Origin: a virus
Reading direction: 5' to 3' (one strand)
Virus record (IMG/VR): IMGVR_UViG_3300028859_000011
Span: 1 to 64,000 of that record
Length of the DNA stretch: 64,000 nt
Below, piece after piece: positions 1 through 64,000 of the stretch. Positions within the stretch are counted from its first letter, which is position 1, and the number at the start of each line of letters is the position of its first letter. A program made the position numbers and the translations under genes. The notes beneath the pieces were generated by a model, which worked only from the letters and a program-made list of their open reading frames with translations, was not told the DNA's origin and made no database searches.

Positions 1-158
1 ATCTTAACCAAACGGTTGGAAGAATTAAAAACCGATCCAACCAAGACCTCGTAAAAAAGGAGCGAATCAGTAAGATTTTAACCAAATAAAAACTTATAAG
101 TAAGTTTGAGTAAGATTTTATAATCGGAACTAATTAAAAATACAGAAAAATTCAATTT

Positions 159-800
159 ATGAAATATATAAAAACTTTTGAAGAAGGAATATCATCAGGA
201 AATGCATCAGGAAAAGCTGGAGTTGGATCAATTCCATTCGGAAGAGGTTATATGCAATCTGGCGGTAATAATGGAGCATCTGGTATTGTTTTTACAGCAG
301 TTGGTGAACCATCTTTTACTACATATAAAAGTATGAAGCATTCAAAAAAAGATTTAAAGGAAAAAAGAAGAAAACTTAAAATGTTTAAAAAATTCAAAGA
401 TAAAGATATAGTAACAGAAACAATAATACCAATTGACCAAATATCATGGAATTATGGAATTATAAATAATGATGAAAATATTGGAAAATATATAATTATG
501 AAAAAATTTGAAACTTATGCATTTAAATCAACTAATGGACACCGAAATGAATTAGATGAATTTATTCAAAATAATATAGCAAAAATAATATTATCAAGAA
601 AATCAGGAGTTGGAATTACTTATATGATAAAATATAAAAATATTCCGGAAAAATTAAAAGATTATTTTATTAATTGTGATTTTTTAAATGATGAAGAAAA
701 AAATTATATGTTAGTCATAAAAAGACATAATACTATTGAATTTATAGGAACAAAAGAAGAATGCGAAATTAAAATATCAGCAAAAAAATACAATTTATAA
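159..800 (+). CDS. Family A tagged protein (putative internal head protein)
   Basis: Starts MKYIKTFEE, ends AKKYNL. Gly/Ser-rich then Lys-rich N-half; C-half shares the KYxNIPxxLKxYF module with the 21425-22439 paralogues. Confidence 0.6.
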   Translation: MKYIKTFEEGISSGNASGKAGVGSIPFGRGYMQSGGNNGASGIVFTAVGEPSFTTYKSMKHSKKDLKEKRRKLKMFKKFKDKDIVTETIIPIDQISWNYGIINNDENIGKYIIMKKFETYAFKSTNGHRNELDEFIQNNIAKIILSRKSGVGITYMIKYKNIPEKLKDYFINCDFLNDEEKNYMLVIKRHNTIEFIGTKEECEIKISAKKYNL

Positions 801-801
801 T

Positions 802-1185
802 ATGAAAAAATTTGAAGAATTTATAAAAGAAGATGCATTTTCAACTATGGGCAATACAGAAGGAATGGGTGCTGTCGTAGCTGCTCAACCTGGAAGTATT
901 CCTGGAACTCAAGGAACAACTGGCTCTGGTGATATTGGGCAACCTCTTGCAACATATTCTAAGCCAGTAGTAAATATGAAAAGACATAAGAAAAATAAAA
1001 AGAAATTAAGAAAAGTAGAATCTTTTGATATGTTTATGATGGAAGAAAATGATATAGATAATTTCACTGCAAGATATTATGATAACTATGACGATGAAGA
1101 AGAACCAAGTTATGAAGTAAATCTTCAAGATATTGATGAAAATAATATTAAAAAAATTCAAATGTATGAAAAAGATAATAAATAA
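802..1185 (+). CDS. Family A leader protein, paralogue of the 159-800 N-half
   Basis: Starts MKKFEEFIKE (compare T4 IPII/IPIII leader MKTYQEFIAE); Gly-rich, then basic, then acidic blocks. Confidence 0.55.
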   Translation: MKKFEEFIKEDAFSTMGNTEGMGAVVAAQPGSIPGTQGTTGSGDIGQPLATYSKPVVNMKRHKKNKKKLRKVESFDMFMMEENDIDNFTARYYDNYDDEEEPSYEVNLQDIDENNIKKIQMYEKDNK

Positions 1186-1215
1186 ACTTTAATAAATTAA
1201 AGAATTAAAATTAAT

Positions 1216-1761
1216 ATGGATAGCATAAGATCGAAATATCAGAAATATGGAGTTAAAAATTTTTACGAATGGAATTTTGATCAATACAATAATCCTCATG
1301 AACCTATAATACAAAAATCTATAAAATTTGTAAATGATAATTGGAAAGTAAATTTTAATAAATCTTTAGATTTGGCTGCTGGTAACGGAGAAGTTACAAA
1401 AACACTAATCAATCTTGGTTATAATAATATTGATGCATGTGATGCATATTCATGTGAATATTATGAAAAAGAGAATAATAGAAAATGTCAAAAAATATCA
1501 TTTGATGATATTATAAAAGGAGCATTAGATAACAAAAAATATGATATTATAATTTGTAGTTTTGCCCTACATTTATTAGAAGATTCAAAATTACCAATAT
1601 TTTTATATAAATTAACACAAATCAGTAATCAATTATTAATATTATCTCCTCACAAAAGACCAGAAATAAAAGAAGAATGGGGTTGGAAACTTCAAAATGA
1701 AATAGTTATAGAAAAAGTTAGAACTAGGCTTTTTAATAATATTTTTTCTAAACAATTTTAA
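1216..1761 (+). CDS. Class I SAM-dependent methyltransferase
   Basis: Motif I SLDLAAGNG, IDACD and YDIIICSFALH. Confidence 0.8.
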   Translation: MDSIRSKYQKYGVKNFYEWNFDQYNNPHEPIIQKSIKFVNDNWKVNFNKSLDLAAGNGEVTKTLINLGYNNIDACDAYSCEYYEKENNRKCQKISFDDIIKGALDNKKYDIIICSFALHLLEDSKLPIFLYKLTQISNQLLILSPHKRPEIKEEWGWKLQNEIVIEKVRTRLFNNIFSKQF

Positions 1762-1801
1762 TAATAATTTATATAACATTATAAAATAAAATTATACGAT
1801 A

Positions 1802-2803
1802 ATGGACTATAACAAGGATTATTATAAAGAATTAGGATTAAATAAAGATTCATCAGAAGAAGAAATAAAAAAGAAATATAGAAAACTAGCTATAAAATAT
1901 CATCCAGATAAAAATCAAGGAAATAAAGAAAGCGAAGAAAAATTTAAATCTATATCGGAAGCTTATGAAATTTTATCTGACATTACCAAAAAACAAGAAT
2001 TTGATACACGTAGTCCAAATGGAAAGTCGTATTCACCATTTGGAGGATTTGAATCTAGTTTTTTTGGAGGAGGTTCAGATATTTTTAATCAATTTTTTGG
2101 AGGTAATAGTCCATTCGGTAATTTTTACAAAAGAGAAGAATTTTCTGAAAATTTAGATATAAACATTAATGTCAACATAGATTTTAAACAAATATATCAA
2201 AATGATAAAATAGCAATAAAATATAACAAATTTATTAATTGTGATGATTGTAATGGTACAGGATTCGATAAATCTGGACAATCATATGATTGTGATGTTT
2301 GTGATGGAACAGGATTAAATAACGGAAGAACTTGTGAATATTGTCAAGGTACTGGTAAAATTCACAGTGAAAAATGTAAAAAATGTAATGGTGAAAAAGT
2401 AATTTTAAAAGAAACTGAAGTTATTTTACAAAATATATCCGAAATAAGAGGAAATTCTAGAAATGTTCAATATGGCTATGGTAGTCAATCAAAATATTAC
2501 AGAGAAAAAGTAGGAAGTTTAATATTAAATATTAATAGCATAAATAATAGCAAATGTAGTATAATAAATAATTATGATTTAATTTTGACATTAGATATAC
2601 ATTATCAAGATGCAATAGATGGTAATAAAATAGATTATATACATGTTGATGATTCAAAATTAGAAATACAACTACCAAATAAAACTAAAAATGATGATAT
2701 AATTAAAATAAAAGATAAGGGTTTATTAAAGAATGATGGAAAAAGAGCAGATTTATATTTAAAAATAAATATAATAATTGACTATACTAAATTAAATATA
2801 TAA
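1802..2803 (+). CDS. dnaJ: DnaJ co-chaperone
   Basis: J-domain with HPD, G/F-rich linker, four CxxCxGxG-type zinc motifs and a C-terminal domain. Confidence 0.95.
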
Positions 2804-2823
2804 TTAAAAATAAATTAAATAAG

Positions 2824-3126
2824 ATGAAAAGAGAAGATTTTGATGTAGCAGCAGGATTAGTATATAGAATCGATAAAATTGAAAAAACAATTTTTGGATT
2901 ACAACAGTTAACCAAATGTGATAAATATAAAATAATAGGTTATCAATCACAAAGAATGATTAATATAGATGAAGTTGAACTAAATAAAGGAGATATATCA
3001 ACTGAGGTTTTCACTCAAGATATACTTGAATATTTTATAAATACATTAAACTTAGAATTAAATGAATTGAGGGAAAATTTTGATAAATTATTCAATAAAA
3101 ATGATGTTGAAGATATAAATATATAA
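2824..3126 (+). CDS. Hypothetical protein
   Basis: Clean ORF in the dnaJ-rpsU run. Confidence 0.6.
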   Translation: MKREDFDVAAGLVYRIDKIEKTIFGLQQLTKCDKYKIIGYQSQRMINIDEVELNKGDISTEVFTQDILEYFINTLNLELNELRENFDKLFNKNDVEDINI

Positions 3127-3149
3127 TTAAAAAATAATATAAATATAAA

Positions 3150-3344
3150 ATGTTAATAGTAAAATTAAATAATGGTGATAGCATAGAAAAAGCGTTGAAA
3201 ATATTCAAGAATAAATTTAGAAAAACTAAAGTTACTGAGCAATTAAGAGAAAATCAATATTACAGTAAGCCATCAGAAGAAAAAAGGTTAAATATAAAGA
3301 AAGCTATATATAAACAAGAAAAAGAAAATCAATCAGAAGATTGA
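3150..3344 (+). CDS. rpsU: Ribosomal protein bS21 homologue
   Basis: 64 aa: VKLNNGDSIEKALKIFKNKF...LRENQYYSKPSEEKR matches the bS21 pattern. Confidence 0.9.
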   Translation: MLIVKLNNGDSIEKALKIFKNKFRKTKVTEQLRENQYYSKPSEEKRLNIKKAIYKQEKENQSED

Positions 3345-3356
3345 TTTTCTTTTTCT
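3317..3356. terminator. Bidirectional hairpin shared by two convergent genes
   Basis: Perfect 18 bp arms AGAAAAAGAAAATCAATC / GATTGATTTTCTTTTTCT with a 4 nt loop, inside both coding ends. Confidence 0.75.
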
Positions 3357-3847
3357 ATATCAAATATTTTTTGCAATTTAAGTTTACGTACCAATTTTTT
3401 AGAATCTGATAAAATCTCATCTTTTGATTTATAACAAATAATATTATTTAAATCAACATATAATCTATCACTACATATTGATCCTCTTCTATAAAAAGAA
3501 TTATCTAAAGGAATATAATCATCATTAAATATTGGTCTTTTTATAAGATAATTAAGATCGGATTCTAGTAAATATTTATAATTTTTTTTAATTTTTTTTA
3601 ATATTTCAGAATAAACATCATTCCAATCTTCACCGATTTTAGATTTTATGAATTCTGATAAAGGTCTATCATCGTAGTTATTATAATTATAATAACTATT
3701 CTTAATTTTTTTCATTGATTGATGAATAGGCAATTCTGAAAATAAATCAATATTATGATTTCTTAGTGTTTTTTTACATGTATATTTATTTCTTGATTTT
3801 CTATACTTTCTATATAAATTTTTATCTTTAAGCATAAGAATAATCAT
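3329..3847 (-). CDS. Hypothetical protein with Family B tag
   Basis: RPLSEFIKSKIGEDWNDVYSEI core; VRKLKLQKI near the C-terminus. Confidence 0.7.
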   Translation of the reverse strand: MIILMLKDKNLYRKYRKSRNKYTCKKTLRNHNIDLFSELPIHQSMKKIKNSYYNYNNYDDRPLSEFIKSKIGEDWNDVYSEILKKIKKNYKYLLESDLNYLIKRPIFNDDYIPLDNSFYRRGSICSDRLYVDLNNIICYKSKDEILSDSKKLVRKLKLQKIFDIEKENQSSD

Positions 3848-3853
3848 TAAATT

Positions 3854-4300
3854 TTAAGATTCATTAATCAGATCTCTATATTTTGCAGCAGTTTCATAAT
3901 CTTCTACTTTAACGCAATCTAACATTTTATCAGTAAGAATTTCATGCTGTATTTCACGTATTTTAGGATTATCATATTTATAGTTTTCTATAAAATCTTG
4001 AAATATATCAAAATATTTTTTAGTTTCACTAATAACTTCATCTTTCTTAATATTAGCAACATTAAACATATCTAGCATATCAATATGTTCATTAACTTTT
4101 TCCATTTTAACATACACCTCATAAGCATCAATCATCAAATCATCTATATGAAAAACATCTGTATCTACTGAATCATTAGTCATAGATAGTGCTTTATCAA
4201 ATAATTTTTGATGTTTAAATTCTCTATGATCAAATATATAAAATGTTTGTATCCAAAAAATAAGAGTCATGATGTCTTTTACATTAATTTTTGTTTTCAT
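3854..4300 (-). CDS. Protein with C-terminal UVR (UvrB/UvrC) coiled-coil motif
   Basis: C-terminus MLDCVKVEDYETAAKYRDLI fits the UVR consensus EDYExAAxxRD. Confidence 0.7.
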   Translation of the reverse strand: MKTKINVKDIMTLIFWIQTFYIFDHREFKHQKLFDKALSMTNDSVDTDVFHIDDLMIDAYEVYVKMEKVNEHIDMLDMFNVANIKKDEVISETKKYFDIFQDFIENYKYDNPKIREIQHEILTDKMLDCVKVEDYETAAKYRDLINES

Positions 4301-4321
4301 ATTTTTTTGTTTTATTAATTA

Positions 4322-4732
4322 TTATTTAGAATTTATTTTTTTAATCTCATCATTTAATATAATTAATTGATTAATAGTTAAACTATTAAAAATATTTTTA
4401 ATATTTTCAGTATTTAATATCTTTATTTTTTCTGTTATTTCATTAACAACATTATTTTTTTCTAATTTTTCTAATTTTTCTAATCTTTGTTTTTTTATAT
4501 CTGGACCTGGTATCAATTTACCTACCCTATATAAATCAATAATATTTTTACTTTCTTTTAAAGTAAGATTAGAATATTCTTTCATCATTCTAATTGACGT
4601 TATATATCCTGTACCTGAAAGGTATGCATCAAATCCTGTACCTGAAAGGTATGCATCAAATTCAGATTGATGTTCATATAATATTTTTGCTGCTAATATT
4701 AACGTATCGTTATTTAGTATCACATCTATCAT
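4322..4732 (-). CDS. Protein with ribosomal bL12 C-terminal-domain-like segment
   Basis: ITSIRMMKEYSNLTLKESKNIID resembles the bL12 CTD pattern IxAIKxVRExTGLGLKEAKDLVE. Confidence 0.5.
   Translation of the reverse strand: MIDVILNNDTLILAAKILYEHQSEFDAYLSGTGFDAYLSGTGYITSIRMMKEYSNLTLKESKNIIDLYRVGKLIPGPDIKKQRLEKLEKLEKNNVVNEITEKIKILNTENIKNIFNSLTINQLIILNDEIKKINSK
4606..4659. repeat. Exact 27 bp tandem duplication
   Basis: ATCCTGTACCTGAAAGGTATGCATCAA twice, giving FDAYLSGTG twice in 4322-4732. Confidence 0.95.
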
Positions 4733-4769
4733 TTTATCATCTTTAAAGTAGTATATTTATTTTATTCTA

Positions 4770-4777
4770 CAAAGATA
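4770..4777 (-). promoter_or_regulatory. Bacteroidota-type sigma70 -7 box (TAnnTTTG), representative of nine copies
   Basis: TATCTTTG on the minus strand here. Plus-strand copies at 6798, 24846, 26693, 31940, 48967, 53647, 60398 and 62316, each shortly upstream of a co-oriented gene. Confidence 0.75.
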
Positions 4778-4801
4778 CTACTTTATTATTGAACAACAAA
4801 A

Positions 4802-5113
4802 TTAATTGAATAATTTTTTCAATTTCTTTTTTCTGAGCATTTTTATACCACCAATTATCTCAACATTATCAAATTTAAATTCTTCATATTCTCTTTTCTT
4901 AGAAACATATAATGTACTATACATAACTAGTAAAAAATATTGTTCTTTGAAAAGTGGATGATCTTTTTTTATTTTATTTTTCAATTGAAATATTTTCAAT
5001 TTAAATAAATAAGTAATAAAAGCTTCACTTTTAGATGTTAGCTCGATAGGAATTTTATTTTTTATATGAAAATTAATATCCTTAACAAAATCATATAATT
5101 GATAATTAGACAT
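4802..5113 (-). CDS. Hypothetical protein with Family B tag
   Basis: Ends LRKKKLKKLFN. Confidence 0.65.
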   Translation of the reverse strand: MSNYQLYDFVKDINFHIKNKIPIELTSKSEAFITYLFKLKIFQLKNKIKKDHPLFKEQYFLLVMYSTLYVSKKREYEEFKFDNVEIIGGIKMLRKKKLKKLFN

Positions 5114-5124
5114 TGCTTCATTTT

Positions 5125-6339
5125 TTATTCTGAATAAATCTTAGGAGGTGAAGTTAAATAATATAAATTTGATGATTGATTAATTAATATAGAATCTAAT
5201 GGCTGATAACCCAATTGACCATCATTAAATATAACATTATTAAATAATCCGCATAAAAATAATCCATTATTTATTGTACCACCAGACCAAAATCCATTCC
5301 ACCAAGATCCATTATTAAATATTCCATCTATCCATATACCTTCGAGCCAATTTCCATTATCAAAAGTTCCATTTAAATGTGTGCCACCATACCAAACTCC
5401 ATTATTCCAAGTACCACCCAACCAAATAGTTCTATTATGATTATCCGATACCGAAGTTAATCCAGACTGTATATTTAATCCAGAATGAAATTCTCCATTA
5501 TTAAATATTCCATCATGCCAAATAACTGATGAAAATGCTAATTCTGTTGTTCCTGAAACAACCCAAGATCCAAATCTGCTTCTAATATTAGGATCAGTTT
5601 GATTGAATTCTCCACTCCACCAATGACAAGCAGATGTATCTGTTAATGTACTCAAAAATTGAACTACATATGGATTTCCTACAAAATCTCCACCATTAAA
5701 TTTTCCATTCCACCATTCGCATCCTTGAAATGTACCATTCATAAATGTACCATTGAGCCATTCACTATTATAAAAAATTCCATTTTTAAATATACTATCA
5801 GTATCATAATAACTCAACCAAACAGCATTTCTAAAAACTCCATCATGAAACACTCCTGATTCCCATCTAGTTTCATAATAAATAATTTCGCTATTTAGCA
5901 TTTCTAACCAAGAATCAACATCTTTATCAGTTCCTTGTCCAATACCAGGACCAAAATAACCATTAAAAAAGTCTCCTCTTCTCCAAATACCATGTCTAAA
6001 TTGAGAATATATTGGATTATTTTTTTCTATAATTCTTATATTTCTTTGTAATAATTGGGTAGTATCAAAGCGATATGAATAAAATTTTCCATTTTTCCAT
6101 TCACCATCTTCCCATATTCCAGAATACCATGTTCCATCTTTCCATTCACCTGCTTTCCAAGTACCAGAATACCAAACTAATCCATAGTTATCCTGTCCTA
6201 TTATTGCATTTTCAATAATAGCATTTAATAACCAAATATACTTTCTTTTAATGATATCTGGTGTTAATCCATCAATCATGACACAATTCAATAATGCATC
6301 AGAATAATTCGTTATATTATAAATATTTGTTGCTGCCAT
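5125..6339 (-). CDS. Trp/Gly pentapeptide-repeat (beta-solenoid-like) protein, probably virion-associated
   Basis: Long runs of [WF]xxGx units (WYSGTWKAGEWKDGTWYSGIWEDGEWKNGKF); TTTTATATATAG motif upstream. Confidence 0.6.
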   Translation of the reverse strand: MAATNIYNITNYSDALLNCVMIDGLTPDIIKRKYIWLLNAIIENAIIGQDNYGLVWYSGTWKAGEWKDGTWYSGIWEDGEWKNGKFYSYRFDTTQLLQRNIRIIEKNNPIYSQFRHGIWRRGDFFNGYFGPGIGQGTDKDVDSWLEMLNSEIIYYETRWESGVFHDGVFRNAVWLSYYDTDSIFKNGIFYNSEWLNGTFMNGTFQGCEWWNGKFNGGDFVGNPYVVQFLSTLTDTSACHWWSGEFNQTDPNIRSRFGSWVVSGTTELAFSSVIWHDGIFNNGEFHSGLNIQSGLTSVSDNHNRTIWLGGTWNNGVWYGGTHLNGTFDNGNWLEGIWIDGIFNNGSWWNGFWSGGTINNGLFLCGLFNNVIFNDGQLGYQPLDSILINQSSNLYYLTSPPKIYSE

Positions 6340-6422
6340 ATAAATCTATATATAAAAAAAGTTCATTTAAAATAAAACAAATACTAAAACAAATACTAAA
6401 AATAAAAAATGATTTTATTATA

Positions 6423-6773
6423 ATGAAAAAAACATTATTTATTGATATTGATGGTATATTATTTAAACATAAAGTAAATTTATCAAATATTCTTTTTGAA
6501 GAATCTGAAATTTTACCAGGAGTTATTGAAAAAATAAATAAATGGAATGCTGATGGACATAAAATAATATTAACAACTGGTAGAACAGAATCAATGAGGA
6601 AAAAAACAGATGAGCAATTACAAAAAAATGGAATATTCTATGATCAGCTAATAATGGGATTAACTAGAGGTGAAAGAATATTAATTAATGATATAAAACC
6701 TAATGTTAATATGATTACAGCTTCTGCAATTCAAGTAAATAGAAACGAAGGATTAATAAATATTGAAATATAA
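6423..6773 (+). CDS. HAD-superfamily phosphatase
   Basis: Start reassigned to MKKTLFIDIDG (DxD motif); IILTTGR motif II; YDQLIMG...INDIK. Confidence 0.8.
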   Translation: MKKTLFIDIDGILFKHKVNLSNILFEESEILPGVIEKINKWNADGHKIILTTGRTESMRKKTDEQLQKNGIFYDQLIMGLTRGERILINDIKPNVNMITASAIQVNRNEGLINIEI

Positions 6774-6811
6774 TTTTATTATTCAAATAAATTATACTAT
6801 CTTTGATAAAA

Positions 6812-7120
6812 ATGAAAATATTAGGTTTATTCAAAAAGAAAAAAAAAGAAACAATATTAAAATTAGAATTAACATATGATGAAATATTCAATGTTCAAAA
6901 TTTTAATTATTGGTTCTGTAAAGAATATGATGGATATGATGGTCACAAAGGTTCAAGTGGTATATTTAAGCGTTTAGATAAATTATCTCCTAATATGATT
7001 GAAGATTGGTTCAAGCATATAAATGTTAATTACAATTTAGACGATACTGTGCATATGAACGAATTAATACGTAAAAATTGGCTAATATTAATAGATATGA
7101 AAGAAAAAAGAAAATATTAA
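6812..7120 (+). CDS. Hypothetical protein
   Basis: First ATG used instead of the track TTG; TATCTTTG box immediately upstream. Confidence 0.55.
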   Translation: MKILGLFKKKKKETILKLELTYDEIFNVQNFNYWFCKEYDGYDGHKGSSGIFKRLDKLSPNMIEDWFKHINVNYNLDDTVHMNELIRKNWLILIDMKEKRKY

Positions 7121-7122
7121 TT

Positions 7123-7704
7123 TTAAATACTAAACCACAATCCAACACCAAAATCAACAATATTAAGTTTATCAAATTCATGAAGAACAAAAACAGAATG
7201 TGATCCATCTAATGTATCAGAATTAGAAAAATTAACATTAACATCAGAGCCTATACATATAATTTTTATATTTTTATTCGTTCCAGTTGCTAATGGTAAA
7301 TAATAATTTATTGTACTTGTTCCAGAAAAAAACATAATATTATTATCCGTAGTAGTTCCTGTGTGATCTGCATAATAAGTTTGAAATCCAATCTGAATAT
7401 TTTTAGTATATAAAGTATCATTAGATGGATCAAAATATAAAGTATCATCTGTCAAATAATCGTTCGTTACTCCTGAATCTTCTACAAAATATACTTGCTT
7501 TATAGTATTTTCTCCAACTCTCATCCATACATTTTCATCTGTGGTATTAACAAAAAATTCACCTACATAAATATCTGTAGTTCTCCATGCCGGCAATAAA
7601 GTATGATCATTATAAGATGGTCCTGTTAATGGAATTGTTGGTGCATCTCCTGTACCAGAATTTCTTTTTATTACAATTCTACTGAATTTTTCAACTTTAG
7701 ACAT
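7123..7704 (-). CDS. Fibre/structural protein with Mtd-N-like anchor
   Basis: RIVIKRNSGTGDAP...VGEFFVNTTDENVW resembles the IxxKRS...GELAxNTxD fibre N-terminal motif; late-type motif upstream. Confidence 0.55.
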   Translation of the reverse strand: MSKVEKFSRIVIKRNSGTGDAPTIPLTGPSYNDHTLLPAWRTTDIYVGEFFVNTTDENVWMRVGENTIKQVYFVEDSGVTNDYLTDDTLYFDPSNDTLYTKNIQIGFQTYYADHTGTTTDNNIMFFSGTSTINYYLPLATGTNKNIKIICIGSDVNVNFSNSDTLDGSHSVFVLHEFDKLNIVDFGVGLWFSI

Positions 7705-7757
7705 TAATAATTAATTATTTTTTATTATATATAAATTTTTTATTAAATAAAAATATA

Positions 7758-9899
7758 TTAGTATTCTGAGATAGAAGAATCTAGTCCTCCATCAATCAAT
7801 GTATATAACAACGGAGTTATATTTGGACCAGGTACATTTACATTCATTCCAGCATCCACTACATCTCCTAATATATCATTAATTCCATTCAAAGAATCAT
7901 CAGAACCACCATCTAATAAATTCCAATATATCTCAATTGTATTACCCGATAATATAGTCAAAGGTACAGGCAATCTTGATTTTCTATCAGCGCCAATATA
8001 CACCAACTCAATAGTAGAAAAATATAATAATGGATCTGCATTTGAATCTATATTTGTTCCTAAATTAAATAATTTTAGAATAAATTCATTATTATCATTT
8101 TCATATAAAATACCTGTTGCATAATTTCTAAAAAATACATCTGATACTAATATATCTGCATATGATTTACATATATACTTTCTTTCATTATCATTTTTTT
8201 GAATATACCAATCATATGATTCATTTATATAAATTTGATATAAAATATCTGAAATATTTGATAATCCATCTATATTTTGAATTGCAATTATATTAGTAGA
8301 AGGAAAAAAAGGAAATGACGACGGTTTTTCTATTATCATTTCATTATCATAAACATTATAAATTAATGATTTTCCAGTTAATGTAGTACCAAACACATTA
8401 ACGTATGTATATGAATTAAAAATAGTTAATAATCCACCTTGATTATATATAATTCTTATTCTATTATTATCAGTATATTCAAATGTAAATCCAGTTAATA
8501 AACAATCATTATAAAATGAATATCCAGATGTAAATTCACTAGGCTCTAATCTATTTAAATTGTCAAATAATTTATAACTAATATACTGATTATATGTATT
8601 AAAATTATAACTTGACCAAGTATTATTATCATTTAATGATAATGTTAAATCATCATAATCAAAATATTTATCATAATCACAATTTTTTGCTGTAAATCTT
8701 ATATCTAAATAATTTATATCATAATTCCTAATTATTATATCATAATAATCTGAATAAGGAGTATATGAGGACAATTTATTTAAAACATCATTCCAATCTA
8801 TTGCAATATTTAAATTTTCAATAGAAAAATTATAATTTTTTAAATCAGTTAAAATTCTATTAGGTATAGTATCTTCTAATACTATATTACCATCTTTAAT
8901 ATTTTTTATAAAAGTATTCAATGTTAAAATACTTGTAATTCCACTATAAATATTCAATTCAATATAATCTCCTATAATACAATCAAAATATATCGAATAT
9001 GGTATCGCAGTAAATCCTTTATAAATATTATTAGTAATTTGATTAGTAATACCAGTAAATTCAGAACTCAATGTAGTACCTGATCTAATAATATATGAAT
9101 TGTGATGATAATCTATTCTAGCAAGTTCAGATGAAAAATATAAACTATTAATATCAAAATCAATTTCATTATAATTTTCTGCATTAGTACTCAATTGTTT
9201 TCTTGCAATATCATAATCAGTAAAAAATATTTTAGCTGTATTGCCAGATACTGAATATGAACTATATAAATCATACGTAATTAAATTTTTAAGTATAAAA
9301 GAATTACCTTCAATAAAATATTTAGCTTCACCAGTTATTGGAAAATTAGAGCCAACATTTAATAAAAAAAATTGTTTATCCGCATTATTTCCTAATTTTA
9401 CACTACAACTAAATTTATCAGATTTTTCTCTATTACTTAAAATATTATAATTTATTAAAAAATTGTTATTTGATACTATATAAATATCATTTTCTATTTC
9501 ACTACCTGCATTTTGTGATTTTAGCAAAACTAAATGTCCTGGTTTAAGATTAACTCCATTAATTTGTAACCATTGTTTAGAAATATCTATATGAGTATCT
9601 GATGCAACATCAACAAATATTATATTTTTAAGTACTCTATCAATAACATCATATTCATTATACATATTAACAATAGAATATCCATCTCCTGTTAATAAAT
9701 TTTGACTGTTATAAATATCATCTAAATTATTAATATATGTGTAAGTAACTCCTGTTAAATATTTATTAAATTTAAAATAAATATCATCAACAGCAATAAA
9801 TTTATTTTCATCATATTGAACTGAACGAGTTTGTTGAATAAATGATCCATCGTTTTGCTTAACCCAATCAAATTTTCTAGATTTTCTATTTTTTTGCAT
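7758..9899 (-). CDS. Virion structural protein (tail/baseplate region)
   Basis: LQINGVNLKPGHLVLLKSQ...ENDIY matches the IDGVxLxxGDRVLVKxQ...ENGIY motif of phage fibre/baseplate proteins. Confidence 0.55.
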   Translation of the reverse strand: MQKNRKSRKFDWVKQNDGSFIQQTRSVQYDENKFIAVDDIYFKFNKYLTGVTYTYINNLDDIYNSQNLLTGDGYSIVNMYNEYDVIDRVLKNIIFVDVASDTHIDISKQWLQINGVNLKPGHLVLLKSQNAGSEIENDIYIVSNNNFLINYNILSNREKSDKFSCSVKLGNNADKQFFLLNVGSNFPITGEAKYFIEGNSFILKNLITYDLYSSYSVSGNTAKIFFTDYDIARKQLSTNAENYNEIDFDINSLYFSSELARIDYHHNSYIIRSGTTLSSEFTGITNQITNNIYKGFTAIPYSIYFDCIIGDYIELNIYSGITSILTLNTFIKNIKDGNIVLEDTIPNRILTDLKNYNFSIENLNIAIDWNDVLNKLSSYTPYSDYYDIIIRNYDINYLDIRFTAKNCDYDKYFDYDDLTLSLNDNNTWSSYNFNTYNQYISYKLFDNLNRLEPSEFTSGYSFYNDCLLTGFTFEYTDNNRIRIIYNQGGLLTIFNSYTYVNVFGTTLTGKSLIYNVYDNEMIIEKPSSFPFFPSTNIIAIQNIDGLSNISDILYQIYINESYDWYIQKNDNERKYICKSYADILVSDVFFRNYATGILYENDNNEFILKLFNLGTNIDSNADPLLYFSTIELVYIGADRKSRLPVPLTILSGNTIEIYWNLLDGGSDDSLNGINDILGDVVDAGMNVNVPGPNITPLLYTLIDGGLDSSISEY

Positions 9900-9950
9900 C
9901 TATAAACTTTTTTTCTTTATTTGTATATATTAAAAATAAATAAGGTAATT

Positions 9951-10193
9951 ATGAACGATATAAAAAATGGAGATATTGTAACACAAAATGAAAATTTTTA
10001 TCATTATTGGAAATGTGAAAAATTTAATTCAAAAGTAATTAGAATAAAAGGCAAAGTTGTATATCTTAATGATTCAATATCAATAATAAACAGAAATGGA
10101 ACAATACAAATAACCAATACATTTAATTTCGATTATTTAAAAATAAATATAACAGAAACAAGAAAAGAAAAATTATTAAAAATAAATGAGTGA
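9951..10193 (+). CDS. Small SH3/KOW-like protein with Family B tag
   Basis: First ATG used; IKNGDIV start, ends RKEKLLKINE. Confidence 0.6.
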   Translation: MNDIKNGDIVTQNENFYHYWKCEKFNSKVIRIKGKVVYLNDSISIINRNGTIQITNTFNFDYLKINITETRKEKLLKINE

Positions 10194-10518
10194 ATTTGAT
10201 GAAATAAATTCCTTAAAAGAAGGAACAGAAAAAAGAGATAAATTAATAAATTTTTATAAAAATTCAGTAAAAATTAACGAATGGCTAAATATTGAAAATA
10301 AAAATTCAATTATACATTTTAAAGATAGAATAGAATATAAAAAAAATAATCAATATCATAGACTTAATGGACCTGCAATTGATTATGAAAATATAGATAA
10401 AGATAAATATTACTATAAAGGAAAACTATATGATTCTAAAAATGAATGGTTAAAAATAACACAAAAAGAAGTAAGAAAAATAAAATTGAAAAGACTAAAA
10501 AAAGAAAGTTCAGAATAA
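10186..10518 (+). CDS. HRxxGPA-module protein with Family B tag
   Basis: YHRLNGPAI beta-hairpin module; ends VRKIKLKRLKKESSE. Confidence 0.65.
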   Translation: MSEFDEINSLKEGTEKRDKLINFYKNSVKINEWLNIENKNSIIHFKDRIEYKKNNQYHRLNGPAIDYENIDKDKYYYKGKLYDSKNEWLKITQKEVRKIKLKRLKKESSE

Positions 10519-10533
10519 TCTGAACTTTCTTTT
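10500..10533. terminator. Bidirectional terminator at a convergent junction
   Basis: 15 bp arms AAAAGAAAGTTCAGA / TCTGAACTTTCTTTT. Confidence 0.75.
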
Positions 10534-10805
10534 TATTTTTTGTAAATTATACAATATGGAGTATTATCACATATTTCTAAAAAACTTTGATATTTTTTTC
10601 TAACCAAATCTGGATCTGGATTAGGATTTGAATCTGATAATGGAATTATTTTCTTTAATAGCTTATAATTTATATCATTAGGCTCTCCTTTATATAATAC
10701 TTTATCGATTTTATCTGATAATATAAAATCAACTATATCTTCATTCAATTTTACTCTTTTATCATAAGTTTTAAAATAAATATTTTCTTTTATATTAATT
10801 TCCAC
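10533..10805 (-). CDS. Hypothetical protein
   Basis: Clean ORF with a TATATAT motif upstream. Confidence 0.55.
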   Translation of the reverse strand: MEINIKENIYFKTYDKRVKLNEDIVDFILSDKIDKVLYKGEPNDINYKLLKKIIPLSDSNPNPDPDLVRKKYQSFLEICDNTPYCIIYKK

Positions 10806-10859
10806 TATATTTTATTTTTCTTAATATATAAGGTTTAATTAAAAAAGTTTGTATTTATA

Positions 10860-12317
10860 TTATTTACTTTCAAGTGCTGTTAATCTTTCTTCAAATCCAA
10901 CTCCAATAAATAATAATAATTCAGTATATCTAAAAGAATATAAATCACCTGCAGGTATAGTTTCAATCCACGCTTCTTTATCTTTTGTTGCTAAATGAGT
11001 TACTATTTCTTCTGGCCATACATCATGACAAATAAAACTATAACTTAACGGATCTAAACCATTATTTGTCATTATTGTCATAGCATTTTGAACTGTCATT
11101 CCTATATGTATTCTTGCATCATTTTCACCTTTTTCTCGAATAGCTGCTAAAAATTTATAAGTACCTATTTCTTTTGAAAGGGCAGTTGCAGCATTTATTT
11201 CATTTTGAGTAAATCCTGTTATTGCTGTTTTTATTCTTTCATCTGATGAAACTACTGGATTATTAACTAAATATAAATTATTCCATTGATTACTACCAGA
11301 ACCTAAATTAAAACTACTTGGAGAATAAGGAGTAACATGTCCTTGTAAAGTAGTACCTGTTACTGAAGAATCTCCTATAATAACTGTATTATTTCCTCTT
11401 CCAACGATATTATTTCCAATTATTATTTCATTTGAATTATTATTTGAATAAGGATAAGATCCTATTCCAATAATAATAGAGTTATCTAATAATGTAGAAT
11501 TAACATTTCCATTACCTATTAATATATTAGAGTCCCCAAATGTTAACGGGTCAGAAACAGAATTTGAATAATTACCTATAGCTATATTATTATCTCCATT
11601 TTTAAAATTTATTCCTCTGTGATTACCTATAAATAAATTAGACGTATTTTTTTGATTTCTAAGTTCAAATATATTATCATTACTTACAGCATCAATTATT
11701 GTAAATAATGATTTATCATTAGTATTTATTATACTAATATTTACAATTTGTAAAAGATTACAACTAACGCCTGAACTTGAAATTGAAATTATACCAGATG
11801 CACCATTTGTATAATAAGTGCCAGTAAAATAATCACCAGAATAATTATATCCAATAAGTGTATTTCCTATATATATAACTATAGATTGATGTTCTCCAAA
11901 TGTAGTTCCACTATATAATATACTTATTGACATATTGTCACTAGATAAAACACTAAAATTAGAATTTATATTGAAACTAGGATCATCACCAGAAATAGTC
12001 CATCCATGTATATAATCATTGGTAGTTCCAGTTGAACTCCAATCAGAATCTGAATATGATGGTACAATAATATTATTTTCTATATTTTCATTAAACACCA
12101 CATTACCATTTAATAATGTATTACCAGTTACTGATAATCCGCCATTAACACTAGTAGTTCCTGTAAAATATGGATTTATACCAACACTCAATCCTAAATT
12201 ATTAGGAGATATTATATTATTTGTTAATGTTTCTCCTGATCCTGTTATAACACAAACTCTAGTTGTATTATCAATATTAAATATTTGTTCTTGTTGAGAC
12301 CATTTTTCATCTGTCAT
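10860..12317 (-). CDS. Tail fibre/spike with C-terminal intramolecular chaperone (peptidase S74 type)
   Basis: SSDERIKTAI cleavage motif, RIHIGMTVQ, YSFRYTELL and terminal coiled coil EERLTALESK; NxxIGxx beta-helix repeats upstream. Confidence 0.85.
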   Translation of the reverse strand: MTDEKWSQQEQIFNIDNTTRVCVITGSGETLTNNIISPNNLGLSVGINPYFTGTTSVNGGLSVTGNTLLNGNVVFNENIENNIIVPSYSDSDWSSTGTTNDYIHGWTISGDDPSFNINSNFSVLSSDNMSISILYSGTTFGEHQSIVIYIGNTLIGYNYSGDYFTGTYYTNGASGIISISSSGVSCNLLQIVNISIINTNDKSLFTIIDAVSNDNIFELRNQKNTSNLFIGNHRGINFKNGDNNIAIGNYSNSVSDPLTFGDSNILIGNGNVNSTLLDNSIIIGIGSYPYSNNNSNEIIIGNNIVGRGNNTVIIGDSSVTGTTLQGHVTPYSPSSFNLGSGSNQWNNLYLVNNPVVSSDERIKTAITGFTQNEINAATALSKEIGTYKFLAAIREKGENDARIHIGMTVQNAMTIMTNNGLDPLSYSFICHDVWPEEIVTHLATKDKEAWIETIPAGDLYSFRYTELLLFIGVGFEERLTALESK

Positions 12318-12467
12318 AATTATAAATTATTTTTATTTTTAAAATATAAACTATATATAAAATAAATTTATTGCCAATTAAATTTATTTTTAATCATAGT
12401 AACTTATATATTATTTTTACATATAAGAAATTGTTTTTTTTATATATAAGAAAAAACAACAATTTTT

Positions 12468-15400
12468 GTGGACAATTCAAAATATTTTTTTTTCAATAAG
12501 GACGGATATCCTCACAATTTCACATACAATCAAGACTCAGAAAGTTGGAACGGTAAAATAATATTTGATGAAAATTCTGATCAAACATTTAAAACTCAAA
12601 GTTTATATATGTTTGAAAGTGTTGATCCAATAGATTTTACTATTAGCGCAAATTTAGTATCAATGAACTATAATAACAATAGTGGAATGACTATTTCAGG
12701 ATTATCTAAATCTGGTGACACAAGTTATCAAAATGAGATAATTACAAATATTTTAGAAGTAAATAGTTCTAATGAATTCTATTCTAAATGGATATATGGT
12801 ATAGATTTTCATAAAAAATTTCCTGTTGGAACTGTAGTATCTTTTTCTGGAGTAACTGGAACAACAAATTCATCAGATTTTAGTGATGATAAATATTTCA
12901 ATGTATTATCAGTTAAAAAGAACGCTTTTTTAATTATAACAAACACTAGTAATGATATATTCAATTATATATTTTTATCTGGTACTACAAGTGCATTAAA
13001 TATGATATCTATAAATGATTATAATAGAAATTTATTAAGTAATACTTCATTAATTCAAAATTTATATACAGGAAAAATATTTTCATTAATAAATACAACT
13101 TATAATGACGGAATTGTAAGCGTCATGAAATCTGGTATAACAACTTCTTATTTAAATGAAATAAAATTAGATAATGAAATAGATAAAATATTTACATTAT
13201 CAATTGAATTATTTACAGAAAGACCTACAATTTTACAAAATAATATCACTTTAAATTCATTATCATATGATACAGGTACTCTTAATGTGGGTAAATATGC
13301 ATATTTATTACAACCTACAACAATATATACAGAATCTGGTATAGAACAATCAAAAATGAACGTAATATTTGAAGATACTTTAGGTAATCAACTATTTAGC
13401 GGATATACATTTACTATAGATTCATTAGTAACAGAAAATATTTTAGGTACTAAAAAATTAACATTCAAAATATATTCTGATATATCTAACGTTAAATATA
13501 GATCTTATAGTGTAATTAGTAACACAACACAATGGAATACAATACAATTTGATGAAACATTAAATATAAAAATAGGTGATATAATACATCTAAGTGGTAT
13601 AACATCTGATACTGGAACTACATGCTTAATGAACAATAGAGAATTTAGTGTGATAGATGTAATTTATAACACAAATTCAAATACTACTATGTTATTTGTA
13701 TCTGGATATATAATTAACGAAGATAATTCAACTTATATAATAACACAAAAATTACAATCTAATCAAATAAAAAATGTTAATTTTACATCATCTGGTGATA
13801 TTACAACTTTTAATAATATCACACTTAATAATGCATATTGTTATTCTACATCAAATATTTTAAATTTATCACAAAATTATATTAGTGGAAATACTAATAA
13901 TATATCATATGATACAATCAATAGTTTTATAAATAAATATAAAACTATATTAAATAGATATGGAATAGATACTTATTATTCAACAAGAAATAATAATGAT
14001 TATTTATCTATTGAAAGTTTATATGGCGCAAGTAGTAATTATTTTTCTGCATCTGGATATTCAAATGATATTAAAATAGACGATAACTTTGACTTAACTA
14101 ATAATGGAACAACTATAAAATATGATATAGTTACAAATGAAACGTTAATATACGAAAAAACAAATAAATCAGATTTAAATTTATATAAACCAGACGCACA
14201 TTCTGAAATAGTATTAAGATTACAAAGTGATAATGATAGATTTGGTTTCAATTTAAATTTGAATGGAAATGAATATAGTATAGGGTTTTCTATAGATTCT
14301 CAAACTACTATTAATAATTTTATAAGTACATATTATAATACTATGTATAGTAATGGCTATACAATATATAGTGGATATAGTATTAATTATACAGGATATA
14401 CATTAAATATACAATCAGATAATGATATTTGGGATTTAGGAATAATAATAAATATTCTATCTACATATGAAATAATAGAAAATCAAAGAAATAACGCAAT
14501 TTTATTATCAGGAAATGAATTAATAACAACAACTAATTTATTTGATTTAAATTTAGCTACAGGTATGTTATTGAAAATTACAGGTAGTACATATGATGTA
14601 AATAACAAAGAATATAATATATTATATTTATCAGAATCAGCAATAACTTTATCATATCAAGGAGTATTTACTACTGAGTATAACGCAATAATTGGTGGAA
14701 CAACAAGAGAATTTATTAGAAAACCAAGAGGTGAATATGATAATATAGATGTATATTTAAAAGCATATTGGGAAATTCCATATCAAGATAAAATAGATGA
14801 AACAATATTTTTTTATGATATATCAGGTGATCAATTAGTTCCATTTAATAATATTGAAAATTTAAAATATACAGGACAAAAACCACTAATTGATTTAACA
14901 AATAACGTAGTATTTCTTAATAATACACCAAATACTAATATATCGTATGTTAACAATCCTAAATATCAACAAACAGTATTTACTGGACTTACATATAAAT
15001 TAGAACAATTAGATTCTTCTCTTGCATCTAATTATATACCAGAGCCATTAGAAATTTTCATAGGATATAATTCACCAGAAGAAGGTGTAAATACAAGAAC
15101 ATTAAAAATTGATAAAATTATAACATCACTAAATAGTACTGATTATTTTTCATTAAGTGGATATACAAATTCTGGATATTCACATTCATTAAATAATTTT
15201 ATATTAAGTGGAAACGTTATAAATTTTGCAACAACATTTGATTTTAATTTCAAAAATTATTTTGAGGTAGATCAACTTATTACAATAGATTTTCAAGACC
15301 AAAATAATCAAAATCAAACAATCAATGAAAATATAAACATATATAAAATATCAGACTTAACAAGAAATAAAATATTTATTGATACTGGTTATACATATGC

Positions 15401-16727
15401 AAACGATTCTAGCGGCTATACATATGATGATTCTGGATTTACGTATTTTAATACAACTGGTTCTACATTTTATTATAAAATTCAAATTCAACCTAAAGAA
15501 TTATTATCTTGTATATTATATGCTCAAACTGAAATAGAAGACACTAGATTTAAAGTAAATCTTAATAATGTAGGGGTACAACTAGAAGATGATGCATATG
15601 AAATATTATATCTATCAGATATTGAAGATAATGCAATAGACTATACATTATTCAATAAGAAAAGAAAAGAAATGTTAATAAATTATAGAGAAGTTTATGA
15701 TTATATAGGCTCATATAAAGCATTAATAAATGCTATCAATTTCTTTGGATATAATGATTTATATCTATCAGAATATTATAGAAATATAGATAAATCATCT
15801 ACTCTTTACGGTAGTTTACATAAAATATTAATACCTGATATTTTCGATAATAGCGTACCTGGATGGACAGAAACAGATTTTATTAGTAGTAAATATCAAA
15901 ATAATATATCATGGAAAAAAACTAATTTATTCAATTTATCATACTCAATAACTGATATTGATGGTAATAACGTTTTAATATATTCATTAGACGAAGTTCA
16001 AACAAAATTAACAAAGTTAAAAACTTGGTTGAGAAGATATATCGTACCATTATCTACAAATTTAGTTGATATTACAGGTGTATCTGATACAAATCAAACT
16101 CTATATCAAAACTATGATGAATCAAATCAAGTAAAAAAATCAGTAGTAAATAGAAATTCATCAGTAGTAAATTTCAATTATACAGCAACTTTAAATTTTG
16201 GATCTGATTATTTAATTACTGTTAATTTTTATACTTTATTGGGATCAACTGGAACCACAATAAATAATAATGAAATACCAAATGAATTTTCTGCTAAAAT
16301 AAAAACATTTTATTTATCTGGTACAACATTTATTAATCCGACAGAAACTTTGATTCCTGTACAATATTTCAAATTACATAAAAATGATTTATCTTCTTTT
16401 AGTTTTAGTTTAAATGAAAATGTAGATCCATATATTTATATTGAAACTACAACATATGATAATAATGGTAGCGGAATAGGATATGTAAATAATAAATTAT
16501 TCTATTATGACGAACCAAGAAATTATTGGATAGTTAATAATAATTTTGATTTAACAAAAATGAAATATTGGCAAACTACAGATTATATCACAAATACTGA
16601 AGAGTATTGGGATAATTCAACATCAACATTTAATGATAGCAGTACAACTGTTTCATCACCAGTTGAAACTATTGTACAAGTCAATTCATTAAATCAAACA
16701 TATATATCTAAAATAACACCAAATTAA
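12468..16727 (+). CDS. Large virion structural protein, baseplate-wedge-like
   Basis: 1419 aa, Asn/Thr/Ser-rich; IGSYKALINAINFFGY...LSEYY resembles baseplate wedge (T4 gp7 / P2 gpI type) segments; TTTTATATATAAG upstream. Confidence 0.55.
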   Translation: MDNSKYFFFNKDGYPHNFTYNQDSESWNGKIIFDENSDQTFKTQSLYMFESVDPIDFTISANLVSMNYNNNSGMTISGLSKSGDTSYQNEIITNILEVNSSNEFYSKWIYGIDFHKKFPVGTVVSFSGVTGTTNSSDFSDDKYFNVLSVKKNAFLIITNTSNDIFNYIFLSGTTSALNMISINDYNRNLLSNTSLIQNLYTGKIFSLINTTYNDGIVSVMKSGITTSYLNEIKLDNEIDKIFTLSIELFTERPTILQNNITLNSLSYDTGTLNVGKYAYLLQPTTIYTESGIEQSKMNVIFEDTLGNQLFSGYTFTIDSLVTENILGTKKLTFKIYSDISNVKYRSYSVISNTTQWNTIQFDETLNIKIGDIIHLSGITSDTGTTCLMNNREFSVIDVIYNTNSNTTMLFVSGYIINEDNSTYIITQKLQSNQIKNVNFTSSGDITTFNNITLNNAYCYSTSNILNLSQNYISGNTNNISYDTINSFINKYKTILNRYGIDTYYSTRNNNDYLSIESLYGASSNYFSASGYSNDIKIDDNFDLTNNGTTIKYDIVTNETLIYEKTNKSDLNLYKPDAHSEIVLRLQSDNDRFGFNLNLNGNEYSIGFSIDSQTTINNFISTYYNTMYSNGYTIYSGYSINYTGYTLNIQSDNDIWDLGIIINILSTYEIIENQRNNAILLSGNELITTTNLFDLNLATGMLLKITGSTYDVNNKEYNILYLSESAITLSYQGVFTTEYNAIIGGTTREFIRKPRGEYDNIDVYLKAYWEIPYQDKIDETIFFYDISGDQLVPFNNIENLKYTGQKPLIDLTNNVVFLNNTPNTNISYVNNPKYQQTVFTGLTYKLEQLDSSLASNYIPEPLEIFIGYNSPEEGVNTRTLKIDKIITSLNSTDYFSLSGYTNSGYSHSLNNFILSGNVINFATTFDFNFKNYFEVDQLITIDFQDQNNQNQTINENINIYKISDLTRNKIFIDTGYTYANDSSGYTYDDSGFTYFNTTGSTFYYKIQIQPKELLSCILYAQTEIEDTRFKVNLNNVGVQLEDDAYEILYLSDIEDNAIDYTLFNKKRKEMLINYREVYDYIGSYKALINAINFFGYNDLYLSEYYRNIDKSSTLYGSLHKILIPDIFDNSVPGWTETDFISSKYQNNISWKKTNLFNLSYSITDIDGNNVLIYSLDEVQTKLTKLKTWLRRYIVPLSTNLVDITGVSDTNQTLYQNYDESNQVKKSVVNRNSSVVNFNYTATLNFGSDYLITVNFYTLLGSTGTTINNNEIPNEFSAKIKTFYLSGTTFINPTETLIPVQYFKLHKNDLSSFSFSLNENVDPYIYIETTTYDNNGSGIGYVNNKLFYYDEPRNYWIVNNNFDLTKMKYWQTTDYITNTEEYWDNSTSTFNDSSTTVSSPVETIVQVNSLNQTYISKITPN

Positions 16728-16729
16728 TT

Positions 16730-17032
16730 ATGACAGATTATGATACTCTTTATATAAGAAGTTTTACAGGCATGACTGGATCCACACTAAATAGTGGAAT
16801 AACAAGTGGAATAACTAATATTTATCAATTTATTGATGATAGTGGTAACGTAAATCAAATTCCAAAAATCATAAAGCAAAGATATAAATATTATATAGAT
16901 CCTGATACACCTGCTTTAATAATAGCAGAACCATGTGTAATAGGAGTAGATGATGAAGAATCAGGACCATGTAGCTTTGGTGTAGCATTAGGATTAGGAG
17001 ATGATACCATGGGTATGGCTAAATATGTTTAA
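16730..17032 (+). CDS. Hypothetical, probably structural, protein
   Basis: Directly follows the 1419 aa gene. Confidence 0.5.
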   Translation: MTDYDTLYIRSFTGMTGSTLNSGITSGITNIYQFIDDSGNVNQIPKIIKQRYKYYIDPDTPALIIAEPCVIGVDDEESGPCSFGVALGLGDDTMGMAKYV

Positions 17033-17324
17033 CTATATATTCCATATATAAATTATTCATAAACCTTTCAATATTAATACATATTGAAAATTTACCGTAA
17101 ATATCAGACTTTTCATTGTAACACCTAAATCCAACATTCTCAATAAAAAACAACCGTATAAGTTTGTTATCAACAATCAATCCTTGATTTTTTGATAACA
17201 TCCTTAATTGGTCCTCATCAAATTTTATAATTAAATTATCAATAGTCTGATTAATATTCACATCATAATTCTTATTCCTAAGCTTACCTAAGCTTTCTTT
17301 AAGTGAAAATGTATTATCTATCAT
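17019..17324 (-). CDS. Hypothetical protein
   Basis: Member of an overlapping minus-strand trio. Confidence 0.55.
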   Translation of the reverse strand: MIDNTFSLKESLGKLRNKNYDVNINQTIDNLIIKFDEDQLRMLSKNQGLIVDNKLIRLFFIENVGFRCYNEKSDIYGKFSICINIERFMNNLYMEYIVKHI

Positions 17325-17686
17325 TTTTCAATTTCAATTGTTTTAGAATCATCTATTATAGTTTTTCCTATAATATTTAACTCGCCATTTATAATTAAAT
17401 CTGATAAATTTGGTATAGTATACGTAACAACATCACTAATTAAAATAAATGTATCATATTGACCATATTTATCTCCATGTATAAATTCATCCAAATCAAT
17501 TTTATCAATTTCAGTAGTTCCATCCTTAAAAATAGAATTGACAACTACAATTTGATTACTTTTTAACTTTTTATAACACTCATGATCAGATATATTTACT
17601 CCATCTGTCAAATTATTTGTATCTGGATTAAGAACAAATAAAAATAAATTATCTTCTATCCTTAATACTACACCATCATATTTCAT
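17321..17686 (-). CDS. Hypothetical protein
   Basis: ATGA overlaps with both neighbours. Confidence 0.6.
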   Translation of the reverse strand: MKYDGVVLRIEDNLFLFVLNPDTNNLTDGVNISDHECYKKLKSNQIVVVNSIFKDGTTEIDKIDLDEFIHGDKYGQYDTFILISDVVTYTIPNLSDLIINGELNIIGKTIIDDSKTIEIEK

Positions 17687-17928
17687 AATATCTTCATTAA
17701 TTTTAAATATCTACTTAATGTTATATTACTATTAATTAATTTATTTATATCTATAATAACATCATTTATAGACAAAAAAACAATATCATTTAAGTTATAA
17801 ACAAAAAATTCAACCAATTCTATCCTTTCTGTAAAAAATTTATTCTGCGGACTTCCACATTTTTTAGCATAAACTATATGATATACATCTAAATTATCAA
17901 GCTTATCATCAATTATTCCTTTAACCAT
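17683..17928 (-). CDS. Hypothetical protein with Family B tag
   Basis: Ends SRYLKLMKIL. Confidence 0.6.
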   Translation of the reverse strand: MVKGIIDDKLDNLDVYHIVYAKKCGSPQNKFFTERIELVEFFVYNLNDIVFLSINDVIIDINKLINSNITLSRYLKLMKIL

Positions 17929-17980
17929 TTATTTTAAGAACTTATTTTTATTTATATATAAAAAAAAAACAAAACAGTTT

Positions 17981-18694
17981 ATGATATTTATCGGATTAGA
18001 CGTATCAAAAATCTCAACAGCACTTTGTATAGAGAAAAATGGAATTACTAAACTATATAGCTACTCAACACAAAAAGATAATAATACATGGGTTAAAGAT
18101 ACTAACTCTTTTATTAATTATAGACATATTAAATATTCATACCTTGACGAAATAGATTATAGTAAATCAGAAATACTAAAACTTCAAAATTTTGACGAAG
18201 TTACTAACCTAATTATAAACGATATATTCGATAACGTAGGAATATTAGATAGCCTAAGAATTGGTATAGAAGGCTTCTCTTATAACTCAAAAGGACCTAT
18301 ATTCGATCTAATTGAATTTACTACACTACTGAAATATAAATTGCTACATAGAATAAATAAATACGGTGAAATTCAACTATTCTCACCCATAACACTTAAA
18401 ATAGAAGCTTGTAAAATGGCTTATAATCCAAGAATAGAAACTAAAGGTAAAAAAATAATTAAAGAAATTATTCATAACGAAAATAACGAAGGAAAAAATG
18501 CTAAAGACTTCGATAAATGGGATATGCTATACGCACTAATTAATAGCGACGCTAAACTAGAACTCAAAAATTGGTGCATAGAAAATATGGATAAAATAAC
18601 TAAAATAAAAAAAGTACCAAAACCAATAGACGACGAAATAGACGCTATATTCCTTACCAAAATTCTTAAAAATATATATAATCAAAAGAAATAA
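17981..18694 (+). CDS. RuvC-like Holliday junction resolvase
   Basis: IGLDVSKISTA, IGIEGFSY and DDEIDAIFL supply the RNase H-fold acidic tetrad. Confidence 0.75.
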   Translation: MIFIGLDVSKISTALCIEKNGITKLYSYSTQKDNNTWVKDTNSFINYRHIKYSYLDEIDYSKSEILKLQNFDEVTNLIINDIFDNVGILDSLRIGIEGFSYNSKGPIFDLIEFTTLLKYKLLHRINKYGEIQLFSPITLKIEACKMAYNPRIETKGKKIIKEIIHNENNEGKNAKDFDKWDMLYALINSDAKLELKNWCIENMDKITKIKKVPKPIDDEIDAIFLTKILKNIYNQKK

Positions 18695-18800
18695 TTAATA
18701 TATAATCAAGGGTTTAAAACGGGAAATATATATTATATATAGTATATATATCATGATCTTGCATGTTTTTCGTAATTAAATGATAATCAAAGATTTAAAA
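18678..18800. other. Candidate replication origin
   Basis: Three ATAATCAA copies around a TA-alternating tract, at an apparent switch from C-ending to G-ending codon bias on the plus strand. Confidence 0.35.
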
Positions 18801-18817
18801 TATGACAATAAACGATA

Positions 18818-19885
18818 ATGAATGAAGAAAATAAAATTGAAAATTATTATGAAAATATTATAACAGAGTATGTTACAATGAAATTATCAACAAAATATGT
18901 AATAAAACTTAAAGAATTAAAATATGATGTTAAATTAGGAGATATATTTGACGTACCTATAAAACTATTATCATTAGGTTGTGGTAAAAAAGTTTTAATA
19001 AAATGTCCTAAATGTGAAAACCAAAGAGAAATTATGTTATATAATTATACTACAGTTATGAAAAAAGGACATAACTATACTTGTACTAAATGTAATACAT
19101 TTAAAAGTAATATGTTAAGAATATACAATGTTGAAAATTCTATGAATATTGATAAATTTGTAAATAAAATATTAGAAACTAAATTAGAAAAATATGGTGA
19201 TGAAAATTATAATAATAGAGAAAAATGTAAAGAAACATGCTTAGAAAAATATGGGGTAGAAAATTATAATAATTTAGAAAAATATAAAGAAACATGTTTA
19301 GAAAAATATGGAGTAGATAATGTATCTAAAATTGATGAAATTAAAAAGAAAAAGAAAGCTACATTAAAATCTAACTATAATGTTGATTCAATGTTATCAT
19401 TAAAAAGAGTTCAAGACAAAAAACATGAAACTGTACTTAAAAAATATGGAGTAGATAATGTATTTCAATTAGATTGGGTAAAAGAAAAATCTAAAAAAAC
19501 ATTTATTGAAAAATATGGAGTAGATTATTTAGTGACAATACCTAATAAAAGATATCAAATAAAATATGATGATAGATTTAATTTATATTATCAAGGTACA
19601 TACGAAAAAGATTTTTTAGATTTTTGTTTAATTAATAATTTAAAAATAAGTAAACCAAAATTTATTAATTACGAATTCAACGACAAAACATATAAATATT
19701 TTCCTGATTTTTATTATGAACCTTTGAATTTATTAATTGAAATTAAATCTGATTATATATTTGAATTACAAAAAGAAAAAAATATCGCAAAACATAATTA
19801 TAGTATATTTAATAATTATAATCATATTTTTATAATTAATAAAAATTATGATGAATTTATAAAAAAAATTAAACTAAATGTTTGA
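18818..19885 (+). CDS. Putative PD-(D/E)xK homing endonuclease with EKYGVxN repeats
   Basis: Cys pairs CPKC/CTKC, about six [EK]KYG[VD]xN-type repeats and C-terminal YFPDFYY...LIEIKS. Confidence 0.7.
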   Translation: MNEENKIENYYENIITEYVTMKLSTKYVIKLKELKYDVKLGDIFDVPIKLLSLGCGKKVLIKCPKCENQREIMLYNYTTVMKKGHNYTCTKCNTFKSNMLRIYNVENSMNIDKFVNKILETKLEKYGDENYNNREKCKETCLEKYGVENYNNLEKYKETCLEKYGVDNVSKIDEIKKKKKATLKSNYNVDSMLSLKRVQDKKHETVLKKYGVDNVFQLDWVKEKSKKTFIEKYGVDYLVTIPNKRYQIKYDDRFNLYYQGTYEKDFLDFCLINNLKISKPKFINYEFNDKTYKYFPDFYYEPLNLLIEIKSDYIFELQKEKNIAKHNYSIFNNYNHIFIINKNYDEFIKKIKLNV

Positions 19886-20780
19886 AGAAGGTAAAGAATA
19901 TAAATTTAATAGTAAAGATATAAAAATATTTGGTCCTAAAGTTAACGAGGCTCAACAAATTGATCCTAATATAATACCAAAATTTCCTATCAATAAACCT
20001 GTTAAATTTGATGTTGAATTGATGAAAAAAGCTATAAAATATGGTTTAGTTATTTTAATATCATATCGTGGTGACCAAGATCGGTGGAAAGGTGGTAGAG
20101 AAAGAACTATTCAGCCTATGGTACTTGGTGTTAATAGAAATACGAAGAATATGTTGATTCGGGGATTTCACCTCGAGGGCTGGTCAGTTTCACAAAAGGC
20201 AGAAACAAAGAAAGTTTGGAGATTATTTAAAACTGATAATATAGTTTCAATGACATTTACTGGTAATTTTTTTAGGCTTCCACCAAAAAATTATATGCAA
20301 AATGATAGAATAATGACCGAACGAATTTTAGCAAAGGCTGATTTCAATGAAATAAGAAGGAATCAGAACACTTTACTTAAAGGTGGACAGATACAGTCAG
20401 AAGATGAAACGACTATTGCAAATCAAACGGGAGGAGTTGTGAGCATAGAAATTTCCAACTCTAATAGTCAGATAGATTTAAAGGAGCCTTATAAGAATTT
20501 ACTTGTCAATAAGAACAATTATGATGCTAACAGATTTTTAAGAAATTCAAGTACAAAATCTATGAAATTTTCTGTCATGAAGAGTATGTTTGGAAATAAT
20601 TATCTTGTATTAGTTGGTGCTATTGGAACAATCAACAGACAAATTAAGGTATATGATGGTAAAAAATTGATAGGTAATTATAGATGTATTAAAACATTTT
20701 TAGGATCTGATTTAATTAACAATAAAATCGTTGATGGTAAAAACATCTTTGATTTATATGTATTTAATAGAAAAATTTAA
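19878..20780 (+). CDS. WYL-domain protein
   Basis: ILISYRG...RERTIQPMVLG...WRLFKTDNI matches the WYL pattern. Confidence 0.75.
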   Translation: MFEEGKEYKFNSKDIKIFGPKVNEAQQIDPNIIPKFPINKPVKFDVELMKKAIKYGLVILISYRGDQDRWKGGRERTIQPMVLGVNRNTKNMLIRGFHLEGWSVSQKAETKKVWRLFKTDNIVSMTFTGNFFRLPPKNYMQNDRIMTERILAKADFNEIRRNQNTLLKGGQIQSEDETTIANQTGGVVSIEISNSNSQIDLKEPYKNLLVNKNNYDANRFLRNSSTKSMKFSVMKSMFGNNYLVLVGAIGTINRQIKVYDGKKLIGNYRCIKTFLGSDLINNKIVDGKNIFDLYVFNRKI

Positions 20781-20786
20781 AAACTT

Positions 20787-21095
20787 ATGAAATATTTAAA
20801 AGAATTTGAAAATGTTGTACCTGGTATAGATGATGAAAATGATTATTATTATGCTATACATATGGAAAAATCTATTGAAAAATTTAACTTAGCGTTAAAA
20901 AAAATTAATTTCTACGATGAATTTTATGAGTTTCTTGATGAAAAAGATATACCTATAAATAACGTAGTTTATATAATTTTTGAAAAAGATGATTTTTTTG
21001 TAGATGATAATATAGAGCCTTATATATCATATAAAAAATTAGCAGATGTTTATGTTTCTGATATCGAATGTGCTGCTGAAAAATTTAATTTATAA
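20787..21095 (+). CDS. Family A tagged protein
   Basis: MKYLKEFEN ... AEKFNL. Confidence 0.75.
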   Translation: MKYLKEFENVVPGIDDENDYYYAIHMEKSIEKFNLALKKINFYDEFYEFLDEKDIPINNVVYIIFEKDDFFVDDNIEPYISYKKLADVYVSDIECAAEKFNL

Positions 21096-21098
21096 TTT

Positions 21099-21428
21099 AT
21101 GAAATATTTAAGATTATTTGAAAATATAGCAGAAGAGCCGAATATAGATGAATTTTTAATTTTTGAGGTTAAAAATATTAATTCACCAATAAATTTAATT
21201 AAAATTACATCAATGCCAATTGATAGTAACGTACATCCAAATACTATTTTTATGGAAACAAGAGAATTAATGGGAGATTATGAAAGTGATATTTATTATA
21301 ATTATAAAGATAAATATTTTTTCTATGCAAGTGGAGTAAAATGTGATGTATTATTTAGAACATTTAATATCGATGAAGCATTTGATAGATTGAATTTAAT
21401 AAAAAATTCAAATAAATTTAACATATGA
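21099..21428 (+). CDS. Family A tagged protein
   Basis: MKYLRLFEN ... SNKFNI. Confidence 0.75.
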   Translation: MKYLRLFENIAEEPNIDEFLIFEVKNINSPINLIKITSMPIDSNVHPNTIFMETRELMGDYESDIYYNYKDKYFFYASGVKCDVLFRTFNIDEAFDRLNLIKNSNKFNI

Positions 21429-21787
21429 AATATTTAAAAGAATTCGAAAATAGTAATTTAAAATATGAAGTAGGTGATTACGTATTAATTAAAAGTACGA
21501 TATATGGTAAAAGTACGTATGGTAATAAATTACATGCTAAATCAGAAGAATATGTACATACTCACATTGGTAAAATTGTACATATAATAACTGTAAATAC
21601 GTCTGCTTATTTAAATGATATGGGTAATCTTAAAATAGAATATGTAGATGTACCAAAAAAAATTCAATGTTTTTTTGAGAACGGAATATATCAAACGCGT
21701 GAATATGAAGATATAGAAAGATTTGCGACTCCAGAAGAAATTAAAGAATATGAATTCAAAGTATTAGTAAATAAATTTAACATATGA
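21425..21787 (+). CDS. Family A tagged SH3/KOW-like protein
   Basis: MKYLKEFEN, YEVGDYVLIK ... VNKFNI. Confidence 0.75.
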   Translation: MKYLKEFENSNLKYEVGDYVLIKSTIYGKSTYGNKLHAKSEEYVHTHIGKIVHIITVNTSAYLNDMGNLKIEYVDVPKKIQCFFENGIYQTREYEDIERFATPEEIKEYEFKVLVNKFNI

Positions 21788-22125
21788 AATATTTAAAAAA
21801 ATTTGAAAATATAAATCATTATAACGTAGGTGATTACGTATTAGTTAATTATGTTACTAAATCTACAACATTATCTAAGTTGGCTAATTTTGTAAATTCA
21901 TCGATAGGAAAAATAATGTTTATTGATGATAAAAGTTTAATTGTTCAATATAATAATATTCCAGATAAAATAAAACATTTTTTTAGTGATAAAACAGTTG
22001 GTAATAATAATATAAAAAATTCTGTATTTTTTTGGGATAAAATTAATGCTATAAAAAGATTAGCAACTGAAGAAGAGATTGAAAAATATAAATTAGATAC
22101 TATTGCAAGTAAATTTAACATATGA
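21784..22125 (+). CDS. Family A tagged SH3/KOW-like protein
   Basis: MKYLKKFEN, YNVGDYVLVN ... ASKFNI. Confidence 0.75.
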   Translation: MKYLKKFENINHYNVGDYVLVNYVTKSTTLSKLANFVNSSIGKIMFIDDKSLIVQYNNIPDKIKHFFSDKTVGNNNIKNSVFFWDKINAIKRLATEEEIEKYKLDTIASKFNI

Positions 22126-22439
22126 AACATATAAAAACATTTGAAAACTCTAAAAACACGCCTGAAGTTGGAGATTATATTTTAGCTAATTATGATTCTA
22201 TTTTTGATTCATTAAAAGATTTAGTAGATTTTATGAATAATACAATAGGAGTAGTTGCTAATATAACATCTTTTAATCCATATGTTAAATATGATAATGT
22301 TCCTATTAATTTAAAAAAATATTTCAATAGAAATGGCAGTAAAGGTATAGTGGATGTATCACTTGATCATATTCTTTATTTTTCAAAATCAAAAGAAGAA
22401 ATAGAAATGAAATTAAATAAAAATAAATTTAACATATGA
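22122..22439 (+). CDS. Family A tagged SH3/KOW-like protein
   Basis: MKHIKTFEN, PEVGDYILAN ... KNKFNI. Confidence 0.75.
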   Translation: MKHIKTFENSKNTPEVGDYILANYDSIFDSLKDLVDFMNNTIGVVANITSFNPYVKYDNVPINLKKYFNRNGSKGIVDVSLDHILYFSKSKEEIEMKLNKNKFNI

Positions 22440-22780
22440 AGTACTTAAAATTATACGAAACAAAATTAATACCTAAATATAAAGTAGGTGATTATATTCA
22501 TTTAGATATGGAACCAGATTTTAGTTATGATGATTGTTTAGGTAAGATAGTTAAAATAGATAAAAATGGATTTTTAGTAGAACCTGATGAAAAAGAAAGA
22601 GATAATACTAATTTAGCGTTTTATATTAATCATTTTAATCCGTTTCCATACTCAGTAAAATTTTACAATAAAGGATATAATATAGAAGAACGTTTAATAG
22701 ATAGATATCTAAATAAAGAAGAAATAGAATATTTTAAATATTTATTAAAAAATAAAGACTTTAGAAAATTTAATATATGA
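22436..22780 (+). CDS. Family A tagged SH3/KOW-like protein
   Basis: MKYLKLYET, YKVGDYIHLD ... FRKFNI. Confidence 0.75.
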   Translation: MKYLKLYETKLIPKYKVGDYIHLDMEPDFSYDDCLGKIVKIDKNGFLVEPDEKERDNTNLAFYINHFNPFPYSVKFYNKGYNIEERLIDRYLNKEEIEYFKYLLKNKDFRKFNI

Positions 22781-23034
22781 GTAAATTAATTAATGATATA
22801 CATAAAATGTTAGGTTATATTAGAATAATTCAACAATATAATTTTTTCTCTCAATTAGGAAACGAAGAAGATATTGATTTTTTAAAAAATAAAGTTGATA
22901 ATCTTTGTTATATAGATGATACTGATATACTTATAAAAGATTTTGAATGGTGTGCAGATATGGTAAATTCATTATATAATGAGGTCGATCCTGAATTTAA
23001 AAAGAAATTATTGAAAGAAGAGCAACAAGACTAA
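22777..23034 (+). CDS. Hypothetical protein
   Basis: Last gene of the plus-strand array, followed by a hairpin at 23036-23058. Confidence 0.6.
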   Translation: MSKLINDIHKMLGYIRIIQQYNFFSQLGNEEDIDFLKNKVDNLCYIDDTDILIKDFEWCADMVNSLYNEVDPEFKKKLLKEEQQD

Positions 23035-23061
23035 AAAAGTCAGAATAAATCTGACTTTAAG

Positions 23062-23535
23062 TTATCTACCATATCTTTCACCAGGATATTTTTTATCAAT
23101 TTCTTTCCACATTTCAAAAGAACGTTTAAATAAATCAAATTTATTTTCAATAAAATCTTTAATTCCTTCATCAGATGTAATATCAATATTAAAATGATTA
23201 ATAATATTAGATGATAAATTTTCAAGAGTATTTTTTATACTCATAAAATAATAATTTTCAAGTCCGTTTAAATAATAATTTATAGTTTCAATTAATCTTT
23301 TAATATGTTCTGATTCACCATATCCATTTAATGTTTCACCCATAAGATTAATTTTTCTTTCATCATTTTTCTCTTTTTCTATATTATATGCTGGCTGTGT
23401 AATATTAGTTTTTTTTGATAATTTATCAAAATCATCATCTTTAATATTTTTTTTATGTTCACCTCCAATATTACCGCCGTATGGAAATTTAATATATTCT
23501 TTTATATATTCTCCATAGTCTACTAATTTTTTCAT
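23062..23535 (-). CDS. Hypothetical protein with Family A-like leader
   Basis: Starts MKKLVDYGEYIKE. Confidence 0.6.
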   Translation of the reverse strand: MKKLVDYGEYIKEYIKFPYGGNIGGEHKKNIKDDDFDKLSKKTNITQPAYNIEKEKNDERKINLMGETLNGYGESEHIKRLIETINYYLNGLENYYFMSIKNTLENLSSNIINHFNIDITSDEGIKDFIENKFDLFKRSFEMWKEIDKKYPGERYGR

Positions 23536-23550
23536 ATTTTTATTTTATTT

Positions 23551-23883
23551 TTATATATTAAATTTATTTGTTGATAATAATAACTTTAAATCATCAAATG
23601 TCATTATTGACCAATTATCTTTATTTCTCCATTCAGGGTTATTATATTTATCAAGTATTTCATCTAATCTACTATCTGCTTGCTCAATTGTAAAAAAGAA
23701 CGAAATATTATTAAGATTATTAATATCAAAATCATTAATATCAACTGACATCAAATGATCAGTATTGTTATATGAAATATTCATTAATATTGAATAATCT
23801 CCTTCAATTGGTTTATGTAAAACTAAGAAATATTTTTGTTTTTCTTCTTTCTTTTTAAATATATTAAATCTTTCTACTATCAT
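23551..23883 (-). CDS. Family A tagged protein
   Basis: MIVERFNIFK ... TNKFNI. Confidence 0.7.
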   Translation of the reverse strand: MIVERFNIFKKKEEKQKYFLVLHKPIEGDYSILMNISYNNTDHLMSVDINDFDINNLNNISFFFTIEQADSRLDEILDKYNNPEWRNKDNWSIMTFDDLKLLLSTNKFNI

Positions 23884-23885
23884 AA

Positions 23886-24317
23886 TTATAAATTAAATTT
23901 TTCTGCTGCTGTTATTAATGGTGGTTTATTATTTTCTATATTTAAAAATAAATACATTGCATATTGTATTGGTCCAGTATCTTGATATATTTTATGTTTT
24001 TTAATAAATTTTACTACTGTATCATATAATGATAAATCATCTTCTATTTTTTTCCATGCAGAAGCTAATGCATATTTTTTTATTTCTCTTTGCGTTTTTT
24101 TATTAATTCTATTATCATCAGTTTTCCATAAAAAAGGATATTGGTACATAAAAAATAGCATACTAAATTCATCTATAAAAGAATCTGGTACTTTAATCTC
24201 CTTAGATATTTCAATGCATAAATCATGACGTATTTTATTGTATGGTTGATTATAATCATATAAAAATTTATCAGTAACAGAATTAATTTTTTCAAATATT
24301 TTAAAATTAGTTATCAT
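23886..24317 (-). CDS. Family A tagged protein
   Basis: MITNFKIFEK ... AEKFNL. Confidence 0.7.
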   Translation of the reverse strand: MITNFKIFEKINSVTDKFLYDYNQPYNKIRHDLCIEISKEIKVPDSFIDEFSMLFFMYQYPFLWKTDDNRINKKTQREIKKYALASAWKKIEDDLSLYDTVVKFIKKHKIYQDTGPIQYAMYLFLNIENNKPPLITAAEKFNL

Positions 24318-24754
24318 ATGTTAAATTTGTTTGCTTCTCTTCTTAAATTTAGTTCTTTAATAATATCTTTTTGTTTTTCAGAAATATCACCATAAATAGT
24401 AAATGAAGAATTTCCATCAATTCTATATTCTATTTCAATATTGTTTTTTAATATTAGTGATAATACCACAAATTGATCTCTTTTATGCTGTAATGTACCC
24501 GTATATCCAATAGTACATTCATAAACTTGATCAATCACTCCTTTTATATAATCTTTATCAATTGGTAAAAATTTAGATTTACTATTATCATAACCATACC
24601 TAATATTGAATTTAACTAACGTATAAGGTTTTAATAAATTCATAATAAATTTTCTAATTTTAGTAAGACTATTATTATAATAAATCATTAAATCATTTAA
24701 TACTAATGTTGTTTCATCATCAACACTTTCAAATATTTTAAATTCTGTTATCAT
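24314..24754 (-). CDS. Family A tagged protein
   Basis: MITEFKIFES ... ANKFNI; ATTATATATAAC motif just upstream. Confidence 0.7.
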   Translation of the reverse strand: MITEFKIFESVDDETTLVLNDLMIYYNNSLTKIRKFIMNLLKPYTLVKFNIRYGYDNSKSKFLPIDKDYIKGVIDQVYECTIGYTGTLQHKRDQFVVLSLILKNNIEIEYRIDGNSSFTIYGDISEKQKDIIKELNLRREANKFNI

Positions 24755-24795
24755 AACAGTTATATATAATTATTTAAAAATAAAAATAATAATAC

Positions 24796-24869
24796 TAAAA
24801 GATTAATTTTTATAGTATTATACCTGTTATATAATATAAATTTAGTATATTTGTAATATATAATATTTT
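24796..24869. repeat. Imperfect promoter-region duplication (second copy 26641-26715)
   Basis: Both copies read TAAAAGATTAATTTTT...TGTTATATAA...TTTAGTATnTTTGTAA...TAATATTTT. Confidence 0.8.
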
Positions 24870-24884
24870 AAATAAATAACTAAG

Positions 24885-25433
24885 ATGAAAGCAAAAGAAA
24901 CAATTGAAGAAAAAGTCAATAAAGCGAAAGAAAAAGAGAAATTAAAAAAGGAAATAAATAAAATAAAAGATAAAAGTAAAAAATCTAAAAAAGAAATATT
25001 AACATCAGTATCAATTTCTGATTTTACTGAAATAAAAGATAATACTACCAATATAAATGAGCAAGATTTATTACTATTAAAAATAAAAGAAAAAGAAGAT
25101 AATTTTTTATTAACATATTTTAATGAAAATATTAAACCAACAAAAGTATTCACTTATAATTATGATAAATCATTTATTGAATATAAAATTGAAGATATAA
25201 TAATTATTTCAAAAGAAAAACCAATCACTAGAAATAATATCACACCAGCACAAAATATAAAATTAGAAAAATATTTAGATAATTCTATTCTAACTATTGA
25301 AAATATATATGTTATACTAAACTATAATAAAAATATAAAATTGAAATATAGATTTATTGATATTAATAATAATATGTTTATGTCATTCGAAAAAATGAAA
25401 AAATCAGATTTTAAATTTAAAACTAAAAATTAA
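24885..25433 (+). CDS. Hypothetical protein with Lys-rich N-terminus
   Basis: Follows the TATATTTG box at 24846. Confidence 0.6.
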   Translation: MKAKETIEEKVNKAKEKEKLKKEINKIKDKSKKSKKEILTSVSISDFTEIKDNTTNINEQDLLLLKIKEKEDNFLLTYFNENIKPTKVFTYNYDKSFIEYKIEDIIIISKEKPITRNNITPAQNIKLEKYLDNSILTIENIYVILNYNKNIKLKYRFIDINNNMFMSFEKMKKSDFKFKTKN

Positions 25434-26601
25434 GATTTATTATTTTTTGATATTGAGATCTAACAGAGTTATAAGATTTTTTTAATTCTTTTGAACAAAA
25501 TTTAAATCCTTTATCATGATTAGTTATTAAAAAAAGTTTTTCTTCATCTGTCCAAGTATTTTTTCTTTTTTTAGGAATCATATGAGAACAAATATCTGAA
25601 TACCATCCATTTTTTATAGCAGATCCAGCAGCACTATGATTGTTTTTTAGAAAATCATCTTTATGAATATATTTTAATGCTTCTTCTTTACATCTATCAT
25701 AAGTCCAAAATATAGTAGATCCTCCTAATGTACTTTTTTTGTTTGTATTTAATAATATCCAATTATTGTTTTCGTATTCTGTCATATAATATTCTTCTTT
25801 TATCTGTGCATCTTTTTTATTAATATAATCAGTTAATTGTATTAATTTATATTTATTATTTGTTTTTTCAATGTGTTTATTAATTGGTCCTTTTCGAAGA
25901 TGATCCTGCTCTCTGTTTTTTATATTATATGTCAATCCAACGTATGCATAATTATCATCAAATTCAAAAACGTATATACATCGATATTCTCTGTTTCCAA
26001 TTTTAATCATATGTGAACATATATCTTTTAAATAATTATGTCTAGAAGCGTGAGCATATGCACTACCAGAATTTATTTGAAATTCACTTCTATTATTATA
26101 TTTTAAAGCTTCAACTTGGCACAAATCATATGTCCAATATATATGAGTATATTCCATATGAGAGCAAATTTCATCTAACCATTTATTTGATATAGAAGTT
26201 CTATATACACTAGCATCATATTCTCTAAAATCTGATCTTGTCAAATATTTTAACGCTATTTCTTGACATTTTTCTTTTGTCCAATAATTATTAGGCTTAT
26301 GTTTTAAAATCATATGAGAGCAAATGTCATATAAACAATTATTTTTTAAACATTTATTATATGCAGTTGAGTTATTTTTTTCAAAATCGGATAAAGAATT
26401 ATATTTTAATGCTACGTTTTTACATTTTTCATATGTCCAGTATCCAGATTTTTTGGTTTTATATTTCATATGTGAACAAACTACAGTTAAATATTTATTT
26501 TTAACACAAGCGTCATAAGCTAATTTATCTAATTTTTTAAAATCACTTCTATATTTATATTTTAATGCTATTTCTTGACATATTTCTAATGTCCATTTCA
26601 T
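25423..26601 (-). CDS. GIY-YIG homing endonuclease with five WT...ICSHM repeats
   Basis: CIYVFEF...YVGLT...R...H catalytic module; five ~45 aa repeats (four before, one after); Myb/HTH-like tail WTDEEKLFL. Confidence 0.8.
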   Translation of the reverse strand: MKWTLEICQEIALKYKYRSDFKKLDKLAYDACVKNKYLTVVCSHMKYKTKKSGYWTYEKCKNVALKYNSLSDFEKNNSTAYNKCLKNNCLYDICSHMILKHKPNNYWTKEKCQEIALKYLTRSDFREYDASVYRTSISNKWLDEICSHMEYTHIYWTYDLCQVEALKYNNRSEFQINSGSAYAHASRHNYLKDICSHMIKIGNREYRCIYVFEFDDNYAYVGLTYNIKNREQDHLRKGPINKHIEKTNNKYKLIQLTDYINKKDAQIKEEYYMTEYENNNWILLNTNKKSTLGGSTIFWTYDRCKEEALKYIHKDDFLKNNHSAAGSAIKNGWYSDICSHMIPKKRKNTWTDEEKLFLITNHDKGFKFCSKELKKSYNSVRSQYQKIINLNF

Positions 26602-26772
26602 ATTAATTATTTACTTTTATTATTATAGTTAATTTAAAGTTAAAAGATTAATTTTTTATTGCGTTATTACTTGTTATATAAAATAATTTTAGTATTTTTG
26701 TAAAATGTAATATTTTTATTAAACAATCAAATAAAAATTTTATAGTAATAATAAAATAAATAAAATATAAAT

Positions 26773-29700
26773 ATGATCGTAGCGCACTTAGGTGATAACC
26801 ACATTTTTAACGAAGAAGATAGACATCAAGAATATAGAGAAGTCTTTAGTAAAATTTACAAAGAATTAAAAAAAATAAAACCAGATAGAATTGCTCTATG
26901 TGGCGATCTGTTTGAAAGCAAATTAACGATCAGTAATGAATGTGATATATTAGCTGGAGAATTTTTAAATAATTTAGCTAATATTGCACCAGTTAAAATA
27001 GTTGTTGGAAATCATGATCTTAACGTTAAAAACCTTTCCAGAGTTGATAGTGTAGATACAATAGTTAAACTTATTAATAATCCAAATATTGAATATTTTA
27101 ATAAAAGTGGAATTTATAAAGATGGTGAAATATCATGGGTTGTTTATAATCATCCAGAAAAAAATGTAGATCCTTGGTTAAATCAAATTAAAGATGATAA
27201 TCAAATTTATATTGGACTTTATCATGATCCTATACAAAATTGTACAAATGATGAAGGTAGAGTTTTTAATGATAAAAAATTAAAATATATTAATTATTTT
27301 AAAAATAATGATTATCTTCTGCTTGCAGATATTCACAAACGTCAATTTTTCAGAAAAAATAAATCTGCTGCATATTGTGGATCAACTTTGCAAAAAAATT
27401 TCGGTGAAACAATAGAAAACCATGGTTTTTTAGTCTGGAATATTGAATCTGCAACTGAATTTACTGTAGATGAATATGACATACCAAATGATCACGCATT
27501 TATAAATTTTTATATAGATGAACCACTTGATTATGATACTCTTAATTTAGATACTCCTATCTTTAAAGATATGGAAATTAAAATTCAATGGAAAGATTAT
27601 AGTTCAAAAATGACTACAGTCAATGAAAAAAAGATAAGAGATTATATTAAGGATAAATTTAATATCACAAAAATCAAATTTGAAAAAATTTACTTATATA
27701 ATGATGTTATTTCATCTAAAATGTTAAGTGAAACTTTAGATTTAAGTGATTTACAAGTTCAAACTAATATTTTTAAAGAATATTTGGAAGAACAAAAATA
27801 TAAATCTGAAGATATTAAAGAAATATTAAAAATCGATGATATTATTAATAGTCGTTTACAATTAAGTGATACTATTAAAAATATTGTATGGAGTGTTGAT
27901 AAATTTTGGTTTAGTAATTTTAAATCATATGGTGAAGATAATGTTATAGATTGGAAAGATACAGACGGAATATATCAAATTTCGGGATTAAATAAATTCG
28001 GTAAAACTAGTATTCTTGATGCGCTAACATATATTCTTTATGGTAAAACTACTACTACAGTATCATCAATGAAATTTGGAGATAGTCGTTATATTAATAA
28101 CAAAAAATTCTTAGATTATTGTTTAGGAGGAGCGGTTATTGATGTTAATGGTAAAAAATTTGTAATTCAACGTAGAACAGAAAGGATATGGAATAAAGCC
28201 CATACAGCTTTAACAAGTTGTCCAACATCATTAGATTTTTATTCATCAGAAGAAATAACAGAAGAAAATAAATTAACAGGTGAAGTTAAAGATAAAACTC
28301 AAAAAATTTTAGATTCTATTTTATCTGAATTTTTGGACTTTATTAGAATGTCATATACAAACGCAGATAATCTTAATAATATATTATCTGAAACCAGAGC
28401 AATATTTATAGATAATGTTATACGGGATGCTGGTATGGATATTTTTGAAACTAAATTGAATGAATTTAAGGAATATAAGAAAGAATTGACTGATGAAAAA
28501 TTGGTAGTAGATATTCAAAAATCAGAATCTGATGTAGCAGTTTTAAGAAATGAAATCATTGATATAAATACTGAAATTGATGAGAATAAAGTTGAAATAT
28601 CTAAATTAGAATTAGAATTAGATAAGAAGAATATTGATAGAGATGATTTAAATAAAAAATTAAATAATATTGATGCTTCAATGCTTACATTTGATGAAGA
28701 TTTATATTTAAATTCTATTGAGAATTATGAAAATAAGATTAATGAATCAAAAGATAAAAATAAAATTTTAGAAATAGAGATTGAAAAATTACCTATTGAT
28801 TTTGATTCAACTAAACTTAATGATTATAAGAATGAGTTGAAGCAAACAAATATTAAAATTTCAGAAAAAAAGGATGAAATTTCAAAATTAAAAAATTCTT
28901 TAACAGAATCTGACAATAAGATTGATAAAGTAAATGTTAAGATTGATGAATTAAAGCAATCTGAGATAAGAAAAATTTCGGCAAAAATAAGTGATAATGA
29001 TTTACAAATTGAAATAATCAAAAATAAAAAATCAAATATTATAAATGATGAAATAAAAAAGTTAACATCAGAAATTCAAGTTTTTGAGTTAAAGGTTAGA
29101 GAAATAGATTCTGACATAAAAATTTTACAAAAAGATGGAGGTAATGCTAAAAAGGCTAATCAAGAATTGGATATAGAAATAGAAACATTTAAAAATTCTA
29201 AATCTTGTCCAAGTTGTGGTAGAGATTATGATAAAGCTGATCCAAAATATTCAGAACACTTAGCTCATTTGGAAGATAAGATTAAGAGTCTTGAAAGTAA
29301 AAAAGAGCCTAATATTTTAATAATGAATGAATTATTATTAAAGTATAAAGACTTAAAAAATGAATCTATTGATTGTAATATAAGTATTAATAACTTGAAT
29401 GATATGAAAAAGCTATTAATTCAAGGAGAATACAATAAAAATATTTTAACTAAATTACAAGAAGTTGGTAGTAGTAAAAAATTAAAGCAAGATAATATTG
29501 AATTAAATGCTTTAATAAAGGAAATAGAAAATAATAATTTTGATAATTCTGAAATATTAAATGAAAATATTGAAAAAGGTAAAAAATTAATAATTAATAT
29601 TGAGCAAGGTAAAGAAGATACATTATTAGTAATAAAAGATATTGAATCTGAGTTGAAAAATTTTAATATTGATGAAATAGAAAATAATATATCAATTGAA

Positions 29701-30504
29701 GAAATTACGAGAGAAAAATTTGAATTAAGAAAGCAAAAAATATCAAGTAAAGATAATATTAAATTAACAATTGAAAATTTTAATTTTAAAATAAAAGAAT
29801 TGAAATCTGATATTGAAAAATATCAAGCATATAAAATAAAAATTGAAGAAAATAAATTAATTCAATGTTCTATTGATGATATTGATAAAAAAATTAAGAA
29901 TTATAATGATAATATAAAAATTTTATATCAAGAAAATATTAATTTTGAAAAGAAAATACTCATTAAAGAAACTGAAATAGTTTCAATTTTAAATAAAATT
30001 AAAAAATACTTAGCTCAGAAGAAAAAGGAAGAATTATTAAAAGAATATTCAAAATGTATTGGTCGTGATGGAATTCCAAGTTTTCTTTTAAAAAAATCTA
30101 TACATTTAATAAATAGAGAATTATCAGAATTATTATCTAATGTAGATTTCACTTTATTTTTTGATGAAGAATTAGAATTGAAATTGAGTATGGATGATAG
30201 AATGGATGTAAATCAGCCTGCAATAACCAGCAGTGGTGCTGAAAGAACATTTTCTGCTCTTGCTTTAAAGATGGCATTAAGACAAATAAATGTTAAGTCA
30301 AAATCATCAATAATTTTTCTTGATGAAATTACTGGTAAATTGATAGGTGATTCTATTCAGCAGTTTATGGATTTTCTTGATGTATTAAAAACAAAAGTTG
30401 AAAAAATTGTTATTATTGAGCATGTTCATCAAATAAATTTTGATGCTTTAATTGAAGTTAAAAAAGATGAAAACTTAATTTCACATTTGGAATTACAAAA
30501 ATAA
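26773..30504 (+). CDS. Fused SbcD/Mre11 nuclease - SbcC/Rad50 ATPase (T4 gp47-gp46-like)
   Basis: HLGDNH, GDLF, GNHD, DIHKRQ phosphoesterase motifs; Walker A GLNKFGKTS, CPSC hook, signature SSGAE, Walker B IFLDE, IIEH. Confidence 0.9.
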   Translation: MIVAHLGDNHIFNEEDRHQEYREVFSKIYKELKKIKPDRIALCGDLFESKLTISNECDILAGEFLNNLANIAPVKIVVGNHDLNVKNLSRVDSVDTIVKLINNPNIEYFNKSGIYKDGEISWVVYNHPEKNVDPWLNQIKDDNQIYIGLYHDPIQNCTNDEGRVFNDKKLKYINYFKNNDYLLLADIHKRQFFRKNKSAAYCGSTLQKNFGETIENHGFLVWNIESATEFTVDEYDIPNDHAFINFYIDEPLDYDTLNLDTPIFKDMEIKIQWKDYSSKMTTVNEKKIRDYIKDKFNITKIKFEKIYLYNDVISSKMLSETLDLSDLQVQTNIFKEYLEEQKYKSEDIKEILKIDDIINSRLQLSDTIKNIVWSVDKFWFSNFKSYGEDNVIDWKDTDGIYQISGLNKFGKTSILDALTYILYGKTTTTVSSMKFGDSRYINNKKFLDYCLGGAVIDVNGKKFVIQRRTERIWNKAHTALTSCPTSLDFYSSEEITEENKLTGEVKDKTQKILDSILSEFLDFIRMSYTNADNLNNILSETRAIFIDNVIRDAGMDIFETKLNEFKEYKKELTDEKLVVDIQKSESDVAVLRNEIIDINTEIDENKVEISKLELELDKKNIDRDDLNKKLNNIDASMLTFDEDLYLNSIENYENKINESKDKNKILEIEIEKLPIDFDSTKLNDYKNELKQTNIKISEKKDEISKLKNSLTESDNKIDKVNVKIDELKQSEIRKISAKISDNDLQIEIIKNKKSNIINDEIKKLTSEIQVFELKVREIDSDIKILQKDGGNAKKANQELDIEIETFKNSKSCPSCGRDYDKADPKYSEHLAHLEDKIKSLESKKEPNILIMNELLLKYKDLKNESIDCNISINNLNDMKKLLIQGEYNKNILTKLQEVGSSKKLKQDNIELNALIKEIENNNFDNSEILNENIEKGKKLIINIEQGKEDTLLVIKDIESELKNFNIDEIENNISIEEITREKFELRKQKISSKDNIKLTIENFNFKIKELKSDIEKYQAYKIKIEENKLIQCSIDDIDKKIKNYNDNIKILYQENINFEKKILIKETEIVSILNKIKKYLAQKKKEELLKEYSKCIGRDGIPSFLLKKSIHLINRELSELLSNVDFTLFFDEELELKLSMDDRMDVNQPAITSSGAERTFSALALKMALRQINVKSKSSIIFLDEITGKLIGDSIQQFMDFLDVLKTKVEKIVIIEHVHQINFDALIEVKKDENLISHLELQK

Positions 30505-30656
30505 TTTATCTAATGCAATATTAATATCTTCATCATATCTAATTCTTATTAAACGAATATTGTTATTTTTACAATATTCGTTTTTTATATTATCATTTTT
30601 AATAAACTATTATTAAAATAATCATTATAATTATTTATAAAATAAATAGTATATAA

Positions 30657-30878
30657 ATGGGTGTTGTAAGAACTATTAAAGGTGATGATGGTAAGCCATA
30701 TATTTCATTGGAAGATTTAATTAATGAAGTTGAAGAAGCCAGAAATTTTAATTTTGAATATAAAAAAGAAGGTAAAAAATTAGATTTCTCTGATATAATA
30801 CTATCCACGTTACATAATATGGAAATAAATTATTATGAGAGATATATTTTTAGAAGAAAGGATGAGGATAAATTATGA
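30657..30878 (+). CDS. Hypothetical protein
   Basis: Clean ORF after a terminator at 30551-30583. Confidence 0.6.
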   Translation: MGVVRTIKGDDGKPYISLEDLINEVEEARNFNFEYKKEGKKLDFSDIILSTLHNMEINYYERYIFRRKDEDKL

Positions 30879-31228
30879 CGACAGGACAAACATTTAATTT
30901 AGGATTAGTATCTACTTCATATTCTAATTTTGATATATTAAATATAAAACAGAAAAATGGAAATGAAATATTAACTATAACACAGGACGGAGAAATTTAT
31001 TATAATTTTAAAGATGAAATGGTTAAAGTGGAATGTCCAAAAGATATAGTAGATGCGTTTGAATTTTCAATATTAAATTATACTGGTAAATCAATAGATG
31101 ATGTACTTATGAAAAAATGTTTTAACTATATTTCAAGTGATGAAATTTCCAATGAGCATTTATTAAAGTTTGAATCTGCTATTAGAAAAGCAAAATTAAA
31201 AAAATTAAATGATGATAAAAATAGATAG
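30875..31228 (+). CDS. Hypothetical protein with Family B tag
   Basis: Ends IRKAKLKKLNDDKNR. Confidence 0.65.
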   Translation: MTTGQTFNLGLVSTSYSNFDILNIKQKNGNEILTITQDGEIYYNFKDEMVKVECPKDIVDAFEFSILNYTGKSIDDVLMKKCFNYISSDEISNEHLLKFESAIRKAKLKKLNDDKNR

Positions 31229-31796
31229 AAGTTTTATAAATCATGCTATTTTAAAATGGACACCTGTTATTAATTCATTAAATATTGGTACTCATTTAAT
31301 AGAACCAATTTCAATTTTTGCTGAAGTTCATTCATATAAAAATAATAATAATTTATATAGTTCAAATTATAATATTTTTACTGATTATATTTTACCTATG
31401 TCAATTAAAATATTATCTAAATTGAATTTATCAAACGTTAAATTAATTATAGATACAGAAAATAATTATACATTTGATGATTATTATATAAAATTTAATT
31501 TAACAACAGAGCAAGAGCAAGAACTTAATATGCAAGTGCAAGTAGTAATAAATCCTATAGATATGGCATTTTCAGCATTATCTAATGAAATTATAATTAA
31601 TATAAATGATAAAATTAAAAACGAAAAATTTAATATACTTATAATCAATGATAAAATTAAAAACGAAAAATTTAATATACTTATAATCAATGATAATTTT
31701 ATTAATAAAATTGAAAGATTTCCGACATATATATTATTAACTTATAATTTTATATTAACTGGCATAAAACAAGAGAGATTAAATAAATTAAAATAA
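31209..31796 (+). CDS. Hypothetical protein; N-terminus resembles a T4-type major capsid prodomain start
   Basis: AILKWTPVINSL resembles the LxxKWxPxL start of gp23-like proteins; ends with a loose tag KQERLNKLK. Confidence 0.4.
   Translation: MMIKIDRSFINHAILKWTPVINSLNIGTHLIEPISIFAEVHSYKNNNNLYSSNYNIFTDYILPMSIKILSKLNLSNVKLIIDTENNYTFDDYYIKFNLTTEQEQELNMQVQVVINPIDMAFSALSNEIIININDKIKNEKFNILIINDKIKNEKFNILIINDNFINKIERFPTYILLTYNFILTGIKQERLNKLK
31605..31696. repeat. Exact 42 bp tandem duplication
   Basis: AATGATAAAATTAAAAACGAAAAATTTAATATACTTATAATC twice plus a partial third start; NDKIKNEKFNILII twice. Confidence 0.9.
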
Positions 31797-32011
31797 ATAA
31801 ATAGTAATATATAAAATAATTTAATTAATATATAGTCATATAAAATATTACCTACCTATATATTATTCTTATATTCAATAATTTAAAAATATTATTGAAA
31901 TAATATCATAAAAAGCTTTGTGATTAGAAAAAAATGTTGTACTTTTGTATTATCAATTACAACAATCAATTAAACTTTATAATAAAATTGATATATTAAT
32001 ATAAATAATTT

Positions 32012-32305
32012 ATGGAAAAGACAAAAACAAAGACATTAGAAGAAATTTTAGAAGAAAATGATATATCTACAAATACTGAAGAAGAAAGTAAATTAATTTT
32101 ATGGAATGATGATGTTAATTCTTTTGAATGGGTAGAAAGTTGTTTAATGCTTTATTTAAAATTTACATTTGAAAAAGCTCAAGCATCAGCATACAATGTA
32201 CATCTTAAAGGAAAAGATATTATTAAGACAGGATCGAAAGATGAGTTGGAGCCATATAAAAAATTATTAGAAGAACGAGGATTAAGCCTTACAATAGAAA
32301 AATAA
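32012..32305 (+). CDS. clpS: ClpS N-degron adaptor
   Basis: LILWNDDVNSFEWV...VHLKGKDIIKTG...RGLSLTIE. Confidence 0.9.
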   Translation: MEKTKTKTLEEILEENDISTNTEEESKLILWNDDVNSFEWVESCLMLYLKFTFEKAQASAYNVHLKGKDIIKTGSKDELEPYKKLLEERGLSLTIEK

Positions 32306-32328
32306 TAGAAAAAATAATAGAAAGTGAT

Positions 32329-32598
32329 ATGAAAAAATTAGCAATAAATTATATTTTATATATTTATAAAAATTTCATATATAATAATAAGGATAATGAT
32401 ATTTATAAAAAATGGGCAACTTCATTTATGATTATATTAGAATATACATATGATTTATATATTTGGATATTATCAATTATATTTTTACCTTTTTTATTAA
32501 TTTTAATGATAAATGATAAAAAAATAAAATCTAAAAAATTTCAATTAATGAAAATGTTTATTAACTATACTAAAAATAACAACAATAATAAAAATTAA
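32329..32598 (+). CDS. Small membrane protein
   Basis: Hydrophobic stretch LYIWILSIIFLPFLLILMI; lies between clpS and clpC. Confidence 0.55.
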   Translation: MKKLAINYILYIYKNFIYNNKDNDIYKKWATSFMIILEYTYDLYIWILSIIFLPFLLILMINDKKIKSKKFQLMKMFINYTKNNNNNKN

Positions 32599-32606
32599 AA
32601 AAGCCT

Positions 32607-35141
32607 ATGAATTACTCAAAAGAAGTAGAAGAAGTTATCAAATTAAGCAAGGAAATTGCTATTAATATTCGTTCTAAGTCTATTAAACCTGAACATTTAT
32701 TTTTGGCAATGATTGATGACGATCATTCTGAAACATCTGAAATATTGAGGGATTTAAATCTCAATATTGGCGCAATTAAGCAAACAATTCGTGAGTTGTC
32801 TACATCTGAACAACCTGGAATAAATACACTTAGAAAGAATGCATCAATTCCAATTGACTCATCAACTGAAAAAATTCTTACAGATTCTGCTATTTTAGCT
32901 AAAAAAATGGGAACAGATGAAGTTAGTGTAGAACATGTTTTATGTGCTATATTAGAAAATAAAAATAATTTAGTATCAGAATTATTTAGTAAATCTCCTG
33001 ATATTTTAAGGAGTCTAATGATGATTTTGAAAAATGAGGATCATCTTGATGAATACAATAATGAAATTAATGAACGAGATATAGAAGATTATCAAGATGA
33101 GTCTAACATTAAAGATGATACTAAAAATAAATCAAAAACTAAATTGATTGATCAGTTTGGTACTAATCTTACCAATCTTGCAAAAGAAGGTAAATTAGAT
33201 CCAGTAGTTGGACGTGCAGATGAAATTAAAAGAATTTCGCAGATATTATCCAGACGTAAGAAAAATAATCCTGTATTAGTAGGTGAACCAGGTGTAGGTA
33301 AATCTGCGATTGTTGAAGGATTAGCTCAATTAATTGTAGATGGACTTGTTCCTGAAAATTTACAAAATAAAAAGGTTATAACTCTTGATATGGGGTCTTT
33401 GGTAGCAGGAACTAAATATCGTGGTGAATTTGAACAAAGATTAAGAGGTATTGTCAAAGAAATGGAAGAAAATACTGATATTATTTTATTCATTGATGAA
33501 ATTCATACTATTATTGGAGCAGGTTCTGCAGCAGGATCACTTGATGCTTCTAATATGTTGAAACCAGGATTAGCCAGAGGAACATTTAGATGTATTGGCG
33601 CTACTACTCTTGAAGAATATAGAAAGTATATTGAAAAAGATGCAGCATTAGAACGTAGATTTCAAAAAGTTGTAATTGATGCAACTAGTAAATCTGAAAC
33701 ATTAGAAATTCTTAAGAATATCAAAAAACAATATGAAAATCATCATAAAGTTACATATACTGATGATGCATTAGAAGCATGTGTTAATTTATCTGATAAA
33801 TATATATCAGATAAATTCTTTCCAGACAAAGCAATTGATGTTCTTGATGAAGCTGGAGCTATGGTTCATGTTAATGGAACAAGTGCAATTCCAGATAAAA
33901 TTGTAGAACTCAGTAAAAAAATAAAAATTTCTATTTCTGAAAAACTTGAAAGTATTGCAGCACAGAAATTTGAGAAAGCTGCTGTTCATAGAGACAATGA
34001 AAAACAATGGAAATCTGAACTTGAATCAGAAAGAGAAATATGGAGTCAGGAACATACTGATCATAGAGATGTAGTAACTCAAAAAGAAATAGCTGAAGTT
34101 GTTGCCCTAATGACAAAAATACCTGTAGATAATGTATCCGTTGATGAAAATAACAAGTTAAAATTTATGGCGGATAAAGTAAAAACTGTTGTTATTGGAC
34201 AAGATGATGCTGTTGATAAAATAGTTCAATCAGTTAAAAGGGCAAGAGTTGGTATTACTAATCATAGTAAGCCTGTTGGGTCTTTTGTTTTCTCTGGACC
34301 TACTGGAGTAGGTAAAACATATCTTGCAAAAATTATGGCAAAGGAGTTATTTGGATCAGAAGATGCAATGATTAGAATTGATATGAGTGAATTTATGGAA
34401 AAATTCTCTGTATCTAGATTAGTAGGAGCACCTCCAGGCTATGTTGGATATGAAGAAGGTGGTAAATTAACAGAAGCAGTAAGACGTAAACCATATTCTA
34501 TTATTCTTCTTGATGAAATGGAAAAAGCTCATCCAGATGTTCAAAATATACTTCTTCAAGTATTAGATGATGGTGTATTAACTGATAGTAATGGTCGTAA
34601 AGTAGATTTTAAAAATACTATTATAGTTATGACAACAAATGCAGGTTCAAGAAAATTGAAAGATTTTGGTGCTGGAATTGGATTTGGACTTAATAAAAAC
34701 AGTCAGCAATCTAAAAATGATGTTCTTAAAAAAGAATTAGAAAAAGTATTTAGTCCTGAATTTTTAAATCGTATTGATGAAATTATAAATTTCAATTCTT
34801 TAAGTAAAGAAAATATTTGTGGCATTATTGATGTTGAATGTAAATCTTTGATATCTAATCTTAAAGAAAAAGGATATGATATAATTATATCTCAATCACT
34901 TAAAGATTACTTATTTGAAAATGGTTATGATGAAAATTATGGAGCAAGGCCATTAAAACGAGCAATTCAAAGTAATATCGAAGATAAACTCGCTGATGCT
35001 ATTATTGATCAAGAAATCTCAGTTGGTGATAAAATATCATTAATATATGATAAAGAAAGTTCATCTGTTAAAATTTCAAAATTGTCAACTAAAGAGATTA
35101 AGGCTAGTAATATCTTAACAGAAAATACTACAGTTTCTTAA
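32607..35141 (+). CDS. clpC: ClpC-type AAA+ unfoldase
   Basis: Clp N-domain, GEPGVGKS and GPTGVGKT Walker A motifs, UVR-type M-domain ([11 protein letters not shown]) and ClpP-docking IGF loop (GAGIGFG). Confidence 0.92.
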
Positions 35142-35446
35142 TGATTAAATGGAAAGATTTAAATCTCACTGATAAAATATTCTATGTTATCTTAAATAAA
35201 GATAACATAGATGTTTTACTTAATAATGAGATGAAAATAGAAGAGATTAAAATAATTAGTATTATTAATGATAATAAAAATATATTATTTAATACTGATA
35301 TATTTGGAAACATTGAAATGACATATGATGAATATAATGAAGAAAGTTATGTCACCTCATATTTAAATGATTCTCTTATAATATTTTCAGTCGATCATAA
35401 TGGAATTATAACTGAATTGAAAAAATTATTAAATGATTTAAATTAA
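35141..35446 (+). CDS. Hypothetical protein (paralogue of the split gene at 59491-60295)
   Basis: Starts [14 protein letters not shown]; followed by a terminator. Confidence 0.6.
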   Translation: MIKWKDLNLTDKIFYVILNKDNIDVLLNNEMKIEEIKIISIINDNKNILFNTDIFGNIEMTYDEYNEESYVTSYLNDSLIIFSVDHNGIITELKKLLNDLN

Positions 35447-35459
35447 CAATTTAAATATT

Positions 35460-35486
35460 AAAACCCTCTGATTTTCAGAGGGTTTT
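35460..35486 (+). terminator. Rho-independent terminator
   Basis: AAAACCCTCTGA / TCAGAGGGTTTT followed by Ts. Confidence 0.85.
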
Positions 35487-35550
35487 TTATTTGTAAAATT
35501 GATTACTGTTTTTTTATATATAATATTGTTAAAAAATAAAATTATAAATT

Positions 35551-36657
35551 ATGCCAGAGCAACAATATAAAATACATTTTCAAAGAAAATTTAAAACATA
35601 TGAAAAACATAATGACTTTTATAATAAATTATTAGACTTAGATATACAACATTTATTTGAGGTTTTACACAAATTAAGATTACCAAATGGTTTTTATAAA
35701 GCATCAGTTTCTACTGATTATAGGTACAGTTGGTTAAGAGATAATTTCTTTTGTTCATTTCCAGAATTATGGAACGATACAGAAAAATATATTCAAACAT
35801 ATCAAACATGGTTAGATTATTATAAAAATATAGAAACAAAATATGGAAAATTTTCATCTTTAATTAAAAAGAAAAAAATAGATTTTGATTGGGAATTTCC
35901 TAATCCAAGAATAAATACAGATTTGACAGAAATTCATTCTGGATGGAATCATATTCAAATTGATCAAATAGGATATTTTTTATATGGAATATCAACTGGT
36001 GAAAATAATGGATTGAATATAATTCGTGATAAATCTGATATTGATATTATATCAACAGTAATTAATTTACTAGATGCTATTAATTATCACACAGTACCTG
36101 AATCTGGAGCTTGGGAAGAGGGTAAAGAAGCTCCAAGGGCATCTACAATTGGTGTAATAGTGGCTGGCTTAAAATCAATTAAAATGTGTAATAACATTAA
36201 TATAGAAATTCCTGTTCATCTGATCGAAAATGGTATTAAAACTTTAAATAGTATTTTACCAAATGAAACCCCCACCAGAAAATATGATTTAGCACAATTA
36301 TTTCTTATTTATCCATTTAATTTATTAACTATTGAAATGTCTAAAACAATATTAAAAAATATTGAAGATAATTTATTAGATGATAATGGAGTCTATAGAT
36401 ATCTAGATGATAAATATTATAATCACAATGGAGAAGCAACTTGGTTATTTGGATTAAGTTATTTAGGATTAATATATTGTCAATTAGGAGATAAAGAAAA
36501 AGCAAAATATTTTTATGAAAAAATAGTTGATGAATCCATAGATTATGAAATACCTGAATTGTATTATCACGGTACAAAAACTCCAAATGATAATAATCCA
36601 TTAAGTTGGAGCATAGCAATGACTATTGAATTAGCACATATGCTTAAAACTAATTAG
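35551..36657 (+). CDS. GH15-like six-hairpin glycoside hydrolase
   Basis: YSWLRDN, HIQIDQIG, GAWEE and PLSWSIAM motifs. Confidence 0.7.
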   Translation: MPEQQYKIHFQRKFKTYEKHNDFYNKLLDLDIQHLFEVLHKLRLPNGFYKASVSTDYRYSWLRDNFFCSFPELWNDTEKYIQTYQTWLDYYKNIETKYGKFSSLIKKKKIDFDWEFPNPRINTDLTEIHSGWNHIQIDQIGYFLYGISTGENNGLNIIRDKSDIDIISTVINLLDAINYHTVPESGAWEEGKEAPRASTIGVIVAGLKSIKMCNNINIEIPVHLIENGIKTLNSILPNETPTRKYDLAQLFLIYPFNLLTIEMSKTILKNIEDNLLDDNGVYRYLDDKYYNHNGEATWLFGLSYLGLIYCQLGDKEKAKYFYEKIVDESIDYEIPELYYHGTKTPNDNNPLSWSIAMTIELAHMLKTN

Positions 36658-36695
36658 AGTATAATTATTTTATATTTAGCTATTATCATAAAAAA

Positions 36696-36728
36696 TGCAC
36701 CATTATCATTGATAATGATAATGGTGCA
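36696..36728. terminator. Bidirectional terminator
   Basis: 15 bp arms TGCACCATTATCATT / AATGATAATGGTGCA between convergent genes. Confidence 0.8.
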
Positions 36729-36761
36729 AAAATATTAATATTTAATTGTGATATATAATTA

Positions 36762-37403
36762 TCAAACAACATTATCCTTATATCTTTCAGGATTTGAGCA
36801 TTCTGGTATGACTCTAATTTTAGGACTTACAGGCATTTTTAATTCTTTTTCTTCAGATTCTTTAATCTTAATTAATCCAAAAATCGCATAATTAATCATA
36901 TCAAAATAATTTGCATCAATTCCTTCTGATATTATAGTTTTACCGTCATTATCTTCAATTTGTTTAGTTCTATATATTTTCATTAAAATTAAATCAGTAT
37001 ATGATTCTATTCTCATTGATCTCCAAGCTTCGCCATAATCATGATTTTTATTTAACATTAATTCTTTAGCTTTCTGGATATATTTATTATATAATTTTAT
37101 TCCTTTATCATAAGATAAATCATCTGAATCAGAGTAGCCAAGTTCTAATTGAATTAATCCAATTATTCCATAATTTACAATCGCTATCAATTCTGAATTA
37201 ATTCCTTCGTCAATTTTTTTCTCTAATTTAATTTCTATACTTCTAATTCTATTAGCTTTTATAAATATCTGATCTGTAACAGATTTTGGCCTTAAAATTC
37301 TCCAAGAAGAACCATAATCTTTCATTTTTTTAGTGTAAATATTTAAGCAATCATTTATTATTTGATCAAATTCCTCAATAGTTTTATTTATTTTATTCGT
37401 CAT
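36762..37403 (-). CDS. DUF1599 (nucleotide-modification-associated) protein with tandem domains
   Basis: KKMKDYGSSWRILR...IFIKANRIR and KNHDYGEAWRSMR...KIYRTKQIE, the Bacteroidota two-domain form. Confidence 0.75.
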   Translation of the reverse strand: MTNKINKTIEEFDQIINDCLNIYTKKMKDYGSSWRILRPKSVTDQIFIKANRIRSIEIKLEKKIDEGINSELIAIVNYGIIGLIQLELGYSDSDDLSYDKGIKLYNKYIQKAKELMLNKNHDYGEAWRSMRIESYTDLILMKIYRTKQIEDNDGKTIISEGIDANYFDMINYAIFGLIKIKESEEKELKMPVSPKIRVIPECSNPERYKDNVV

Positions 37404-37974
37404 TTTTCAATATATTTTTTAATTTATCTGATCTTTTTTCTTTTACTGATAATTTATTATTTTCATATAATATTTTTTCGAATTTAAAATTGACATTTAA
37501 TTTGCTTAAATTACAATATCCATTTTTAAATTTAAAATTATTCTCAATATTTGTAAATTGAAATTTTGTATAACATATTGTCATCAATTTTGAAATTTTT
37601 ATTTTAACTGACATTTTTATTTCATCTTCTATTAATTCCATTAATTTTTCATATGGTTGTATTCTATTGCCAGATAATTCACAATTAAATATAAAAGTTT
37701 TATCATTAATTTCACATAAAGAATCAGATAATTTAGAATCGTTATCAAATTCAAAAATGACAGAATAATTTAAACATTCTAAGAAATTTAATGATTCTTT
37801 ATTTTCTACTCCATAAAAATAATTTGGATTAATACAACTACCATATAATTCATTTATAGTAGTATTATTATAATTTCCAGTAGTAATATTTGATGATATA
37901 GATGTTGCTAATGTTGATGTTGATGCTAAAGTGTTAGATAAATTTAAATTTGCTAAGTTATTAAATATAGACAT
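37393..37974 (-). CDS. Family B tagged protein, possibly a degenerate tail-tube fold
   Basis: Ser/Thr-rich N-terminus, beta-rich core ending LNVNFKFEKI, then KRSDKLKNIL; similar layout to 50747-51214. Confidence 0.45.
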   Translation of the reverse strand: MSIFNNLANLNLSNTLASTSTLATSISSNITTGNYNNTTINELYGSCINPNYFYGVENKESLNFLECLNYSVIFEFDNDSKLSDSLCEINDKTFIFNCELSGNRIQPYEKLMELIEDEIKMSVKIKISKLMTICYTKFQFTNIENNFKFKNGYCNLSKLNVNFKFEKILYENNKLSVKEKRSDKLKNILKNDE

Positions 37975-38053
37975 ATGATTTTTATTATTTTTATTATTTT
38001 TATATTACAAAGTTTGTTTTTTTATATATAGAAAAAACTATAAAACTACAAAT

Positions 38054-39943
38054 ATGCCAAGCTCTAGTAAAATGATGATGATTAATACAAATGTCTTAAT
38101 GGAATGGACATTTGATAGTGAAAATAATATAACTGAAAATTACAAAGTTATAACTAATTTGAATGAAAATAAAAAAAGAAGTTTTCTTTCTACTACAAAT
38201 AATAATTCCATAAATAATAATTTAGTTTTATTGGATACTGTTCTAAAAAAATATACTCCTATTGATGTAGTAAAATATAATTTTTTACAATATCAAGATT
38301 ATAATACAGCACCAATACCATATGATACTGTAAAATTATATTTACCAACGAATTATAATTTCGTAATGAATGAATATGTTGGATTATATGTTAAAATTTA
38401 TACATATGATTATTATAATGAAAATGTATATGAATTATCTAATATATTTTTTGATTCTACAGTTAATACAACATCAGGATTAACTCAATTATCTATACCA
38501 TTTTTATATAATGAACAAGAATGGGGTAAATATTATGAATTTCAAATTCCATCTATTGATTATATATCTAATCAAAGAATAATATCATTAACAGAAAATG
38601 TAGTATTAAATAATACAATCAATGATAATTTTACGATAGGAGTAGGATTAAGTCAAACATCTCCAATATTTGTTGAATTTCAATATTTAACTTCAAAAGA
38701 AATTATACTTGGTACAACATATTATTATTCATCAGAGTCTTACCGTACATCATTATCTAAAAGTGCTGATTATAATACATTAGCAGTCAATATATCAGAA
38801 TCAACAGAAGGAGATTTCTTTGAAATAAACGGTACATATGGAAATTCAACTCAAAATTTGGATAATTTCATAAGAGAAATGGAGAATAAAGGACGTAGAA
38901 TGAGAATTGAGTACGATATTTATCTACTTGAAGAGAATATACAGACAAATATGCAAACCGTTGTTGTAACAGGAAATGGCGCAAATGATGATTTTACAAA
39001 AACTATATTATATAGACCTATTTTAACATTTTCAAACACAACAGCAGCAATAAACGTTGTAATGAGAGTTATTGATTTAGTGGATATGAGTACAATAGAA
39101 AGAACATCAACTCTTGGGTTAACTACTAATATACAAAAATATGGTAAAAAATTAATTAGTTTAAATATACAAAATTTAAATAAACTTAAAATTTATAATG
39201 CGAAACCAGATGAAATTATTTTGGGCTCAGATTATTTATCAGGAAATATAACTACAGAAATTGTAAAAGTAAATTCTCCTCAATTGATAGAAGTTGGTAA
39301 ATTAATAGTAAATAGTTCATCTAATAGTTCATCTACCGCATTAACTAATAATGATTATAAAACTATGGGATTATTAAATATTGTAATTACTCCATTTGAT
39401 AATATCATACAATTTAGATTGGCATCTCTTCAATCAACAAATTCTACTACTAATCAATTGGTTATATATGATTTATCTACAATATTGAATAATGCAGAAT
39501 TAGTATTAGTATTTAAATCTGATTCAGAAACAATAGAAAAATCTATATATCAAGAAGCTACAAATGATTATATAAACGGAATTGTTAATTTTAAAATTTT
39601 AGAAAATGATTTACCTGTATTAAACTCAATTTACAATAAAGGATTCACTAATTTTTATTTAACATTAGTGTCAAATAATCAGTCATCAAATAGTACAACT
39701 CAAGTTATTGGACTTGATAAAGTACGAACATTATTATATTCTGGTACATTTACATTATTTGAAAATGTCACATTTGTTGATGATAGTACAACATATATTT
39801 CAGACTCAAGTAGTTCTGTTCCTATATCATCAGGTAGTGCATCTACTAATACAACAACTACAACAGCATCAATATGGCCAATGGCAGGAAGAACAGTTAT
39901 TATTTATACCAAATATAAAAATACATCATCAACATCAAATTAA
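38054..39943 (+). CDS. Probable virion structural protein
   Basis: 629 aa, Asn/Thr-rich beta composition; TTTTATATATAG motif upstream. Confidence 0.55.
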   Translation: MPSSSKMMMINTNVLMEWTFDSENNITENYKVITNLNENKKRSFLSTTNNNSINNNLVLLDTVLKKYTPIDVVKYNFLQYQDYNTAPIPYDTVKLYLPTNYNFVMNEYVGLYVKIYTYDYYNENVYELSNIFFDSTVNTTSGLTQLSIPFLYNEQEWGKYYEFQIPSIDYISNQRIISLTENVVLNNTINDNFTIGVGLSQTSPIFVEFQYLTSKEIILGTTYYYSSESYRTSLSKSADYNTLAVNISESTEGDFFEINGTYGNSTQNLDNFIREMENKGRRMRIEYDIYLLEENIQTNMQTVVVTGNGANDDFTKTILYRPILTFSNTTAAINVVMRVIDLVDMSTIERTSTLGLTTNIQKYGKKLISLNIQNLNKLKIYNAKPDEIILGSDYLSGNITTEIVKVNSPQLIEVGKLIVNSSSNSSSTALTNNDYKTMGLLNIVITPFDNIIQFRLASLQSTNSTTNQLVIYDLSTILNNAELVLVFKSDSETIEKSIYQEATNDYINGIVNFKILENDLPVLNSIYNKGFTNFYLTLVSNNQSSNSTTQVIGLDKVRTLLYSGTFTLFENVTFVDDSTTYISDSSSSVPISSGSASTNTTTTTASIWPMAGRTVIIYTKYKNTSSTSN

Positions 39944-39953
39944 AATAATTAAA

Positions 39954-41192
39954 ATGACTACTACAACTACTACAATATCAAATACTAAAAATGATTTACT
40001 TAACGCATTAAATATATCATCAGGTGAAACTTTAAGTTATAATTCATCAATTGAGAATATTATAAATACTCAAGGCGGAACTGTTTTATATTCGTACGAT
40101 AATATAATTATAGCATCTGAAATTACAGATTCATTTTATAATGAATTGATTAAAAATCCAAACATAGAGTATATAGATTCACTACCTTTAAAAAAATATG
40201 GTGATGTTAATTATAATTTAATTAACCAAGTAGTGATTAATAATAGTAATACATCGAATTTAAGTTCAACTTCAGGTTCAAATTCAGGAACAACTGTTGC
40301 TTTCGTAACAGGAATAAATGTGACAGGATATACAAATGATATTACAAATTCTATAAATTTGTTAAATACTCTTACTACGACACTTCAAGATGGAATATCA
40401 GGTAAAACTAGTTTATCATCAAATATAAATATATCACCTACCATAACAAATGATATTTTTGCATTAAGTGCAGAAACCAATAATACATTCAATTATCTTA
40501 TTAATGCAACTGGTACTGTACCAATTAAATATGAGATTATAACGCCAAGTAACTATATTGGAACAATAGGACTCAATTTAAATAATATAAGTGGAATCAC
40601 ATCAAAAACTGGAACATATAATTTTACATATAGTGCAATAAATTATTACGGTTCTGCATCAAAAGATTTAGTTTTGACTGTTATTGAATATGTTAAAATA
40701 ACCAATACAAATCTTATTATTAATAGTAATTTTGGTACAAATATTACATATCAAATATTATCAACTGGAAATCCAAATTCATATTATTCAACATCTTTAC
40801 CATCTGGATTAACTATGAACAATTCAACTGGAGTAATTAGTGGAATTTGTGTTATAACTGGAAGTACTAATGTTAATATAACTGCTTCTGGAATAACAGG
40901 AATGGATTCTAAAATATTAACAATTAATGTAGGATATTATCCAATCATTACTAGTATTGGTACTATTTCAGGTAAGACATATTCAGCGTTTAATTATACT
41001 ATAACATCAACTGATAGTGGTGCTACATATAAAATTGTAGGTAACTTACCTAGTGGATTAAATTTTAATAATAATATAATAAGTGGATTACCAAATAATC
41101 CTGGAATAGTAAACGTATCAATAACAGCAAGTAATGCGTTTGGATATTCCACTAAAAATTTATCAATTATTATATCAAATATGAATATATAA
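39954..41192 (+). CDS. Putative-Ig (He_PIG-type) repeat protein with N-terminal I9-like domain
   Basis: Start reassigned to MTTTTTTIS; repeats such as SLPSGLTMNNSTGVISG and NLPSGLNFNNNIISGLP. Confidence 0.7.
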   Translation: MTTTTTTISNTKNDLLNALNISSGETLSYNSSIENIINTQGGTVLYSYDNIIIASEITDSFYNELIKNPNIEYIDSLPLKKYGDVNYNLINQVVINNSNTSNLSSTSGSNSGTTVAFVTGINVTGYTNDITNSINLLNTLTTTLQDGISGKTSLSSNINISPTITNDIFALSAETNNTFNYLINATGTVPIKYEIITPSNYIGTIGLNLNNISGITSKTGTYNFTYSAINYYGSASKDLVLTVIEYVKITNTNLIINSNFGTNITYQILSTGNPNSYYSTSLPSGLTMNNSTGVISGICVITGSTNVNITASGITGMDSKILTINVGYYPIITSIGTISGKTYSAFNYTITSTDSGATYKIVGNLPSGLNFNNNIISGLPNNPGIVNVSITASNAFGYSTKNLSIIISNMNI

Positions 41193-41206
41193 AAATAAAA
41201 TAAAAA

Positions 41207-41455
41207 ATGGCTACATCAACTCAAAATTCATTATTTCAAGGATTAACATATAATGATGATATAACAAATGAAATTATATCAAGTGGAGGAACTATAGTTT
41301 TTACTAGAGATAACGTAATAATGGCATCAGAAATATCAGAAGCTGAATATAGATCATTATTAAATAATCAATATATATCTAAAATAGAAGTATTACCATT
41401 AAAAAGATATGGAAATCAAGGTATTACGACTACATCTATAACAACAACTCAATAA
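41207..41455 (+). CDS. Stand-alone paralogue of the 39954 N-terminal domain
   Basis: GGTIVFTRDNVIMASEISE...LPLKRYGN versus GGTVLYSYDNIIIASEITD...LPLKKYGD. Confidence 0.75.
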   Translation: MATSTQNSLFQGLTYNDDITNEIISSGGTIVFTRDNVIMASEISEAEYRSLLNNQYISKIEVLPLKRYGNQGITTTSITTTQ

Positions 41456-41471
41456 AAAAATAATTATTTAA

Positions 41472-41654
41472 ATTAACTATTTAAAAACATTTGAAAAATA
41501 TGATAATTCTTATATTTATGATATATTAACTGAAAGATTTGCAAATTATATTAAAAATGTTTTAAAATTTGAAGAAGAAACTCCAAACTATAGTAATAAT
41601 TTTTATAAAATAAAAAGTAATAAATTAAAATATGAGAATAAGTTCACAAAATAA
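41472..41654 (+). pseudogene. Family A-type ORF with ATT in place of ATG
   Basis: ATT AAC TAT TTA AAA ACA TTT GAA (xNYLKTFE), open for 60 codons; not in the ORF track. Confidence 0.45.
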
Positions 41655-42279
41655 TCAATTTTTATTCCAGCTTCCAACCGACTTTATATCAGATGAAGTT
41701 AATGAAAGAATGAAAAATTATTTATATAAAAATTGGATACCTTATCTTACCCCAATGGATTATTTAAATAGTTCTATAAAAGAATGTGTATTTCCAAGTA
41801 TTACGTATGAAGGATCAGAGCAAATAATTAAATATGGTAAAAAAATTGAATATAAGCCAGCTACAAATATTTATGATACATATAATAATACATTAGATAT
41901 AACATTTAGGAGTGTAGATTCTCATTCTAATTATTTTATGATGCAGCAAATTTTCAATGAATATTATAATAATACAAGAAAATATTCATTAACTAATATT
42001 AATTTATTTATTTTAGATAAAGATGGAGATTTTTTATATTCAATTGTATTTAGAACAGCATTACTTAAGTCATTATCAGAAGTTAGACTTATGTATCAAT
42101 CAATTGATGTATCAGAACAAACTTTTACTGTAACGTTTAAATTTAATTTTATGGATGTATATTGGAAATTAACAGATAATCCAGATTATAAAGAAGATAA
42201 TATATTTTATTCTAAAACTTGGGATCATACTAATGAAATTTTACCCATGAAAAGATCACAAAATAATTATAATTTATAA
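41632..42279 (+). CDS. T4 gp19/gp54-like tail tube or tube-initiator protein
   Basis: IKECVFPSI...TLDITFRSVD...ILDKDG...LKSLSEVRL...TFTVTFKFN pattern of the tube family. Confidence 0.6.
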   Translation: MRISSQNNQFLFQLPTDFISDEVNERMKNYLYKNWIPYLTPMDYLNSSIKECVFPSITYEGSEQIIKYGKKIEYKPATNIYDTYNNTLDITFRSVDSHSNYFMMQQIFNEYYNNTRKYSLTNINLFILDKDGDFLYSIVFRTALLKSLSEVRLMYQSIDVSEQTFTVTFKFNFMDVYWKLTDNPDYKEDNIFYSKTWDHTNEILPMKRSQNNYNL

Positions 42280-42310
42280 AACTTTTTATTTTTAATATTA
42301 TATAAATTAC

Positions 42311-42556
42311 ATGAAATATGAAAAACATAAATATGGAATATGGAATTTAAATTATCCAACAGAAATAGATAATTTTGCGTATAATATATATCTATTGGAA
42401 TTTAATAAAAAATATTTAAAAGGTTCTCCTTATTTAGATCAAATAACATTTAAATCATATTATCATAAGAATAATGATAATGAATATTATAAAAAAGCAA
42501 AGCAATTAATTAGAATAAATAAATTAGAAAAAATAAATAAATTAGAAAATAAATAA
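42311..42556 (+). CDS. Family B tagged protein (paralogue of 55553-55813)
   Basis: GIWNL...DNFAY...YYKKAKQLIRINKLEKI. Confidence 0.65.
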   Translation: MKYEKHKYGIWNLNYPTEIDNFAYNIYLLEFNKKYLKGSPYLDQITFKSYYHKNNDNEYYKKAKQLIRINKLEKINKLENK

Positions 42557-42588
42557 ATTAGAAAATAAATAAATTAGAAAAAAATAAA
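42514..42588. repeat. Short tandem repeat of AAATTAGAAAA(A)TAAAT-type units
   Basis: Four units starting at 42521, 42539, 42555 and 42571, running through the stop codon of 42311-42556. Confidence 0.8.
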
Positions 42589-42659
42589 CTTTCTAATATT
42601 TATGATATACAATCAAAACAATCAAAATAAATAAATTAATTATTAACATAAAAAATAAA

Positions 42660-43817
42660 ATGAACACAGAATTAGTAGTAGGAGTAAATATCGGTAGTTT
42701 ACCAGATCCATTTCCAGAATTGAGTAACAATAGAATCAGAAAAATAAAGAGTTCTGGTGATTTGAATTCAGAATATAGAGATATGTATGAAAAGATGGAA
42801 AAATCATTATCTGGTAAAAAAGAGATTAAAGAAAATCAAGTAGTTACAGGTACAATATCTTCAATCAATCAGAAAGAAATTTTAATTGATTTTGGATTTA
42901 AAGATTTTATTTATGTAGAAAAACCTAAATTGAATACAGTTGTAACAGAATTGCTAGTAGGTGATTCAATTGATGTATTAATAACATCAGTATCAGAAAA
43001 ACCATATTTAATTAAGGGTTCTATTACAGAACTAATTAAACAAAATGTTCACAGTAAAATGAAAGAATATTTTGAACAACGATTGCCTCTTATATCTGAA
43101 GTTAAATCAATGATACCAGCAGGTTATATGATGGATATTATTATGGATAATGTTAGAGTTGAGGCATTTATGCCAAATACATTAGCAGATGTAAATAAAT
43201 TAACAGACTCAGAATCTATATTAGGTTTGACTTTTGAAGTAATGCTAGAAACATTACAGCAAGAAAAGGGTGTTTATGTAGTATCAAGAAAAAAATATTT
43301 ACAATCATTAATACCAGACGAAGTAAGAAAATTAAAATATGATATTACATATACTGGAGATATTACAGGTACAACTCCATTTGGTGTTTTTGTACAATTT
43401 AAAGCTACTGAAGATGGTCCTAATTGCTTAACTGGTATGGTTCATAAAGCTAATATTGGTGAAAAATGGCAAAATAAATGGAATGAAATAGTACCTGGTA
43501 TGACTATTGATTTTTATGTTAAAGAAGTTATAAAAAATAATAAAATTATTCTTACTCAAATTTTAAAAGAATCTATGTGGGATAGTATTAAAGTTGGTAA
43601 AATATTAACTGGTAAAATAAGAGATATTAAAAATTTCGGTGCTCTTATCACACTTGATGATGAAACAACTGGATTAATTCAAACTACATATCTTAATAGA
43701 AGTGATAAAAAATATAAAGTTGGTGAAGAAGTTACTGTAAAAGTTATATCATTAATAAGGGATGATAGAAAAATTTATTTAAATTTTGCTGATGCTAAAC
43801 CAAAAAGGGATGAATAA
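42660..43817 (+). CDS. Ribosomal protein bS1-like protein with about four S1 domains
   Basis: VVTGTISSI...IDFG, ITGTTPFGVFV, GKIRDIKNFGALITL...GLI...VGEEVTVKVI. Confidence 0.8.
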   Translation: MNTELVVGVNIGSLPDPFPELSNNRIRKIKSSGDLNSEYRDMYEKMEKSLSGKKEIKENQVVTGTISSINQKEILIDFGFKDFIYVEKPKLNTVVTELLVGDSIDVLITSVSEKPYLIKGSITELIKQNVHSKMKEYFEQRLPLISEVKSMIPAGYMMDIIMDNVRVEAFMPNTLADVNKLTDSESILGLTFEVMLETLQQEKGVYVVSRKKYLQSLIPDEVRKLKYDITYTGDITGTTPFGVFVQFKATEDGPNCLTGMVHKANIGEKWQNKWNEIVPGMTIDFYVKEVIKNNKIILTQILKESMWDSIKVGKILTGKIRDIKNFGALITLDDETTGLIQTTYLNRSDKKYKVGEEVTVKVISLIRDDRKIYLNFADAKPKRDE

Positions 43818-43820
43818 AAT

Positions 43821-43865
43821 AAAAATAGAGAATGATTCGTTATAACGAACCATTCTCTATTTTTT
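43821..43865. terminator. Terminator after the S1-domain gene
   Basis: AAAAATAGAGAATG...CATTCTCTATTTTT with an inner TTCGTT/AACGAA stem. Confidence 0.8.
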
Positions 43866-43936
43866 TACTTTACAGTAGATTAAATATTCGACAAATATTG
43901 ATATAATATATTATTTAAATTATCATATTTTTTATA

Positions 43937-43977
43937 TAACTAAAAAAGCATCACCATTGGTGATGCTTTTTTAGTTA
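43937..43977. terminator. Terminator after nusG
   Basis: 20 bp perfect arms TAACTAAAAAAGCATCACCA / TGGTGATGCTTTTTTAGTTA. Confidence 0.85.
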
Positions 43978-43980
43978 TTA

Positions 43981-44496
43981 TTAATTTTCATCTTTTATAA
44001 ATTGTGTATAATTTAAATCTAGCATAACTTCTCTATCAAAAACATTAACTGCAATTTTAGATTTTTTCTTAACATCATCAAGAGTTTTAATGACTCCTTT
44101 GAAATTATTAAATGGTCCATCTATTATTTTAACTCGTTCTTTAATATAATAAGTATTATCATTAACATAAACAATTAAATCATCAGTTTTTTTGTCTAAT
44201 AATCTATCAACTTCAGATTGCCTTAATGGTTTTTTTAATACACTTTGTACTCCTCCAATATATTTAACAAAACCTTCAACAGTATCTATAGATTCACATT
44301 CAATAAATATATAACCTGGTATTGTTATTTTTTCAACATTTATCTTTTTTCCATTTCTTAATTGCTGAGTTTTATTACTAGGTACTAATATATTTGATAT
44401 GAGATTTTCAATAGGATGCATTTTTAATTCGTGTTCTATTGATTCTTTTACTTTTTTTTCTTTGCCATTGGCAACTTTTATAACATAGTATTTCAT
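43981..44496 (-). CDS. nusG: Transcription factor NusG homologue
   Basis: YYVIKVANGKEKKV, PGYIFIE (NGN domain); VKIIDGPFNNFKGVI (KOW). Confidence 0.9.
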   Translation of the reverse strand: MKYYVIKVANGKEKKVKESIEHELKMHPIENLISNILVPSNKTQQLRNGKKINVEKITIPGYIFIECESIDTVEGFVKYIGGVQSVLKKPLRQSEVDRLLDKKTDDLIVYVNDNTYYIKERVKIIDGPFNNFKGVIKTLDDVKKKSKIAVNVFDREVMLDLNYTQFIKDEN

Positions 44497-44583
44497 TTTT
44501 TATAATTATTTTTATAATTATTATATAAACTTTTAAATAAAAAGTTCAAAAAAATCCTTATATTTTTACATATAAGGATTTTG

Positions 44584-45054
44584 TTAATATCTTCTAATAA
44601 TTGTCTTTTTTTTTGGTTCTTCCATTACAGGAGGATAATAAGGAGTAAATGATTTATCATCGCTATATTCATCTGTAAATATTTTATCAGTATCTACATT
44701 AGTATTATATTTTTTAGGCTCAAATATTGAATCATTACTATCACCTTTTTCTTCATCTCTTTTTAGTCTTTGATTTATAAATTCTCTAACATAATTATGA
44801 GCAGATTTTAAATCATCTTTCTTTTTATTTCTTAATCTCACACTTTTTCCATCTTTAGTTTTTTTGAAAATTTTACAAATGAAAAATATTCCCTTTTTCT
44901 GTATTCTAGCAAAATAATATGGTTCTACATTTCCTGATTTATATTTTATAATTCCTCCAAATACAGTAGGATTATATTTTGCTTTGCCACTAGTAAATAA
45001 TTTATCATCTATAATATTATCTTTCCAGTTTTCAAATGTTTTAATTTTTTTCAT
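44584..45054 (-). CDS. Family A leader protein
   Basis: Starts MKKIKTFENW; TTTTATATATATAT directly upstream. Confidence 0.65.
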   Translation of the reverse strand: MKKIKTFENWKDNIIDDKLFTSGKAKYNPTVFGGIIKYKSGNVEPYYFARIQKKGIFFICKIFKKTKDGKSVRLRNKKKDDLKSAHNYVREFINQRLKRDEEKGDSNDSIFEPKKYNTNVDTDKIFTDEYSDDKSFTPYYPPVMEEPKKKTIIRRY

Positions 45055-45122
45055 ATTACATATATATATAAAACTTTTATTATTATTTTTTCTATATTAA
45101 TTATAAAATAATAAATGAAATA

Positions 45123-45398
45123 ATGAAAAACTCTTTATTGAAAATTAGAATTGATGATGAAGAATATAAAAAATTTCAAGACGTCTGTGAAAAAAAAGAT
45201 AAATCTATGAGTGAGGTTATAAGATCATTTATCAGTTCATATAATAATGGAAAAAATATCATATTATTAGATATCGATAACGAAACATTTGATAAAAGTT
45301 TAGAAATGTGTAAATCTAAAAAAATAAAACTTAATGATGTAGTTAAATATCTATTAAATAAAGCAATTAAAAATAAAGATAAACTAACGTTTAAATAA
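45123..45398 (+). CDS. Tandem ribbon-helix-helix DNA-binding protein
   Basis: LLKIRIDDEEYKKF...SMSEVIRSFI and ILLDIDNETF...KLNDVVKYLL. Confidence 0.7.
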   Translation: MKNSLLKIRIDDEEYKKFQDVCEKKDKSMSEVIRSFISSYNNGKNIILLDIDNETFDKSLEMCKSKKIKLNDVVKYLLNKAIKNKDKLTFK

Positions 45399-45434
45399 AA
45401 AGTGCTGTTTTATAAAACAGCACTTTTTATTTAA
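45391..45434. terminator. Perfect 44 bp palindrome, bidirectional terminator
   Basis: TTAAATAAAAAGTGCTGTTTTA / TAAAACAGCACTTTTTATTTAA. Confidence 0.8.
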
Positions 45435-45637
45435 ACCCATTCCTCTTCTTCAAGAAGTATTGGATCATATTTTAATCCAAGTTCATATATTTTATCATAA
45501 ATTTCATTTTTGTTTTTTGTTTCGAAAAATTCATTAACTGTTTCAAATTCACCTTCAATTTGCTTTAACAACAAAACATCTTTTGTTTCAGCATCCCAAA
45601 CCAATTTTCATACATCTTTTTTTTCATTTTTTTTCAT
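45431..45637 (-). pseudogene. 68-codon frame broken by one in-frame TGA
   Basis: MKKNEKKDV*KLVWDAETKDVLLLKQ...EEEEWV; TGA at 45608-45610. Confidence 0.5.
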
Positions 45638-45859
45638 AGAGAATTTATTATTTTTTTATTGTAAATTAAGTTGAATATAATTCAACTTTTTTAAAAATTT
45701 TGCTATATACTTATAGTATTTCTCACTCAAGTATATATTAATTAATACGCATCAGATATTTCTATTTTATTTAATTATTTGATATTTAGATTATTATAAG
45801 TTATTGATTAATAGAAATAAATAAAATAATTAAAAATAATTAAAAATAATTAAAAATAA

Positions 45860-46438
45860 ATGGCTAAATTATATTTTAGATACTCTACAATGAATGCAGG
45901 TAAAAGCATAGATTTAATTAGAACTAATTTTAATTATCTTGAAAATGGTAAAAAGACCATGTGTTTTACATCAAGTAAAGATAATAGATATGGAGTAGGT
46001 AAAATAACATCAAGAATTGGATTATCAATTGATGCTATACCAGTAAATGAGGATACTAATATATATGATATAGTTAAAAAAGAAGTAGATATATCTTGTG
46101 TATTTGTAGATGAAGTACAGTTTTTAACATCTGATAATATATTTCAATTGTCAGATATCGTAGATGAATTAAATATACCAGTAATTTGTTATGGACTTAG
46201 ATCGGATTATAAAATGATAGGATTTATTGGATCATCTCAATTAATTTCAATATGTGATTCTATTGAAGAAATTAAAACTATATGTAATCATTGTAAAACT
46301 AAAAAAGCTATATTAAACGCTAGATTTTTAAATGATAAAATAATAATTGAAGGACCACAAATTATAATAGGTGGTAATGATAGCTATAAACCTTTATGTA
46401 GAAAATGTTATAAAACAATATTAAAAGAACAAAAATGA
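45860..46438 (+). CDS. tdk: Thymidine kinase
   Basis: STMNAGKS, VFVDEVQF, YGLRSDY, zinc CNHC/CRKC, IIGGNDSY. Confidence 0.95.
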   Translation: MAKLYFRYSTMNAGKSIDLIRTNFNYLENGKKTMCFTSSKDNRYGVGKITSRIGLSIDAIPVNEDTNIYDIVKKEVDISCVFVDEVQFLTSDNIFQLSDIVDELNIPVICYGLRSDYKMIGFIGSSQLISICDSIEEIKTICNHCKTKKAILNARFLNDKIIIEGPQIIIGGNDSYKPLCRKCYKTILKEQK

Positions 46439-46638
46439 AAGATAATTTAAATGAGAAATTAGAACAAGGATATAAAAGACTTTGTTTAGTAAATGTGGTT
46501 TGGTCATTATTATTAATGCCATTAGCATTTGTATTTAATCAAAATGATTTATCTATGTTTGTACTTATATGGATGATTTGGATTATTATCGGATTATTTT
46601 TATCACCTAAAATAACAATGAAAATATGGCGAAAGTAG
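46435..46638 (+). CDS. Small two-helix membrane protein
   Basis: Two hydrophobic segments. Confidence 0.55.
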   Translation: MKDNLNEKLEQGYKRLCLVNVVWSLLLMPLAFVFNQNDLSMFVLIWMIWIIIGLFLSPKITMKIWRK

Positions 46639-47039
46639 ATTTTATAACACTTGCAAATATTATATTTAAAGATAAAGATAAATATAAATTTATAACAGAT
46701 GAAGAAAAAGAAGATTCTTTTTTTATGCTTAATAGAAAATTCGCATATAAATATTTGAGAAAAGCACAATTTTTTAATAATAAAAATATTAATAAATCAT
46801 CATCATTAGATATTTGGTATCAAATTTTTTATAAAACTACTAATGGAACACCTGATTGGTGGTGGAAAACAAAGCAGCCTTCAAAAAATAAGATAAAATC
46901 TGAATTTAATAATAATGATCTGAATTTAATAATAGATTATTATGAAATAAAAAAAAGTGATATTGAATTTTTAATTAAATATTATAGTCAAGATTTAAAG
47001 GATGATATTAAAAGACTTAAGAAATTTAAAAATGAATAA
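46626..47039 (+). CDS. Possible clamp-loader small subunit (T4 gp62-like)
   Basis: FFMLNRKF...WWWKTK...LIIDYY loosely follows the gp62 layout (FMVNRxLS ... KWxK ... IxxYY). Confidence 0.35.
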   Translation: MAKVDFITLANIIFKDKDKYKFITDEEKEDSFFMLNRKFAYKYLRKAQFFNNKNINKSSSLDIWYQIFYKTTNGTPDWWWKTKQPSKNKIKSEFNNNDLNLIIDYYEIKKSDIEFLIKYYSQDLKDDIKRLKKFKNE

Positions 47040-47067
47040 AAAAAAGTAGATAAAAATCTACTCTTTT

Positions 47068-47862
47068 TTATTCTAAACGAATATTATATATTTCTTCTTT
47101 AATGTAGTTACAATTTGTTTTGTAATAATAACCATCAATTGTTATACAATTTTTATTCCTACCATTTGATATAATTATAATATCGTATGAATAATTATAA
47201 TTAATCTTTTTCTCATTATATAAAACTAAATAGTGTGTATCAAATTTTAATATTCCTGCAGATTCAAATATAACATCATCTAATGTTCTTTTTTGTGATG
47301 AAAATGGCTTTACTTGAACTGTATATTTTTCATTATCAAACATAAATGATCCATCTATTCCACTAACATCTTCTGCTATATTTATTGGAGGATTAAATTT
47401 AATTATTTTTTTAGTTTTATTATTATTATTAATAAAATTTTGAAAATATATATTTGCTAAATTTTCACCACGCTTACCTTTATTAGATGTACATTCGACG
47501 ATATGATAATTACCAATAAAAAATACTCCATTATAATGATATTGATTAAATAAATTATATTTCATATATTTAATAAAAGATTCTTCAGTTCTTATATCAT
47601 TAAATTTTGCTATACTCTCAAATGTTCTTTTATTATTAATAAATTTATTTATAATTTCCATTTCATAACTTTTTTTATTTATTTCAAATTTATCTTTATT
47701 ATTATTTTTTATATAACCAAATTTTGAATATACTCTTTGAATAAAATTTTCAATTTTATCATTTATTTTTGATTTTTCTTTTGATGAAATTTCAACATTA
47801 ACTTCTTCATTATCATCATCATACCATTTCAATATTGTTGGTTTATTATTATTTTCACTCAT
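47068..47862 (-). CDS. Putative PD-(D/E)xK-fold nuclease
   Basis: GKRGENLA ... EDVSGIDGSF...TVQVKPF matches an E...D...GID...QVK arrangement. Confidence 0.45.
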   Translation of the reverse strand: MSENNNKPTILKWYDDDNEEVNVEISSKEKSKINDKIENFIQRVYSKFGYIKNNNKDKFEINKKSYEMEIINKFINNKRTFESIAKFNDIRTEESFIKYMKYNLFNQYHYNGVFFIGNYHIVECTSNKGKRGENLANIYFQNFINNNNKTKKIIKFNPPINIAEDVSGIDGSFMFDNEKYTVQVKPFSSQKRTLDDVIFESAGILKFDTHYLVLYNEKKINYNYSYDIIIISNGRNKNCITIDGYYYKTNCNYIKEEIYNIRLE

Positions 47863-47933
47863 TTAAATTAAGACTTTATTAATTGTTTTTTATTATCGAT
47901 TATTTTAATTAATAACGAATATAATAAAAAAAA

Positions 47934-47961
47934 GTGAAACAACCTAATGTTTCACCTCCTT
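47934..47961 (-). terminator. Hairpin plus U-tract containing a perfect Shine-Dalgarno 10-mer
   Basis: Minus strand AAGGAGGTGAAAC-ATTAGGTT-GTTTCAC-T8. Confidence 0.6.
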
Positions 47962-47981
47962 TTTTTGTTAAATTTAAAAAT

Positions 47982-48053
47982 AGAGAGATAGCTTCCACAC
48001 ACCAAATGTAATTTTATTGATTAATTCGTCAGGACCTTAACCCGAATCTCTCT
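47982..48053. ncRNA. Candidate small structured RNA
   Basis: Closed by AGAGAGAT/ATCTCTCT with inner stems (ATTCG/CGAAT, TCGGG/CCTGA on minus); GC-richer than its flanks; no ORF. Confidence 0.4.
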
Positions 48054-48203
48054 TATATTATAAATACAAAAACCTAGCAAACTTTAAAAAAAAGTCTCAC
48101 TAGGTTGTAAATATTTAATATCTTTTAATATCAGTTTTTTACTCATAATTATATACCTTATATATAAATATATTTATATCTATTTTATCTAAAACTAAAA
48201 ATT

Positions 48204-48755
48204 TTATTTACATAAACGATCTGAAGCAGAACTTGAAGCAAAACTATATGGTTTTCCCATTACTTTATATTTTTCACCGCATAACCATCCCATAACATCA
48301 TTATAAACTTTATTTGATTTATTGTTTGATAATCTTGCTCCATTTCTTGTATTTTTTTTAACATTTAAATCTACATGAATTTCTACTAGCTTATTTGGTG
48401 TTGAATCATCATAATAGTTTTTATCAAATTTATATTTATAATTATTATTACTTAATGTTTCGTTAATAGATTCAGCAACATCATGAGACAATAATGCTTC
48501 ATTCCATAATTTAGTTACAAGGTCTTTAACTTTAGGCTCAGTATATGTTGCATAAACTACATGAGCACCTTTTCTTTTTTCCTCATTATAAAAAACAACT
48601 GAAACTGCATATTTAGTTCTATGCATATGACTATCTGAATCACAACCAATAATTACTTTTGATCCTTTATCAACATTTTTAACATAATTTAATACGTAAT
48701 CATTTATACTTATAATTTTTTCTCCATTTATTTTTCTCCATGCTAAATTTTCCAT
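48204..48755 (-). CDS. RNase H-like protein (DUF458/YkuK type)
   Basis: VIIGCDSDS, LWNEA, EIHVDLN, KPYSFASSSASDRLC. Confidence 0.8.
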   Translation of the reverse strand: MENLAWRKINGEKIISINDYVLNYVKNVDKGSKVIIGCDSDSHMHRTKYAVSVVFYNEEKRKGAHVVYATYTEPKVKDLVTKLWNEALLSHDVAESINETLSNNNYKYKFDKNYYDDSTPNKLVEIHVDLNVKKNTRNGARLSNNKSNKVYNDVMGWLCGEKYKVMGKPYSFASSSASDRLCK

Positions 48756-49008
48756 GTCTATTAATTATTTAATTTTTTATTTATTAATGATTATGTATTT
48801 TATATTTTCAAATAAGTTTATTATTTAATTAATATCTTATCTTTATTTTTATCATAAATTAAATTTTATTATATATGTCATTATATTATTTCAATTTATC
48901 ATTTTTATAAGTGTTTTTATAACATTATTTAAGTTCAAAATATAAACTTATCTATCATTTTTTATATACATTTGTAAATTAATACGTAATAAATAAATCA
49001 AACAAAAA

Positions 49009-49722
49009 ATGTCAAAAATAAAAATTAATAATGAATATGCAGTCAGAATAAATCATCCAGAATTTGGAATTTTTTATTTTTCATATTCTAGTAATAATAT
49101 AAAAGGAGAAACATTTGTATTTACTAAAAATTTATCTAAAGTTCAAACTTGGAAAACAATAAAATTTTCAGATAATCAAATTAATGTAATTATATCAGCA
49201 ATGAAATTTAAGACTCGTAATATATATTTATCACTTGATAAAAATATAGAAAATAAAACACAAGATAATATTATAAAATCAAGAAATAAATATTATTATG
49301 TTATTGATTCATCACAAGATATCAAATCAAAAATGCTTCTATTAACTGCAGATAAAAATATAAAAAAATTAAATGATACATTAATAGAAGATTCAGAAAG
49401 TATATATAATTTATATACTAATATTAAAACTAATGTCATCACAAGTAATTTTAAAAAAATCAATAATTGTGATGTAGATTTTGATAAAATATTAAAAGAT
49501 TCAAATGATACATTATCAGCTATTCAATTACAGAATGATATACAAAATGAATTAGCACTTAAAGTGAATAATTATATTGATGATATTTCACAATATAAGA
49601 AAGATAACAATATTTTAAAAGAATTTGAATGCTATACTGGAATATATTTAGATGTTATTGATGCATCTTATGGTTTTAGAAAATTAAAATTAAAATTACT
49701 TAATAATATTAATAATCACTAA
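49009..49722 (+). CDS. Hypothetical protein with Family B tag
   Basis: TACATTTG box upstream; ends FRKLKLKLLNN. Confidence 0.65.
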   Translation: MSKIKINNEYAVRINHPEFGIFYFSYSSNNIKGETFVFTKNLSKVQTWKTIKFSDNQINVIISAMKFKTRNIYLSLDKNIENKTQDNIIKSRNKYYYVIDSSQDIKSKMLLLTADKNIKKLNDTLIEDSESIYNLYTNIKTNVITSNFKKINNCDVDFDKILKDSNDTLSAIQLQNDIQNELALKVNNYIDDISQYKKDNNILKEFECYTGIYLDVIDASYGFRKLKLKLLNNINNH

Positions 49723-50358
49723 TTAATTTTTTATCAGTTTTTTAATATTATCTAATTTATTTATCGAAAAAATCCATCCAGCTTTTTTACCACCAGTTTT
49801 AGGATCAGTTAAAAATTTATTATATCTACAACCTAATGATAATAATTCATCTTTAATTTTTTTTGTTCCAATACCAAAAAGCGCATATGCTTTATCTGAA
49901 TATTTAACTAACTCTATATCATCATTTTCTTTTTGATCAAATGTAGATATTGATTTTATATGCTTTAATTTTGGATTTTCTTTTTTTGGCTCTTCAACTT
50001 TTGGTTCTTCAATAATATCAGGTTTATATAACATAAATACTTCAGATAATAGCATTTGATTGCCTTCTTCATCTTCCCAATGTCTAGAAAAATTATGCTG
50101 AGATATTTTATATTTTTTCAATAATGAATTTACCAAAACAGTATCTATTTTTGTATTTAAATTTCCAATTTTAATAAACTCTAAATCTTTTTTCCATTCA
50201 CCTTTACCTAATCCAGATTTTGATATAAAACTATTCATTTTAAGATATAAATCATCATTGTTTATATCTAATAATATCTTAGCTTCAACAGAATTATAAT
50301 CGTAATCCCAAGAGTAATAAGATTTATTTTTAGCTAATAATTTAAAATTTTCATTCAT
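49723..50358 (-). CDS. Hypothetical protein with C-terminal YSxKA...LG.RYN...GWIF domain
   Basis: TTTTATATATAAC upstream; the C-terminal motif is one I recognise from phage/Bacteroidota hypothetical proteins. Confidence 0.6.
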   Translation of the reverse strand: MNENFKLLAKNKSYYSWDYDYNSVEAKILLDINNDDLYLKMNSFISKSGLGKGEWKKDLEFIKIGNLNTKIDTVLVNSLLKKYKISQHNFSRHWEDEEGNQMLLSEVFMLYKPDIIEEPKVEEPKKENPKLKHIKSISTFDQKENDDIELVKYSDKAYALFGIGTKKIKDELLSLGCRYNKFLTDPKTGGKKAGWIFSINKLDNIKKLIKN

Positions 50359-50430
50359 AATATAAACTATATTTTCGTTATATATAAAATAAACTTTTTA
50401 ATTTATTTATATTATAACAAATAAAAATAT

Positions 50431-50733
50431 ATGTTCAAATTAGAAATAGAAACTTGTATGAGTGAACCTCCAATTATTATTGATATAGAATCTTTTAAAG
50501 CATTTGATAGAAAGAAATCCGAAATTCATAAGATGTTAAATAGTTATATATTTGAAATAAATACAAAACAAATCAGAGATGAAATTAAAGAAAATGTATT
50601 AAAAATTTTAAGTATGGATATAATAAATATTAGAAGAGAAAAACTTAAAATATTGGATGAAATTTCTGGAAATAAAAAAATAAAAAAATATTATCATAAT
50701 GATATGATGATCAAGTACAATATTGAAATATAA
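50431..50733 (+). CDS. Hypothetical protein with Family B tag
   Basis: IRREKLKIL; AAACTTTT...TATTAT motif upstream. Confidence 0.6.
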   Translation: MFKLEIETCMSEPPIIIDIESFKAFDRKKSEIHKMLNSYIFEINTKQIRDEIKENVLKILSMDIINIRREKLKILDEISGNKKIKKYYHNDMMIKYNIEI

Positions 50734-50746
50734 AAACAACTGAATA

Positions 50747-51214
50747 ATGATGACATTACCTCATTTTAATTCTATACAAAACTGTTGTTATAATATAGAT
50801 CCTATTTATCAATCATGTTTTGAAGTTAGATTTAATAATAAATTTTTACTAGATAATTGTATATCTATAGAAAATAATATTATTAATTTTAATCTTTATA
50901 TTTATGAAAATGAGTTACAACCATTTAATATTATAAATGATATGATTAATAATAACGAAATTATAAATTATTTAGAAATTATAAATTATAATAACGAAGG
51001 TACAATAAAATATGCAGTATTTTTAGAAAAATTTAAATTTGTAGAATTTGTAGGATTTCTTGATTTTGATTTGGTTAAATATGATAAAAAATATAATATA
51101 AAAAATTTACATGTTAAATTTAAATATGATAAAATGACTGTAATTATAGAAAAAAAATATAATAACTTTATTAGAAAAATTAAAATTAAGTGTTTAAATG
51201 AAAAAGATTCATAA
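50747..51214 (+). CDS. Degenerate tail-tube-like protein with Family B tag
   Basis: LPHFNS...IDPIYQSCFEV start, YNNEG strand and LHVKFKYD end resemble gp19-type tubes; ends IRKIKIKCL. Confidence 0.5.
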   Translation: MMTLPHFNSIQNCCYNIDPIYQSCFEVRFNNKFLLDNCISIENNIINFNLYIYENELQPFNIINDMINNNEIINYLEIINYNNEGTIKYAVFLEKFKFVEFVGFLDFDLVKYDKKYNIKNLHVKFKYDKMTVIIEKKYNNFIRKIKIKCLNEKDS

Positions 51215-51235
51215 AATATGAATCTTTTTCATTTT

Positions 51236-51622
51236 TTAATATTCATCTAAAAATTCAATCTCATCTTCATCATCTACATTTATTAACTTTATAACATTTG
51301 TATAACCAGTAAATTCTTTTAGTTCATCTATCATATCATAAAAATCAGATTCATCCAAACTATCTAATAAATCAGCTAATTCATATTTAGCAGGTTGATA
51401 ATCATCTTCATCAATATAATCATCTAAACTTTTTTCTCCTTGAGTGTCTAATATTTCTAATATCTGATCAATTGCATCATGTTTATATTCCCAAAAAGAT
51501 TCATGTTCATCATCAACTCTAACTTCCCATTTATCTTCGTTTTCATTATCGTTTTCATTTTCTTCGTCATTCAGAATATTTTCATTAATATATTCAAACT
51601 CATCAAATTTTTTAAGCCCCAT
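51236..51622 (-). CDS. Acidic protein with Family A-like leader
   Basis: Start reassigned to MGLKKFDEFEY; very Asp/Glu-rich. Confidence 0.6.
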   Translation of the reverse strand: MGLKKFDEFEYINENILNDEENENDNENEDKWEVRVDDEHESFWEYKHDAIDQILEILDTQGEKSLDDYIDEDDYQPAKYELADLLDSLDESDFYDMIDELKEFTGYTNVIKLINVDDEDEIEFLDEY

Positions 51623-51630
51623 AATATTAT

Positions 51631-51670
51631 TTTTATTTGTATATATTAATTTTAATATATACAAATAAAA
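51631..51670. promoter_or_regulatory. Perfect palindrome holding back-to-back TAATATATAC motifs
   Basis: 19 bp arms TTTTATTTGTATATATTAA / TTAATATATACAAATAAAA between two divergent starts. Confidence 0.6.
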
Positions 51671-51673
51671 AAT

Positions 51674-51736
51674 ATGAGAATAGTAAGTATAAAGTATTTT
51701 TTAAGGCCAACTGCCCATTGTTCTAATGGCTGTTAG
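51674..51736 (+). CDS. 20 aa peptide MRIVSIKYFLRPTAHCSNGC (leader-peptide candidate)
   Basis: ATG...TAG directly after the palindrome and before a GC-rich terminator; below the track cut-off. Confidence 0.4.
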   Translation: MRIVSIKYFLRPTAHCSNGC

Positions 51737-51740
51737 ATAT

Positions 51741-51767
51741 GGGCATCGGGAGATGCCCTTTTATTTT
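51741..51767 (+). terminator. GC-rich terminator with an alternative pairing partner
   Basis: GGGCATC-GGGA-GATGCCC then TTTTATTTT; ATGGGCA can instead pair with TGCCCAT at 51712-51718. Confidence 0.75.
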
Positions 51768-52138
51768 GGTTCGTCAAATATAACATTCCAATTATTTAAT
51801 TTATGCCAACCACTAGGCATTAATATTTCTAATTCATTTGATAATAAATTATCAAATGTAACATATTCTTTTACTTTACCGTTTTTTACTTTGTCAGAAA
51901 TTTTAAATTTATCATTTAATTTGGTTCTTAAAATAACCATTTTAGATTCTCCTCCTTTATATTTAGCATAATATTTAGCATAATTTATATCATTAGTAAA
52001 AGATATTGATGACTTTTCATCACCTGTATTATTAGTTTTCATATATCCATCATTTTGTATATGTAATGACTGCCCTCTACCTGTACCATGATAAATATAA
52101 TTATCATCATTATCAAATTTATTAAAAGTTGTAATCAT
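51761..52138 (-). CDS. ADP-ribosyltransferase-fold-like protein with Family A-like leader
   Basis: MITTFNKFD; YIYHGT ... ISFTNDINYAKYYA. Confidence 0.55.
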   Translation of the reverse strand: MITTFNKFDNDDNYIYHGTGRGQSLHIQNDGYMKTNNTGDEKSSISFTNDINYAKYYAKYKGGESKMVILRTKLNDKFKISDKVKNGKVKEYVTFDNLLSNELEILMPSGWHKLNNWNVIFDEPK

Positions 52139-52162
52139 ATTTTAAATTATTTTAAATTATTT

Positions 52163-52468
52163 TTAATCATATTTATCTATCAAAGGTTTAATTAATAAAT
52201 ATGTTAAGTAACATATAAAACTTCCAATAAATCCATATATTGGAATTATTAATAAACTCATAATAGTTAGTTCATGATAATATATCATTAATAAAGTTTT
52301 AATTATAATACCCCAATAGAATCCGCTGCACTGACAGCACTTTAATAACTTACCTAATGATTGATTCATTTCTTGTATTTTATCTCTTATATGCTTAAAT
52401 ATATAAGATTGGGTTGTTATTAATGTTGCTCCAATTGTTGCTAATATAAATAATAAAAAGGTTAACAT
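52163..52468 (-). CDS. DUF1360-like membrane protein
   Basis: TM helices flanking LGKLLKCCQCSGFYWG. Confidence 0.6.
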   Translation of the reverse strand: MLTFLLFILATIGATLITTQSYIFKHIRDKIQEMNQSLGKLLKCCQCSGFYWGIIIKTLLMIYYHELTIMSLLIIPIYGFIGSFICYLTYLLIKPLIDKYD

Positions 52469-53595
52469 TATTCTTTATTTTTTTTATCAAGTTCAGATAT
52501 TATTTCATCTAATGTCATTCCTTTTATATAATAATTATATACATCATATCTTTCATAACCAAATGATGAGTCATAATGTTTATAAAGTTCATTCATTAGT
52601 CTATTATACTTACTAATTTCTTCTAAATTTTTAAACTCACCAACTTCATAATAAATTGATTCAATTACTATTGTTTCTTTTGGATTAAATATCGCATACG
52701 TATTGTGTTTTTTTTCTTTTGCGACATAACCAACAAATCCTAATTTTTCAATTGTATTAGATACAGAATCATTTTCATAATATCTCCAAGTATCATCTAA
52801 TTTTATTTTTTTTGGTTTTTTATTCCATGATTTTTTATATTTAGAAGCATATTCTTTCATCATATTTTCTTTTGCGATGTTATATAATTCTACTCCTTTT
52901 TCATATTGTTCATCTGTTATTTCAATATTTAAATATGTTTTGTGATATTTTTTATCAAGAAATATCCCAGTTAAATGATCAGATATTCTATAAATATCAG
53001 TTCCTTTAAATATACTTTTTATATAATTTCTAAAATCTTCAAAATATTTACGATATTCATATCCAAATTTATTATCTCCGTATGATATTGATTCTGCACC
53101 ATTTAAATAATATGAAAAAGTTTTTTTATCAATTGTATAAACATAATCGTCATCAACATCAACAACTATTAATTTATCATATTTATAATATGGATCATCT
53201 ACGTTATCTCCAATTTTAGCATTTATTATATTATCAACTGGTTCTATAATATCATCTCCTTTTAATAATTCTAAAATATCTTGTTTTTTATAATCCGTAG
53301 GAAAACAAAAATTGCTCATATAACAAGTAATTTTATCTGGTAATGCATCATCTAATTGTTTTAAATGCTCTTCTATATTTGCATCAAATATTTTACCATT
53401 TAATTTACATGTATAAATAACTGGAGATTGATCTAACTCATTATCACTTGATTTTTCACTTGCGTAGTCATATGCAAATTTACTATTATCTGAAAAAAAT
53501 GTTATATTATTTTTAAATTTAGAAAATAAATATGGTGAGCCATGATATAATGTAAAATTTGACATCATTTTTTCAAATGTTTTTAAATATTTCAT
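52468..53595 (-). CDS. Family A leader protein with ADP-ribosyltransferase-like (ART-PolyVal type) motifs
   Basis: MKYLKTFEK; LYHGSPYLFSKF...FFSDNSKFAYDYA; distal GFVGYV...YAIFNP. Confidence 0.6.
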   Translation of the reverse strand: MKYLKTFEKMMSNFTLYHGSPYLFSKFKNNITFFSDNSKFAYDYASEKSSDNELDQSPVIYTCKLNGKIFDANIEEHLKQLDDALPDKITCYMSNFCFPTDYKKQDILELLKGDDIIEPVDNIINAKIGDNVDDPYYKYDKLIVVDVDDDYVYTIDKKTFSYYLNGAESISYGDNKFGYEYRKYFEDFRNYIKSIFKGTDIYRISDHLTGIFLDKKYHKTYLNIEITDEQYEKGVELYNIAKENMMKEYASKYKKSWNKKPKKIKLDDTWRYYENDSVSNTIEKLGFVGYVAKEKKHNTYAIFNPKETIVIESIYYEVGEFKNLEEISKYNRLMNELYKHYDSSFGYERYDVYNYYIKGMTLDEIISELDKKNKE

Positions 53596-53682
53596 AAATT
53601 ATTATTATTTTATTATGTTATATATTAATATATCAAATCTTTTTTATATCTTTGTAATTAGAATAATTAAATAAAAAATTAT

Positions 53683-54189
53683 ATGAAATCATTTGAAACT
53701 ATATTTAACAATTGGATAAGTAGTAAAGTTGAATTTCAACTTAAAATAATAGATAACATTGCATCTGAAACGGGAGTTGATCCTGAAAAATGGTTTATTG
53801 AAAATTTTTTACGTAGGCATATCGGAGATTATACTGAAGATGATTTTTTAAACGTTCTTCTACAAGAATATATAGGTTATTTATCTAATGAATTTGACAA
53901 AATTGTAGGGGTTTATTTAGAAAGTGATAAACATAATATGTATGGAGAACCAATATATGACATATATATAACATTAGAATATGATTTTGATAATAATAAT
54001 ATTTTTATTAATGAAGAGTACGGAGAAAGAGTTGATATTGAAAAAGTCATACAATCAGTATCTCTTAATAATAGATCTGTGTTGATGAAAAATAAATTAT
54101 TTTCATATATCATTAATAAAACAAATTTAAATATTTTTTCTAAAAAAGATATAAGAGCATTAAAATTGAAACAATTAAATGAAATATAA
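53683..54189 (+). CDS. Hypothetical protein with Family B tag
   Basis: TATCTTTG box upstream; ends IRALKLKQLNEI. Confidence 0.65.
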   Translation: MKSFETIFNNWISSKVEFQLKIIDNIASETGVDPEKWFIENFLRRHIGDYTEDDFLNVLLQEYIGYLSNEFDKIVGVYLESDKHNMYGEPIYDIYITLEYDFDNNNIFINEEYGERVDIEKVIQSVSLNNRSVLMKNKLFSYIINKTNLNIFSKKDIRALKLKQLNEI

Positions 54190-54391
54190 AATTAATGATA
54201 TTGTATTGCTTAATAATGATATTAAATTAAAAATAATAGAAATTGGTGAAATTTCATTGTATTATGTAGTAGTATATTTAACAGAATCACGTCGCACTTA
54301 TATTGATTCTGAATATTTAGATTATAATTCATATCTAATAGATATTAAATATTTAAGAAAAGAAAAATTAAATAAATTATATGAAATATAA
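54179..54391 (+). CDS. SH3/KOW-like small protein with Family B tag
   Basis: MKYKINDIV ... LRKEKLNKLYEI. Confidence 0.7.
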   Translation: MKYKINDIVLLNNDIKLKIIEIGEISLYYVVVYLTESRRTYIDSEYLDYNSYLIDIKYLRKEKLNKLYEI

Positions 54392-54617
54392 AGTAGGAGA
54401 TATTGTAGTTGGAAACATTGTAGTTGGAAACATTTTTAAAATCGAAATTATAAGTATTTTGAATAATGAATATGAATATTGTCTAACATGCAGGTCAAAT
54501 AAAAAAATTACGAAATGGTGCACGATATCAATTGATAATTATACTAAATTAGATGATCAATATCTTAGAAAAGAAAAATTAAAGAAATTATATGATACTT
54601 CAGCAGTGGTTAAATAG
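54381..54617 (+). CDS. SH3/KOW-like small protein with Family B tag
   Basis: MKYKVGDIVVGNIVVGN (15 bp duplication) ... LRKEKLKKL. Confidence 0.7.
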   Translation: MKYKVGDIVVGNIVVGNIFKIEIISILNNEYEYCLTCRSNKKITKWCTISIDNYTKLDDQYLRKEKLKKLYDTSAVVK

Positions 54618-55152
54618 TCAAGATTTTTTAGAAAAAGATCAATTTGAAAAAAGAAAAATATTAAAAAGATGCATACTTACAGATAAATTTTGTATAATAG
54701 GTAAAACTGTTATATGCTTTGAAACTGAACGGTATTGTAATGAAAACAATAAAAGATATTATGATCCATCAATTAAAGGATGTAATTTAACTATTGGTAA
54801 ATCATATAATATATTAGATCATAATATTGGTAAAATAAAAGTTTTAAATGATAACAATAAAAAAGTATGGTGCACAATTAAAAGATTTATATATTCAATA
54901 AAATATGAGAGAAGAGATAAATTAAAACAAATTGATAACGAAGAAAATGATATATCAGATAAAAAATTAATTTGTGTTTTATGCGGGCAAGAATGGGGAG
55001 TAGAAAATAAGTTTACAAATACTTGTGAAAATATCGAATGTAATGGTTTCTGTACTTGGGGATATTCTCCTATGAAACCAGAAAGTTTTACAATTGATGA
55101 TAACGGATTTTGGCATTTAAAACCAATTCCGAAAGATTTAAATAATTTATAA
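54592..55152 (+). CDS. SH3-like domain, internal Family B tag and Cys-rich C-terminal domain
   Basis: LTIGKSYNI ... ERRDKLKQI ... CVLCG...CENIECNGFC. Confidence 0.65.
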   Translation: MILQQWLNSQDFLEKDQFEKRKILKRCILTDKFCIIGKTVICFETERYCNENNKRYYDPSIKGCNLTIGKSYNILDHNIGKIKVLNDNNKKVWCTIKRFIYSIKYERRDKLKQIDNEENDISDKKLICVLCGQEWGVENKFTNTCENIECNGFCTWGYSPMKPESFTIDDNGFWHLKPIPKDLNNL

Positions 55153-55162
55153 ATAATATATT

Positions 55163-55552
55163 ATGCTAGATAAAAAATCAACAAGTCTTATTAAAAATTA
55201 TGCTATTAGTACTGGTAAAAAAATAAACGTAAAAAGTGGTAGATGTAGATATAATTTTAGATGCCAAATGAATGCTGTTAATGATGCATTAAGTAGCAAT
55301 CAATCGACATTAGGAATGTGCATATGTATAAATGATGACTCATGTTTTATTCATTTTATTAATATATCTAAAAATAATACATATATTGATAATACTTTAG
55401 GACAATGGTCAATTAAATATAACTATTATTTAGTAAAAATAATTGATAAAAAAGATTTTTTAAATATAAATGATATATTTACTCAATATAGAAAAGAATT
55501 ACATCAAAAATTACCATTATATTTAAGAATGATAAATACAGTAGAATTTTAA
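55163..55552 (+). CDS. Hypothetical protein
   Basis: Clean ORF; CRYNFRCQMNA and HFIN...DNTLG. Confidence 0.6.
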   Translation: MLDKKSTSLIKNYAISTGKKINVKSGRCRYNFRCQMNAVNDALSSNQSTLGMCICINDDSCFIHFINISKNNTYIDNTLGQWSIKYNYYLVKIIDKKDFLNINDIFTQYRKELHQKLPLYLRMINTVEF

Positions 55553-55813
55553 ATGATTATAGATAAAGGATGGGGATATTGGAATTTAAAAAACTCTACA
55601 ATATTTGATGATATAGCATATTATCTATTTGTACAATATTATGTACATGACTACAAAGATTCTCAATTATATATGTCAAATATGGAATATGAGCCACCTA
55701 ATCAAAAATGGTTTTATTTCAGGAAACTTTATTATGAAAAATATTACAATAAAGCAAATATTATATTAAGAAAAGAAAAATTAAATAAAATAAATGAAAC
55801 TATAATAGAATAA
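55553..55813 (+). CDS. Family B tagged protein (paralogue of 42311-42556)
   Basis: WGYWNL...DDIAY...YYNKANIILRKEKLNKI. Confidence 0.65.
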   Translation: MIIDKGWGYWNLKNSTIFDDIAYYLFVQYYVHDYKDSQLYMSNMEYEPPNQKWFYFRKLYYEKYYNKANIILRKEKLNKINETIIE

Positions 55814-55838
55814 GTTAAACAATAAAAATTATAATATT

Positions 55839-56150
55839 ATGATAGTAGTACATAAAAGTGAAAAATACGGAGATTATTACGGAGAATTAGTTGAGTTTGA
55901 TTACACTACATCCATGAATATTCTTGATTGGAGTAGTAGAGATACCGCAATTTTCTGTACACTACTTGTTAATTTTGGAGTATCAGAAATTCTTTTTGAT
56001 ATGGAGTCAAAAAAAGATTATACTTGTACTGTATATATTGAAACAACAGAAAAAACAGACTATAAAAGTCTAATGATGTTAATTTTTTCAAAACATCCAA
56101 GTGAGTTTTCAGAAGAAACTACTAATCATTTTAGATTGTGGTTTGAATAA
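55839..56150 (+). CDS. Hypothetical protein
   Basis: Clean ORF in the plus-strand run. Confidence 0.6.
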   Translation: MIVVHKSEKYGDYYGELVEFDYTTSMNILDWSSRDTAIFCTLLVNFGVSEILFDMESKKDYTCTVYIETTEKTDYKSLMMLIFSKHPSEFSEETTNHFRLWFE

Positions 56151-56182
56151 AAATAAATAAATAAATAAATAAATATAATATT

Positions 56183-56623
56183 ATGTCAAGTGTTACAGAA
56201 AAATTAGAAGAATATTTAGAGTTTTTAAAAACTCCTGAGGGTGAAGAAAGTATTCGTGAGTTCCGAGAAAAATTACAATTAGAAGATGATCAAAATAATA
56301 TTAATATCGAAAGAATTAAAAAAATGTTCAATGATCAAGAAACTTTTGATTCTTTAGTCAATAGAATAATAAGCAAAAATGGAGAAGAATGGAGGGACAA
56401 ATGTTACAAAAATGGTTGTACACCATATCCAACTCAACTATTATACTCATTGTTTGATTTAGCAGAAAAAGAAGGAACTGAAATAACAGAATCTATTGAT
56501 GATTTTACAAGTCATTTTCCGTCTGATATCTGTGAATATAACGGTTGGCAATTTGCTTTGACATATGGTCAAGGTACATGTAGTAGTATATACTACAATA
56601 AAAAATTAATGTATAGAGATTGA
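56183..56623 (+). CDS. Hypothetical protein
   Basis: Clean ORF. Confidence 0.6.
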   Translation: MSSVTEKLEEYLEFLKTPEGEESIREFREKLQLEDDQNNINIERIKKMFNDQETFDSLVNRIISKNGEEWRDKCYKNGCTPYPTQLLYSLFDLAEKEGTEITESIDDFTSHFPSDICEYNGWQFALTYGQGTCSSIYYNKKLMYRD

Positions 56624-56877
56624 ATTCAATTAAAACAGTAAAATCAAGATATAGTATAACTACAATATCATCAAGTTATTATAATACACTTTCATCAAGT
56701 TATAATACAAATGACATTATTTCTGGTTCAACTGGATTATTAGAGCAAGGTTATATATTTGTTCCTTATATAATGTCTACAACAACATCAATTATTACTG
56801 AATCAAGAGAATGGAAGATACAGAGATTAAGAGAAAAACGGATAGAAAAACTTAATAAATTAGGTTGGAATGAATAA
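56620..56877 (+). CDS. Family B tagged peptide carrying a major-capsid-like motif
   Basis: LLEQGYIFVPYI resembles the gp23-family C-terminal [DE]xG[YL][IVF][YF][AC]PY[VI]P motif; ends KRIEKLNKL. Confidence 0.5.
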   Translation: MNSIKTVKSRYSITTISSSYYNTLSSSYNTNDIISGSTGLLEQGYIFVPYIMSTTTSIITESREWKIQRLREKRIEKLNKLGWNE

Positions 56878-57145
56878 TAACGGTTGGAATCAAGGTGATG
56901 AAATAGTATGTATAAATAATAGTAGTTATCCAAATATATTAACTATTGGAAGATCATATAAAATTATTGGAATTCATTGTAATACTAATATTAATAAATA
57001 TCAAGTTATTATTCAATCAAATAGTAATAGTTATACATTAACTGTATTTTGTGATTTGTTTTTATCACTCAATGATTTTAATAAAAAACAAAGACTTGAT
57101 AAGTTAAAAAAACTTAATAAATTATGCAATATAAATATTCAATAG
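56870..57145 (+). CDS. SH3-like paralogue with Family B tag
   Basis: QGDEIVCINN...LTIGRSYKI...QRLDKLKKL. Confidence 0.7.
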   Translation: MNNNGWNQGDEIVCINNSSYPNILTIGRSYKIIGIHCNTNINKYQVIIQSNSNSYTLTVFCDLFLSLNDFNKKQRLDKLKKLNKLCNINIQ

Positions 57146-57381
57146 ATGATAACGTTATCTGCATTTTAAATGATAATGGATATGAAAGATATTTAACAAT
57201 TGGAAAAACATATAAAGTCTTATATGTTTATATTGGAAAAATAACTAAATTAGAACATATATATGTTAACTCTGATATAAAGCATCAAGATATTAAACCA
57301 TTAAGTAGTCAATTTTTAACTATTAATAAATTTAAAAAATTTCAAAGAAAAGAAAAACTAATTAGATTAAATCTATTATAA
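57124..57381 (+). CDS. SH3-like paralogue with Family B tag
   Basis: DDNVICILND...LTIGKTYKV...QRKEKLIRL. Confidence 0.7.
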   Translation: MQYKYSIDDNVICILNDNGYERYLTIGKTYKVLYVYIGKITKLEHIYVNSDIKHQDIKPLSSQFLTINKFKKFQRKEKLIRLNLL

Positions 57382-57404
57382 CAATAATAAAAATAAAATA
57401 GTAT

Positions 57405-57626
57405 ATGAAGATATTAAGAAAAAATGACACTTTTAAAAAATTACCTGATGGAAGTATTAATGAAGTTGTTAGTATAAAATCTTATATTGAACAAGGATGG
57501 AAATATTGTTCGAAAAAAGAATATAAAGATTTTTTCAAATCAGGAGTTTCAGAGAAATTAGAAGAAAAGAAAATAGAAAAAGCTGAAAATAAAGAAAAAA
57601 AGAAAGAAAAAAAGAAAAATAAATGA
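57405..57626 (+). CDS. Small basic hypothetical protein
   Basis: GWKYCSKKEYK core and Lys/Glu tail. Confidence 0.55.
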   Translation: MKILRKNDTFKKLPDGSINEVVSIKSYIEQGWKYCSKKEYKDFFKSGVSEKLEEKKIEKAENKEKKKEKKKNK

Positions 57627-58057
57627 TTTTAGATATAATCAAATATGATGATTCTAACTCAGGTAAATTACGAAAAATAAATGTAGACGTAAAAAAAGAA
57701 AATCCTTTTTTAATTTCTTTGATTAAAGATATGTTTGAAACTATTAATTATCATAATTTTGAATTTGGATTATCTGCGCCACAAGTTGGACACAATTTAA
57801 ATTTATTTGTAATTAATAATCCTGATTTAAAAGAAGTATTTATAAATCCAGAAATAAAACTTGATGGATTTCTTATACAAAATAAAGAAAAATGCTTAAG
57901 CTTTCCTAATTTAGAATTTCCAATTAATAGAAGATCAATAGTTCATATTAAATATTATGATATTAATTGGAATTATAAATTATCTACATTTAAAGATTTA
58001 AATGCCATCGCAATTCAACATCAATTTGATCATATTAACGGTAAATTAATAATATAA
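57623..58057 (+). CDS. def: Peptide deformylase homologue with substituted catalytic Glu
   Basis: GLSAPQVG, EKCLSFP and QHQFDHING (canonical HExDH); no C-terminal helix. Confidence 0.85.
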   Translation: MILDIIKYDDSNSGKLRKINVDVKKENPFLISLIKDMFETINYHNFEFGLSAPQVGHNLNLFVINNPDLKEVFINPEIKLDGFLIQNKEKCLSFPNLEFPINRRSIVHIKYYDINWNYKLSTFKDLNAIAIQHQFDHINGKLII

Positions 58058-58063
58058 AATATA

Positions 58064-58435
58064 ATGAAAGCACCAAACGAAATTAGCGTAATTTCAATTA
58101 ACAATAAAGAAGACGTTTTAAAAACAATTGAACTTTTTAACAAAATTGGAATTAATGTATTTAAAGATAAACTATCAAAGAATTGGTTTATTTTGTCCGA
58201 AGAAGAAATAACAAAATGTTTTCTAATATCAGATAATGACGGTAACTGGAGACTACAATCTCATTTTTTAACAGATGGAATATCAGTTAAACAATTAGAA
58301 GAAATTATTAATACAGTATTATCAATAAATGAACAAATTAAAAATGATATTGGAAGTGTGAATAATTTAAAAAATGAACTTAAAAAATTTAAAAAATCAA
58401 TTAAAGAATTTGAAAATAAATTAAATTCATTATAA
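58064..58435 (+). CDS. Hypothetical protein
   Basis: Clean ORF with a coiled-coil tail. Confidence 0.55.
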   Translation: MKAPNEISVISINNKEDVLKTIELFNKIGINVFKDKLSKNWFILSEEEITKCFLISDNDGNWRLQSHFLTDGISVKQLEEIINTVLSINEQIKNDIGSVNNLKNELKKFKKSIKEFENKLNSL

Positions 58436-58436
58436 T

Positions 58437-58814
58437 ATGTTTAATAGGAAAAAGAAAGAAAGAAAAAGAAAACTAAAATATGAAGAATTAAATAAATTGT
58501 TCAGGATTAAACATGGAATTATTTGTAATTGGCGGAACAGAAAATATTCTTATCCTCCAGATACAATAGAAGGAAAAAATTTTCATAAAAATTTTTATTA
58601 TTTTTTTGTACAGGAATATGGTAATTTTTCACATTCTTTCAATGAATTTGCTTGTGTTAATTATGCTTTTGATCCAAAATTTGATCATTATCCAGTTGAA
58701 AAACTAAAAGAATTATATGATAAGATTGAAATAACTTTTCCTGAACCATTTATTCAAATTAATAGATTAAAAAAACTGAAATATATAAATTCTGTTAAAT
58801 ATGAAGAAAGGTGA
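58437..58814 (+). CDS. Hypothetical protein with Family B tag
   Basis: Ends NRLKKLKYI... Confidence 0.6.
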   Translation: MFNRKKKERKRKLKYEELNKLFRIKHGIICNWRNRKYSYPPDTIEGKNFHKNFYYFFVQEYGNFSHSFNEFACVNYAFDPKFDHYPVEKLKELYDKIEITFPEPFIQINRLKKLKYINSVKYEER

Positions 58815-59031
58815 TAAAATTACTTATATGAGTAACGATATTTGTATTTTCGATAAATATAAAACATATACTATTATTAATATACACAAAGATATTATAA
58901 CAAATGTGAGTTATCTTGATAATTATAAAAATTTATGTTATATAGTTTGTAGTTATACTATGAATAAATTCATAACATATAATCAATATAGAAAATTAAA
59001 ATTAAATAAAATTAATGAAAAAATATGTTAG
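58801..59031 (+). CDS. SH3-like small protein with Family B tag
   Basis: MKKGDKITY ... YRKLKLNKI. Confidence 0.65.
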   Translation: MKKGDKITYMSNDICIFDKYKTYTIINIHKDIITNVSYLDNYKNLCYIVCSYTMNKFITYNQYRKLKLNKINEKIC

Positions 59032-59207
59032 TAAAAGAATTAATAGAAAAAATAGAAGAATTAAGAGTAATATATCCTAATATTGATGATATTGAAATTG
59101 GACCACTTTTTGATGATAGTGCAGTGATGATGATTAGTGATTTGACGATAGAAGAAGGAACAGGATGGGAAACTGACGATGCAATTGGTATAATTTGGAA
59201 TTGTTAA
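59025..59207 (+). CDS. Small acidic hypothetical protein
   Basis: MLVKELIEKI start; overlaps the previous stop. Confidence 0.55.
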   Translation: MLVKELIEKIEELRVIYPNIDDIEIGPLFDDSAVMMISDLTIEEGTGWETDDAIGIIWNC

Positions 59208-59234
59208 GTTTTTATAAAAAAAAATAAATATTAA

Positions 59235-59477
59235 ATGTTAGAGGAAATTATAAATAATTATCCAGATGAAGAAATATTATCTGCTGATGGATTAGATGAT
59301 GCAGTTATTGGACTTGAAATAAACTCAATGAGATTGATATACTCAGTATCAAAATGTATTGAAATATTTATAAATGACGGCATGACAGAAGAAGAAGCAG
59401 AAGAATATTTTGAATATAATACTGCTAACGCTTATGTGGGTGATCATACACCAATATGGTGCTACGATGATTTTTAA
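59235..59477 (+). CDS. Conserved phage hypothetical protein
   Basis: ADGLDDAVIG...EEAEEYFEYN...YVGxxTP is a pattern I recognise from aquatic phages. Confidence 0.7.
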   Translation: MLEEIINNYPDEEILSADGLDDAVIGLEINSMRLIYSVSKCIEIFINDGMTEEEAEEYFEYNTANAYVGDHTPIWCYDDF

Positions 59478-59717
59478 AAATAACAATATTATGAAAAAAT
59501 GGACAGATTTATTGGTAGGTGATCCAATATATATTTTAAAATATGTTAAAAAAATATAACTAGTTTTATTGAAACAAAATGTGAAGGATTTGATAACATA
59601 GGTTATGCAATTGTTATTTATTATTATGTTGAGAGATTAGCAAATGATAAAGATTTTGAAGGTAAAGATTCCGTTACAAAAAATTTAAATAAAAATATAA
59701 AAAAGTGTAAATAAAAT

Positions 59718-59724
59718 AAACTTT
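59718..59724 (+). promoter_or_regulatory. Putative middle-type promoter motif AAACTTT, representative copy
   Basis: Also at about 1184, 9904, 31972, 42279, 42586, 45071 and 50391, and on minus near 38005 and 48817, generally followed by a TATTAT-like hexamer. Confidence 0.5.
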
Positions 59725-59760
59725 TTTAAAATATTATACTATTAAATATAATTAAACAAA

Positions 59761-60097
59761 TAGTTCTTTGATGTCATGATAAAATGGTTGTTAGTTAAAA
59801 ACTTAACTAACGTAAAATCATAAAAGTAATAAGTTTGATTAAAAATCAAACTGAAACTTTTAATCTTTATACATATCAATAATATTGATTACAGTAAACA
59901 TAAAACGATTAATACACTTTTAAATACATCTTAACAACGGACTATAATAAGTCTTAAAAATGGTTGTTCGTTATGTAGTTTAAATAATTAAAAGCGACTA
60001 CGATTTCTTTAAACTATAGAGAATAGTGTGTTCGGATAAAGAATTTCATCAAACGAAATTCAAACGTCACAGCAAGTACAAATTTGTATAAGTTTAA
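59761..60097 (+). ncRNA. Candidate ~340 nt structured non-coding RNA
   Basis: ORF-free; at least seven short stems; AAACTTT-type promoter motif at 59718; boxA-like AGTTCTTTGA at its 5' end. Confidence 0.5.
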
Positions 60098-60415
60098 GTT
60101 GACGGTACTGGATTATATTTTCCATTATATAAAGCAGATATAGATAGTTCTAAAACAGAAGATAATAATAACTATTACTTTTGCGATATTGATGCTGTTA
60201 TAGATGAAATGAATGAATATGAAAAAGATTTAAATGATTTAAAATCTAAATTTAATAAATTATTTGATACTATAATTGATATAAAAAATAAATAATTTGA
60301 TTTGATGTATATTTTTTGTTCAATTAAATATGATGTTCATTGTCAATGAAGTTAATATTATTTTGAACAAAATATTTTTTATATCAAGATATTATTGTAT
60401 ATTTGCAAAAAAATT

Positions 60416-60616
60416 ATGAAAGATAAAAAATCAGAAGATATATATTCTAATTGGGTTAAAGATTCAGGAATAAAAGATTTGACTGGTAATCAATCAAATT
60501 TTGTTAAAATGATTATTTTAAATAGAAAATATATTTGTGAAATAGGAAGCTTTAATAAAATATTTATTAGCATTTATAAATATTTGAAGAATAATCGTGA
60601 AAAATTAGAAGATTGA
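60416..60616 (+). CDS. Hypothetical protein
   Basis: First ATG after the TATATTTG box at 60398. Confidence 0.5.
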   Translation: MKDKKSEDIYSNWVKDSGIKDLTGNQSNFVKMIILNRKYICEIGSFNKIFISIYKYLKNNREKLED

Positions 60617-60619
60617 AAT

Positions 60620-60871
60620 ATGAAATCTAAAAATTATAAAATAGGTGAAAAAATAGTTTGTATAGATAATTTCACATTATATTCACCAGATACAAAATTA
60701 AGTAATATAAAATTATTAGAAATAGGTAAAGTGTATACTGTTAGTAGTGGTTATTACACTAATGAAGAATTGGGACTTAATGAAATATCTCACCATTTAT
60801 TCAATAATAATAGATTTATAAAAATTTCAGAATTAAGAAAATATAAATTAGAAAAATTAAATGAAATATAA
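60620..60871 (+). CDS. SH3-like paralogue with Family B tag
   Basis: IGEKIVCIDN...LEIGKVYTV...LRKYKLEKL. Confidence 0.7.
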   Translation: MKSKNYKIGEKIVCIDNFTLYSPDTKLSNIKLLEIGKVYTVSSGYYTNEELGLNEISHHLFNNNRFIKISELRKYKLEKLNEI

Positions 60872-61124
60872 AGACTATAAATATGGTACTAAAATGATTT
60901 GCATTGATAATTATTCACGATATTCTAGTATAGAATTAGGCGGTTCTATCTCATTATTAAAAATGGGAGAAACCTATACTTTTAATTCTATTAATAGTTA
61001 TGGTGAAATTAATTTTAAGGAATTTCCTAATGCACTTTTTAGAAAACAAAGATTTATAGAATATTCAAAATTTAGAAAATATAAATTAGAAAAGTTAAAT
61101 AATATTAAAAATCCATCTGTTTAA
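60861..61124 (+). CDS. SH3-like paralogue with Family B tag
   Basis: GTKMICIDN...MGETYTF...FRKYKLEKL. Confidence 0.7.
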   Translation: MKYKDYKYGTKMICIDNYSRYSSIELGGSISLLKMGETYTFNSINSYGEINFKEFPNALFRKQRFIEYSKFRKYKLEKLNNIKNPSV

Positions 61125-61138
61125 GATGGATTTTTATT

Positions 61139-61150
61139 TTTATATATACC
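61139..61150 (+). promoter_or_regulatory. Putative late promoter motif (T/A)(T/A)ATATATA, representative copy
   Basis: Also near 6346(-), 7726(-), 9923(-), 12351(-), 12441, 17951, 24761(-), 35511, 38021, 45061(-), 50378(-), 51640(-), 51653 and 53618(-), each a short distance before structural or Family A genes. Confidence 0.6.
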
Positions 61151-61172
61151 AATAAATAAAAATTTATTTATA

Positions 61173-61487
61173 ATGAAAATATATAGTTTTGATGAATATT
61201 ATCACATGAAATTACAAGCAGATATTTATTATACTAATATGATGAAAGTTTTTTATGATTATATAACTACTAATGATGAGTTTATAAAAAAACATGGTCC
61301 TATTTCTATAACAAGAGTTGAAGATATATCAAAAAATAATTTTAGATCAGGAGGATATATTATAAATTATAGAGCTAAAGATTATTCCGTTAGAAAAATT
61401 AATATAACTGATGAAGAATATAATGATATGATTAAATATATGAAAGATCCAGAATTATATGACTCAGTAAAAAAATTTAATTTATAA
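61173..61487 (+). CDS. Family A tagged protein
   Basis: MKIYSFDEY ... VKKFNL; late-type motif upstream. Confidence 0.7.
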   Translation: MKIYSFDEYYHMKLQADIYYTNMMKVFYDYITTNDEFIKKHGPISITRVEDISKNNFRSGGYIINYRAKDYSVRKINITDEEYNDMIKYMKDPELYDSVKKFNL

Positions 61488-62257
61488 TGAGTAAAAAAGT
61501 TAAAGATTGGAATGCATTTATTTTAGAACAACAAAATATAGAAAATTCAAAATATTCAATATTTGATATTGATGATAATTTACTTATTATGAATACGCCT
61601 TTACATTTTCAACATTTTGAAAATGGTAAATGGACAAATAAAGATGTCTCAATTCAAGATTTTTCTAAAATACGTTCTAAATATCCGACAAACTATATTG
61701 ACAACAATGAATGGAAAGCAGATACTAAATATACATTTTCTGAATTTAGTGATAATGGGACAAGAGTAGATAACGCACTTGTCTATGATATTAAAAAAGC
61801 AATAAATAATAAAAATTTTGGACCATCATGGGAATCATTTTTAACAACTCTAAAAGAAGGTAGATTATTCTCTATTATAACAACAAGAGGACATGAACCT
61901 AATACAATTCGTTCAGCAGTTAAATATATAATAGATAGTGTATTAGATGAGAATTATAAAAATATTATGCTTACAAATATTCAAAAATATAATCAACTAT
62001 TCAAATTTGAATCAACTGATCAAATAGAAAATTATTTAGATTGCTGCTATTTTATTGGATTAATGTCTCAAGCATTTAAAGATGAATTTTATTTTACTCC
62101 AACAATGAAAACAAAAAATCAAGCTATACAAGATTCTACTAACAAATTTTCAAATTACGTTAAAGAAATTTCACCTGGTGCAATAGATAAATTTATGAGT
62201 TTGGAAAAATCATTAGATTTTCCAGAATTTTTTATGATATCTAATTCTAAAAGTTAA
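61487..62257 (+). CDS. HAD-like protein
   Basis: YSIFDIDDNLL and FSIITTRGH motifs. Confidence 0.6.
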   Translation: MSKKVKDWNAFILEQQNIENSKYSIFDIDDNLLIMNTPLHFQHFENGKWTNKDVSIQDFSKIRSKYPTNYIDNNEWKADTKYTFSEFSDNGTRVDNALVYDIKKAINNKNFGPSWESFLTTLKEGRLFSIITTRGHEPNTIRSAVKYIIDSVLDENYKNIMLTNIQKYNQLFKFESTDQIENYLDCCYFIGLMSQAFKDEFYFTPTMKTKNQAIQDSTNKFSNYVKEISPGAIDKFMSLEKSLDFPEFFMISNSKS

Positions 62258-62273
62258 AAAATAATATTTTCAT

Positions 62274-62314
62274 AAAAAATATCTTGAATAATTTTTTTAT
62301 TCAAGATATTTTTT
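62274..62314. terminator. Long perfect hairpin abutting the ligase promoter
   Basis: 18 bp arms AAAAAATATCTTGAATAA / TTATTCAAGATATTTTTT; TATCTTTG follows at 62316. Confidence 0.75.
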
Positions 62315-62354
62315 TTATCTTTGTATTCTATAAACAACATAAAAATATAAAAAT

Positions 62355-64000
62355 ATGACTTTATCAGAAATTTATAAATTGTTAGATAATAACAAATTTA
62401 ACGAAGCTTCAATCGAAGTTAAAAAACTAAATCAGAAATATCGTAATGGAGAACCTGAAATAACTGATCCTGAATATGATAAGTTGATTTTAACATTTCA
62501 AAAATTAAATCCAGATAATGAAATATTTGAATCTGGCGTTATTGAAGATAGTGAAGATGTAAATCCAGATAGAAAAGAATCTTTGAAATATCCAATGTAT
62601 TCATTGGATAAATACCATACAATTGAAGAAATTCATAAATGGTTAAAAAATAAAGGACTACCTTTAGAAACAGAATTAGTCTGTACATCAAAATATGATG
62701 GAATGTCAATCCTTAAAGATGAATATAACCAACTTGCTTGGTCAAGAGGTGACGGTATAACTGGGGAATCAATGCACTTGCATTACACTAAGCTTAGAGA
62801 TAAAGGAGAACGAATTAATTTGTTCACTATTGGAGAAATGATTTTTCCAAAACCAGTTTTTAATAGTCATACCTTTTATAGAGACAACGGAGAACCATTT
62901 AAAAATGCTCGTAATATGATCGCAGGACTTAAAAATTCTGATACACCATCAGAAGATTTAAAATTTGCTAAACATATTCGTTATGGATATGCAAGTGAAG
63001 ATTTCACTCAAGATAAATCTGAACAATTAAAATTTATTAATGAAAATTTTTCTGATGTACCATATAAAATATTTAAAGCAAAAGATTTGGACTTTGATGA
63101 GTTGAATGAAATATTTATTGAATGGGGTAAAGAGTATGATATTGATGGACTTGTTTTTGATATTAATGATAAAGATATCAGAAAGAAACTTGGAAGAGAA
63201 ACTAATAATAATCCTGCATATGCAAGAGCATATAAAAATCCTCAATGGTCTGAAACCGCTGAAACAACAATTCTTGAAATTGTTAAAGAAGTCTCTAAGC
63301 AATCCTATCTGAAACCAGTTGCTCTCATAACTCCTGTGTTATTGGATGGCGCTCTTATATCTAGAGTGACATTAAATAACTATAAGTTTGTAAAAGATAA
63401 TGGCTTGGGTATCAATAGTTTAATAGAAATTACACGCAGCGGGGGTGTCATTCCTAAGTTGATTAGAGTGTTAAAATCAACTGGATTTGAAATGCCAACC
63501 TTTGGATCATCAAAAGTATTTTGGAATGAAACAGGTGTAGAATTAATGGTTGAAGGAACTGAAGAACAAGAGATAAAAAAACTCATTTCATTCTTTGAAA
63601 TTCTTGGTGCTGAAAATGTATCAGAAGGTATAATTAATCAATTATATAATGCTGGGTATAAAACTGTTAAACAAATACTAGAATTATCAAAAGAAGATTT
63701 AGAATCATTAGACCGCTTTGGAGATCGGAAATCATCTATAGTTTTTCAATCCATACATAAAGCAGTTACAAATGTTAAATTATCAAAATTGATGCACGCT
63801 TCAAATTTCTTTAAGAATCTTGGTAGTAAAAAGATTGAATTGCTGATGCATCTTGATTATAAACCATCACTTGATGAAATTTTAGCAATCAAAGGATTCT
63901 CAGATAAATCAGCACATGCATATCTTGATGCTTATGATACTTTTTATGAATGGCTTCAAGACAAACCTCAAATAACAATTGAAACAAAACAATTAAAAAA
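62355..64000 (+). CDS. ligA: NAD-dependent DNA ligase (runs off the window end)
   Basis: YRNGEPEITDPEYD, MYSLDK, KYDGMS adenylation motif, SRGDG, ARNMIAG, IDGLV, ISRVTLNN, ITRSGGVIPK; absent from the track because it has no stop in the window. Confidence 0.95.
   Translation, partial: MTLSEIYKLLDNNKFNEASIEVKKLNQKYRNGEPEITDPEYDKLILTFQKLNPDNEIFESGVIEDSEDVNPDRKESLKYPMYSLDKYHTIEEIHKWLKNKGLPLETELVCTSKYDGMSILKDEYNQLAWSRGDGITGESMHLHYTKLRDKGERINLFTIGEMIFPKPVFNSHTFYRDNGEPFKNARNMIAGLKNSDTPSEDLKFAKHIRYGYASEDFTQDKSEQLKFINENFSDVPYKIFKAKDLDFDELNEIFIEWGKEYDIDGLVFDINDKDIRKKLGRETNNNPAYARAYKNPQWSETAETTILEIVKEVSKQSYLKPVALITPVLLDGALISRVTLNNYKFVKDNGLGINSLIEITRSGGVIPKLIRVLKSTGFEMPTFGSSKVFWNETGVELMVEGTEEQEIKKLISFFEILGAENVSEGIINQLYNAGYKTVKQILELSKEDLESLDRFGDRKSSIVFQSIHKAVTNVKLSKLMHASNFFKNLGSKKIELLMHLDYKPSLDEILAIKGFSDKSAHAYLDAYDTFYEWLQDKPQITIETKQLK

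Follow-up and report, generated by a model that had tools for sequence, protein, structure and literature searches.

How does one short peptide come to stand at the start of so many different proteins of a single phage? The question is raised by the 64,000-nucleotide stretch analyzed here (the window), in which 17 of 92 ORFs, plus one relic with an ATT start (about one gene in six), begin with a similar leader. The window belongs to a 125,546-bp contig (210 ORFs, 36,388 residues) from an uncultured phage of ~700 kb and 22% G+C across the whole genome, an AT-rich relative of the 630–735-kb 'huge phages' whose host is probably a member of the Bacteroidota. This record is only 18% complete and the head module is absent from it. 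Relatives of the phage carry genes for T4-type heads, and the head genes are known solely from these relatives, which have 35 of the 210 proteins in common with the record.

A preliminary description had listed leader genes across the window, and all of the ORFs it claimed were found at their positions, although for the four minus-strand genes from 44584 onward it had cited one end only (Table 1). The family is larger than was stated: 34 of the 210 ORFs in the whole contig carry a leader, with extra clusters at 78010–80917, 85571–95145 and 112391. Leaders are 8–12 residues long, with structured bodies starting at residues 12–18, and are of the types MK[YH][LI]KxFE, MITxFKxFE and MKKFEEFIKE, the main type having Leu or Ile at position 4, Phe or Tyr at 7 and Glu at 8. 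Those at 20787–22436 follow MK[YH][LI][KR]x[FY]E and those at 23886 and 24314 MITxFKIFE, while further leader genes of the contig begin MKKY[NK][QE]FINE. A degenerate DNA pattern of the leader matched six times in the window, compared with 0.00 expected from 100 dinucleotide shuffles, and all 10 occurrences of the peptide core K[YHF][LI]KxFE among the residues of the contig were N-terminal, with none internal. Chance origin of the motif is excluded.

Table 1 Leader-bearing genes of the window
Coordinates	Strand	Length	Leader	Leader class	C-terminal end	Body and remarks
159..800	+	213 aa	MKYIKTFEE	strong	KKYNL	Gly/Ser-rich stretch, Lys-rich patch, SH3-like domain
802..1185	+	127 aa	MKKFEEFIKE	strong	no tail	copy of N-terminal arm of mature major capsid protein
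20787..21095	+	102 aa	MKYLKEFEN	strong	EKFNL	
21099..21428	+	109 aa	MKYLRLFEN	strong	NKFNI	
21425..21787	+	120 aa	MKYLKEFEN	strong	NKFNI	SH3-like
21784..22125	+	113 aa	MKYLKKFEN	strong	SKFNI	SH3-like; modelled example
22122..22439	+	105 aa	MKHIKTFEN	strong	NKFNI	
22436..22780	+	114 aa	MKYLKLYET	strong	RKFNI	
23062..23535	-	157 aa	MKKLVDYGEYIKEY	weak variant	no tail	doubtful member
23551..23883	-	110 aa	MIVERFNIFKKK	weak variant	NKFNI	
23886..24317	-	143 aa	MITNFKIFEK	strong	EKFNL	
24314..24754	-	146 aa	MITEFKIFES	strong	NKFNI	operon head
41472..41654	+	60 codons	INYLKTFEKYD		ENKFTK-stop	ATT AAC replaces ATG AAA; no ATG
44584..45054	-	156 aa	MKKIKTFENW	strong	no tail	
51236..51622	-	128 aa	MGLKKFDEFEY	weak variant	no tail	acidic
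51761..52138	-	125 aa	MITTFNKFDND	strong	no K[FY]N[LI] tail	ADP-ribosyltransferase (ART) fold
52468..53595	-	375 aa	MKYLKTFEKM	strong	no tail	no recognised family
61173..61487	+	104 aa	MKIYSFDEYY	weak variant	KKFNL	

A second shared element, absent from the preliminary description, is the C-terminal K[FY]N[LI] end found on 11 of the 17 leader ORFs. At 20787–24754, many leader genes follow one another in tandem, overlapping by ATGA stop/starts and joined by DNA that is almost the same at each junction, and the C-terminal half of the ORF at 159 is homologous to the family of the ORF at 21784. The frame at 41472 is most likely a decayed leader gene; its inclusion in the gene at 41632–42279 was rejected, as the orthologue of that gene in the relative G006 starts at the same Met.

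The leader is portable. Once it was trimmed from the 34 proteins of the contig, these fell into 27 BLAST clusters, some of the proteins being true paralogues. Bodies behind it include an ART fold and SH3-like barrels in the window, and NT5C, ankyrin and HD domains beyond it, whose Pfam matches start after the leader at residues 14, 23 and 50, respectively. In the ART-fold protein (51761–52138), YHGT, SxSFT and EY motifs are invariant in a 30-sequence alignment, in which orthologues carry differing leader types, and the best Foldseek matches were Tpt1/KptA, DarT and toxin ART chains. The SH3-like family of the ORF at 21784 comprises 2,504 representative clusters, with the two-ended form (leader and tail) in >1,200. 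AlphaFold models of these two unrelated proteins were otherwise confident (mean pLDDT 83.9 for the SH3-like protein; pLDDT 85.3 for the ART-fold protein) and place the leader, predicted to be disordered, outside the fold (pLDDT below 50 for residues 1–9 and 1–11, respectively). Bodies are mostly acidic, with a median pI of 5.7 compared with 7.7 for other proteins, and only 7 of the 17 in the window are basic (pI 8 or more).

The preliminary description had likened the leaders to the capsid-targeting sequence of T4, and this likeness is genuine: they are in register with MKTYQEFIAE of IPII and IPIII, as read from the T4 record (NC_000866), where IPI begins MKTFKEF... Like the T4 system (PMC3012670), with its 10–19-residue leaders, they start with MK and have hydrophobic or aromatic residues at 4 and 7 and a Glu at the presumed cut. 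Targeting in T4 needs residues 4 and 7, and processing residues 8 and 10 (PMC9026906). The targeting residues are present in MKKF(4)EEF(7)IKE at 802 and, as L/I4 plus F/Y7, in MK[YH][LI]Kx[FY]E; in the MITxFKIFE type the hydrophobic pair is displaced by one residue. A putative L/I-x-E cut site occurs at 802 (I-K-E), at 23886 and 24314 (I-F-E) and in the MKKYxxFINE genes of the contig (I-N-E), whereas the commonest leader, MKYLKxFE, ends x-F-E, with a variable P3 that is neither Leu/Ile (the T4 gp21 rule) nor Ser/Ala/Gly (the phiKZ rule).

As in T4, a single leader stands on unrelated, fast-changing mature proteins, and gp20, gp21 and gp23-family head genes are present, here in the relatives. 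Unlike the three internal proteins of T4, there are 17 leader genes in 64 kb and the tag marks roughly 10–15% of all proteins, NT5C and HD enzymes among them; three leader types, enzymes and repeat proteins as bodies, a second, C-terminal tag and a protease–scaffold fusion also set apart this putative system. T4 internal proteins are highly basic (PMC8442874), and IPI–III are in addition small and DNA-associated, a profile that the mostly acidic bodies described here fail to match. It also counts against head targeting that T4 gene 61.1, which adjoins the primase gene and has no known head role, encodes an N-terminus resembling the capsid-targeting sequence (MKTFKEFIKE). The packaged ADP-ribosyltransferase Alt, which has a head-targeting propeptide, is the same kind of enzyme as the ART-fold protein, and its processing at both termini (PMC9026906) recalls the two-ended tags. 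Unlike Alt, here likened by description only, the ART-fold protein is a minimal domain nearest in fold to Tpt1/KptA and lacks K[FY]N[LI].

Head genes of the relatives bear on this comparison. Five genomes that bear the leader and are complete or nearly so (G006, G007, G008, LR745206.1 and LR756502.1) all encode a Gp23-family capsid protein (E values of 1e-25 to 4e-28), and G006 has a T4-type portal (Portal_T4, 5e-68). The head-maturation protease of G006 matched phrog_207 (1e-26), Peptidase_S80 above the cut-off and Peptidase_S77 below it, which points to an S80/S77-class enzyme predicted to cut after Glu. It is fused to a scaffold with 14 repeats of the 14-residue unit SEY[LI]AEN.D..I.Y and 11 [LI]AE sites; [LI]AE, YAE and MNE are carried by the scaffold repeats and capsid propeptide of the clade. 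Leader genes flank the G006 head module, one (85 aa) beside the protease gene and one (155 aa) just downstream of the capsid gene. In the window, residues 13–53 of the ORF at 802–1185 are 55% identical to residues 71–114 of the G006 capsid protein (E value 8e-12), a segment that comes after the conserved propeptide end ...SEYAEMHQMNE (followed by NVGYSTLGN). By this alignment, the leader stands exactly at the propeptide end.

With moderate confidence, and by analogy with T4, we suggest that the leaders serve as portable propeptides at the N-terminus, of one kind with the T4 capsid-targeting sequence, and load proteins into the capsid. The resemblance, the portability, the T4-type head module of the relatives and the fusion at 802–1185 argue for this part of the preliminary description; the bodies, which are not basic, and the main leader type, which lacks Leu or Ile at P3, argue against a plain replica of T4. 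A leader of 8–12 residues, with its hydrophobic or aromatic pair at 4 and 7 or at 5 and 8 and then Glu, would dock its protein to the core scaffold while the prohead is being assembled, the head-maturation protease would cut after the Glu, and the mature protein would be retained in the head, packaged and injected into the host along with the DNA. Within the clade, about 60% of the proteins with a leader also end in K[FY]N[LI], which may act as a second tag. A bolder version, which we consider possible but doubtful, is a two-ended address in T4-headed huge phages, with a leader imitating one cleavable scaffold-repeat unit and K[FY]N[LI]-COOH together loading some hundred proteins into the capsid; its cargo, just as tentatively, would be enzymes, ankyrin proteins, ART-fold modifiers and capsid-arm mimics. 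The tagged share of the proteome, including some ordinary enzymes (NT5C, HD), is a lot to load and counts against packaging.

The cargo may also be expressed late, as the preliminary description had proposed; it had further noted a TATATATA motif just upstream of several leader genes. The motif was borne out at operon heads only; most other leader genes are operon-internal. TTTATATATA lies 18 nt upstream of 44584–45054 and 34 nt upstream of 61173, and TTATATATA lies 15 nt upstream of 24314–24754. In favour of the reading, TTATATAT[AT] was found within 50 nt upstream of 7 of the 13 operon heads with a leader but of only 14 of the 89 without one (p 0.005), and the host-type TAnnTTTG box upstream of none of the 13 versus 16 of the 89. 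The upstream motif is also common to tail-fibre and other large genes, never together with the TAnnTTTG box; against late timing, G006 has the 'late' motif ahead of a dUTPase and a sensor kinase as well, and the bare motif count in the window was not above chance (13 versus 7.8 expected).

Both tags could instead be portable docking signals for a reader outside the prohead, such as a chaperone or unfoldase, a timed degradation system or another phage-made compartment, which we consider unlikely. Short, flexible tags at the protein ends and bodies that are not basic would suit such a reader, and the NT5C and HD enzymes would fit cytoplasmic sorting or turnover more easily than packaging; the window also holds a ClpB-like AAA+ gene (32607–35141) and a DnaJ-like ORF (1802–2803, N-terminus only). 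These are, however, only candidates for a reader, and the T4 register, the Glu at 8–10, the T4-type protease and scaffold of the relatives, the capsid-arm fusion and the leader genes within the G006 head module favour the head.

Neither an address nor a reader would be needed if the common ends were inherited within a fast-diverging paralogue superfamily or kept as recombination junctions that shuffle cassettes. The tandem arrays with their junction DNA, the true paralogues and the size of the two-ended SH3-like family fit such an origin, but we judge it quite unlikely: the leader stands ahead of Pfam-distinct domains (NT5C, Ank, HD) that are widespread without it, orthologues of one body exchange leader types, and the G006 leader is found without the tail and outside arrays. 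Codon usage bears on this origin and on a further one, in which the leader is an mRNA-level element opening certain genes, for example a regulatory RNA site or an enhancer of translation initiation. In 21 leaders of G006, the choice among synonymous codons matched genome-wide usage (Lys2, 18 AAA and 3 AAG; Phe7, 12 TTT and 6 TTC; four different Leu4 codons) and leader codons differ among relatives, so selection acts on the peptide and the DNA is not the conserved thing. An mRNA element would suit the AAA- and A/U-rich stretch right after the start codon, but such richness is not special at the G+C content of this genome, and the three leader types differ in nucleotides yet keep the same hydrophobic-pair-plus-Glu pattern. 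We regard it as highly improbable.

Capsid loading has partial parallels outside T4. Large heads with dozens of proteins are also found in phiKZ-like giant phages (SPN3US, phiKZ), whose ejection or inner-body proteins lose their propeptides after Glu to a protease of the S80 family, the family matched by the G006 enzyme. These propeptides are mostly 80–160 residues long and have no common short motif (PMC5694885), and their S/A/G-x-E cut and length differ from those of the 8–12-residue leaders; the phiKZ-like capsid protein was not recovered by the Gp23 search. Encapsulin cargo-loading peptides are short, terminal (usually C-terminal) and carried by unrelated cargo, and they bind the inside of an HK97-fold shell with no protease step and no DNA. 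By description rather than sequence comparison, they are a possible analogue of the K[FY]N[LI]-COOH tail.

Should the leader do what its T4 counterpart does, sequence alone could suffice to predict which proteins uncultured 0.5–0.7-Mb phages inject, a set that would by far exceed that of every studied phage in size and variety. The ART-fold enzyme, the HD and NT5C hydrolases and the ankyrin proteins would then be candidate counter-defence or host-takeover proteins, and the leaders would offer short tags with which one could try to bring foreign proteins into T4-type capsids. The protease–scaffold fusion, with its evenly spaced cut sites, may provide a simple model for core clearance in huge heads.

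The short N-terminal leader occurs in clear form on 13 window ORFs and in three kinds (MK[YH][LI][KR]x[FY]E, MITxF[KN]x[FY][ED] and MKKFEEFIKE), with weaker variants on four others; a further 17 leader genes lie in the contig beyond the window, four of them starting with MKKY[NK][QE]FINE. All ORFs named in the preliminary description were found, including the frame with an ATT start at 41472, a 60-codon frame that does carry the leader peptide but has no ATG and is probably a relic. It is not the frameshifted start of 41632-42279, because the orthologue of that gene in G006, a near-complete relative, begins at the same Met. The degenerate leader DNA pattern matched six times in the window versus 0.00 in shuffles, and the peptide core was present ten times at N-termini and never internally (36,388 residues). 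Exact leader DNA was found at ORF starts only, in >116 IMG/VR stretches (17-36% G+C), and a looser pattern gave 9-16 matches in LR745206.1, LR756502.1, G006 and another relative, G005, with 0 in reversed controls.

The parent IMG/VR record (125,546 bp, the window being bases 1-64000; 20-26% G+C) is 18% complete according to CheckV, and the genome is therefore about 700 kb. At the DNA level it is closest to three published 'huge phages' of 634-735 kb (LR745206.1, LR756502.1 and LR756501.1), and 35 of its 210 proteins are common to G006 (675,678 bp, 98% complete, 27% G+C) at 25-63% identity. Recognizable window genes encode a ClpB-like AAA+ protein, an Mre11/Rad50-type fusion, an NAD-dependent ligase, an S1-domain protein and a tail fibre with an S74 chaperone domain. 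At 38054-41192, ~230 nt are shared, in different frames, by a 629-aa ORF and a 494-aa ORF with He_PIG Ig domains; the 629-aa ORF has a single 747-aa orthologue in G006, and a frameshift or a divided structural gene could underlie the pair. The 368-aa protein at 35551-36657 partially matches glycoside hydrolase family 15; it has TPR repeats and, upstream of its gene, the TTTATATATA motif.

Many leader proteins are also alike at the other terminus, with 11/17 in the window and 20/34 in the contig ending in [FY]N[LIM], mostly xKFN[LI], versus 1/176 other contig proteins (P = 6e-18). That sole exception, 41632-42279, has an NYNL end that differs from that of its G006 orthologue and is probably a coincidence. 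G006 has leaders and no K[FY]N[LI] tails, and the tail is therefore specific to the window's clade. A separate C-terminal tag, the basic helix RKxKLxK[LI]N, is distinct from this tail and found on almost no leader protein; it marks about 30-40 small proteins (60-100 aa) at window 3329-61124 and contig 64-125 kb, many in tandem runs (for example, 54179-54617, 56870-57381 and 60620-61124).

Two upstream motifs divide the genes: TAnnTTTG, which we take to be the Bacteroidota-type -7 box, and TTTATATAT(A). TAnnTTTG stands before the ligase and before small genes arranged in runs; the distance from TATCTTTG / TAnnTTTG boxes (window 62316, 53647, 6798, 4777 and others) to the ligase gene or non-leader operon downstream is 14-45 nt. 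These boxes suggest an early gene class and, from their likeness to the -7 box, a Bacteroidota host. TTTATATAT(A), located at -15 to -44, is found before 7/13 leader operon heads (P = 0.005) as well as before the tail fibre and several large genes without annotation, and no leader head has the host-type box; the association with leader genes is significant only for the curated operon heads of this contig. With a broad leader regex it did not reach significance in the full gene sets of the contig and G006 or among the operon heads of G006 (P = 0.23-0.30). The split fits co-expression of leader genes with structural genes. We only infer that they are late, because the motif does not, by count alone, exceed chance and because a dUTPase and a sensor kinase of G006 also lie behind it, which weakens the label of late promoter. 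A 125-aa protein hints at a gp55-like late sigma factor (Sigma70_r2, E = 4e-4, below cut-off).

Leaders of T4 internal proteins have been described (PMC8442874), and the T4 sequence reads MKTYQEFIAE at the N-termini of IPII and IPIII and MKTFKEF at that of IPI. Targeting by this capsid-targeting sequence (CTS) involves residues 4 and 7 and processing residues 8 and 10 (PMC9026906), and the internal proteins of T-even phages vary widely, with the leader as their only common part (PMC3012670). MKKFEEFIKE from the window and MKKYKEFINE from the contig equal the T4 CTS, in register, at 6-7/10 positions. The main leader type also resembles T4 in register, with L/I at 4, F/Y at 7 and E at 8 but, unlike T4, lacks Leu/Ile at P3. 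Within the literature searched, no paper ties capsid-targeting sequences to either megaphages or huge phages. T4 gene 61.1 (NC_000866 18966-19130; 54 aa, hypothetical), which adjoins the primase gene, has a near-perfect CTS as its N-terminus (MKTFKEFIKE); to our knowledge, its packaging has never been reported and it has no known head role.

Relatives of the phage encode a T4-like head. A Gp23-family capsid protein is present in G006, LR745206.1 and LR756502.1 (E = 1e-25 to 4e-28) and in two more near-complete leader-bearing genomes (482 and 476 kb), and G006 also has a T4-type portal (548039-549634; E = 5e-68). Its protease-scaffold fusion resembles head-maturation proteases over residues 1-250 (phrog_207, E = 1e-26; Peptidase_S80, above cut-off; Peptidase_S77, weak). 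Then come 14 tandem 14-residue repeats (SEY[LI]AEN.D..I.Y), a linker that is acidic and rich in Gln/Glu, and a C-terminal domain. [LI]AE, the T4-type cleavage motif, recurs along these repeats (11 sites). The N-terminal region of the capsid protein has a conserved end, SEYAEMHQMNE, before NVGY. Residues 13-53 of 802-1185 align with capsid residues 71-114 (55% identity, E = 8e-12), and the leader end therefore corresponds to the capsid propeptide end. In this small protein, the CTS-like leader is joined to a copy of the mature capsid N-terminal arm and to a Lys-rich patch; similarly, a Gly/Ser-rich stretch and a Lys-rich patch come behind the leader of 159-800. The head module of G006 includes two leader genes, one of which encodes an 85-aa protein and adjoins the protease-scaffold gene. 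Peptidase_S77 and Gp23 searches of the window's own record and G001-G004, the closest fragments with the tail, gave nothing usable because these fragments lack the head module.

Features outside the window (contig, parent record of the window; G006, near-complete relative)
Feature	Coordinates	Strand	Remarks
Head-maturation protease-scaffold fusion, 801 aa	G006 545023-547428	minus	directly upstream of capsid gene (543309-545015)
Ankyrin-repeat proteins	contig 79836-80303 and 89245-89829		leader and K/I-FN[IL] tail
NT5C deoxyribonucleotidase	contig 80300-80917		leader, no tail
HD-domain protein	contig 112391-113173		leader, no tail

Behind the leaders, protein bodies differ widely. Of those modelled, 51761-52138 (125 aa) is confident apart from residues 1-11 (AlphaFold, pLDDT 85), with Tpt1/KptA, DarT and toxin ADP-ribosyltransferase (ART) chains as top Foldseek matches; tblastn of this protein in 50,697 phage records gave 0 matches. 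Kinship of 52468-53595 (LYHGS) with this ART-fold protein was unsupported (hhalign probability 0.6%). In the SH3-like 21784-22125, residues 1-9 are disordered, as is the ART-fold protein's leader, and Foldseek gave only weak eL21-like and MazF-like matches, which do not indicate a function. A profile search with this two-ended family returned 2,504 representative clusters, the best 150 of which included 119 with a leader start and 144 with a K[YF]N[LIV] end. The two termini do not form a single structural unit: both models leave the leader disordered, and a C-terminal helix precedes the tail.

The leader is a portable peptide, neither a family signature nor an RNA element. Without their first 14 residues, the 34 leader proteins fell into 27 clusters (BLAST), and the Pfam domains behind contig leaders (ankyrin repeats in two genes, NT5C and HD) each begin past the leader; two contig AAA ATPases have weak leaders only, and the N-terminus of their G006 relative has none. 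Moreover, the body of 51761-52138 is invariant in 30 close relatives with switching leader types (MITxF.., M[KR][YH]IKLFEE and longer ..FI..I.E.LNE forms). Both the clusters and this body argue against a family signature without address function, which we regard as improbable. A role at the RNA level is more doubtful by far, since synonymous codons in 21 G006 leaders follow genome-wide usage and those of relatives are interchangeable (TAT/TAC, TTA/CTA/CTT/ATT, TTT/TTC and GAA/GAG).

If the leader is an address, it could dock proteins into the prohead for cleavage after Glu. Such capsid loading is favoured by the T4 register and the Glu, by relatives having a T4-type portal, capsid protein, protease and scaffold, by the capsid-arm fusion at 802-1185 and by the position of leader genes inside the head module. 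The main type without P3 Leu/Ile, the acidic bodies, the sheer number of leader proteins, some with ordinary bodies, and the CTS-like start of T4 gene 61.1 argue against it. That something other than the prohead reads the leader is unlikely, if slightly less so than a leader without address function. For the leaders loading proteins into the capsid, we consider the chances to be even.

Follow-up and report, generated by a model that had tools for sequence, protein, structure and literature searches.

The window analysed is the first 64 kb of the 125.5-kb contig of IMG/VR virus record IMGVR_UViG_3300028859_000011, a fragment, about 18% complete, of a very large uncultured peat phage. Greedy ORF calling gave 232 genes on the contig, whose C-termini and stops are dependable but whose starts are not. 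A sequence-only reading of the window had listed 23 ORFs bearing a short peptide, RxxKLxx[LI], at or near the C-terminus or, in one case, internally, and all 23 carry the motif where it had been placed; the entry at 9951 is an ATG within a TTG-started ORF, 9921..10193. One beta-type family (class 1, GDxVxCIN) accounts for nine window genes and one helical family (class 2, DDIAYxLY...YYxKA) for two. The class-1 carriers lie on the plus strand at 9921..10193 (RKEKLLKI, 10161-10184, with the next ATG 1 nt past the tag), 54179..54391 (RKEKLNKL, 54356-54379, overlapping the next gene by 11 nt), 54381..54617 (RKEKLKKL, 54567-54590), 56870..57145 (RLDKLKKL, 57092-57115), 57124..57381 (RKEKLIRL, 57346-57369), 58801..59031 (RKLKLNKI, 58990-59013), 60620..60871 (RKYKLEKL, 60836-60859) and 60861..61124 (again RKYKLEKL, 61074-61097, followed by a terminator-like hairpin). 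A 186-aa fusion at 54592..55152 (+) has a class-1-like body, an internal RRDKLKQI (54910-54933) and then a Cys-rich domain. Class 2 is found at 42311..42556 (+; RINKLEKI, 42512-42535) and 55553..55813 (+; RKEKLNKI, 55769-55792); in the model of the latter the tag is the distal half of the terminal helix, residues 62-85.

The remaining carriers on the plus strand are 10186..10518 (110 aa; RKIKLKRL, 10474-10497, followed by a terminator-like hairpin and no coupled gene), 30875..31228 (117 aa; RKAKLKKL, 31184-31207), 49009..49722 (237 aa; RKLKLKLL, 49678-49701, a unit of one gene), 50747..51214 (155 aa; the K-I variant RKIKIKCL, 51173-51196), 53683..54189 (168 aa; RALKLKQL, 54154-54177), which opens the array at 53.7-59.5 kb, 56620..56877 (85 aa; RIEKLNKL, 56839-56862) and 58437..58814 (125 aa; RLKKLKYI, 58764-58787), together with a 100-aa protein at 50431..50733 whose RREKLKIL (50632-50655) is sub-terminal, 25 aa from the end. 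On the minus strand we found 3329..3847 (172 aa; RKLKLQKI, 3365-3388, 11 aa before the stop, with no coupled downstream gene), 4802..5113 (103 aa; RKKKLKKL, 4811-4834), 17683..17928 (81 aa; the weaker RYLKLMKI, 17689-17712) and 37393..37974 (193 aa; RSDKLKNI, 37411-37434).

Over the whole contig, a regular-expression search for R..KL..[LI] returned 48 matches in the 232 genes, and in 45 genes the motif lies within 12 residues of the stop; once K[LI] variants and missed small ORFs are added there are about 55 carriers, mostly small proteins, or about one fifth of the genes. A count no higher than the Lys-rich background would have spoken against the tag, as the sequence-only reading had recognised; the expectation was 0.16 C-terminal matches when whole proteins were shuffled and 0.59 when only their last 20 residues were, and no more than 4 were reached in 2000 shuffles, against the 45 observed, a raw count that is inflated by the many carriers that are tandem-array paralogues. 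The core of the tag reads [LI]-R-K-x-K-[L>I]-x-K-[LI]-N and is followed by 1-13 variable residues. It closes a C-terminal helix: in some carriers it comes after a variable linker, and in others it occupies the distal half of the final helix. No gene combines the tag with a KFN[LIM] ending, in agreement with the earlier claim that Family A proteins lack it. We found no published description of a C-terminal R-K-x-K-L-x-K-L/I tag.

The carriers, which fall into 36 BLASTP clusters, had been described as unrelated. This holds for the families and the larger carriers, which show no relationship to one another with the tag taken off, but some carriers are paralogues of each other. In HHalign comparisons, tag-stripped profiles of class 1, class 2 and the body of a Zn-ribbon carrier (contig 68365-68889) scored 0.1-0.3%, and with the tags kept the sole alignment spanned 17 columns over the tag. 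AlphaFold models are likewise dissimilar, an alpha/beta Zn-ribbon protein in one case and a small helical bundle in the other. The Zn-ribbon carrier, which adjoins the phage ClpP gene and has no coupled downstream gene, has 997 homologues. A linker followed by ELRKIKLDKLN is present in 69 of the top 120, while distant or short homologues stop after the last CxxC, without the tag; of the 62 homologues in 80 bacterial-genome loci none is tagged. Column conservation is 0.75 in the body, 0.47 in the linker and 0.84 in the tag, which thus exceeds the fold itself, and the pLDDT of the model drops in the linker, to 64. On the family tree the tag state forms clusters, with 9 changes against 38.5 when shuffled, and none of 500 shuffles was as low. 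These homologues show that the tag was joined, through a variable linker, to a protein that already existed and is widely distributed.

We also searched related records, all of them fragments, with a tag profile and obtained 69, 32 and 9 matches, whereas a 642-kb phage that shares ClpC gave none. Among the genes surrounding tagged Zn-ribbon orthologues, 7 of 43, 4 of 31 and 6 of 39 were tagged, and around untagged orthologues 0 of 40, 0 of 19, 0 of 36, 0 of 9 and 0 of 9, including loci of 23-29% GC; the 80 bacterial-genome loci held a single tagged gene in 1907. By these gene contents, tags are present or absent in concert across whole genomes, together with the tag state of the Zn-ribbon orthologue, and such genome-wide gain or loss implies a reader that is specific to the lineage and works in trans. 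The motif is a lineage-specific peptide tag, neither a DNA repeat nor the signature of a family. On a helical wheel the invariant R0, K3, L4 and L/I7 share one face (300-40 degrees) and x2 and x5, which are free to vary, are directed elsewhere, so the tag presents one mixed basic and aliphatic surface. It resembles a label for addressing or docking, of a kind not described so far, and the earlier proposal of a portable address label is well supported by selection at the peptide level, by the unrelated bodies, by its addition to the Zn-ribbon protein and by its concerted presence and absence. As a whole explanation, at a probability of about 60%, we propose that the mixed surface would dock some 55 carriers here, none of them from Family A, and the 9-69 proteins matched by the tag profile in each related record onto a single partner in trans, a reader whose existence we infer and which only this phage lineage would possess or exploit.

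It could be argued that the conserved entity is instead the nucleic acid, an A-rich translation-initiation or coupling region or a junction for cassette-shuffling recombination, with the peptide as a by-product. Where genes are coupled, the ATG of the next gene lies 1-8 nt past the tag in 28 of 41 cases, often formed by the AAT of N8 plus G, and tagged genes typically overlap the next one by 8-17 nt, compared with 4 nt for untagged small genes. Moreover, Ile at position 7 is encoded by ATA and ATT in a ratio of 44:8 (25:26 expected) and AGA is over-used for Arg (104 vs. 87 expected), which points to an RNA-level preference for A just before the start codon. Nevertheless, R0 is Arg in all 113 distinct tags through five codons (AGA, CGA, AGG, CGT and CGG), and its non-synonymous one-step neighbours AAA, which is more A-rich, AGT/AGC, ACA, ATA and GGA occur in none of them. 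Leu-4 and Leu-7 use TTA, TTG, CTT, CTA and CTG at background rates (for Leu-4, 70/13/9/3/2/1 vs. 67/9/13/6/1/1 expected), and the exchange of TTA, ATA and CTT at position 7 conserves the aliphatic residue, not the bases. Ten carriers on the contig have no coupled downstream gene, some ending at terminator-like hairpins, and the Zn-ribbon family retains the tag, N8 included, in 69 homologues despite a downstream gap of more than 100 nt. In a six-frame scan 48 of 61 matches were in the gene frame, the remainder being mostly ends of small unannotated ORFs, and the motif is nearly missing from non-coding DNA and from other frames. These codon patterns indicate that selection acts on the peptide; the RNA-level overlay is real but without the power to explain the motif, and we regard a nucleic-acid origin as very unlikely. 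The sequence-only reading had missed that the stretch of RNA encoding the tag mostly runs right up to the start codon of the next gene.

Other readings accept the peptide and dispense with a dedicated partner. The tag could be the final helix that a single old and rapidly diverging superfamily of small proteins has inherited, serving for instance in oligomerisation and not as an address: carriers do occur in tandem arrays of evident paralogues, in classes that number over 30 members when relatives are counted, and the class-2 tag runs on without a break from the family-specific portion of a terminal helix that is well modelled. Part of the class-2 tag could indeed play a structural role, as it extends a helix modelled with confidence. 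Inheritance is nonetheless improbable as a general account, given the lack of detectable homology and the differing predicted folds of the tag-stripped classes, the attachment, via a variable linker, to a protein with many distant homologues that have no tag, the occurrence of class-1-like N-domains with other C-termini, and a leucine spacing (i, i+3) and short length that make no heptad coiled coil. A generic basic helix that sticks to the membrane or to nucleic acid (nucleoid, ribosome) and concentrates small accessory proteins there is unlikely too. Many small accessory phage proteins work at the envelope or on nucleic acids, the net charge of the tag is about +3.4 over 14 residues, and a HeliQuest-type discriminant is borderline, although charge-driven (mean 1.31, with 1.34 or more reached by half of the tags). 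Its hydrophobic moment, however, is 0.217, under the 0.292 of the same peptides shuffled and far under the membrane-targeting helices of MinD (0.41) and FtsA (0.61), because R0 and K3 share a face with L4 and L7. The tag is not classically amphipathic, and the membrane-helix version of a label is disfavoured by this low moment; nor would a generic helix be expected to keep a strict R (never K) and an invariant K3 in 113 tags, or to be distributed all or none among equally AT-rich phages. Finally, a phage peptidase might recognise the tag or cleave at it, since a DUF2201-type zinc-peptidase/VWA gene lies beside a MoxR-like AAA+ ATPase at 89.9-93.0 kb of the contig, a pair also found in a 235-kb relative. 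Published peptide-processing modules follow this very logic, with small variable precursors whose C-terminal FxSxx-COOH, RxD or acidic peptide is cleaved by a zincin (PMC7159879), and the carriers resemble them as rapidly diverging small proteins in which only the C-terminal peptide is conserved. Those modules, however, are conflict systems of bacteria in which one precursor, or a few, adjoin the peptidase, whereas here dozens of carriers are spread over more than 120 kb, the tag matches none of the published peptide types, the peptidase does not adjoin the tagged arrays and neither a radical-SAM nor any other maturation gene was seen. Untagged phages (LR756502, L102) have DUF2201 peptidases as well, so these do not co-vary with the tag. 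We regard this reading as very unlikely.

If the tag is a docking label, an AAA+ protein-handling machine is our preferred concrete candidate for the reader, though on its own of low probability, and for it the tag would act as a tether or degron and phage ClpC-ClpP-ClpS would be the first candidate. The co-encoded Clp machinery noted earlier was confirmed: a ClpS adaptor (32012..32305, +; PF02617, E 1.6e-14) and a ClpC-type AAA+ unfoldase (32607..35141, +) lie in the window and ClpP beyond it (contig 67608-68357), but DnaJ, which the sequence-only reading had also named as a partner to try, was not found on the contig, the gene at 35551-36657 being GH15-like with TPR. The Clp link is circumstantial only, because the ClpC of the 642-kb tagless phage is 57% identical, and ClpP features did not track with the tag. 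Such a tether would follow the order known from SspB-type adaptors, in which a substrate-binding body is joined by a flexible linker to a C-terminal ClpX-binding peptide, LRVVK. Like SspB, the Zn-ribbon carrier joins its conserved fold, through about 15-20 aa of poorly conserved linker, to a short, highly conserved basic-plus-aliphatic C-terminal peptide, and the phage encodes an AAA+ protease with an N-domain. Bacteria, however, have one adaptor with such a peptide and not one fifth of their genes, and the phage tag differs in sequence, is helical and is not at the extreme end, with the AAA+ N-domain as its candidate partner. C-terminal ClpX degrons, either ssrA-like (LAA-COOH) or MuA-like (RRKKAI-COOH), act at the very C-terminus through a free carboxylate. 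The tag shares their terminal position, shortness, portability and, with the MuA class, basic and aliphatic character, but it is longer and helical, and the 1-13 residues that follow it mean that it is no classical extreme-C-terminal degron. The T4 capsid-targeting sequence, which is N-terminal, cleaved at L/I-x-E and borne by late internal virion proteins, and the C-terminal cargo-loading peptides of encapsulins are likewise short portable peptides on unrelated proteins of one virus or compartment, there read by one receptor; the phage tag, in contrast, is C-terminal on small accessory genes, is not found on any member of the candidate late Family A set and departs from the encapsulin consensus. 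The ClpC N-domain is known as a site through which peptides and partner proteins work (PMC12583610), and phages are known to manipulate ClpCP, as SPO1 Gp53, from a small-gene host-takeover cluster, is an adaptor-like protein that binds host ClpC (PMC6873191). Gp53 is nevertheless a single 25-kDa protein without a shared tag, while this phage brings its own ClpC, ClpP and ClpS and many tagged proteins. If the AAA+ version were true, the phage could control when its accessory proteins are removed or delivered.

The association of tagged genes with a TAnnTTTG promoter was only weakly borne out: the strict form was found ahead of 4 of 19 transcription units with tags and 12 of 56 without, and one copy lies 28 nt upstream of the unit begun by the carrier at 53683..54189.

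We called 232 genes greedily over the whole contig and found 48 matches to R..KL..[LI], 45 of which are at most 12 residues from the stop codon. The sequence-only reading had proposed that this C-terminal motif, here called the tag, is carried by many small proteins, and the motif is indeed present, placed as described, in every ORF it had named. Its enrichment over a shuffled background was borne out as well: against the 45 C-terminal hits, whole-protein shuffling gives 0.16 expected, and shuffling confined to the final 20 residues, so that the Lys-rich local composition is retained, gives 0.59, with a maximum of 4 in 2000 trials. Six further genes are added if K-I is permitted at position 4/5, and six-frame hits outside the gene calls contribute ~5 more small ORFs or remnants, for an overall number of ~55. 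The matches in MazG (contig 101441-101953, RILKLVTII) and at contig 78010-78213 (RIGKIISI) were taken as chance occurrences and omitted from the logo. A profile built from 113 tag tails returned one match among 1.84 billion representative proteins, its 31 positions being too short for a database of that size. At window 54592-55152, a body of the beta-type class of carriers and its tag are followed in frame by a C-terminal domain rich in Cys, which places the tag internally, at the domain boundary; this gene looks like a fused cassette. Decay was also observed: in a paralog of the helical class at contig 105355-105552 the tag now reads IKNKKLII, with R changed to K, and a 25-codon remnant at contig ~105773-105850 still encodes RKNKLEKI.

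For the logo and the codon analysis we used 113 distinct tags from this genome and its relatives, anchored on the arginine (Arg-0). Arg-0 and Lys-3 are present in 113/113 tags and Leu-4 in 98 (Ile in the rest), Lys is found at position 1 in 85 and at position 6 in 70, Asn at position 8 in 52, and Leu or Ile occupies positions −1 and 7, while positions 2 and 5 are free. The motif is followed by 1–13 residues (mode 3–6), which result mostly from reading on into the next gene. In a helical-wheel projection, R0, K3, L4, and L/I7 fall at 300–40 degrees, with the free positions on the opposite side. AlphaFold2 models place the tag within a terminal helix. In a 174-residue carrier with a Zn ribbon, the pLDDT is 96–98 for the body, dips to 64 in a linker and recovers to 76–82 in helix 155–173, and in an 86-residue protein of the helical class the tag makes up the distal half of helix 62–85. 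A search of the ESM Atlas with the tail alone returned generic single-helix matches only.

The position of the motif raises the possibility that it is an RNA element. The ATG of the coupled downstream gene lies 1–8 nt past it in 28 of 41 cases, so the RNA that encodes the tag occupies the initiation region of the next gene, and the overlaps at tagged junctions measure 8–17 nt against mostly 4 nt among untagged small genes. Tight tagged junctions are found at window 53683-61124 and at contig 103–106, 113.7–115.3, and 122–123.2 kb. The codons of Ile-7 also point this way, with 44 ATA to 8 ATT where 25:26 is expected, a bias that suggests a Kozak-like preference of phage or host for A upstream of starts. 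Nevertheless, Arg-0 is invariant across five codons (AGA, CGA, AGG, CGT, and CGG, with AGA slightly over-used), and its non-synonymous one-step neighbors AAA, AGT/AGC, ACA, ATA, and GGA occur zero times in the 113 tags. Leu-4 is encoded by six codons at background frequencies, and position 7 varies among TTA, ATA, ATT, and CTT. Moreover, 10 carriers have no coupled downstream gene, the Zn-ribbon family retains the tag despite a gap of >100 nt downstream, and a six-frame search found no motif outside ORF ends. We therefore rejected an element of translation initiation or coupling, as conservation is not at the level of bases irrespective of residue, and we consider an RNA element very unlikely. 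The Arg and Leu codon patterns, the uncoupled carriers, and the Zn-ribbon gap identify the motif as a peptide feature; A is favored just upstream of the next start codon, which fits an RNA-level overlay atop a peptide core.

As a peptide, the tag might be a structural helix inherited together with the proteins that bear it. The carriers do form families: BLASTP on tag-stripped bodies gives 36 clusters, and profiles unite a beta-type class 1 (GDxVxCIN; 13 members on the contig, 36 over the fetched loci) and a helical class 2 (DDIAYxLY...YYxKAxxIL-tag; ~10 on the contig, 35 overall), the remaining carriers being smaller helical classes and larger singletons. Thus the earlier description of the carriers as unrelated needs to be narrowed, as it does not apply within classes. 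Between classes it stands, since HHalign detects no homology once the tags are stripped (0.1–0.3%), and when they are left on, the alignment is confined to 17 columns at the tag (85%). This argues against an inherited helix, which we hold to be quite unlikely, and a single paralogous family of the Pfam or PHROG type was rejected because homology does not extend past the motif. In Pfam and PHROG searches 44 of 45 carriers had no hit, the exception being MazG, where the "tag" is probably fortuitous. Alternatively, any basic helix might do, for instance at a membrane, but the mean hydrophobic moment of the tags is 0.217, below that of their shuffles (0.292) and well below those of MinD (0.41) and FtsA (0.61). 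The value is low because charged and aliphatic residues share one face, with R0 and K3 lying within the Leu face. For this reason "amphipathic" is an inaccurate term for the tag; we discarded a membrane-targeting helix of the MinD/FtsA type, which calls for an unbroken apolar face and a high moment, and regard a generic basic helix as unlikely. A third possibility is that of a peptidase signal, as the contig encodes, at 89913-94424 on the minus strand (L002:6916-11424), a DUF2201 zinc-peptidase/VWA-like protein with two AAA+ ATPases beside it, one of them MoxR-like. A search with PF13519 (VWA_2) was negative, the DUF2201-type VWA being recognized by Pfam instead. Formally similar peptide-processing modules are known in bacteria (PMC7159879). 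The tag resembles these zincin-peptidase modules (FxSxx-COOH and kin) in that the precursors are small and variable while their C-terminal peptide is conserved, but differs in that the peptidase is neither linked to nor co-occurring with the precursors: DUF2201 is also found in untagged phages and lies 20–30 kb or more from the tagged arrays. The MoxR/peptidase pair, which untagged phages have as well, was accordingly set aside as a co-varying reader, that is, as the partner that recognizes the tag, and we find a peptidase signal highly improbable.

The Zn-ribbon carrier, at contig 68365-68889 directly downstream of the phage ClpP gene, offers a natural experiment, as its 997 database homologs occur with and without the tag. 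Among the best 120 of them, 69 have a variable linker followed by ELRKIKLDKLN, while most others stop a few residues past the Zn ribbon's final CxxC and there are some with other, untagged tails. None of the 62 homologs in 80 bacterial or archaeal genome-assembly loci is tagged. Among tagged homologs, conservation is highest in the tag (0.84), lower in the body (0.75), and lowest in the linker (0.47). On a quick ML tree of limited resolution, tag presence requires 9 changes against 38.5 with shuffled labels, and 68 of 70 tagged members belong to one large group with a few nested losses. The tree also contains a subclade that has lost the tag (P0051-P0077). Judged from sequence, this is the pattern of an independently functional, portable module. 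ClpP and the Zn-ribbon protein are conserved neighbors in tagged and untagged huge phages, adjacent or two genes apart (contig 67608-68889, or L001:3608-4889, and the fetched loci L012, L015, and L101), and the body may be a ClpP-associated factor. A Foldseek search of the Zn-ribbon model against the PDB gave no match at E ≤ 0.001. The next gene downstream, at contig 69021-70481 (L001:5021-6478), encodes a 486-residue TnpB/Cas12f-like protein with a Cas12f1-like TNB domain. In L100, a relative with 23% GC whose Zn-ribbon ortholog has lost the tag, two adjacent paralogs (L100:192-1099) have in common another C-terminus, ..FKQYNQEII, which may be another tag dialect, although it is seen in these two paralogs only.

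The tag also comes and goes at the level of genomes. Around tagged Zn-ribbon orthologs, 7/43, 4/31, and 6/39 genes are tagged, the last in a deep-branching relative with 27.6% GC, but around untagged orthologs the counts are 0/40, 0/19, 0/36, 0/9, and 0/9, loci of 23–29% GC included, and in the 80 genome loci 1 of 1907 genes is tagged. The tag profile has 69, 32, and 9 matches in related virus records of 235, 47, and 38 kb, and none in a complete 642-kb phage whose ClpC is 57% identical. That tags on many unrelated genes are gained and lost together argues for a trans-acting reader peculiar to the lineage or its host. The contig itself (125,546 bp, 22% G+C, 91% coding density under the standard genetic code), whose first 64 kb form the window, is an IMG/VR virus record that lacks terminal repeats and is ~18% complete according to CheckV. 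Given this completeness, its phage genes (it encodes a tail-fiber chaperone domain, an SbcCD-like nuclease, an NAD ligase, and a ClpC-type ATPase), and the fact that one of its proteins has homologs on contigs as large as 531 and 711 kb, it is one piece of a very large phage genome. DNA nearly identical to it recurs in metagenomes that several studies obtained from peat and fresh water. Fragments of release factors (PCRF and RF-1 domains) are encoded at L101:4198-4881, in the deep-branching tagged relative.

Taken as a whole, five independent lines of sequence evidence support the original proposal of a portable address or docking label, and we assign a probability of about 0.6 to a docking role for the tag, with a single partner as its reader. 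Candidate readers encoded by the phage are ClpS (32012-32305), a ClpC-type unfoldase (32607-35141), and ClpP (contig 67608-68357). A co-encoded DnaJ, which had also been suggested, was not found, as window 35551-36657 gives GH15-like and TPR hits instead. SspB-type tethers consist of a body, a linker, and a peptide, and the Zn-ribbon family has this same arrangement of folded body, poorly conserved flexible linker, and conserved terminal peptide. Peptides and partner proteins activate ClpC via its N-domain (PMC12583610), Gp53 of phage SPO1 is an adaptor-like ClpC ligand (PMC6873191), and ClpP and ClpS of jumbo phages have been mentioned with no such tag (PMC7824862). The Clp context and the SspB-like layout are grounds to test Clp first, not evidence for a Clp reader. 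The 642-kb phage has ClpC yet no tags, the ClpP N- and C-terminal extensions, a possible docking site, do not track the tag, and no McsB-type arginine kinase (PF00217), which would supply the pArg route to ClpC, was found in G000 or G001, both of them fragments. Extreme C-terminal degrons such as ssrA and MuA end at the free C-terminus, unlike the tag with its trailing residues. A tether to, or degron for, an AAA+ protease is our leading concrete guess under the docking-tag reading, although overall a rather doubtful one.

More broadly, environmental phages of one clade, very large and AT-rich, may operate their own protein-addressing system, in which a dedicated reader (a scaffold, an unfoldase/protease, or the gate of a transport system or compartment) would recognize a single short C-terminal helix and sort, time, or destroy a fifth of the phage proteome, and which any gene could enter just by gaining the tag. 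This fuller scheme is tentative, and we would put it at somewhat less than an even chance. We found no published description of a phage-wide C-terminal tag. T4-type capsid-targeting sequences are N-terminal leaders on late virion proteins, cut at L/I-x-E by the prohead protease; the tag is C-terminal and never on the candidate late endings of Family A. Should the reader prove to be a protease or sorting gate, then, apart from those T4 leaders, the tag would be the first addressing or turnover code of proteome scale to be described for a bacterial virus, and the scheme, if true, would explain how accessory proteins that evolve fast, dozens of them, stay under common control. The genes of huge phages are mostly small ORFans that lack a handle for study, and a ~10-residue tag on ~20% of genes is a single experimental entry point to the whole class, with the tagged and untagged Zn-ribbon orthologs as a ready-made natural control. 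The tag could also be used as a portable synthetic-biology module in the host clade.

Finally, we compared the tagged genes with Family A, a separate gene set of the same genome with KFN[LIM] endings. In agreement with what had been noticed, 0 genes have both endings, and if the addressing scheme is true, these mutually exclusive tags would mean that a single virus has two or more orthogonal address codes. Only 1 of 29 transcription units contains both tagged and Family A genes, and a TTTATATATA motif stands ahead of units with 10/26 Family A genes vs. 2/49 tagged genes, which indicates that the tagged genes belong to another expression class, probably with different timing. The association of tagged genes with the TAnnTTTG promoter type was only weakly borne out, as strict TAnnTTTG does not discriminate. 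The Family A arrays, whose proteins start with MKYLKxFE..., are located at window 20787-24754 and contig 77.7–89.8 kb, and a 355-residue protein with homing-endonuclease PHROG hits (window 18818-19885) is encoded at the head of the transcription unit in which a Family A array lies.

Follow-up and report, generated by a model that had tools for sequence, protein, structure and literature searches.

Two paralogs with a probable tail tube fold, and two orphan proteins sharing their C-terminal tag, in a very AT-rich huge phage

Four small genes dispersed over a 64,000-nucleotide stretch of viral DNA, hereafter the window, raise the question of whether a phage can carry altered copies of virion proteins for use outside the virion. 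The window belongs to a 125.5-kb fragment with a GC content of 22%, derived from an uncultured huge phage of approximately 700 kb and estimated by CheckV to be 18% complete. All four ORFs, at positions 31209, 37393, 50747 and 56620, are present in the window. The original prediction regarded them as degenerate fragments of capsid and tail tube proteins, marked by a common C-terminal tag (Family B). The description as degenerate fragments fails for all four, as related phages encode full-length orthologs of each in a syntenic position. Instead, the ORFs at 37393 and 50747 (paralogs 1 and 2, respectively) are probably intact paralogs with an Hcp/gp19-type tube fold, and those at 31209 and 56620 unrelated orphans that share only the tag with them. 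The features are listed in Table 1.

Table 1. Features of the window discussed in the text
Feature	Position	Strand	Basis or remark
Conserved orphan, 195 aa	31209..31796	+	Orthologs at 42-93% identity
Perfect 42-bp tandem duplication, 2.2 copies, inside ORF 31209	31605..31696	+	Sequence repeat
TAA stop in ORF 31209	31794..31796	+	Orthologs read GAA
DUF1599 gene	36762..37403	-	PF07659, E 3e-56
Putative tube-fold paralog 1, 193 aa	37393..37974	-	Homology to 50747 family
Tag RSDKLKNI (R181-I188) of paralog 1	37411..37434	-	Ortholog conservation
Late-type motif TTTATATATA	38021..38030	+	33 nt 5' of 629-aa gene
Motif TTTATATATA before gene 49723-50358 (minus strand)	50379..50388	-	Motif search
Upstream partner gene of paralog 2, 100 aa	50431..50733	+	Ortholog of 80 aa
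Putative tube-fold paralog 2, 155 aa	50747..51214	+	AF2 model and structural matches
Tag RKIKIKCL (R143-L150) of paralog 2	51173..51196	+	Ortholog conservation, hhalign
Terminator-like hairpin, 18 pairs and T run	51196..51234	+	Closes 50431-50747 operon
Bacteroidota-type -7 promoter element TATCTTTG	53647..53654	+	36 nt 5' of first gene of array containing 56620
Conserved orphan, 85 aa	56620..56877	+	Orthologs 68-82% identical along the full 85 residues
Tag RIEKLNKL of 56620	56839-56862	+	Motif

The shared C-terminal tag

The tag follows the pattern R-x-x-K-[LI]-x-x-[LI] and was scored in the form R-x-x-K-[LIMV]-x-x-[LIM] within approximately 25 residues of the C-terminus. The motif is enriched 56-fold in the last 28 residues relative to internal positions. 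It is present in 42 of 222 ORFs, or roughly every fifth one on the contig, and approximately 40 other small proteins carry it. The four ORFs had originally been described as ending in this tag, and the orthologs of each retain it. The copy in 31209, however, is cut here: the TAA stop trims the last six residues, shortening the RLNKLKEI of the orthologs to RLNKLK.

In both paralogs, the tag lies on a conserved, basic, amphipathic helix. R181 and K184 of paralog 1 are at least 90% conserved among 34 family members (23 to 62% identity), and the tag as a whole is kept in 33 of these 34 diverse proteins. R143, K144, I145 and K146 of paralog 2 are invariant in eight orthologs, and hhalign pairs this tag with that of the 37393 family. 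Counted by family, the motif is retained in 33 of 34, eight of eight and five of seven members. That a putative tube-fold protein has kept the motif since its family diverged argues for a function at the protein level.

A predicted tube fold in two paralogous proteins

Paralog 2 consists of a disordered N-terminus (aa 1 to 23), a beta-barrel core (aa 24 to 134) and a C-terminal helix (aa 135 to 151), and its orthologs show 57 to 98% identity; one homolog, P0007, is encoded on a 711-kb contig. The two strings that had suggested a tail tube are present, LPHFNS..DPIYQSCFEV at aa 4 to 27 and LHVKFKYD at aa 121 to 128, but the latter is not the end of the protein, being followed by 27 residues that include the tag. 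The AF2 model has a pLDDT of 66 and a pTM of 0.60; two of the five models exceeded a pLDDT of 60 and three remained below 40. When this model was compared to the PDB with Foldseek, only Hcp, contractile-injection and tail tube proteins were matched, with E values down to 3e-4 and TM-scores of 0.4 to 0.5. In an exhaustive VIA-wide search of 48,161 chains, all of the best 50 rows (Z 9.3 to 5.5, residues 22 to 140) belonged to the tube family or to Hcp fusions. Named proteins among the best 50 BFVD matches were annotated as tail tube, tail completion, tube initiator and 'baseplate wedge' proteins, with about two-fifths of the rows unnamed or uncharacterised. Taken over the three libraries, the best 50 matches in each were almost all of the tube family, as was every named one. 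Paralog 2 is therefore modeled, with moderate confidence, as a tube-type beta-barrel.

The highest-scoring matches were Hcp and contractile-injection tubes (PVC and AFP type), namely Hcp1 (Z 9.3 and 9.2), the PVC tube (9.1) and Hcp5 of Bacteroides fragilis (8.7). T4-type tail tube proteins (gp19, the gp3 terminator and the gp48/gp54 initiators; PF06841) share the predicted beta-barrel, with a Z of 8.5 to 9mkb_AC of the portal-neck-tail complex (gp3, judging from its 175 residues) and 7.7 to 5iv5_R of the baseplate-tube complex (gp19, judging from its 162 residues). Because Hcp and phage tubes differ in Z by no more than about 1.5, these scores do not distinguish the subclass of paralog 2. The core size of approximately 110 to 130 aa also resembles gp19, and the N-terminal F-E-V and C-terminal V-K-F-K-Y-D strands are placed similarly. 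Unlike T4-type tubes, the paralogs have no recognizable sheath neighbor, bear an additional basic C-terminal helix and evolve faster than the genes around them, and one of the two branches has a low-complexity N-terminus. They also differ from type VI secretion and contractile-injection components in being phage encoded, with no such genes around them.

Paralog 1 was originally described as having a similar beta core, and profile comparison bears this out: hhalign aligns the 50747 and 37393 families over 125 columns (probability 97.7%, E 2.3e-12), and HMMER finds the relationship in both directions (9.4e-10 and 1e-6). By this homology only, paralog 1 is predicted to share the tube fold. Its conserved beta core (approximately aa 60 to 170) is preceded by a hypervariable, Ser/Thr/Asn-rich N-terminus (approximately aa 1 to 59) and followed by the tagged helix, an unusual architecture of low-complexity region, putative tube barrel and basic helix that characterizes the 37393 branch. 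Orthologs share 54 to 61% identity with paralog 1, apart from one near-duplicate at 99%.

The proposed likeness to gp19 holds at the level of the predicted fold but does not extend to sequence or profile similarity. Pfam and PHROG scans of the four ORFs gave nothing meaningful, and PDB sequence searches with profiles A1, A2 and A3 gave no match. The PF06841 HMM matched none of the four ORFs at E <= 1, none of the 34 members of the 37393 family and nothing in a six-frame translation of the contig at E <= 10. Against a nine-sequence gp19 alignment, hhalign assigned probabilities of 0.04% and 0.8% to family alignments A4 and A1, respectively.

The tube likeness might be an artefact of a mediocre AlphaFold model, the sequence being AT-rich and beta-rich, in which case the four ORFs would be unrelated orphans sharing a tag. 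The mean pLDDT, the three poorly scored models, the TM-scores and the missing support from Pfam, PDB sequences and gp19 profiles are in line with this explanation. Against it stand the uniform composition of the best VIA-wide rows, with which the two other libraries agree, and two weak leads from paralog 1: its feature search independently lists PF06841 and PF23849 clusters, and PF16838, matching 4 of 34 members, is the sole Pfam family to match more than two. Moreover, the homology between the paralogs does not depend on the AF2 model, since it is based on hhalign and HMMER. We consider such an artefact very unlikely.

With paralogs 1 and 2 read as tube-fold proteins, the tail-tube/Hcp fold gains a previously undescribed family. 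No Pfam or PHROG family covers it, the 37393 family comprises 39 cluster representatives at 50% identity, and the new family occurs only in one clade of huge phages that are very AT-rich; it is missing from LR745206, a complete genome of 634 kb. The distant members are surrounded by unnamed small genes only, and no arrays of paralogs were found in these contexts.

Two orphan proteins and the question of capsid likeness

The other two ORFs had been linked to the T4 major capsid protein gp23 (PF07068) by two short strings recognized by eye, K-W-x-P-x-I near the N-terminus and G-Y-I-F-V-P-Y-I. The strings themselves are real. In 56620, LLEQGYIFVPYI occupies aa 40 to 51 of a Ser/Thr-rich protein, as described; in 31209, AILKWTPVINSL is found at aa 13 to 24, rather than at the very start. 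Their similarity to gp23, however, is no better than chance in HMM, BLASTP and hhalign comparisons. The PF07068 HMM matched neither the four ORFs nor anything in the six-frame translation of the contig (E <= 10), BLASTP of 56620 against T4 gp23 left the motif unaligned (E >= 0.44), and hhalign of 31209 against T4 gp23 gave a probability of 0.14%. In addition, the proline of KWTP in 31209 is not conserved among its orthologs. Judged by these sequence comparisons, the gp23-like strings are chance resemblances. This is a clear negative result: capsid mimicry is not detected by sequence or profile comparison.

The two proteins are conserved, fast-evolving and unrelated orphans with only the tag in common. 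ORF 31209 is the last gene of the run 30657-30875-31209, located 3' of an SbcCD-like gene. Pfam, PHROG and PDB sequence searches returned no family for it; its AF2 model has a pLDDT of 31, and its Atlas model, with a pTM of 0.23, gave no usable Atlas match. The tandem duplication adds 14 residues that all orthologs lack. A match to PF05770 was seen only in the copy with this duplication and was therefore dismissed as spurious. ORF 56620 begins with a TTG codon within a TTGA overlap, a start shared by five related contigs, and combines a Ser/Thr-rich N-terminus with the invariant core G-S-T-G-x-LEQGYIFVPYIM. Its alignment to the tube-like family is limited to the 10-residue tag. A fusion of 56620 with the upstream gene by -1 frameshifting was considered and rejected, because a TAG immediately ahead of the TTG closes the -1 frame.

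Genomic position, expression and possible roles of the paralogs

Both paralogs carry the tag and sit outside any recognizable tail module, in agreement with the original prediction. The tube, capsid and sheath profiles PF06841, PF07068 and PF17482 had no match in the 125.5-kb contig and in fragments of up to five relatives. For the sheath profile, the contig and the fragments of two relatives cover 18 to 33% of each genome. Paralog 1 and the DUF1599 gene overlap by 11 nt at the paralog's 3' end, an arrangement also seen in relatives, which places them in a common operon.

Could one paralog nevertheless be the major tail tube and the other a tube initiator or terminator, with the helix a lineage-specific structural embellishment independent of the other tagged proteins? 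In jumbo phages, genes for structural proteins are scattered. The predicted fold resembles tubes, tail-completion proteins and tube initiators without distinction, and the TTTATATATA-driven operon adjoining paralog 1 codes for a He_PIG Ig-repeat protein and a Ser/Thr-rich protein of 629 aa. Yet no sheath gene is found near the paralogs, in the 125-kb contig or in a 235-kb relative, the operon partner of paralog 1 is a nucleotide-modification-associated gene, and the helix bears the same motif as the many unrelated small proteins. The rate of sequence change also speaks against this assignment: identity to a relative is 56 to 61% for the paralogs, compared to 79 to 91% for neighboring genes and 81 to 87% for the adjacent putative virion genes. 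Overall, we regard a major-tube assignment as unlikely.

All four ORFs evolve fast. Omega is 0.40 to 0.65, compared to 0.08 to 0.26 for their neighbors, or approximately threefold faster evolution; these NG86 estimates are rough at 22% GC and serve for comparison with the neighbors alone. The whole-gene values of the two paralogs (0.40 to 0.41) are high for tail components. Their cores and tags are constrained, with omega of 0.16 to 0.33. Within paralog 1, the core reaches 0.22 and the tag region 0.16 (dS 0.85), in contrast to approximately 1.4 for the N-terminus. Fast evolution of the four ORFs fits a role in an arms race and, equally, weak constraint.

The timing of expression was predicted to be early, without the late motif. 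Exact copies of TTTATATATA are indeed absent on the ORFs' own strand, but its palindromic core TATATATA lies 52 to 57 nt from the starts of 37393 and the 50431-50747 operon, with 9 of 10 positions matching on the own strand. The core of the motif at 38021 also faces paralog 1, and the plus strand opposite the second copy reads GTTATATATA, 52 nt 5' of ORF 50431. The promoter motifs of the two tube-fold genes are thus ambiguous as to timing. Early expression gains indirect support for 56620 only, whose operon follows a Bacteroidota-type TAnnTTTG promoter, and is unsupported for the others.

These observations bear on the original proposal that the proteins are early mimics that saturate tube or capsid sensors, or dominant-negative poisons of co-infecting phage assembly. 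Tube sensing is established, with tail tube proteins acting as triggers of DSR2 and Avs16 (PMC10981675, PMC12803255). The predicted fold of 50747, the location of both paralogs outside a tail module, their threefold faster evolution than that of their neighbors and the presence of the tag on small genes behind a host-type promoter would all suit a mimic. A faithful tube mimic, however, would be no less likely to activate sensors such as DSR2 or Avs16 than to saturate them, 31209 and 56620 lack capsid similarity in the sequence tests, and the timing signals of both paralogs are equivocal. In the abstracts consulted, DSAD1, a distinct DSR2 inhibitor of phage origin, is not presented as a copy of the tube, and no tube-mimic decoy was found in the literature searched. 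Furthermore, conservation and synteny of the family extend through a divergent clade, with identities as low as 23%. Anti-defence genes are expected to be patchy. Taken together, the mimic proposal appears to be a long shot.

For the two tube-fold paralogs themselves, we see nearly an even chance of an accessory role in the tail or its assembly, of the tube-initiator or tube-terminator kind. An intracellular role outside the virion is possible but clearly less probable, and the remainder falls to something else. Under the proposed mechanism, the paralogs would form Hcp-like rings, and the helix may dock them to the same partner as the approximately 40 other tagged proteins. Hcp rings also serve as carriers of other proteins, and by analogy a tagged ring might act as such a carrier. 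It is quite unlikely that the paralogs are repurposed tube copies, brought by the helix they share with dozens of small early proteins to a site of action in the infected cell, where they interfere with DSR2- or Avs16-like immunity or with rival tail assembly; if true, a mimic of a structural protein would here serve a phage as a counter-measure for the first time. A tagged tube-fold paralog also offers a tractable bait for the partner of the tag. The gene directly upstream of paralog 2 contains an internal tag-like sequence, RREKLKIL.

Integrity and evolutionary rates of the four ORFs

The four ORFs had been described as degenerate fragments of virion proteins. This description is wrong, since all four have full-length relatives and lie in a gene order that is conserved in those relatives. 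On related huge-phage contigs, homologs of ORF 50747 share 57 to 98% identity; those of ORF 37393 share 54 to 61%, with one near-duplicate at 99%, and those of ORF 31209 share 42 to 93%. Relatives of ORF 56620 show 68 to 82% identity across all 85 residues and keep its TTG start within a TTGA overlap.

Substitution rates were estimated by NG86 between the window and one relative (loci L008 and L010); in such AT-rich DNA the values are rough and were used comparatively only. The four ORFs show amino acid identities of 55 to 69% and omega values of 0.40 to 0.65. For sixteen neighbors, including Clp ATPase, GH15, DUF1599, S1, NusG, TK, and the 629-aa and 215-aa genes of the late-type operon, the same relative gives 72 to 91% and 0.08 to 0.26. 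Further tagged genes are also fast (omega, 0.40 to 0.60). Within the paralogs 37393 and 50747, the cores are under constraint (0.22 and 0.33), unlike the low-complexity N-termini, which evolve freely.

Positions of the four ORFs and of features in or near them
Feature	Position	Strand	Remarks
ORF 31209	31209-31796	+	
Perfect 42-bp tandem duplication	31605-31696	+	Inside ORF 31209 in this genome; recent change
TAA instead of GAA	31794-31796	+	ORF 31209 loses its last six residues, truncating the tag; recent change
Phage ClpS adaptor (PF02617) and 844-aa two-ring Clp ATPase	32012-35141	+	Between ORFs 31209 and 37393
ORF 37393	37393-37974	-	193 aa
412-aa protein	39954-41192	+	He_PIG Ig-like repeats (PF05345, E 3e-13)
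82-aa ORF	41207-41455	+	Shares an N-terminal domain of ~70 residues with the 412-aa protein
215-aa gene	41632-42279	+	Last in late-type operon 38054-42279
ORF 50747	50747-51214	+	155 aa
ORF 56620	56620-56877	+	85 aa
SIR2-domain gene (PF02146) of a relative	L008 15130-15807		In small-gene array; a 103-aa ORF lies there in the window (~55800-56200)

A predicted tube-like fold in the paralogs 37393 and 50747

A profile of the 37393 family retrieved 39 cluster representatives (50% identity) among 1.84 billion. Its 34-sequence alignment begins with a hypervariable N-terminus rich in Ser, Thr, and Asn, continues with a core of ~110 residues (motifs N-R-I-Q-P-Y-E and V-K-F-K-Y-D), and ends in a C-terminal helix (K-E-K-R-x-D-K-L-x-K-I). 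The family of ORF 50747 matches this family with a probability of 97.7% (E 2.3e-12) over 125 columns, helix included, and HMMER recovers the homology in both directions.

AlphaFold2 modeling from the 50747 alignment (pLDDT 66, pTM 0.60) predicts a beta-barrel that carries a single short helix, plus a C-terminal helix spanning residues 135 to 151. Among the matches listed by Foldseek against the PDB, this model resembles only Hcp, the tubes of PVC, AFP, and Algoriphagus injection systems, and phage tubes. An exhaustive VIA-align comparison with 48,161 chains aligned residues 22 to 140 (Z 9.3 to 5.5), and all of the best 50 chains are tube-family proteins or Hcp fusions. In BFVD, about two-fifths of the rows listed are nameless or uncharacterised; all named matches among them are tail tube, gp19, tail completion, tube initiator, or "baseplate wedge" proteins. 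The proposed likeness to gp19-type tubes thus holds for the fold of the 50747 model but not for sequence: Pfam gave no gp19 match for the paralogs or family members, PDB sequence searches with their profiles gave none, and an alignment of nine gp19 sequences, made for this comparison, scored a probability of 0.04 to 0.8% against the paralog families. Weak independent leads for 37393 are Atlas feature neighbors with PF06841 or PF23849 (scores 0.84) and PF16838, which 4 of the 34 members of its family match (best E 0.003). At the sequence level the family is new.

The pair could serve as accessory tail or assembly parts, a role to which we give slightly less than an even chance. An intracellular function outside the virion is rather unlikely; within it, the originally proposed role as a decoy of tube sensors or a poison is improbable. 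DSR2 and Avs16 are established sensors of tail tubes (PMC10981675, PMC12803255). The literature searched held no tube-mimic decoy, and a faithful mimic should activate sensors of this kind. Other roles take up the remainder.

The 215-aa gene may encode a genuine gp19-family tail protein: its family is collinear with a gp19 alignment over 99 columns, albeit weakly (hhalign probability 24.5%, E 8e-4). It evolves slowly (omega, 0.13), lacks the tag, and has no Pfam match. Relatives carry an extra 129-aa gene, absent in this genome, between the 82-aa and 215-aa genes.

Genomic and promoter context

The window covers the first 64 kb of an IMG/VR virus contig of 125,546 bp, estimated by CheckV to be 18% complete, which implies a genome of ~700 kb. 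GC content is 20 to 28% throughout. The closest phage-collection records, uncultured phages LR745206 (634 kb) and LR756502 (642 kb), align with the contig at the Clp ATPase gene only (~70% DNA identity); their genomes are among the largest of megaphages (PMC9723777). The tube-fold family is absent from LR745206, and no sheath, tube, or capsid families were found in the contig or in fragments of five relatives.

Of the 26 copies of the motif TTTATATATA, 22 lie no more than 200 nt ahead of a start codon (18 at 17 to 44 nt), including copies before the tail-fibre gene, the Family A operons, and the 629-aa gene at 38054. A second motif, TA-n-n-TTTG (e.g., TATCTTTG), is the Bacteroidota housekeeping -7 element. 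It occurs 27 to 95 nt upstream of many operon-first genes across the contig (e.g., 26693, 53647, and 62316) and precedes both the SbcCD-like gene and an array of small genes starting at 53683. This promoter type points to a putative Bacteroidota host. ORF 56620 is part of the array preceded by the TATCTTTG element at 53647, suggesting early, host-polymerase-driven expression; ORF 31209 ends the run of genes downstream of the SbcCD-like gene. ORF 37393 overlaps the DUF1599 gene by 11 nt and diverges from the TTTATATATA-driven operon encoding a 629-aa Ser/Thr-rich protein, the He_PIG Ig-repeat protein, and the 215-aa protein. A 100-aa gene precedes ORF 50747, which terminates at a strong hairpin. 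Both paralog operons, here and in relatives, start 52 to 57 nt from a palindromic TATATATA core with 9/10 matches to the late-type motif on the paralogs' own strand, making the reported lack of that motif unsafe for these two genes.

The orphan genes and the C-terminal tag

ORFs 31209 and 56620 have nothing but the tag in common with the tube-fold pair; the alignment of 56620 to that family is limited to 10 tag residues. Their supposed resemblance to gp23-like capsid proteins left no signal: PF07068 had no match in six frames (E <= 10), BLASTP of 56620 against T4 gp23 did not align the G-Y-I-F-V-P-Y-I string (E at least 0.44), and the 31209 family reached a probability of 0.14% against gp23 in hhalign. 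AlphaFold2 modeling of 31209 yielded a pLDDT of 31, too low to assign a fold. The proline of K-W-T-P in 31209 is not conserved among orthologs, and its tag truncation recurs in one 88%-identical relative. The best-supported reading is a new, clade-restricted, tagged tube-fold variant plus two unrelated tagged orphans.

The tag itself is real. Of 222 ORFs, 42 carry [RK]-x-x-K-[LI]-x-x-[LI] within their final 28 residues, a 56-fold excess per position over internal sequence. R-x-x-K-[LIMV]-x-x-[LIM] is kept in 33 of 34 aligned 37393-family members, 8/8 of the 50747 family, 5/7 of the 31209 family, and all 56620 orthologs. The tag region of 37393 shows an omega of 0.16 with a dS of 0.85, indicating constraint on the protein and not on DNA alone. 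Many tagged genes end in N-E-x-stop, with the next ATG inside the AAT-GAA codons (overlaps of 8 to 11 nt, e.g., at 54381, 56870, and 37403), so that the A-rich tag codons double as the downstream translation-initiation region; this overlap may add DNA-level constraint. Speculatively, the Clp system is a conceivable reader of the tag. The content of the tagged-gene array varies between close relatives.

What the first reader, a model, noticed from the sequence alone, without database searches (positions are those of the whole stretch)
59761..60097. About 340 nt ORF-free, multi-hairpin RNA with a boxA-like 5' end
Seen stems: GTTAGTTAA/TTAACTAAC (59790-59811), AGTTTGATT/AATCAAACT (59832-59852), ATCAAT/ATTGAT (59875-59889), AACAAC/GTTGTT enclosing GACT/AGTC (59933-59968), GTAGT/ACTAC (59975-60001), TTCTTTA/TAAAGAA enclosing ACTAT/ATAGT (60005-60043) and TACA/TGTA (60077-60088). 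AAAATGGTTGTT occurs twice, which allows alternative pairing with TAACAAC. An AAACTTT motif lies upstream and AGTTCTTTGA opens the region. Established: boxA elements precede stable RNAs and work with Nus factors; this window encodes NusG. I recognise no known family.
Basis: partly seen in the sequence, partly recalled or inferred. Interest (0 to 1): 0.7.

Follow-up and report, generated by a model that had tools for sequence, protein, structure and literature searches.

The report
Guide-RNA mini-transposon splitting a phage gene
The "ORF-free multi-hairpin RNA" is the body of a 443-base, protein-less relic of an IS607-type jumping gene that has landed inside a small dispensable gene of a huge phage and still carries the folded scaffold of the guide RNA used by the RNA-guided nuclease TnpB; it is a member of a known kind, not a new RNA class.

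Summary
But the region is not a free-standing RNA gene. A related phage contig (L009) has an intact 120-codon gene where this window has a 443-nt insert (59663-60105). The junctions carry GG on both sides. The same insert, 98.7% identical, sits in a different gene in six other phage contigs, so it is mobile.

Its two ends match a 1.57-kb element that encodes a 485-aa TnpB. More distant relatives carry a MerR-resolvase transposase next to tnpB, which places the clade in the IS607 family.

The last 112 nt (59994-60105) form a conserved three-part RNA fold. It is supported by covariation across nine sequences from phages and Clostridia, and it ends in CGG at the transposon edge, as published IS607 guide-RNA (omegaRNA) scaffolds do.

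It has no recognisable origin and only near-identical copies, so its structure cannot be tested.

No boxA, group I intron or Rfam family was found.

This scan has already noted similar IS607/TnpB elements and mini-derivatives in other large phages. Verdict: new member of a known kind, of modest interest.

The parts
59491..59662 (+). 5' part of the interrupted host gene (120 codons when intact). It also carries a 1-nt deletion at the A7 run 59548-59554, which shifts the frame.
   Evidence: L009 3010-3372 is an intact 120-aa ORF collinear with window 59491-59662 plus 60106-60295. The frameshift shows when one search is read.
59658..59662 (+). Left flank GAAGG, the presumed target-adjacent motif (TAM), with the GG core dinucleotide at 59661-59662.
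   Evidence: The left flanks at three independent sites are GAAGG, AAAGG and AGAGG. IS607 elements need a GG core and have G-rich TAMs (papers read).
59663..60105 (+). The whole 443-nt protein-less mini-element. Its boundary is ambiguous by up to 4 nt because GGTA occurs at both junctions.
   Evidence: It is absent from L009. It is present at 98.7% identity in another gene in L018-L023 and L072/L073.
59663..59735 (+). Left end (LE), homologous to the left end of the 1.57-kb tnpB element.
   Evidence: 89% identity over 70 nt to L034 3263-3332.
59736..59985 (+). Middle module of unknown origin. It holds the perfect 9-bp hairpins at 59790-59811 and 59832-59852, the hairpin at 59875-59889, the nested stem at 59933-59968, and the 17-nt direct repeat (59781-97 and 59957-73).
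   Evidence: No match in the full-length element, in TnpB protein space, or elsewhere in eight phage records. Fold z is -3.05 on + and -2.37 on -. A natural variant lacks 41 nt including hairpin 1.
59986..60102 (+). Decayed last ~38 codons of tnpB, with frameshifts and an internal stop. The former stop codon TGA is at 60100-60102.
   Evidence: tblastn of the 485-aa TnpB against the element; blastn gives 85% identity over 125 nt.
59994..60105 (+). omegaRNA (reRNA) scaffold. Stem A (59995-60002 with 60027-60034) encloses hairpin H1 (60005-11/60017-23). Then come the junction GAUAA(A)G and hairpin H2 (60041-47/60055-61). Stem D (60065-73 with 60092-60104) encloses H3 (60076-80/60085-89). The scaffold ends in ...ACGG.
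   Evidence: Eight homologous 3' ends fold independently to the same architecture. A model built from 4 phage sequences finds the Clostridial and distant viral relatives end to end. 93% of cells are paired against 75% in shuffles and 31-46% in slid controls, and 20 of 36 pairs show changes on both sides.
60106..60125 (+). Presumed guide segment of the omegaRNA, which is the first bases of the 3' part of the host gene.
   Evidence: Inferred from the family's geometry, in which the guide is the flank next to the right end (papers read). The L009 empty site has GAAGG followed by the same 20 nt with one mismatch at position 12.
60106..60295 (+). 3' part of the interrupted host gene. It has no start codon of its own until late in the frame.
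   Evidence: Stop-to-stop frame 60098-60295; collinear with L009 3182-3372.

Best explanation
Window 59663-60105 is a non-autonomous, protein-less derivative of an IS607-family (serine-recombinase TnpA plus TnpB) insertion sequence. It keeps the left end (about 70 nt) and the right end, which holds the last ~38 decayed codons of tnpB and a 112-nt omegaRNA scaffold. It also carries 250 nt of unknown origin in between. It inserted at a GG next to a purine-rich motif (GAAGG) inside a small accessory phage gene, which it disrupts. Shown here: it is an insertion, because an empty site exists. It is mobile as a mini-element, because the same unit sits in a second gene in another phage lineage. Its ends are homologous to a TnpB-encoding element. 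Its clade is IS607. Its 3' 112 nt are a conserved, covarying RNA fold that ends at the transposon edge. Inferred from published work on IS607/IS605 elements: the unit is moved in trans by a serine TnpA. Its transcript (from the left end or by read-through of the host gene) yields an omegaRNA whose guide is the adjacent 16-20 nt of the host gene. A cognate TnpB supplied in trans would then cut element-free alleles (GAAGG plus target, as in L009). Repair from an element-bearing genome would copy the element in during co-infection. The window copy may equally be a decaying relic. No cognate TnpB lies in the 125 kb held, and the scaffold lacks the conserved segment that precedes it in full-length relatives.
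For: Empty site and intact 120-aa ORF in L009. The same element in another gene is found in six IMG/VR contigs and two metagenome contigs, and removing it restores an ORF there too. A 1.57-kb relative has matching ends and a 485-aa protein with the OrfB_IS605 and Cas12f1-like TNB domains. A tnpB 3' remnant lies inside the element. Relatives at 46-47% identity have MerR+Resolvase TnpA directly upstream. No Y1 transposase was found in five phage records, but resolvases are present in three. GG lies at both junctions and the right end is ...ACGG at all sites, matching the GG core, G-rich TAM and ...UCGG scaffold end reported for the C. botulinum IS607 element (10.1101/2023.11.20.567912). The RNA fold is conserved and covaries and is strand-specific. 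Protein-less PATE-like elements that keep omegaRNAs for use in trans are described in PMC10055086.
Against: No expression data are available. The only TnpB in the 125 kb held of this genome is a 32%-identical one with no match to this RNA model. The mini-element lacks the conserved segment upstream of the scaffold that all full-length relatives share, so the guide RNA may be incomplete. The host gene also has a frameshift, so nothing shows that the insertion is being 'managed'. The middle 250 nt are unexplained. The family is rare: only three or four insertion contexts were found in IMG/VR and JGI metagenomes.
Confidence: 0.85

Rival explanations
1. Self-splicing IStron-like element. The 443 nt are removed from the mRNA by a ribozyme, with the structured middle module acting as the catalytic core, so that the host ORF is restored at the RNA level.
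For: All insertions seen are in the sense orientation inside ORFs, and exact removal restores the frame. IS607 elements with group I introns exist and splice at the transposon boundaries even with a G-rich TAM. The middle module is strongly structured and of unknown origin.
Against: No group I, group II or other ribozyme family reached even E<=10 when the element alone was scanned. The full-length relative has only about 100 nt before tnpB and 3 nt after it, which leaves no room for an intron. Purine-purine-GG motifs are 3.6-fold commoner on the sense strand here, which by itself explains the orientation. The host gene also carries a frameshift. A natural variant lacks 41 nt of the middle.
Confidence: 0.05
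2. Independent phage non-coding RNA gene that begins with a boxA site and is read through with the help of the phage NusG.
For: Good + strand folding. A NusG-domain gene lies in the window.
Against: The whole stretch is an insertion absent from the closest relative, and it occurs elsewhere in a different context with its own transposon ends. No boxA consensus is present, and the TTCTTT core occurs 38 times in the window. The supposed 5' end at 59761 lies in the middle of the element and is not a conserved boundary.
Confidence: 0.02
3. IS200/IS605-type PATE moved by a Y1 (HUH) transposase as single-stranded DNA, rather than an IS607 derivative.
For: Insertion 3' of a short motif and scarless empty site. 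TnpB is shared by both families.
Against: Relatives carry serine-recombinase TnpA, not Y1. No Y1_Tnp was found in five phage records. GG lies at both junctions and the TAM is G-rich rather than T/A-rich. The left and right ends have no similar subterminal hairpins.
Confidence: 0.04

Closest known systems
IS607-family elements with TnpB and omegaRNA, as characterised for the Clostridium botulinum element (CboIStron; bioRxiv 10.1101/2023.11.20.567912, published in Science 2024 per my own knowledge)
   Same: Serine-recombinase TnpA in relatives, GG core dinucleotide at both junctions, G-rich motif 5' of the left end, scarless empty site, and a guide-RNA scaffold that ends in CGG at the right end. 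A mini-IS lacking both genes is still mobilisable in that study.
   Different: No group I intron is detectable. The natural unit here has no genes at all. The TAM is (A/G)(A/G)GG rather than TGGG. The omegaRNA largely overlaps the tnpB 3' coding region in the phage relatives. The host is a huge phage.
PATE-like protein-less derivatives of IS200/IS605 elements that keep an omegaRNA (Meers et al., PMC10055086)
   Same: A minimal non-autonomous element made of transposon ends plus a guide-RNA scaffold, dependent on TnpA and TnpB in trans.
   Different: Those belong to the Y1-transposase IS605 family and have palindromic ends and T/A-rich TAMs. This one is of IS607 descent and carries an extra 250-nt structured module.
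IS607 TnpB with RAGATH-18-derived reRNA (ISFba1; PMC11061315)
   Same: IS607 TnpB guided by a structured RNA at the right end, with G-rich TAMs (AGGAG, GAGGG).
   Different: RAGATH-18 (an Rfam family) does not match here or in the relatives. There the reRNA is independent of the coding sequence and 187 nt long, and TnpB is about 390 aa against 485 aa here.

Membership tests
IS607-family insertion sequence (non-autonomous derivative) | Ends homologous to those of an element that encodes TnpB | tested here: met
   Left end 89% over 70 nt and right end 85% over 125 nt to the 1.57-kb element in L034/L065. Its 485-aa ORF has OrfB_IS605 (7e-10) and Cas12f1-like TNB (9e-10).
IS607-family insertion sequence (non-autonomous derivative) | Serine-recombinase TnpA (N-terminal MerR-type HTH plus resolvase catalytic domain) associated with the clade | tested here: met
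   L068 and L077 (TnpB 46-47% identical, same RNA at the right end) have MerR+Resolvase ORFs directly upstream of tnpB. The mini-element itself encodes nothing.
IS607-family insertion sequence (non-autonomous derivative) | GG core dinucleotide at both junctions, no terminal inverted repeats, scarless empty site | tested here: met
   The junctions are ...AAGG|T... and ...ACGG|T.... The L009 empty site is GAAGG directly followed by the right flank. L067 is an exception (right end ...ACGA) and also lacks a left end.
IS607-family insertion sequence (non-autonomous derivative) | Mobility of the unit (more than one insertion site) | tested here: met
   The same 443/444-nt unit sits in two unrelated genes in two phage lineages at 98.7% identity.
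TnpB omegaRNA / reRNA | Lies at the 3' end of tnpB and runs to the right transposon boundary | tested here: met
   In L065, L067, L068, L075-L077 and L161 the homologous segment overlaps or follows the tnpB 3' end and stops at ...AAGTYRACGG.
TnpB omegaRNA / reRNA | Conserved secondary structure supported by covariation | tested here: met
   Same three-part fold in eight independent MFE predictions. On the model-fitted alignment A5, 20 of 36 pairs change on both sides and 93% of cells are paired against 31-46% when slid. The unfitted MAFFT alignment already shows compensatory pairs in stems A and D.
TnpB omegaRNA / reRNA | Complete scaffold as in full-length relatives | tested here: inconclusive
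   The segment just upstream (the codons for K-L-C-N-P, with an invariant CTG Leu codon in all seven relatives) is missing from the mini-element. Whether it is part of the RNA is unknown.
TnpB omegaRNA / reRNA | Transcribed, bound by TnpB, and directs TAM-dependent DNA cleavage | not testable with these tools
   No expression or biochemical data. A cognate TnpB is present in the same genome as the second-locus copies (G002) but not in the 125 kb held for this genome.
Group I intron / IStron | Group I catalytic core recognisable by covariance model | tested here: not met
   No Intron_gpI (or any ribozyme) hit at gathering score or at E<=10 in 1051 nt or in the 481-nt element alone.
boxA / Nus antitermination site | boxA consensus at the 5' end of a stable RNA operon | tested here: not met
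   The rrn-type 13-mer and the lambda-type 8-mer are both absent from the window. Only a TTCTTT core is present, at 38 sites.
IS200/IS605 PATE | Y1 (HUH) TnpA partner and similar subterminal hairpins at both ends | tested here: not met
   No PF01797 match in five phage records, with the control genomes positive. The left-end and right-end hairpins are unlike each other.

The most novel reading that the evidence does not exclude
The 250-nt middle module (59736-59985) is not junk but a new functional RNA that an IS607 mini-transposon has picked up. It contains two perfect 9-bp hairpins, a nested stem and a 17-nt direct repeat that allows alternative pairing. One possible role is a compact self-cleaving or self-splicing unit that frees the omegaRNA 5' end or removes the element from the host mRNA. 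Another is a set of binding sites that lets the mini-element hijack a foreign serine transposase.
Probability: 0.07. Interest if true: 0.7.

Novelty: new member of a known kind. Interest (0 to 1): 0.33.

Why it matters
It removes a false lead: there is no new boxA-headed phage RNA here. It also gives a clean natural example of a gene-less IS607 derivative that has moved between genes of huge phages while keeping only its ends and the TnpB guide-RNA scaffold. Together with the element-free allele in a sister phage (L009), this forms a filled/empty pair. The pair would let one test whether TnpB guide RNAs drive homing between co-infecting phages, as homing endonucleases do in T4-like phages. The 112-nt RNA fold, shared by phage and Clostridial IS607 TnpBs, is not in Rfam 15 and could be added as a family.

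Tried and rejected
- Rfam at gathering score (whole window), at E<=10 (59400-60450 and 59645-60125), and at E<=1 on four related elements gave only chance miRNA/snoRNA hits.
- ARAGORN found no tRNA or tmRNA. No terminator-like sites were found, and promoter-like sites were at the chance level.
- GenBank phages (blastn, distant mode) gave no match.
- Canonical intron boundaries were checked by hand. The site-shared junction repeat (GGTA) allows no junction with U before and G at the end (group I) or with GUGYG...AY (group II). The window's longer 9-nt imperfect repeat does allow one group I-type junction (exon ending at 59655, intron 59656-60098). It would, however, put site-specific bases inside the intron. 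I did not use this as a decisive argument once I read that IS607 IStrons splice after a G-rich TAM.
- A 15-mer scan of IMG/VR returned 35 loci, nearly all chance.
- A gapped pattern scan of GTDB genomes returned 120 loci, of which only one (L161) was real by the covariance model.
- The whole-genome RNA-model search missed known copies because only 150 candidates are scored.
- The right-end pattern in viral and metagenome collections gave no further insertion sites.
- Searches for an empty site of the second locus were negative by exact pattern and in five records.
- Searches for the middle module elsewhere gave only weak AT-rich matches.

Full report
CONTEXT. The window is the first 64 kb of a 125.5-kb IMG/VR virus record that CheckV rates 18% complete. 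Its GC content is 20-28%. It carries densely packed small genes and typical large-phage functions: a ClpB-like ATPase, an SbcCD-like fusion, an NAD-dependent ligase and a tail-fibre chaperone domain. So it is a piece of a very large phage genome.

The 17-nt repeat occurs twice, against 0.2 expected by chance. No standard ORF fills 59715-60097. The + strand of 59761-60097 folds at -63.2 kcal/mol against -47.9 for shuffles, giving z -4.13. The - strand gives z -1.61.

IT IS AN INSERTION IN A GENE. Two frames next to the region are open but lack start codons (59550-59714 and 60098-60295).
- I fetched relatives through the ligase gene downstream and compared them by blastn.
- Contig L009 matches the window up to about 59664 and resumes at 60099.
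- There L009 has one intact 120-codon ORF (L009 3010-3372).
- The window therefore carries a 443-nt insert. GGTA occurs at both junctions, so the boundary can be placed anywhere within 4 nt. I place it after the GG, giving element coordinates 59663-60105.
- The window's copy of the gene also has a 1-nt deletion in an A7 run (59548-54) relative to L009.
- Four further relatives (L010-L013) and L016 lack the whole gene, so the gene is dispensable.
The idea was right, but the boundaries were not.

IT IS MOBILE.
- A 21-mer from the insert found six other IMG/VR contigs of 181-256 kb. In all of them the match covers exactly the insert (window 59659-60107) and the flanks are unrelated to the window's.
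- The alignment shows one shared second locus with 98.7% identity. Two contigs carry a 41-nt deletion that removes hairpin 1.
- Removing the 444 nt there also restores a continuous ORF.
- The left flanks are GAAGG (window) and AAAGG (second locus), and the element ends ...ACGG in both.

IT DESCENDS FROM A tnpB ELEMENT OF THE IS607 FAMILY.
- In the same contig as one second-locus copy, a 1,566-nt element has the same ends. The left end is 89% identical over 70 nt and the right end 85% over 125 nt.
- That element encodes a 485-aa protein with the OrfB_IS605 and Cas12f1-like TNB domains, which makes it a TnpB. Its left flank is AGAGG. Its stop codon lies inside the terminal ...GACGG.
- The window element retains only the last ~38 codons of tnpB, now frameshifted.
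- TnpB relatives at 46-47% identity occur in one viral contig and in Clostridial genomes (Caloranaerobacter, UBA3567).
- Two of these have a MerR-HTH plus resolvase gene directly upstream, the hallmark IS607 transposase.
- No Y1 transposase occurs in five of the phage records, while resolvase genes occur in three.
- The published C. botulinum IS607 element shows a strict GG core dinucleotide, a G-rich TAM (TGGG) and an omegaRNA scaffold ending ...UCGG (10.1101/2023.11.20.567912). Other IS607 TnpBs use AGGAG or GAGGG (PMC11061315). The junctions here fit that pattern.

THE 3' 112 NT ARE A CONSERVED RNA.
- In all relatives, the segment from GCGACTWCGA to AAGTYRACGG can be delimited.
- Eight such segments, folded one by one, give the same architecture. 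Stem A encloses hairpin H1. A GAUAAG junction and hairpin H2 follow. Stem D encloses H3 and closes one base before the end. The hairpin sequences are entirely different in the three subgroups.
- RNAalifold on a plain MAFFT alignment already shows compensatory pairs in stems A and D.
- A covariance model built from only the four phage sequences finds the Clostridial and distant viral copies end to end, at E 1e-7 to 4e-5. It also picks the single true member out of 120 pattern hits.
- On the resulting nine-sequence alignment, 93.1% of cells pair, against 75.4% in shuffles (0 of 500 reach it) and 31-46% when partners are slid. Twenty of 36 pairs show changes on both sides. That alignment is fitted to the model, so the figures lean towards the structure, but the independent folds agree.
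- The fold is strand-specific: z is -2.27 on + and -0.30 on -.
- The position at the tnpB 3' end, the termination at the transposon edge and the CGG end are what defines a TnpB omegaRNA/reRNA scaffold.
- No Rfam 15 family, including RAGATH-18, matches it.

WHAT REMAINS UNEXPLAINED.
They have no counterpart in the full-length element, in TnpB protein space or elsewhere in eight phage records.
- Their stability is similar on both strands (z -3.05 and -2.37), as expected for perfect palindromes. By a rough estimate of my own, two perfect 9-bp stems are unlikely by chance.
- One natural variant has lost 41 nt of the module. All copies are near-identical, so covariation cannot be tested.
- The mini-element lacks the segment just upstream of the scaffold that all full-length relatives share, including an invariant CTG codon in AT-rich genomes. 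The guide RNA may therefore be incomplete.

MECHANISM.
- Shown: insertion, mobility, descent and RNA fold.
- Inferred from the literature: a serine TnpA in trans excises and integrates the unit at GG.
- Also inferred: transcription from the left end or from the host gene yields scaffold plus guide (60106 onward).
- Also inferred: a cognate TnpB cuts element-free alleles. L009 has GAAGG followed by the same 20 nt with one mismatch. Recombinational repair would then copy the element in during co-infection.
- The second-locus phages encode the cognate TnpB in the same genome. In this genome only a 32%-identical TnpB, within an IS607 unit at 118.6-120.4 kb, is visible in the 18% held, and it does not match the RNA model.
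- The window copy may thus be an orphan or a relic.

RIVALS.
- An IStron-like self-splicing reading is attractive because every insertion is sense-oriented in an ORF. But no ribozyme model matches, and the full-length relative has no room for an intron. Purine-purine-GG motifs are 3.6 times commoner on the sense strand (36 against 10), which explains the orientation.
- The boxA/Nus reading fails. A NusG-domain gene exists, but no boxA consensus does, and the proposed 5' end is an arbitrary point inside a transposon.
- An IS605-type PATE is excluded by the transposase type and the junctions.

NOVELTY. Protein-less derivatives that keep an omegaRNA are described for IS605 (PMC10055086). IS607 biology is established. 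This scan has itself noted IS607/TnpB elements and 123-284-nt mini-derivatives in other large phages (not checked by me). This is a new member of a known kind. Its modest value lies in the demonstrated mobility of the gene-less unit, the natural filled/empty pair, and an uncurated omegaRNA fold shared by phages and Clostridia.

Noticed in passing
window 59548-59554: The interrupted host gene also has a 1-nt deletion in an A7 run relative to L009, which shifts the frame after 21 codons. This is either a real second lesion (pseudogene) or a homopolymer assembly error.
   Followed up: partly
window 59489-60369 versus L010-L013 and L016: The whole 120-codon gene is absent from five related contigs whose flanks join directly, so the host gene is itself a variable accessory cassette.
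   Followed up: partly
G000 118.5-120.5 kb (L035 about 590-2540), outside the window: A complete IS607 unit: a 198-aa resolvase-type TnpA and a 396-aa TnpB 32% identical to the L065 TnpB. It appears to split a small Cys-rich gene that is a paralogue of the ORF just upstream (L035 154-498). No Rfam family and no match to model R1 at its 3' end.
   Followed up: partly
L067 1486-2949 (IMGVR_UViG_3300029983_000007): A TnpB 82% identical to L065 starts 19 nt after the preceding gene, with no recognisable left end. Its right end reads ...ACGA instead of ...ACGG. It is possibly an immobilised or domesticated copy that still keeps the full RNA fold (128 bits).
   Followed up: no
L202 992-3228 (G002 about 191.8-194.0 kb): A second IS607-like pair in the phage that carries the mini-element: a 200-aa HTH+resolvase TnpA followed by a 533-aa TnpB-like protein with RuvC-like motifs. 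It is a candidate trans-mobiliser, but its ends were not compared.
   Followed up: no
L065 about 2810-2848 and the same place in L067, L068, L075-L077, L161: The codons for K-L-C-N-P just upstream of the scaffold are conserved at the nucleotide level, with CTG for Leu in all seven AT-rich sequences. This hints that the omegaRNA scaffold extends into the coding region.
   Followed up: no
window 43981-44496 (- strand): 171-aa ORF with a NusG N-terminal domain (48.6 bits), a phage-encoded NusG-like factor. It is unrelated to the finding.
   Followed up: partly
window 26773-30504 and 32607-35141: A 1243-aa fusion of an SbcD-like phosphoesterase with an SbcC/AAA_23 ATPase, and an 844-aa ClpB-like double AAA+ chaperone. 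These are large-phage accessory functions.
   Followed up: no
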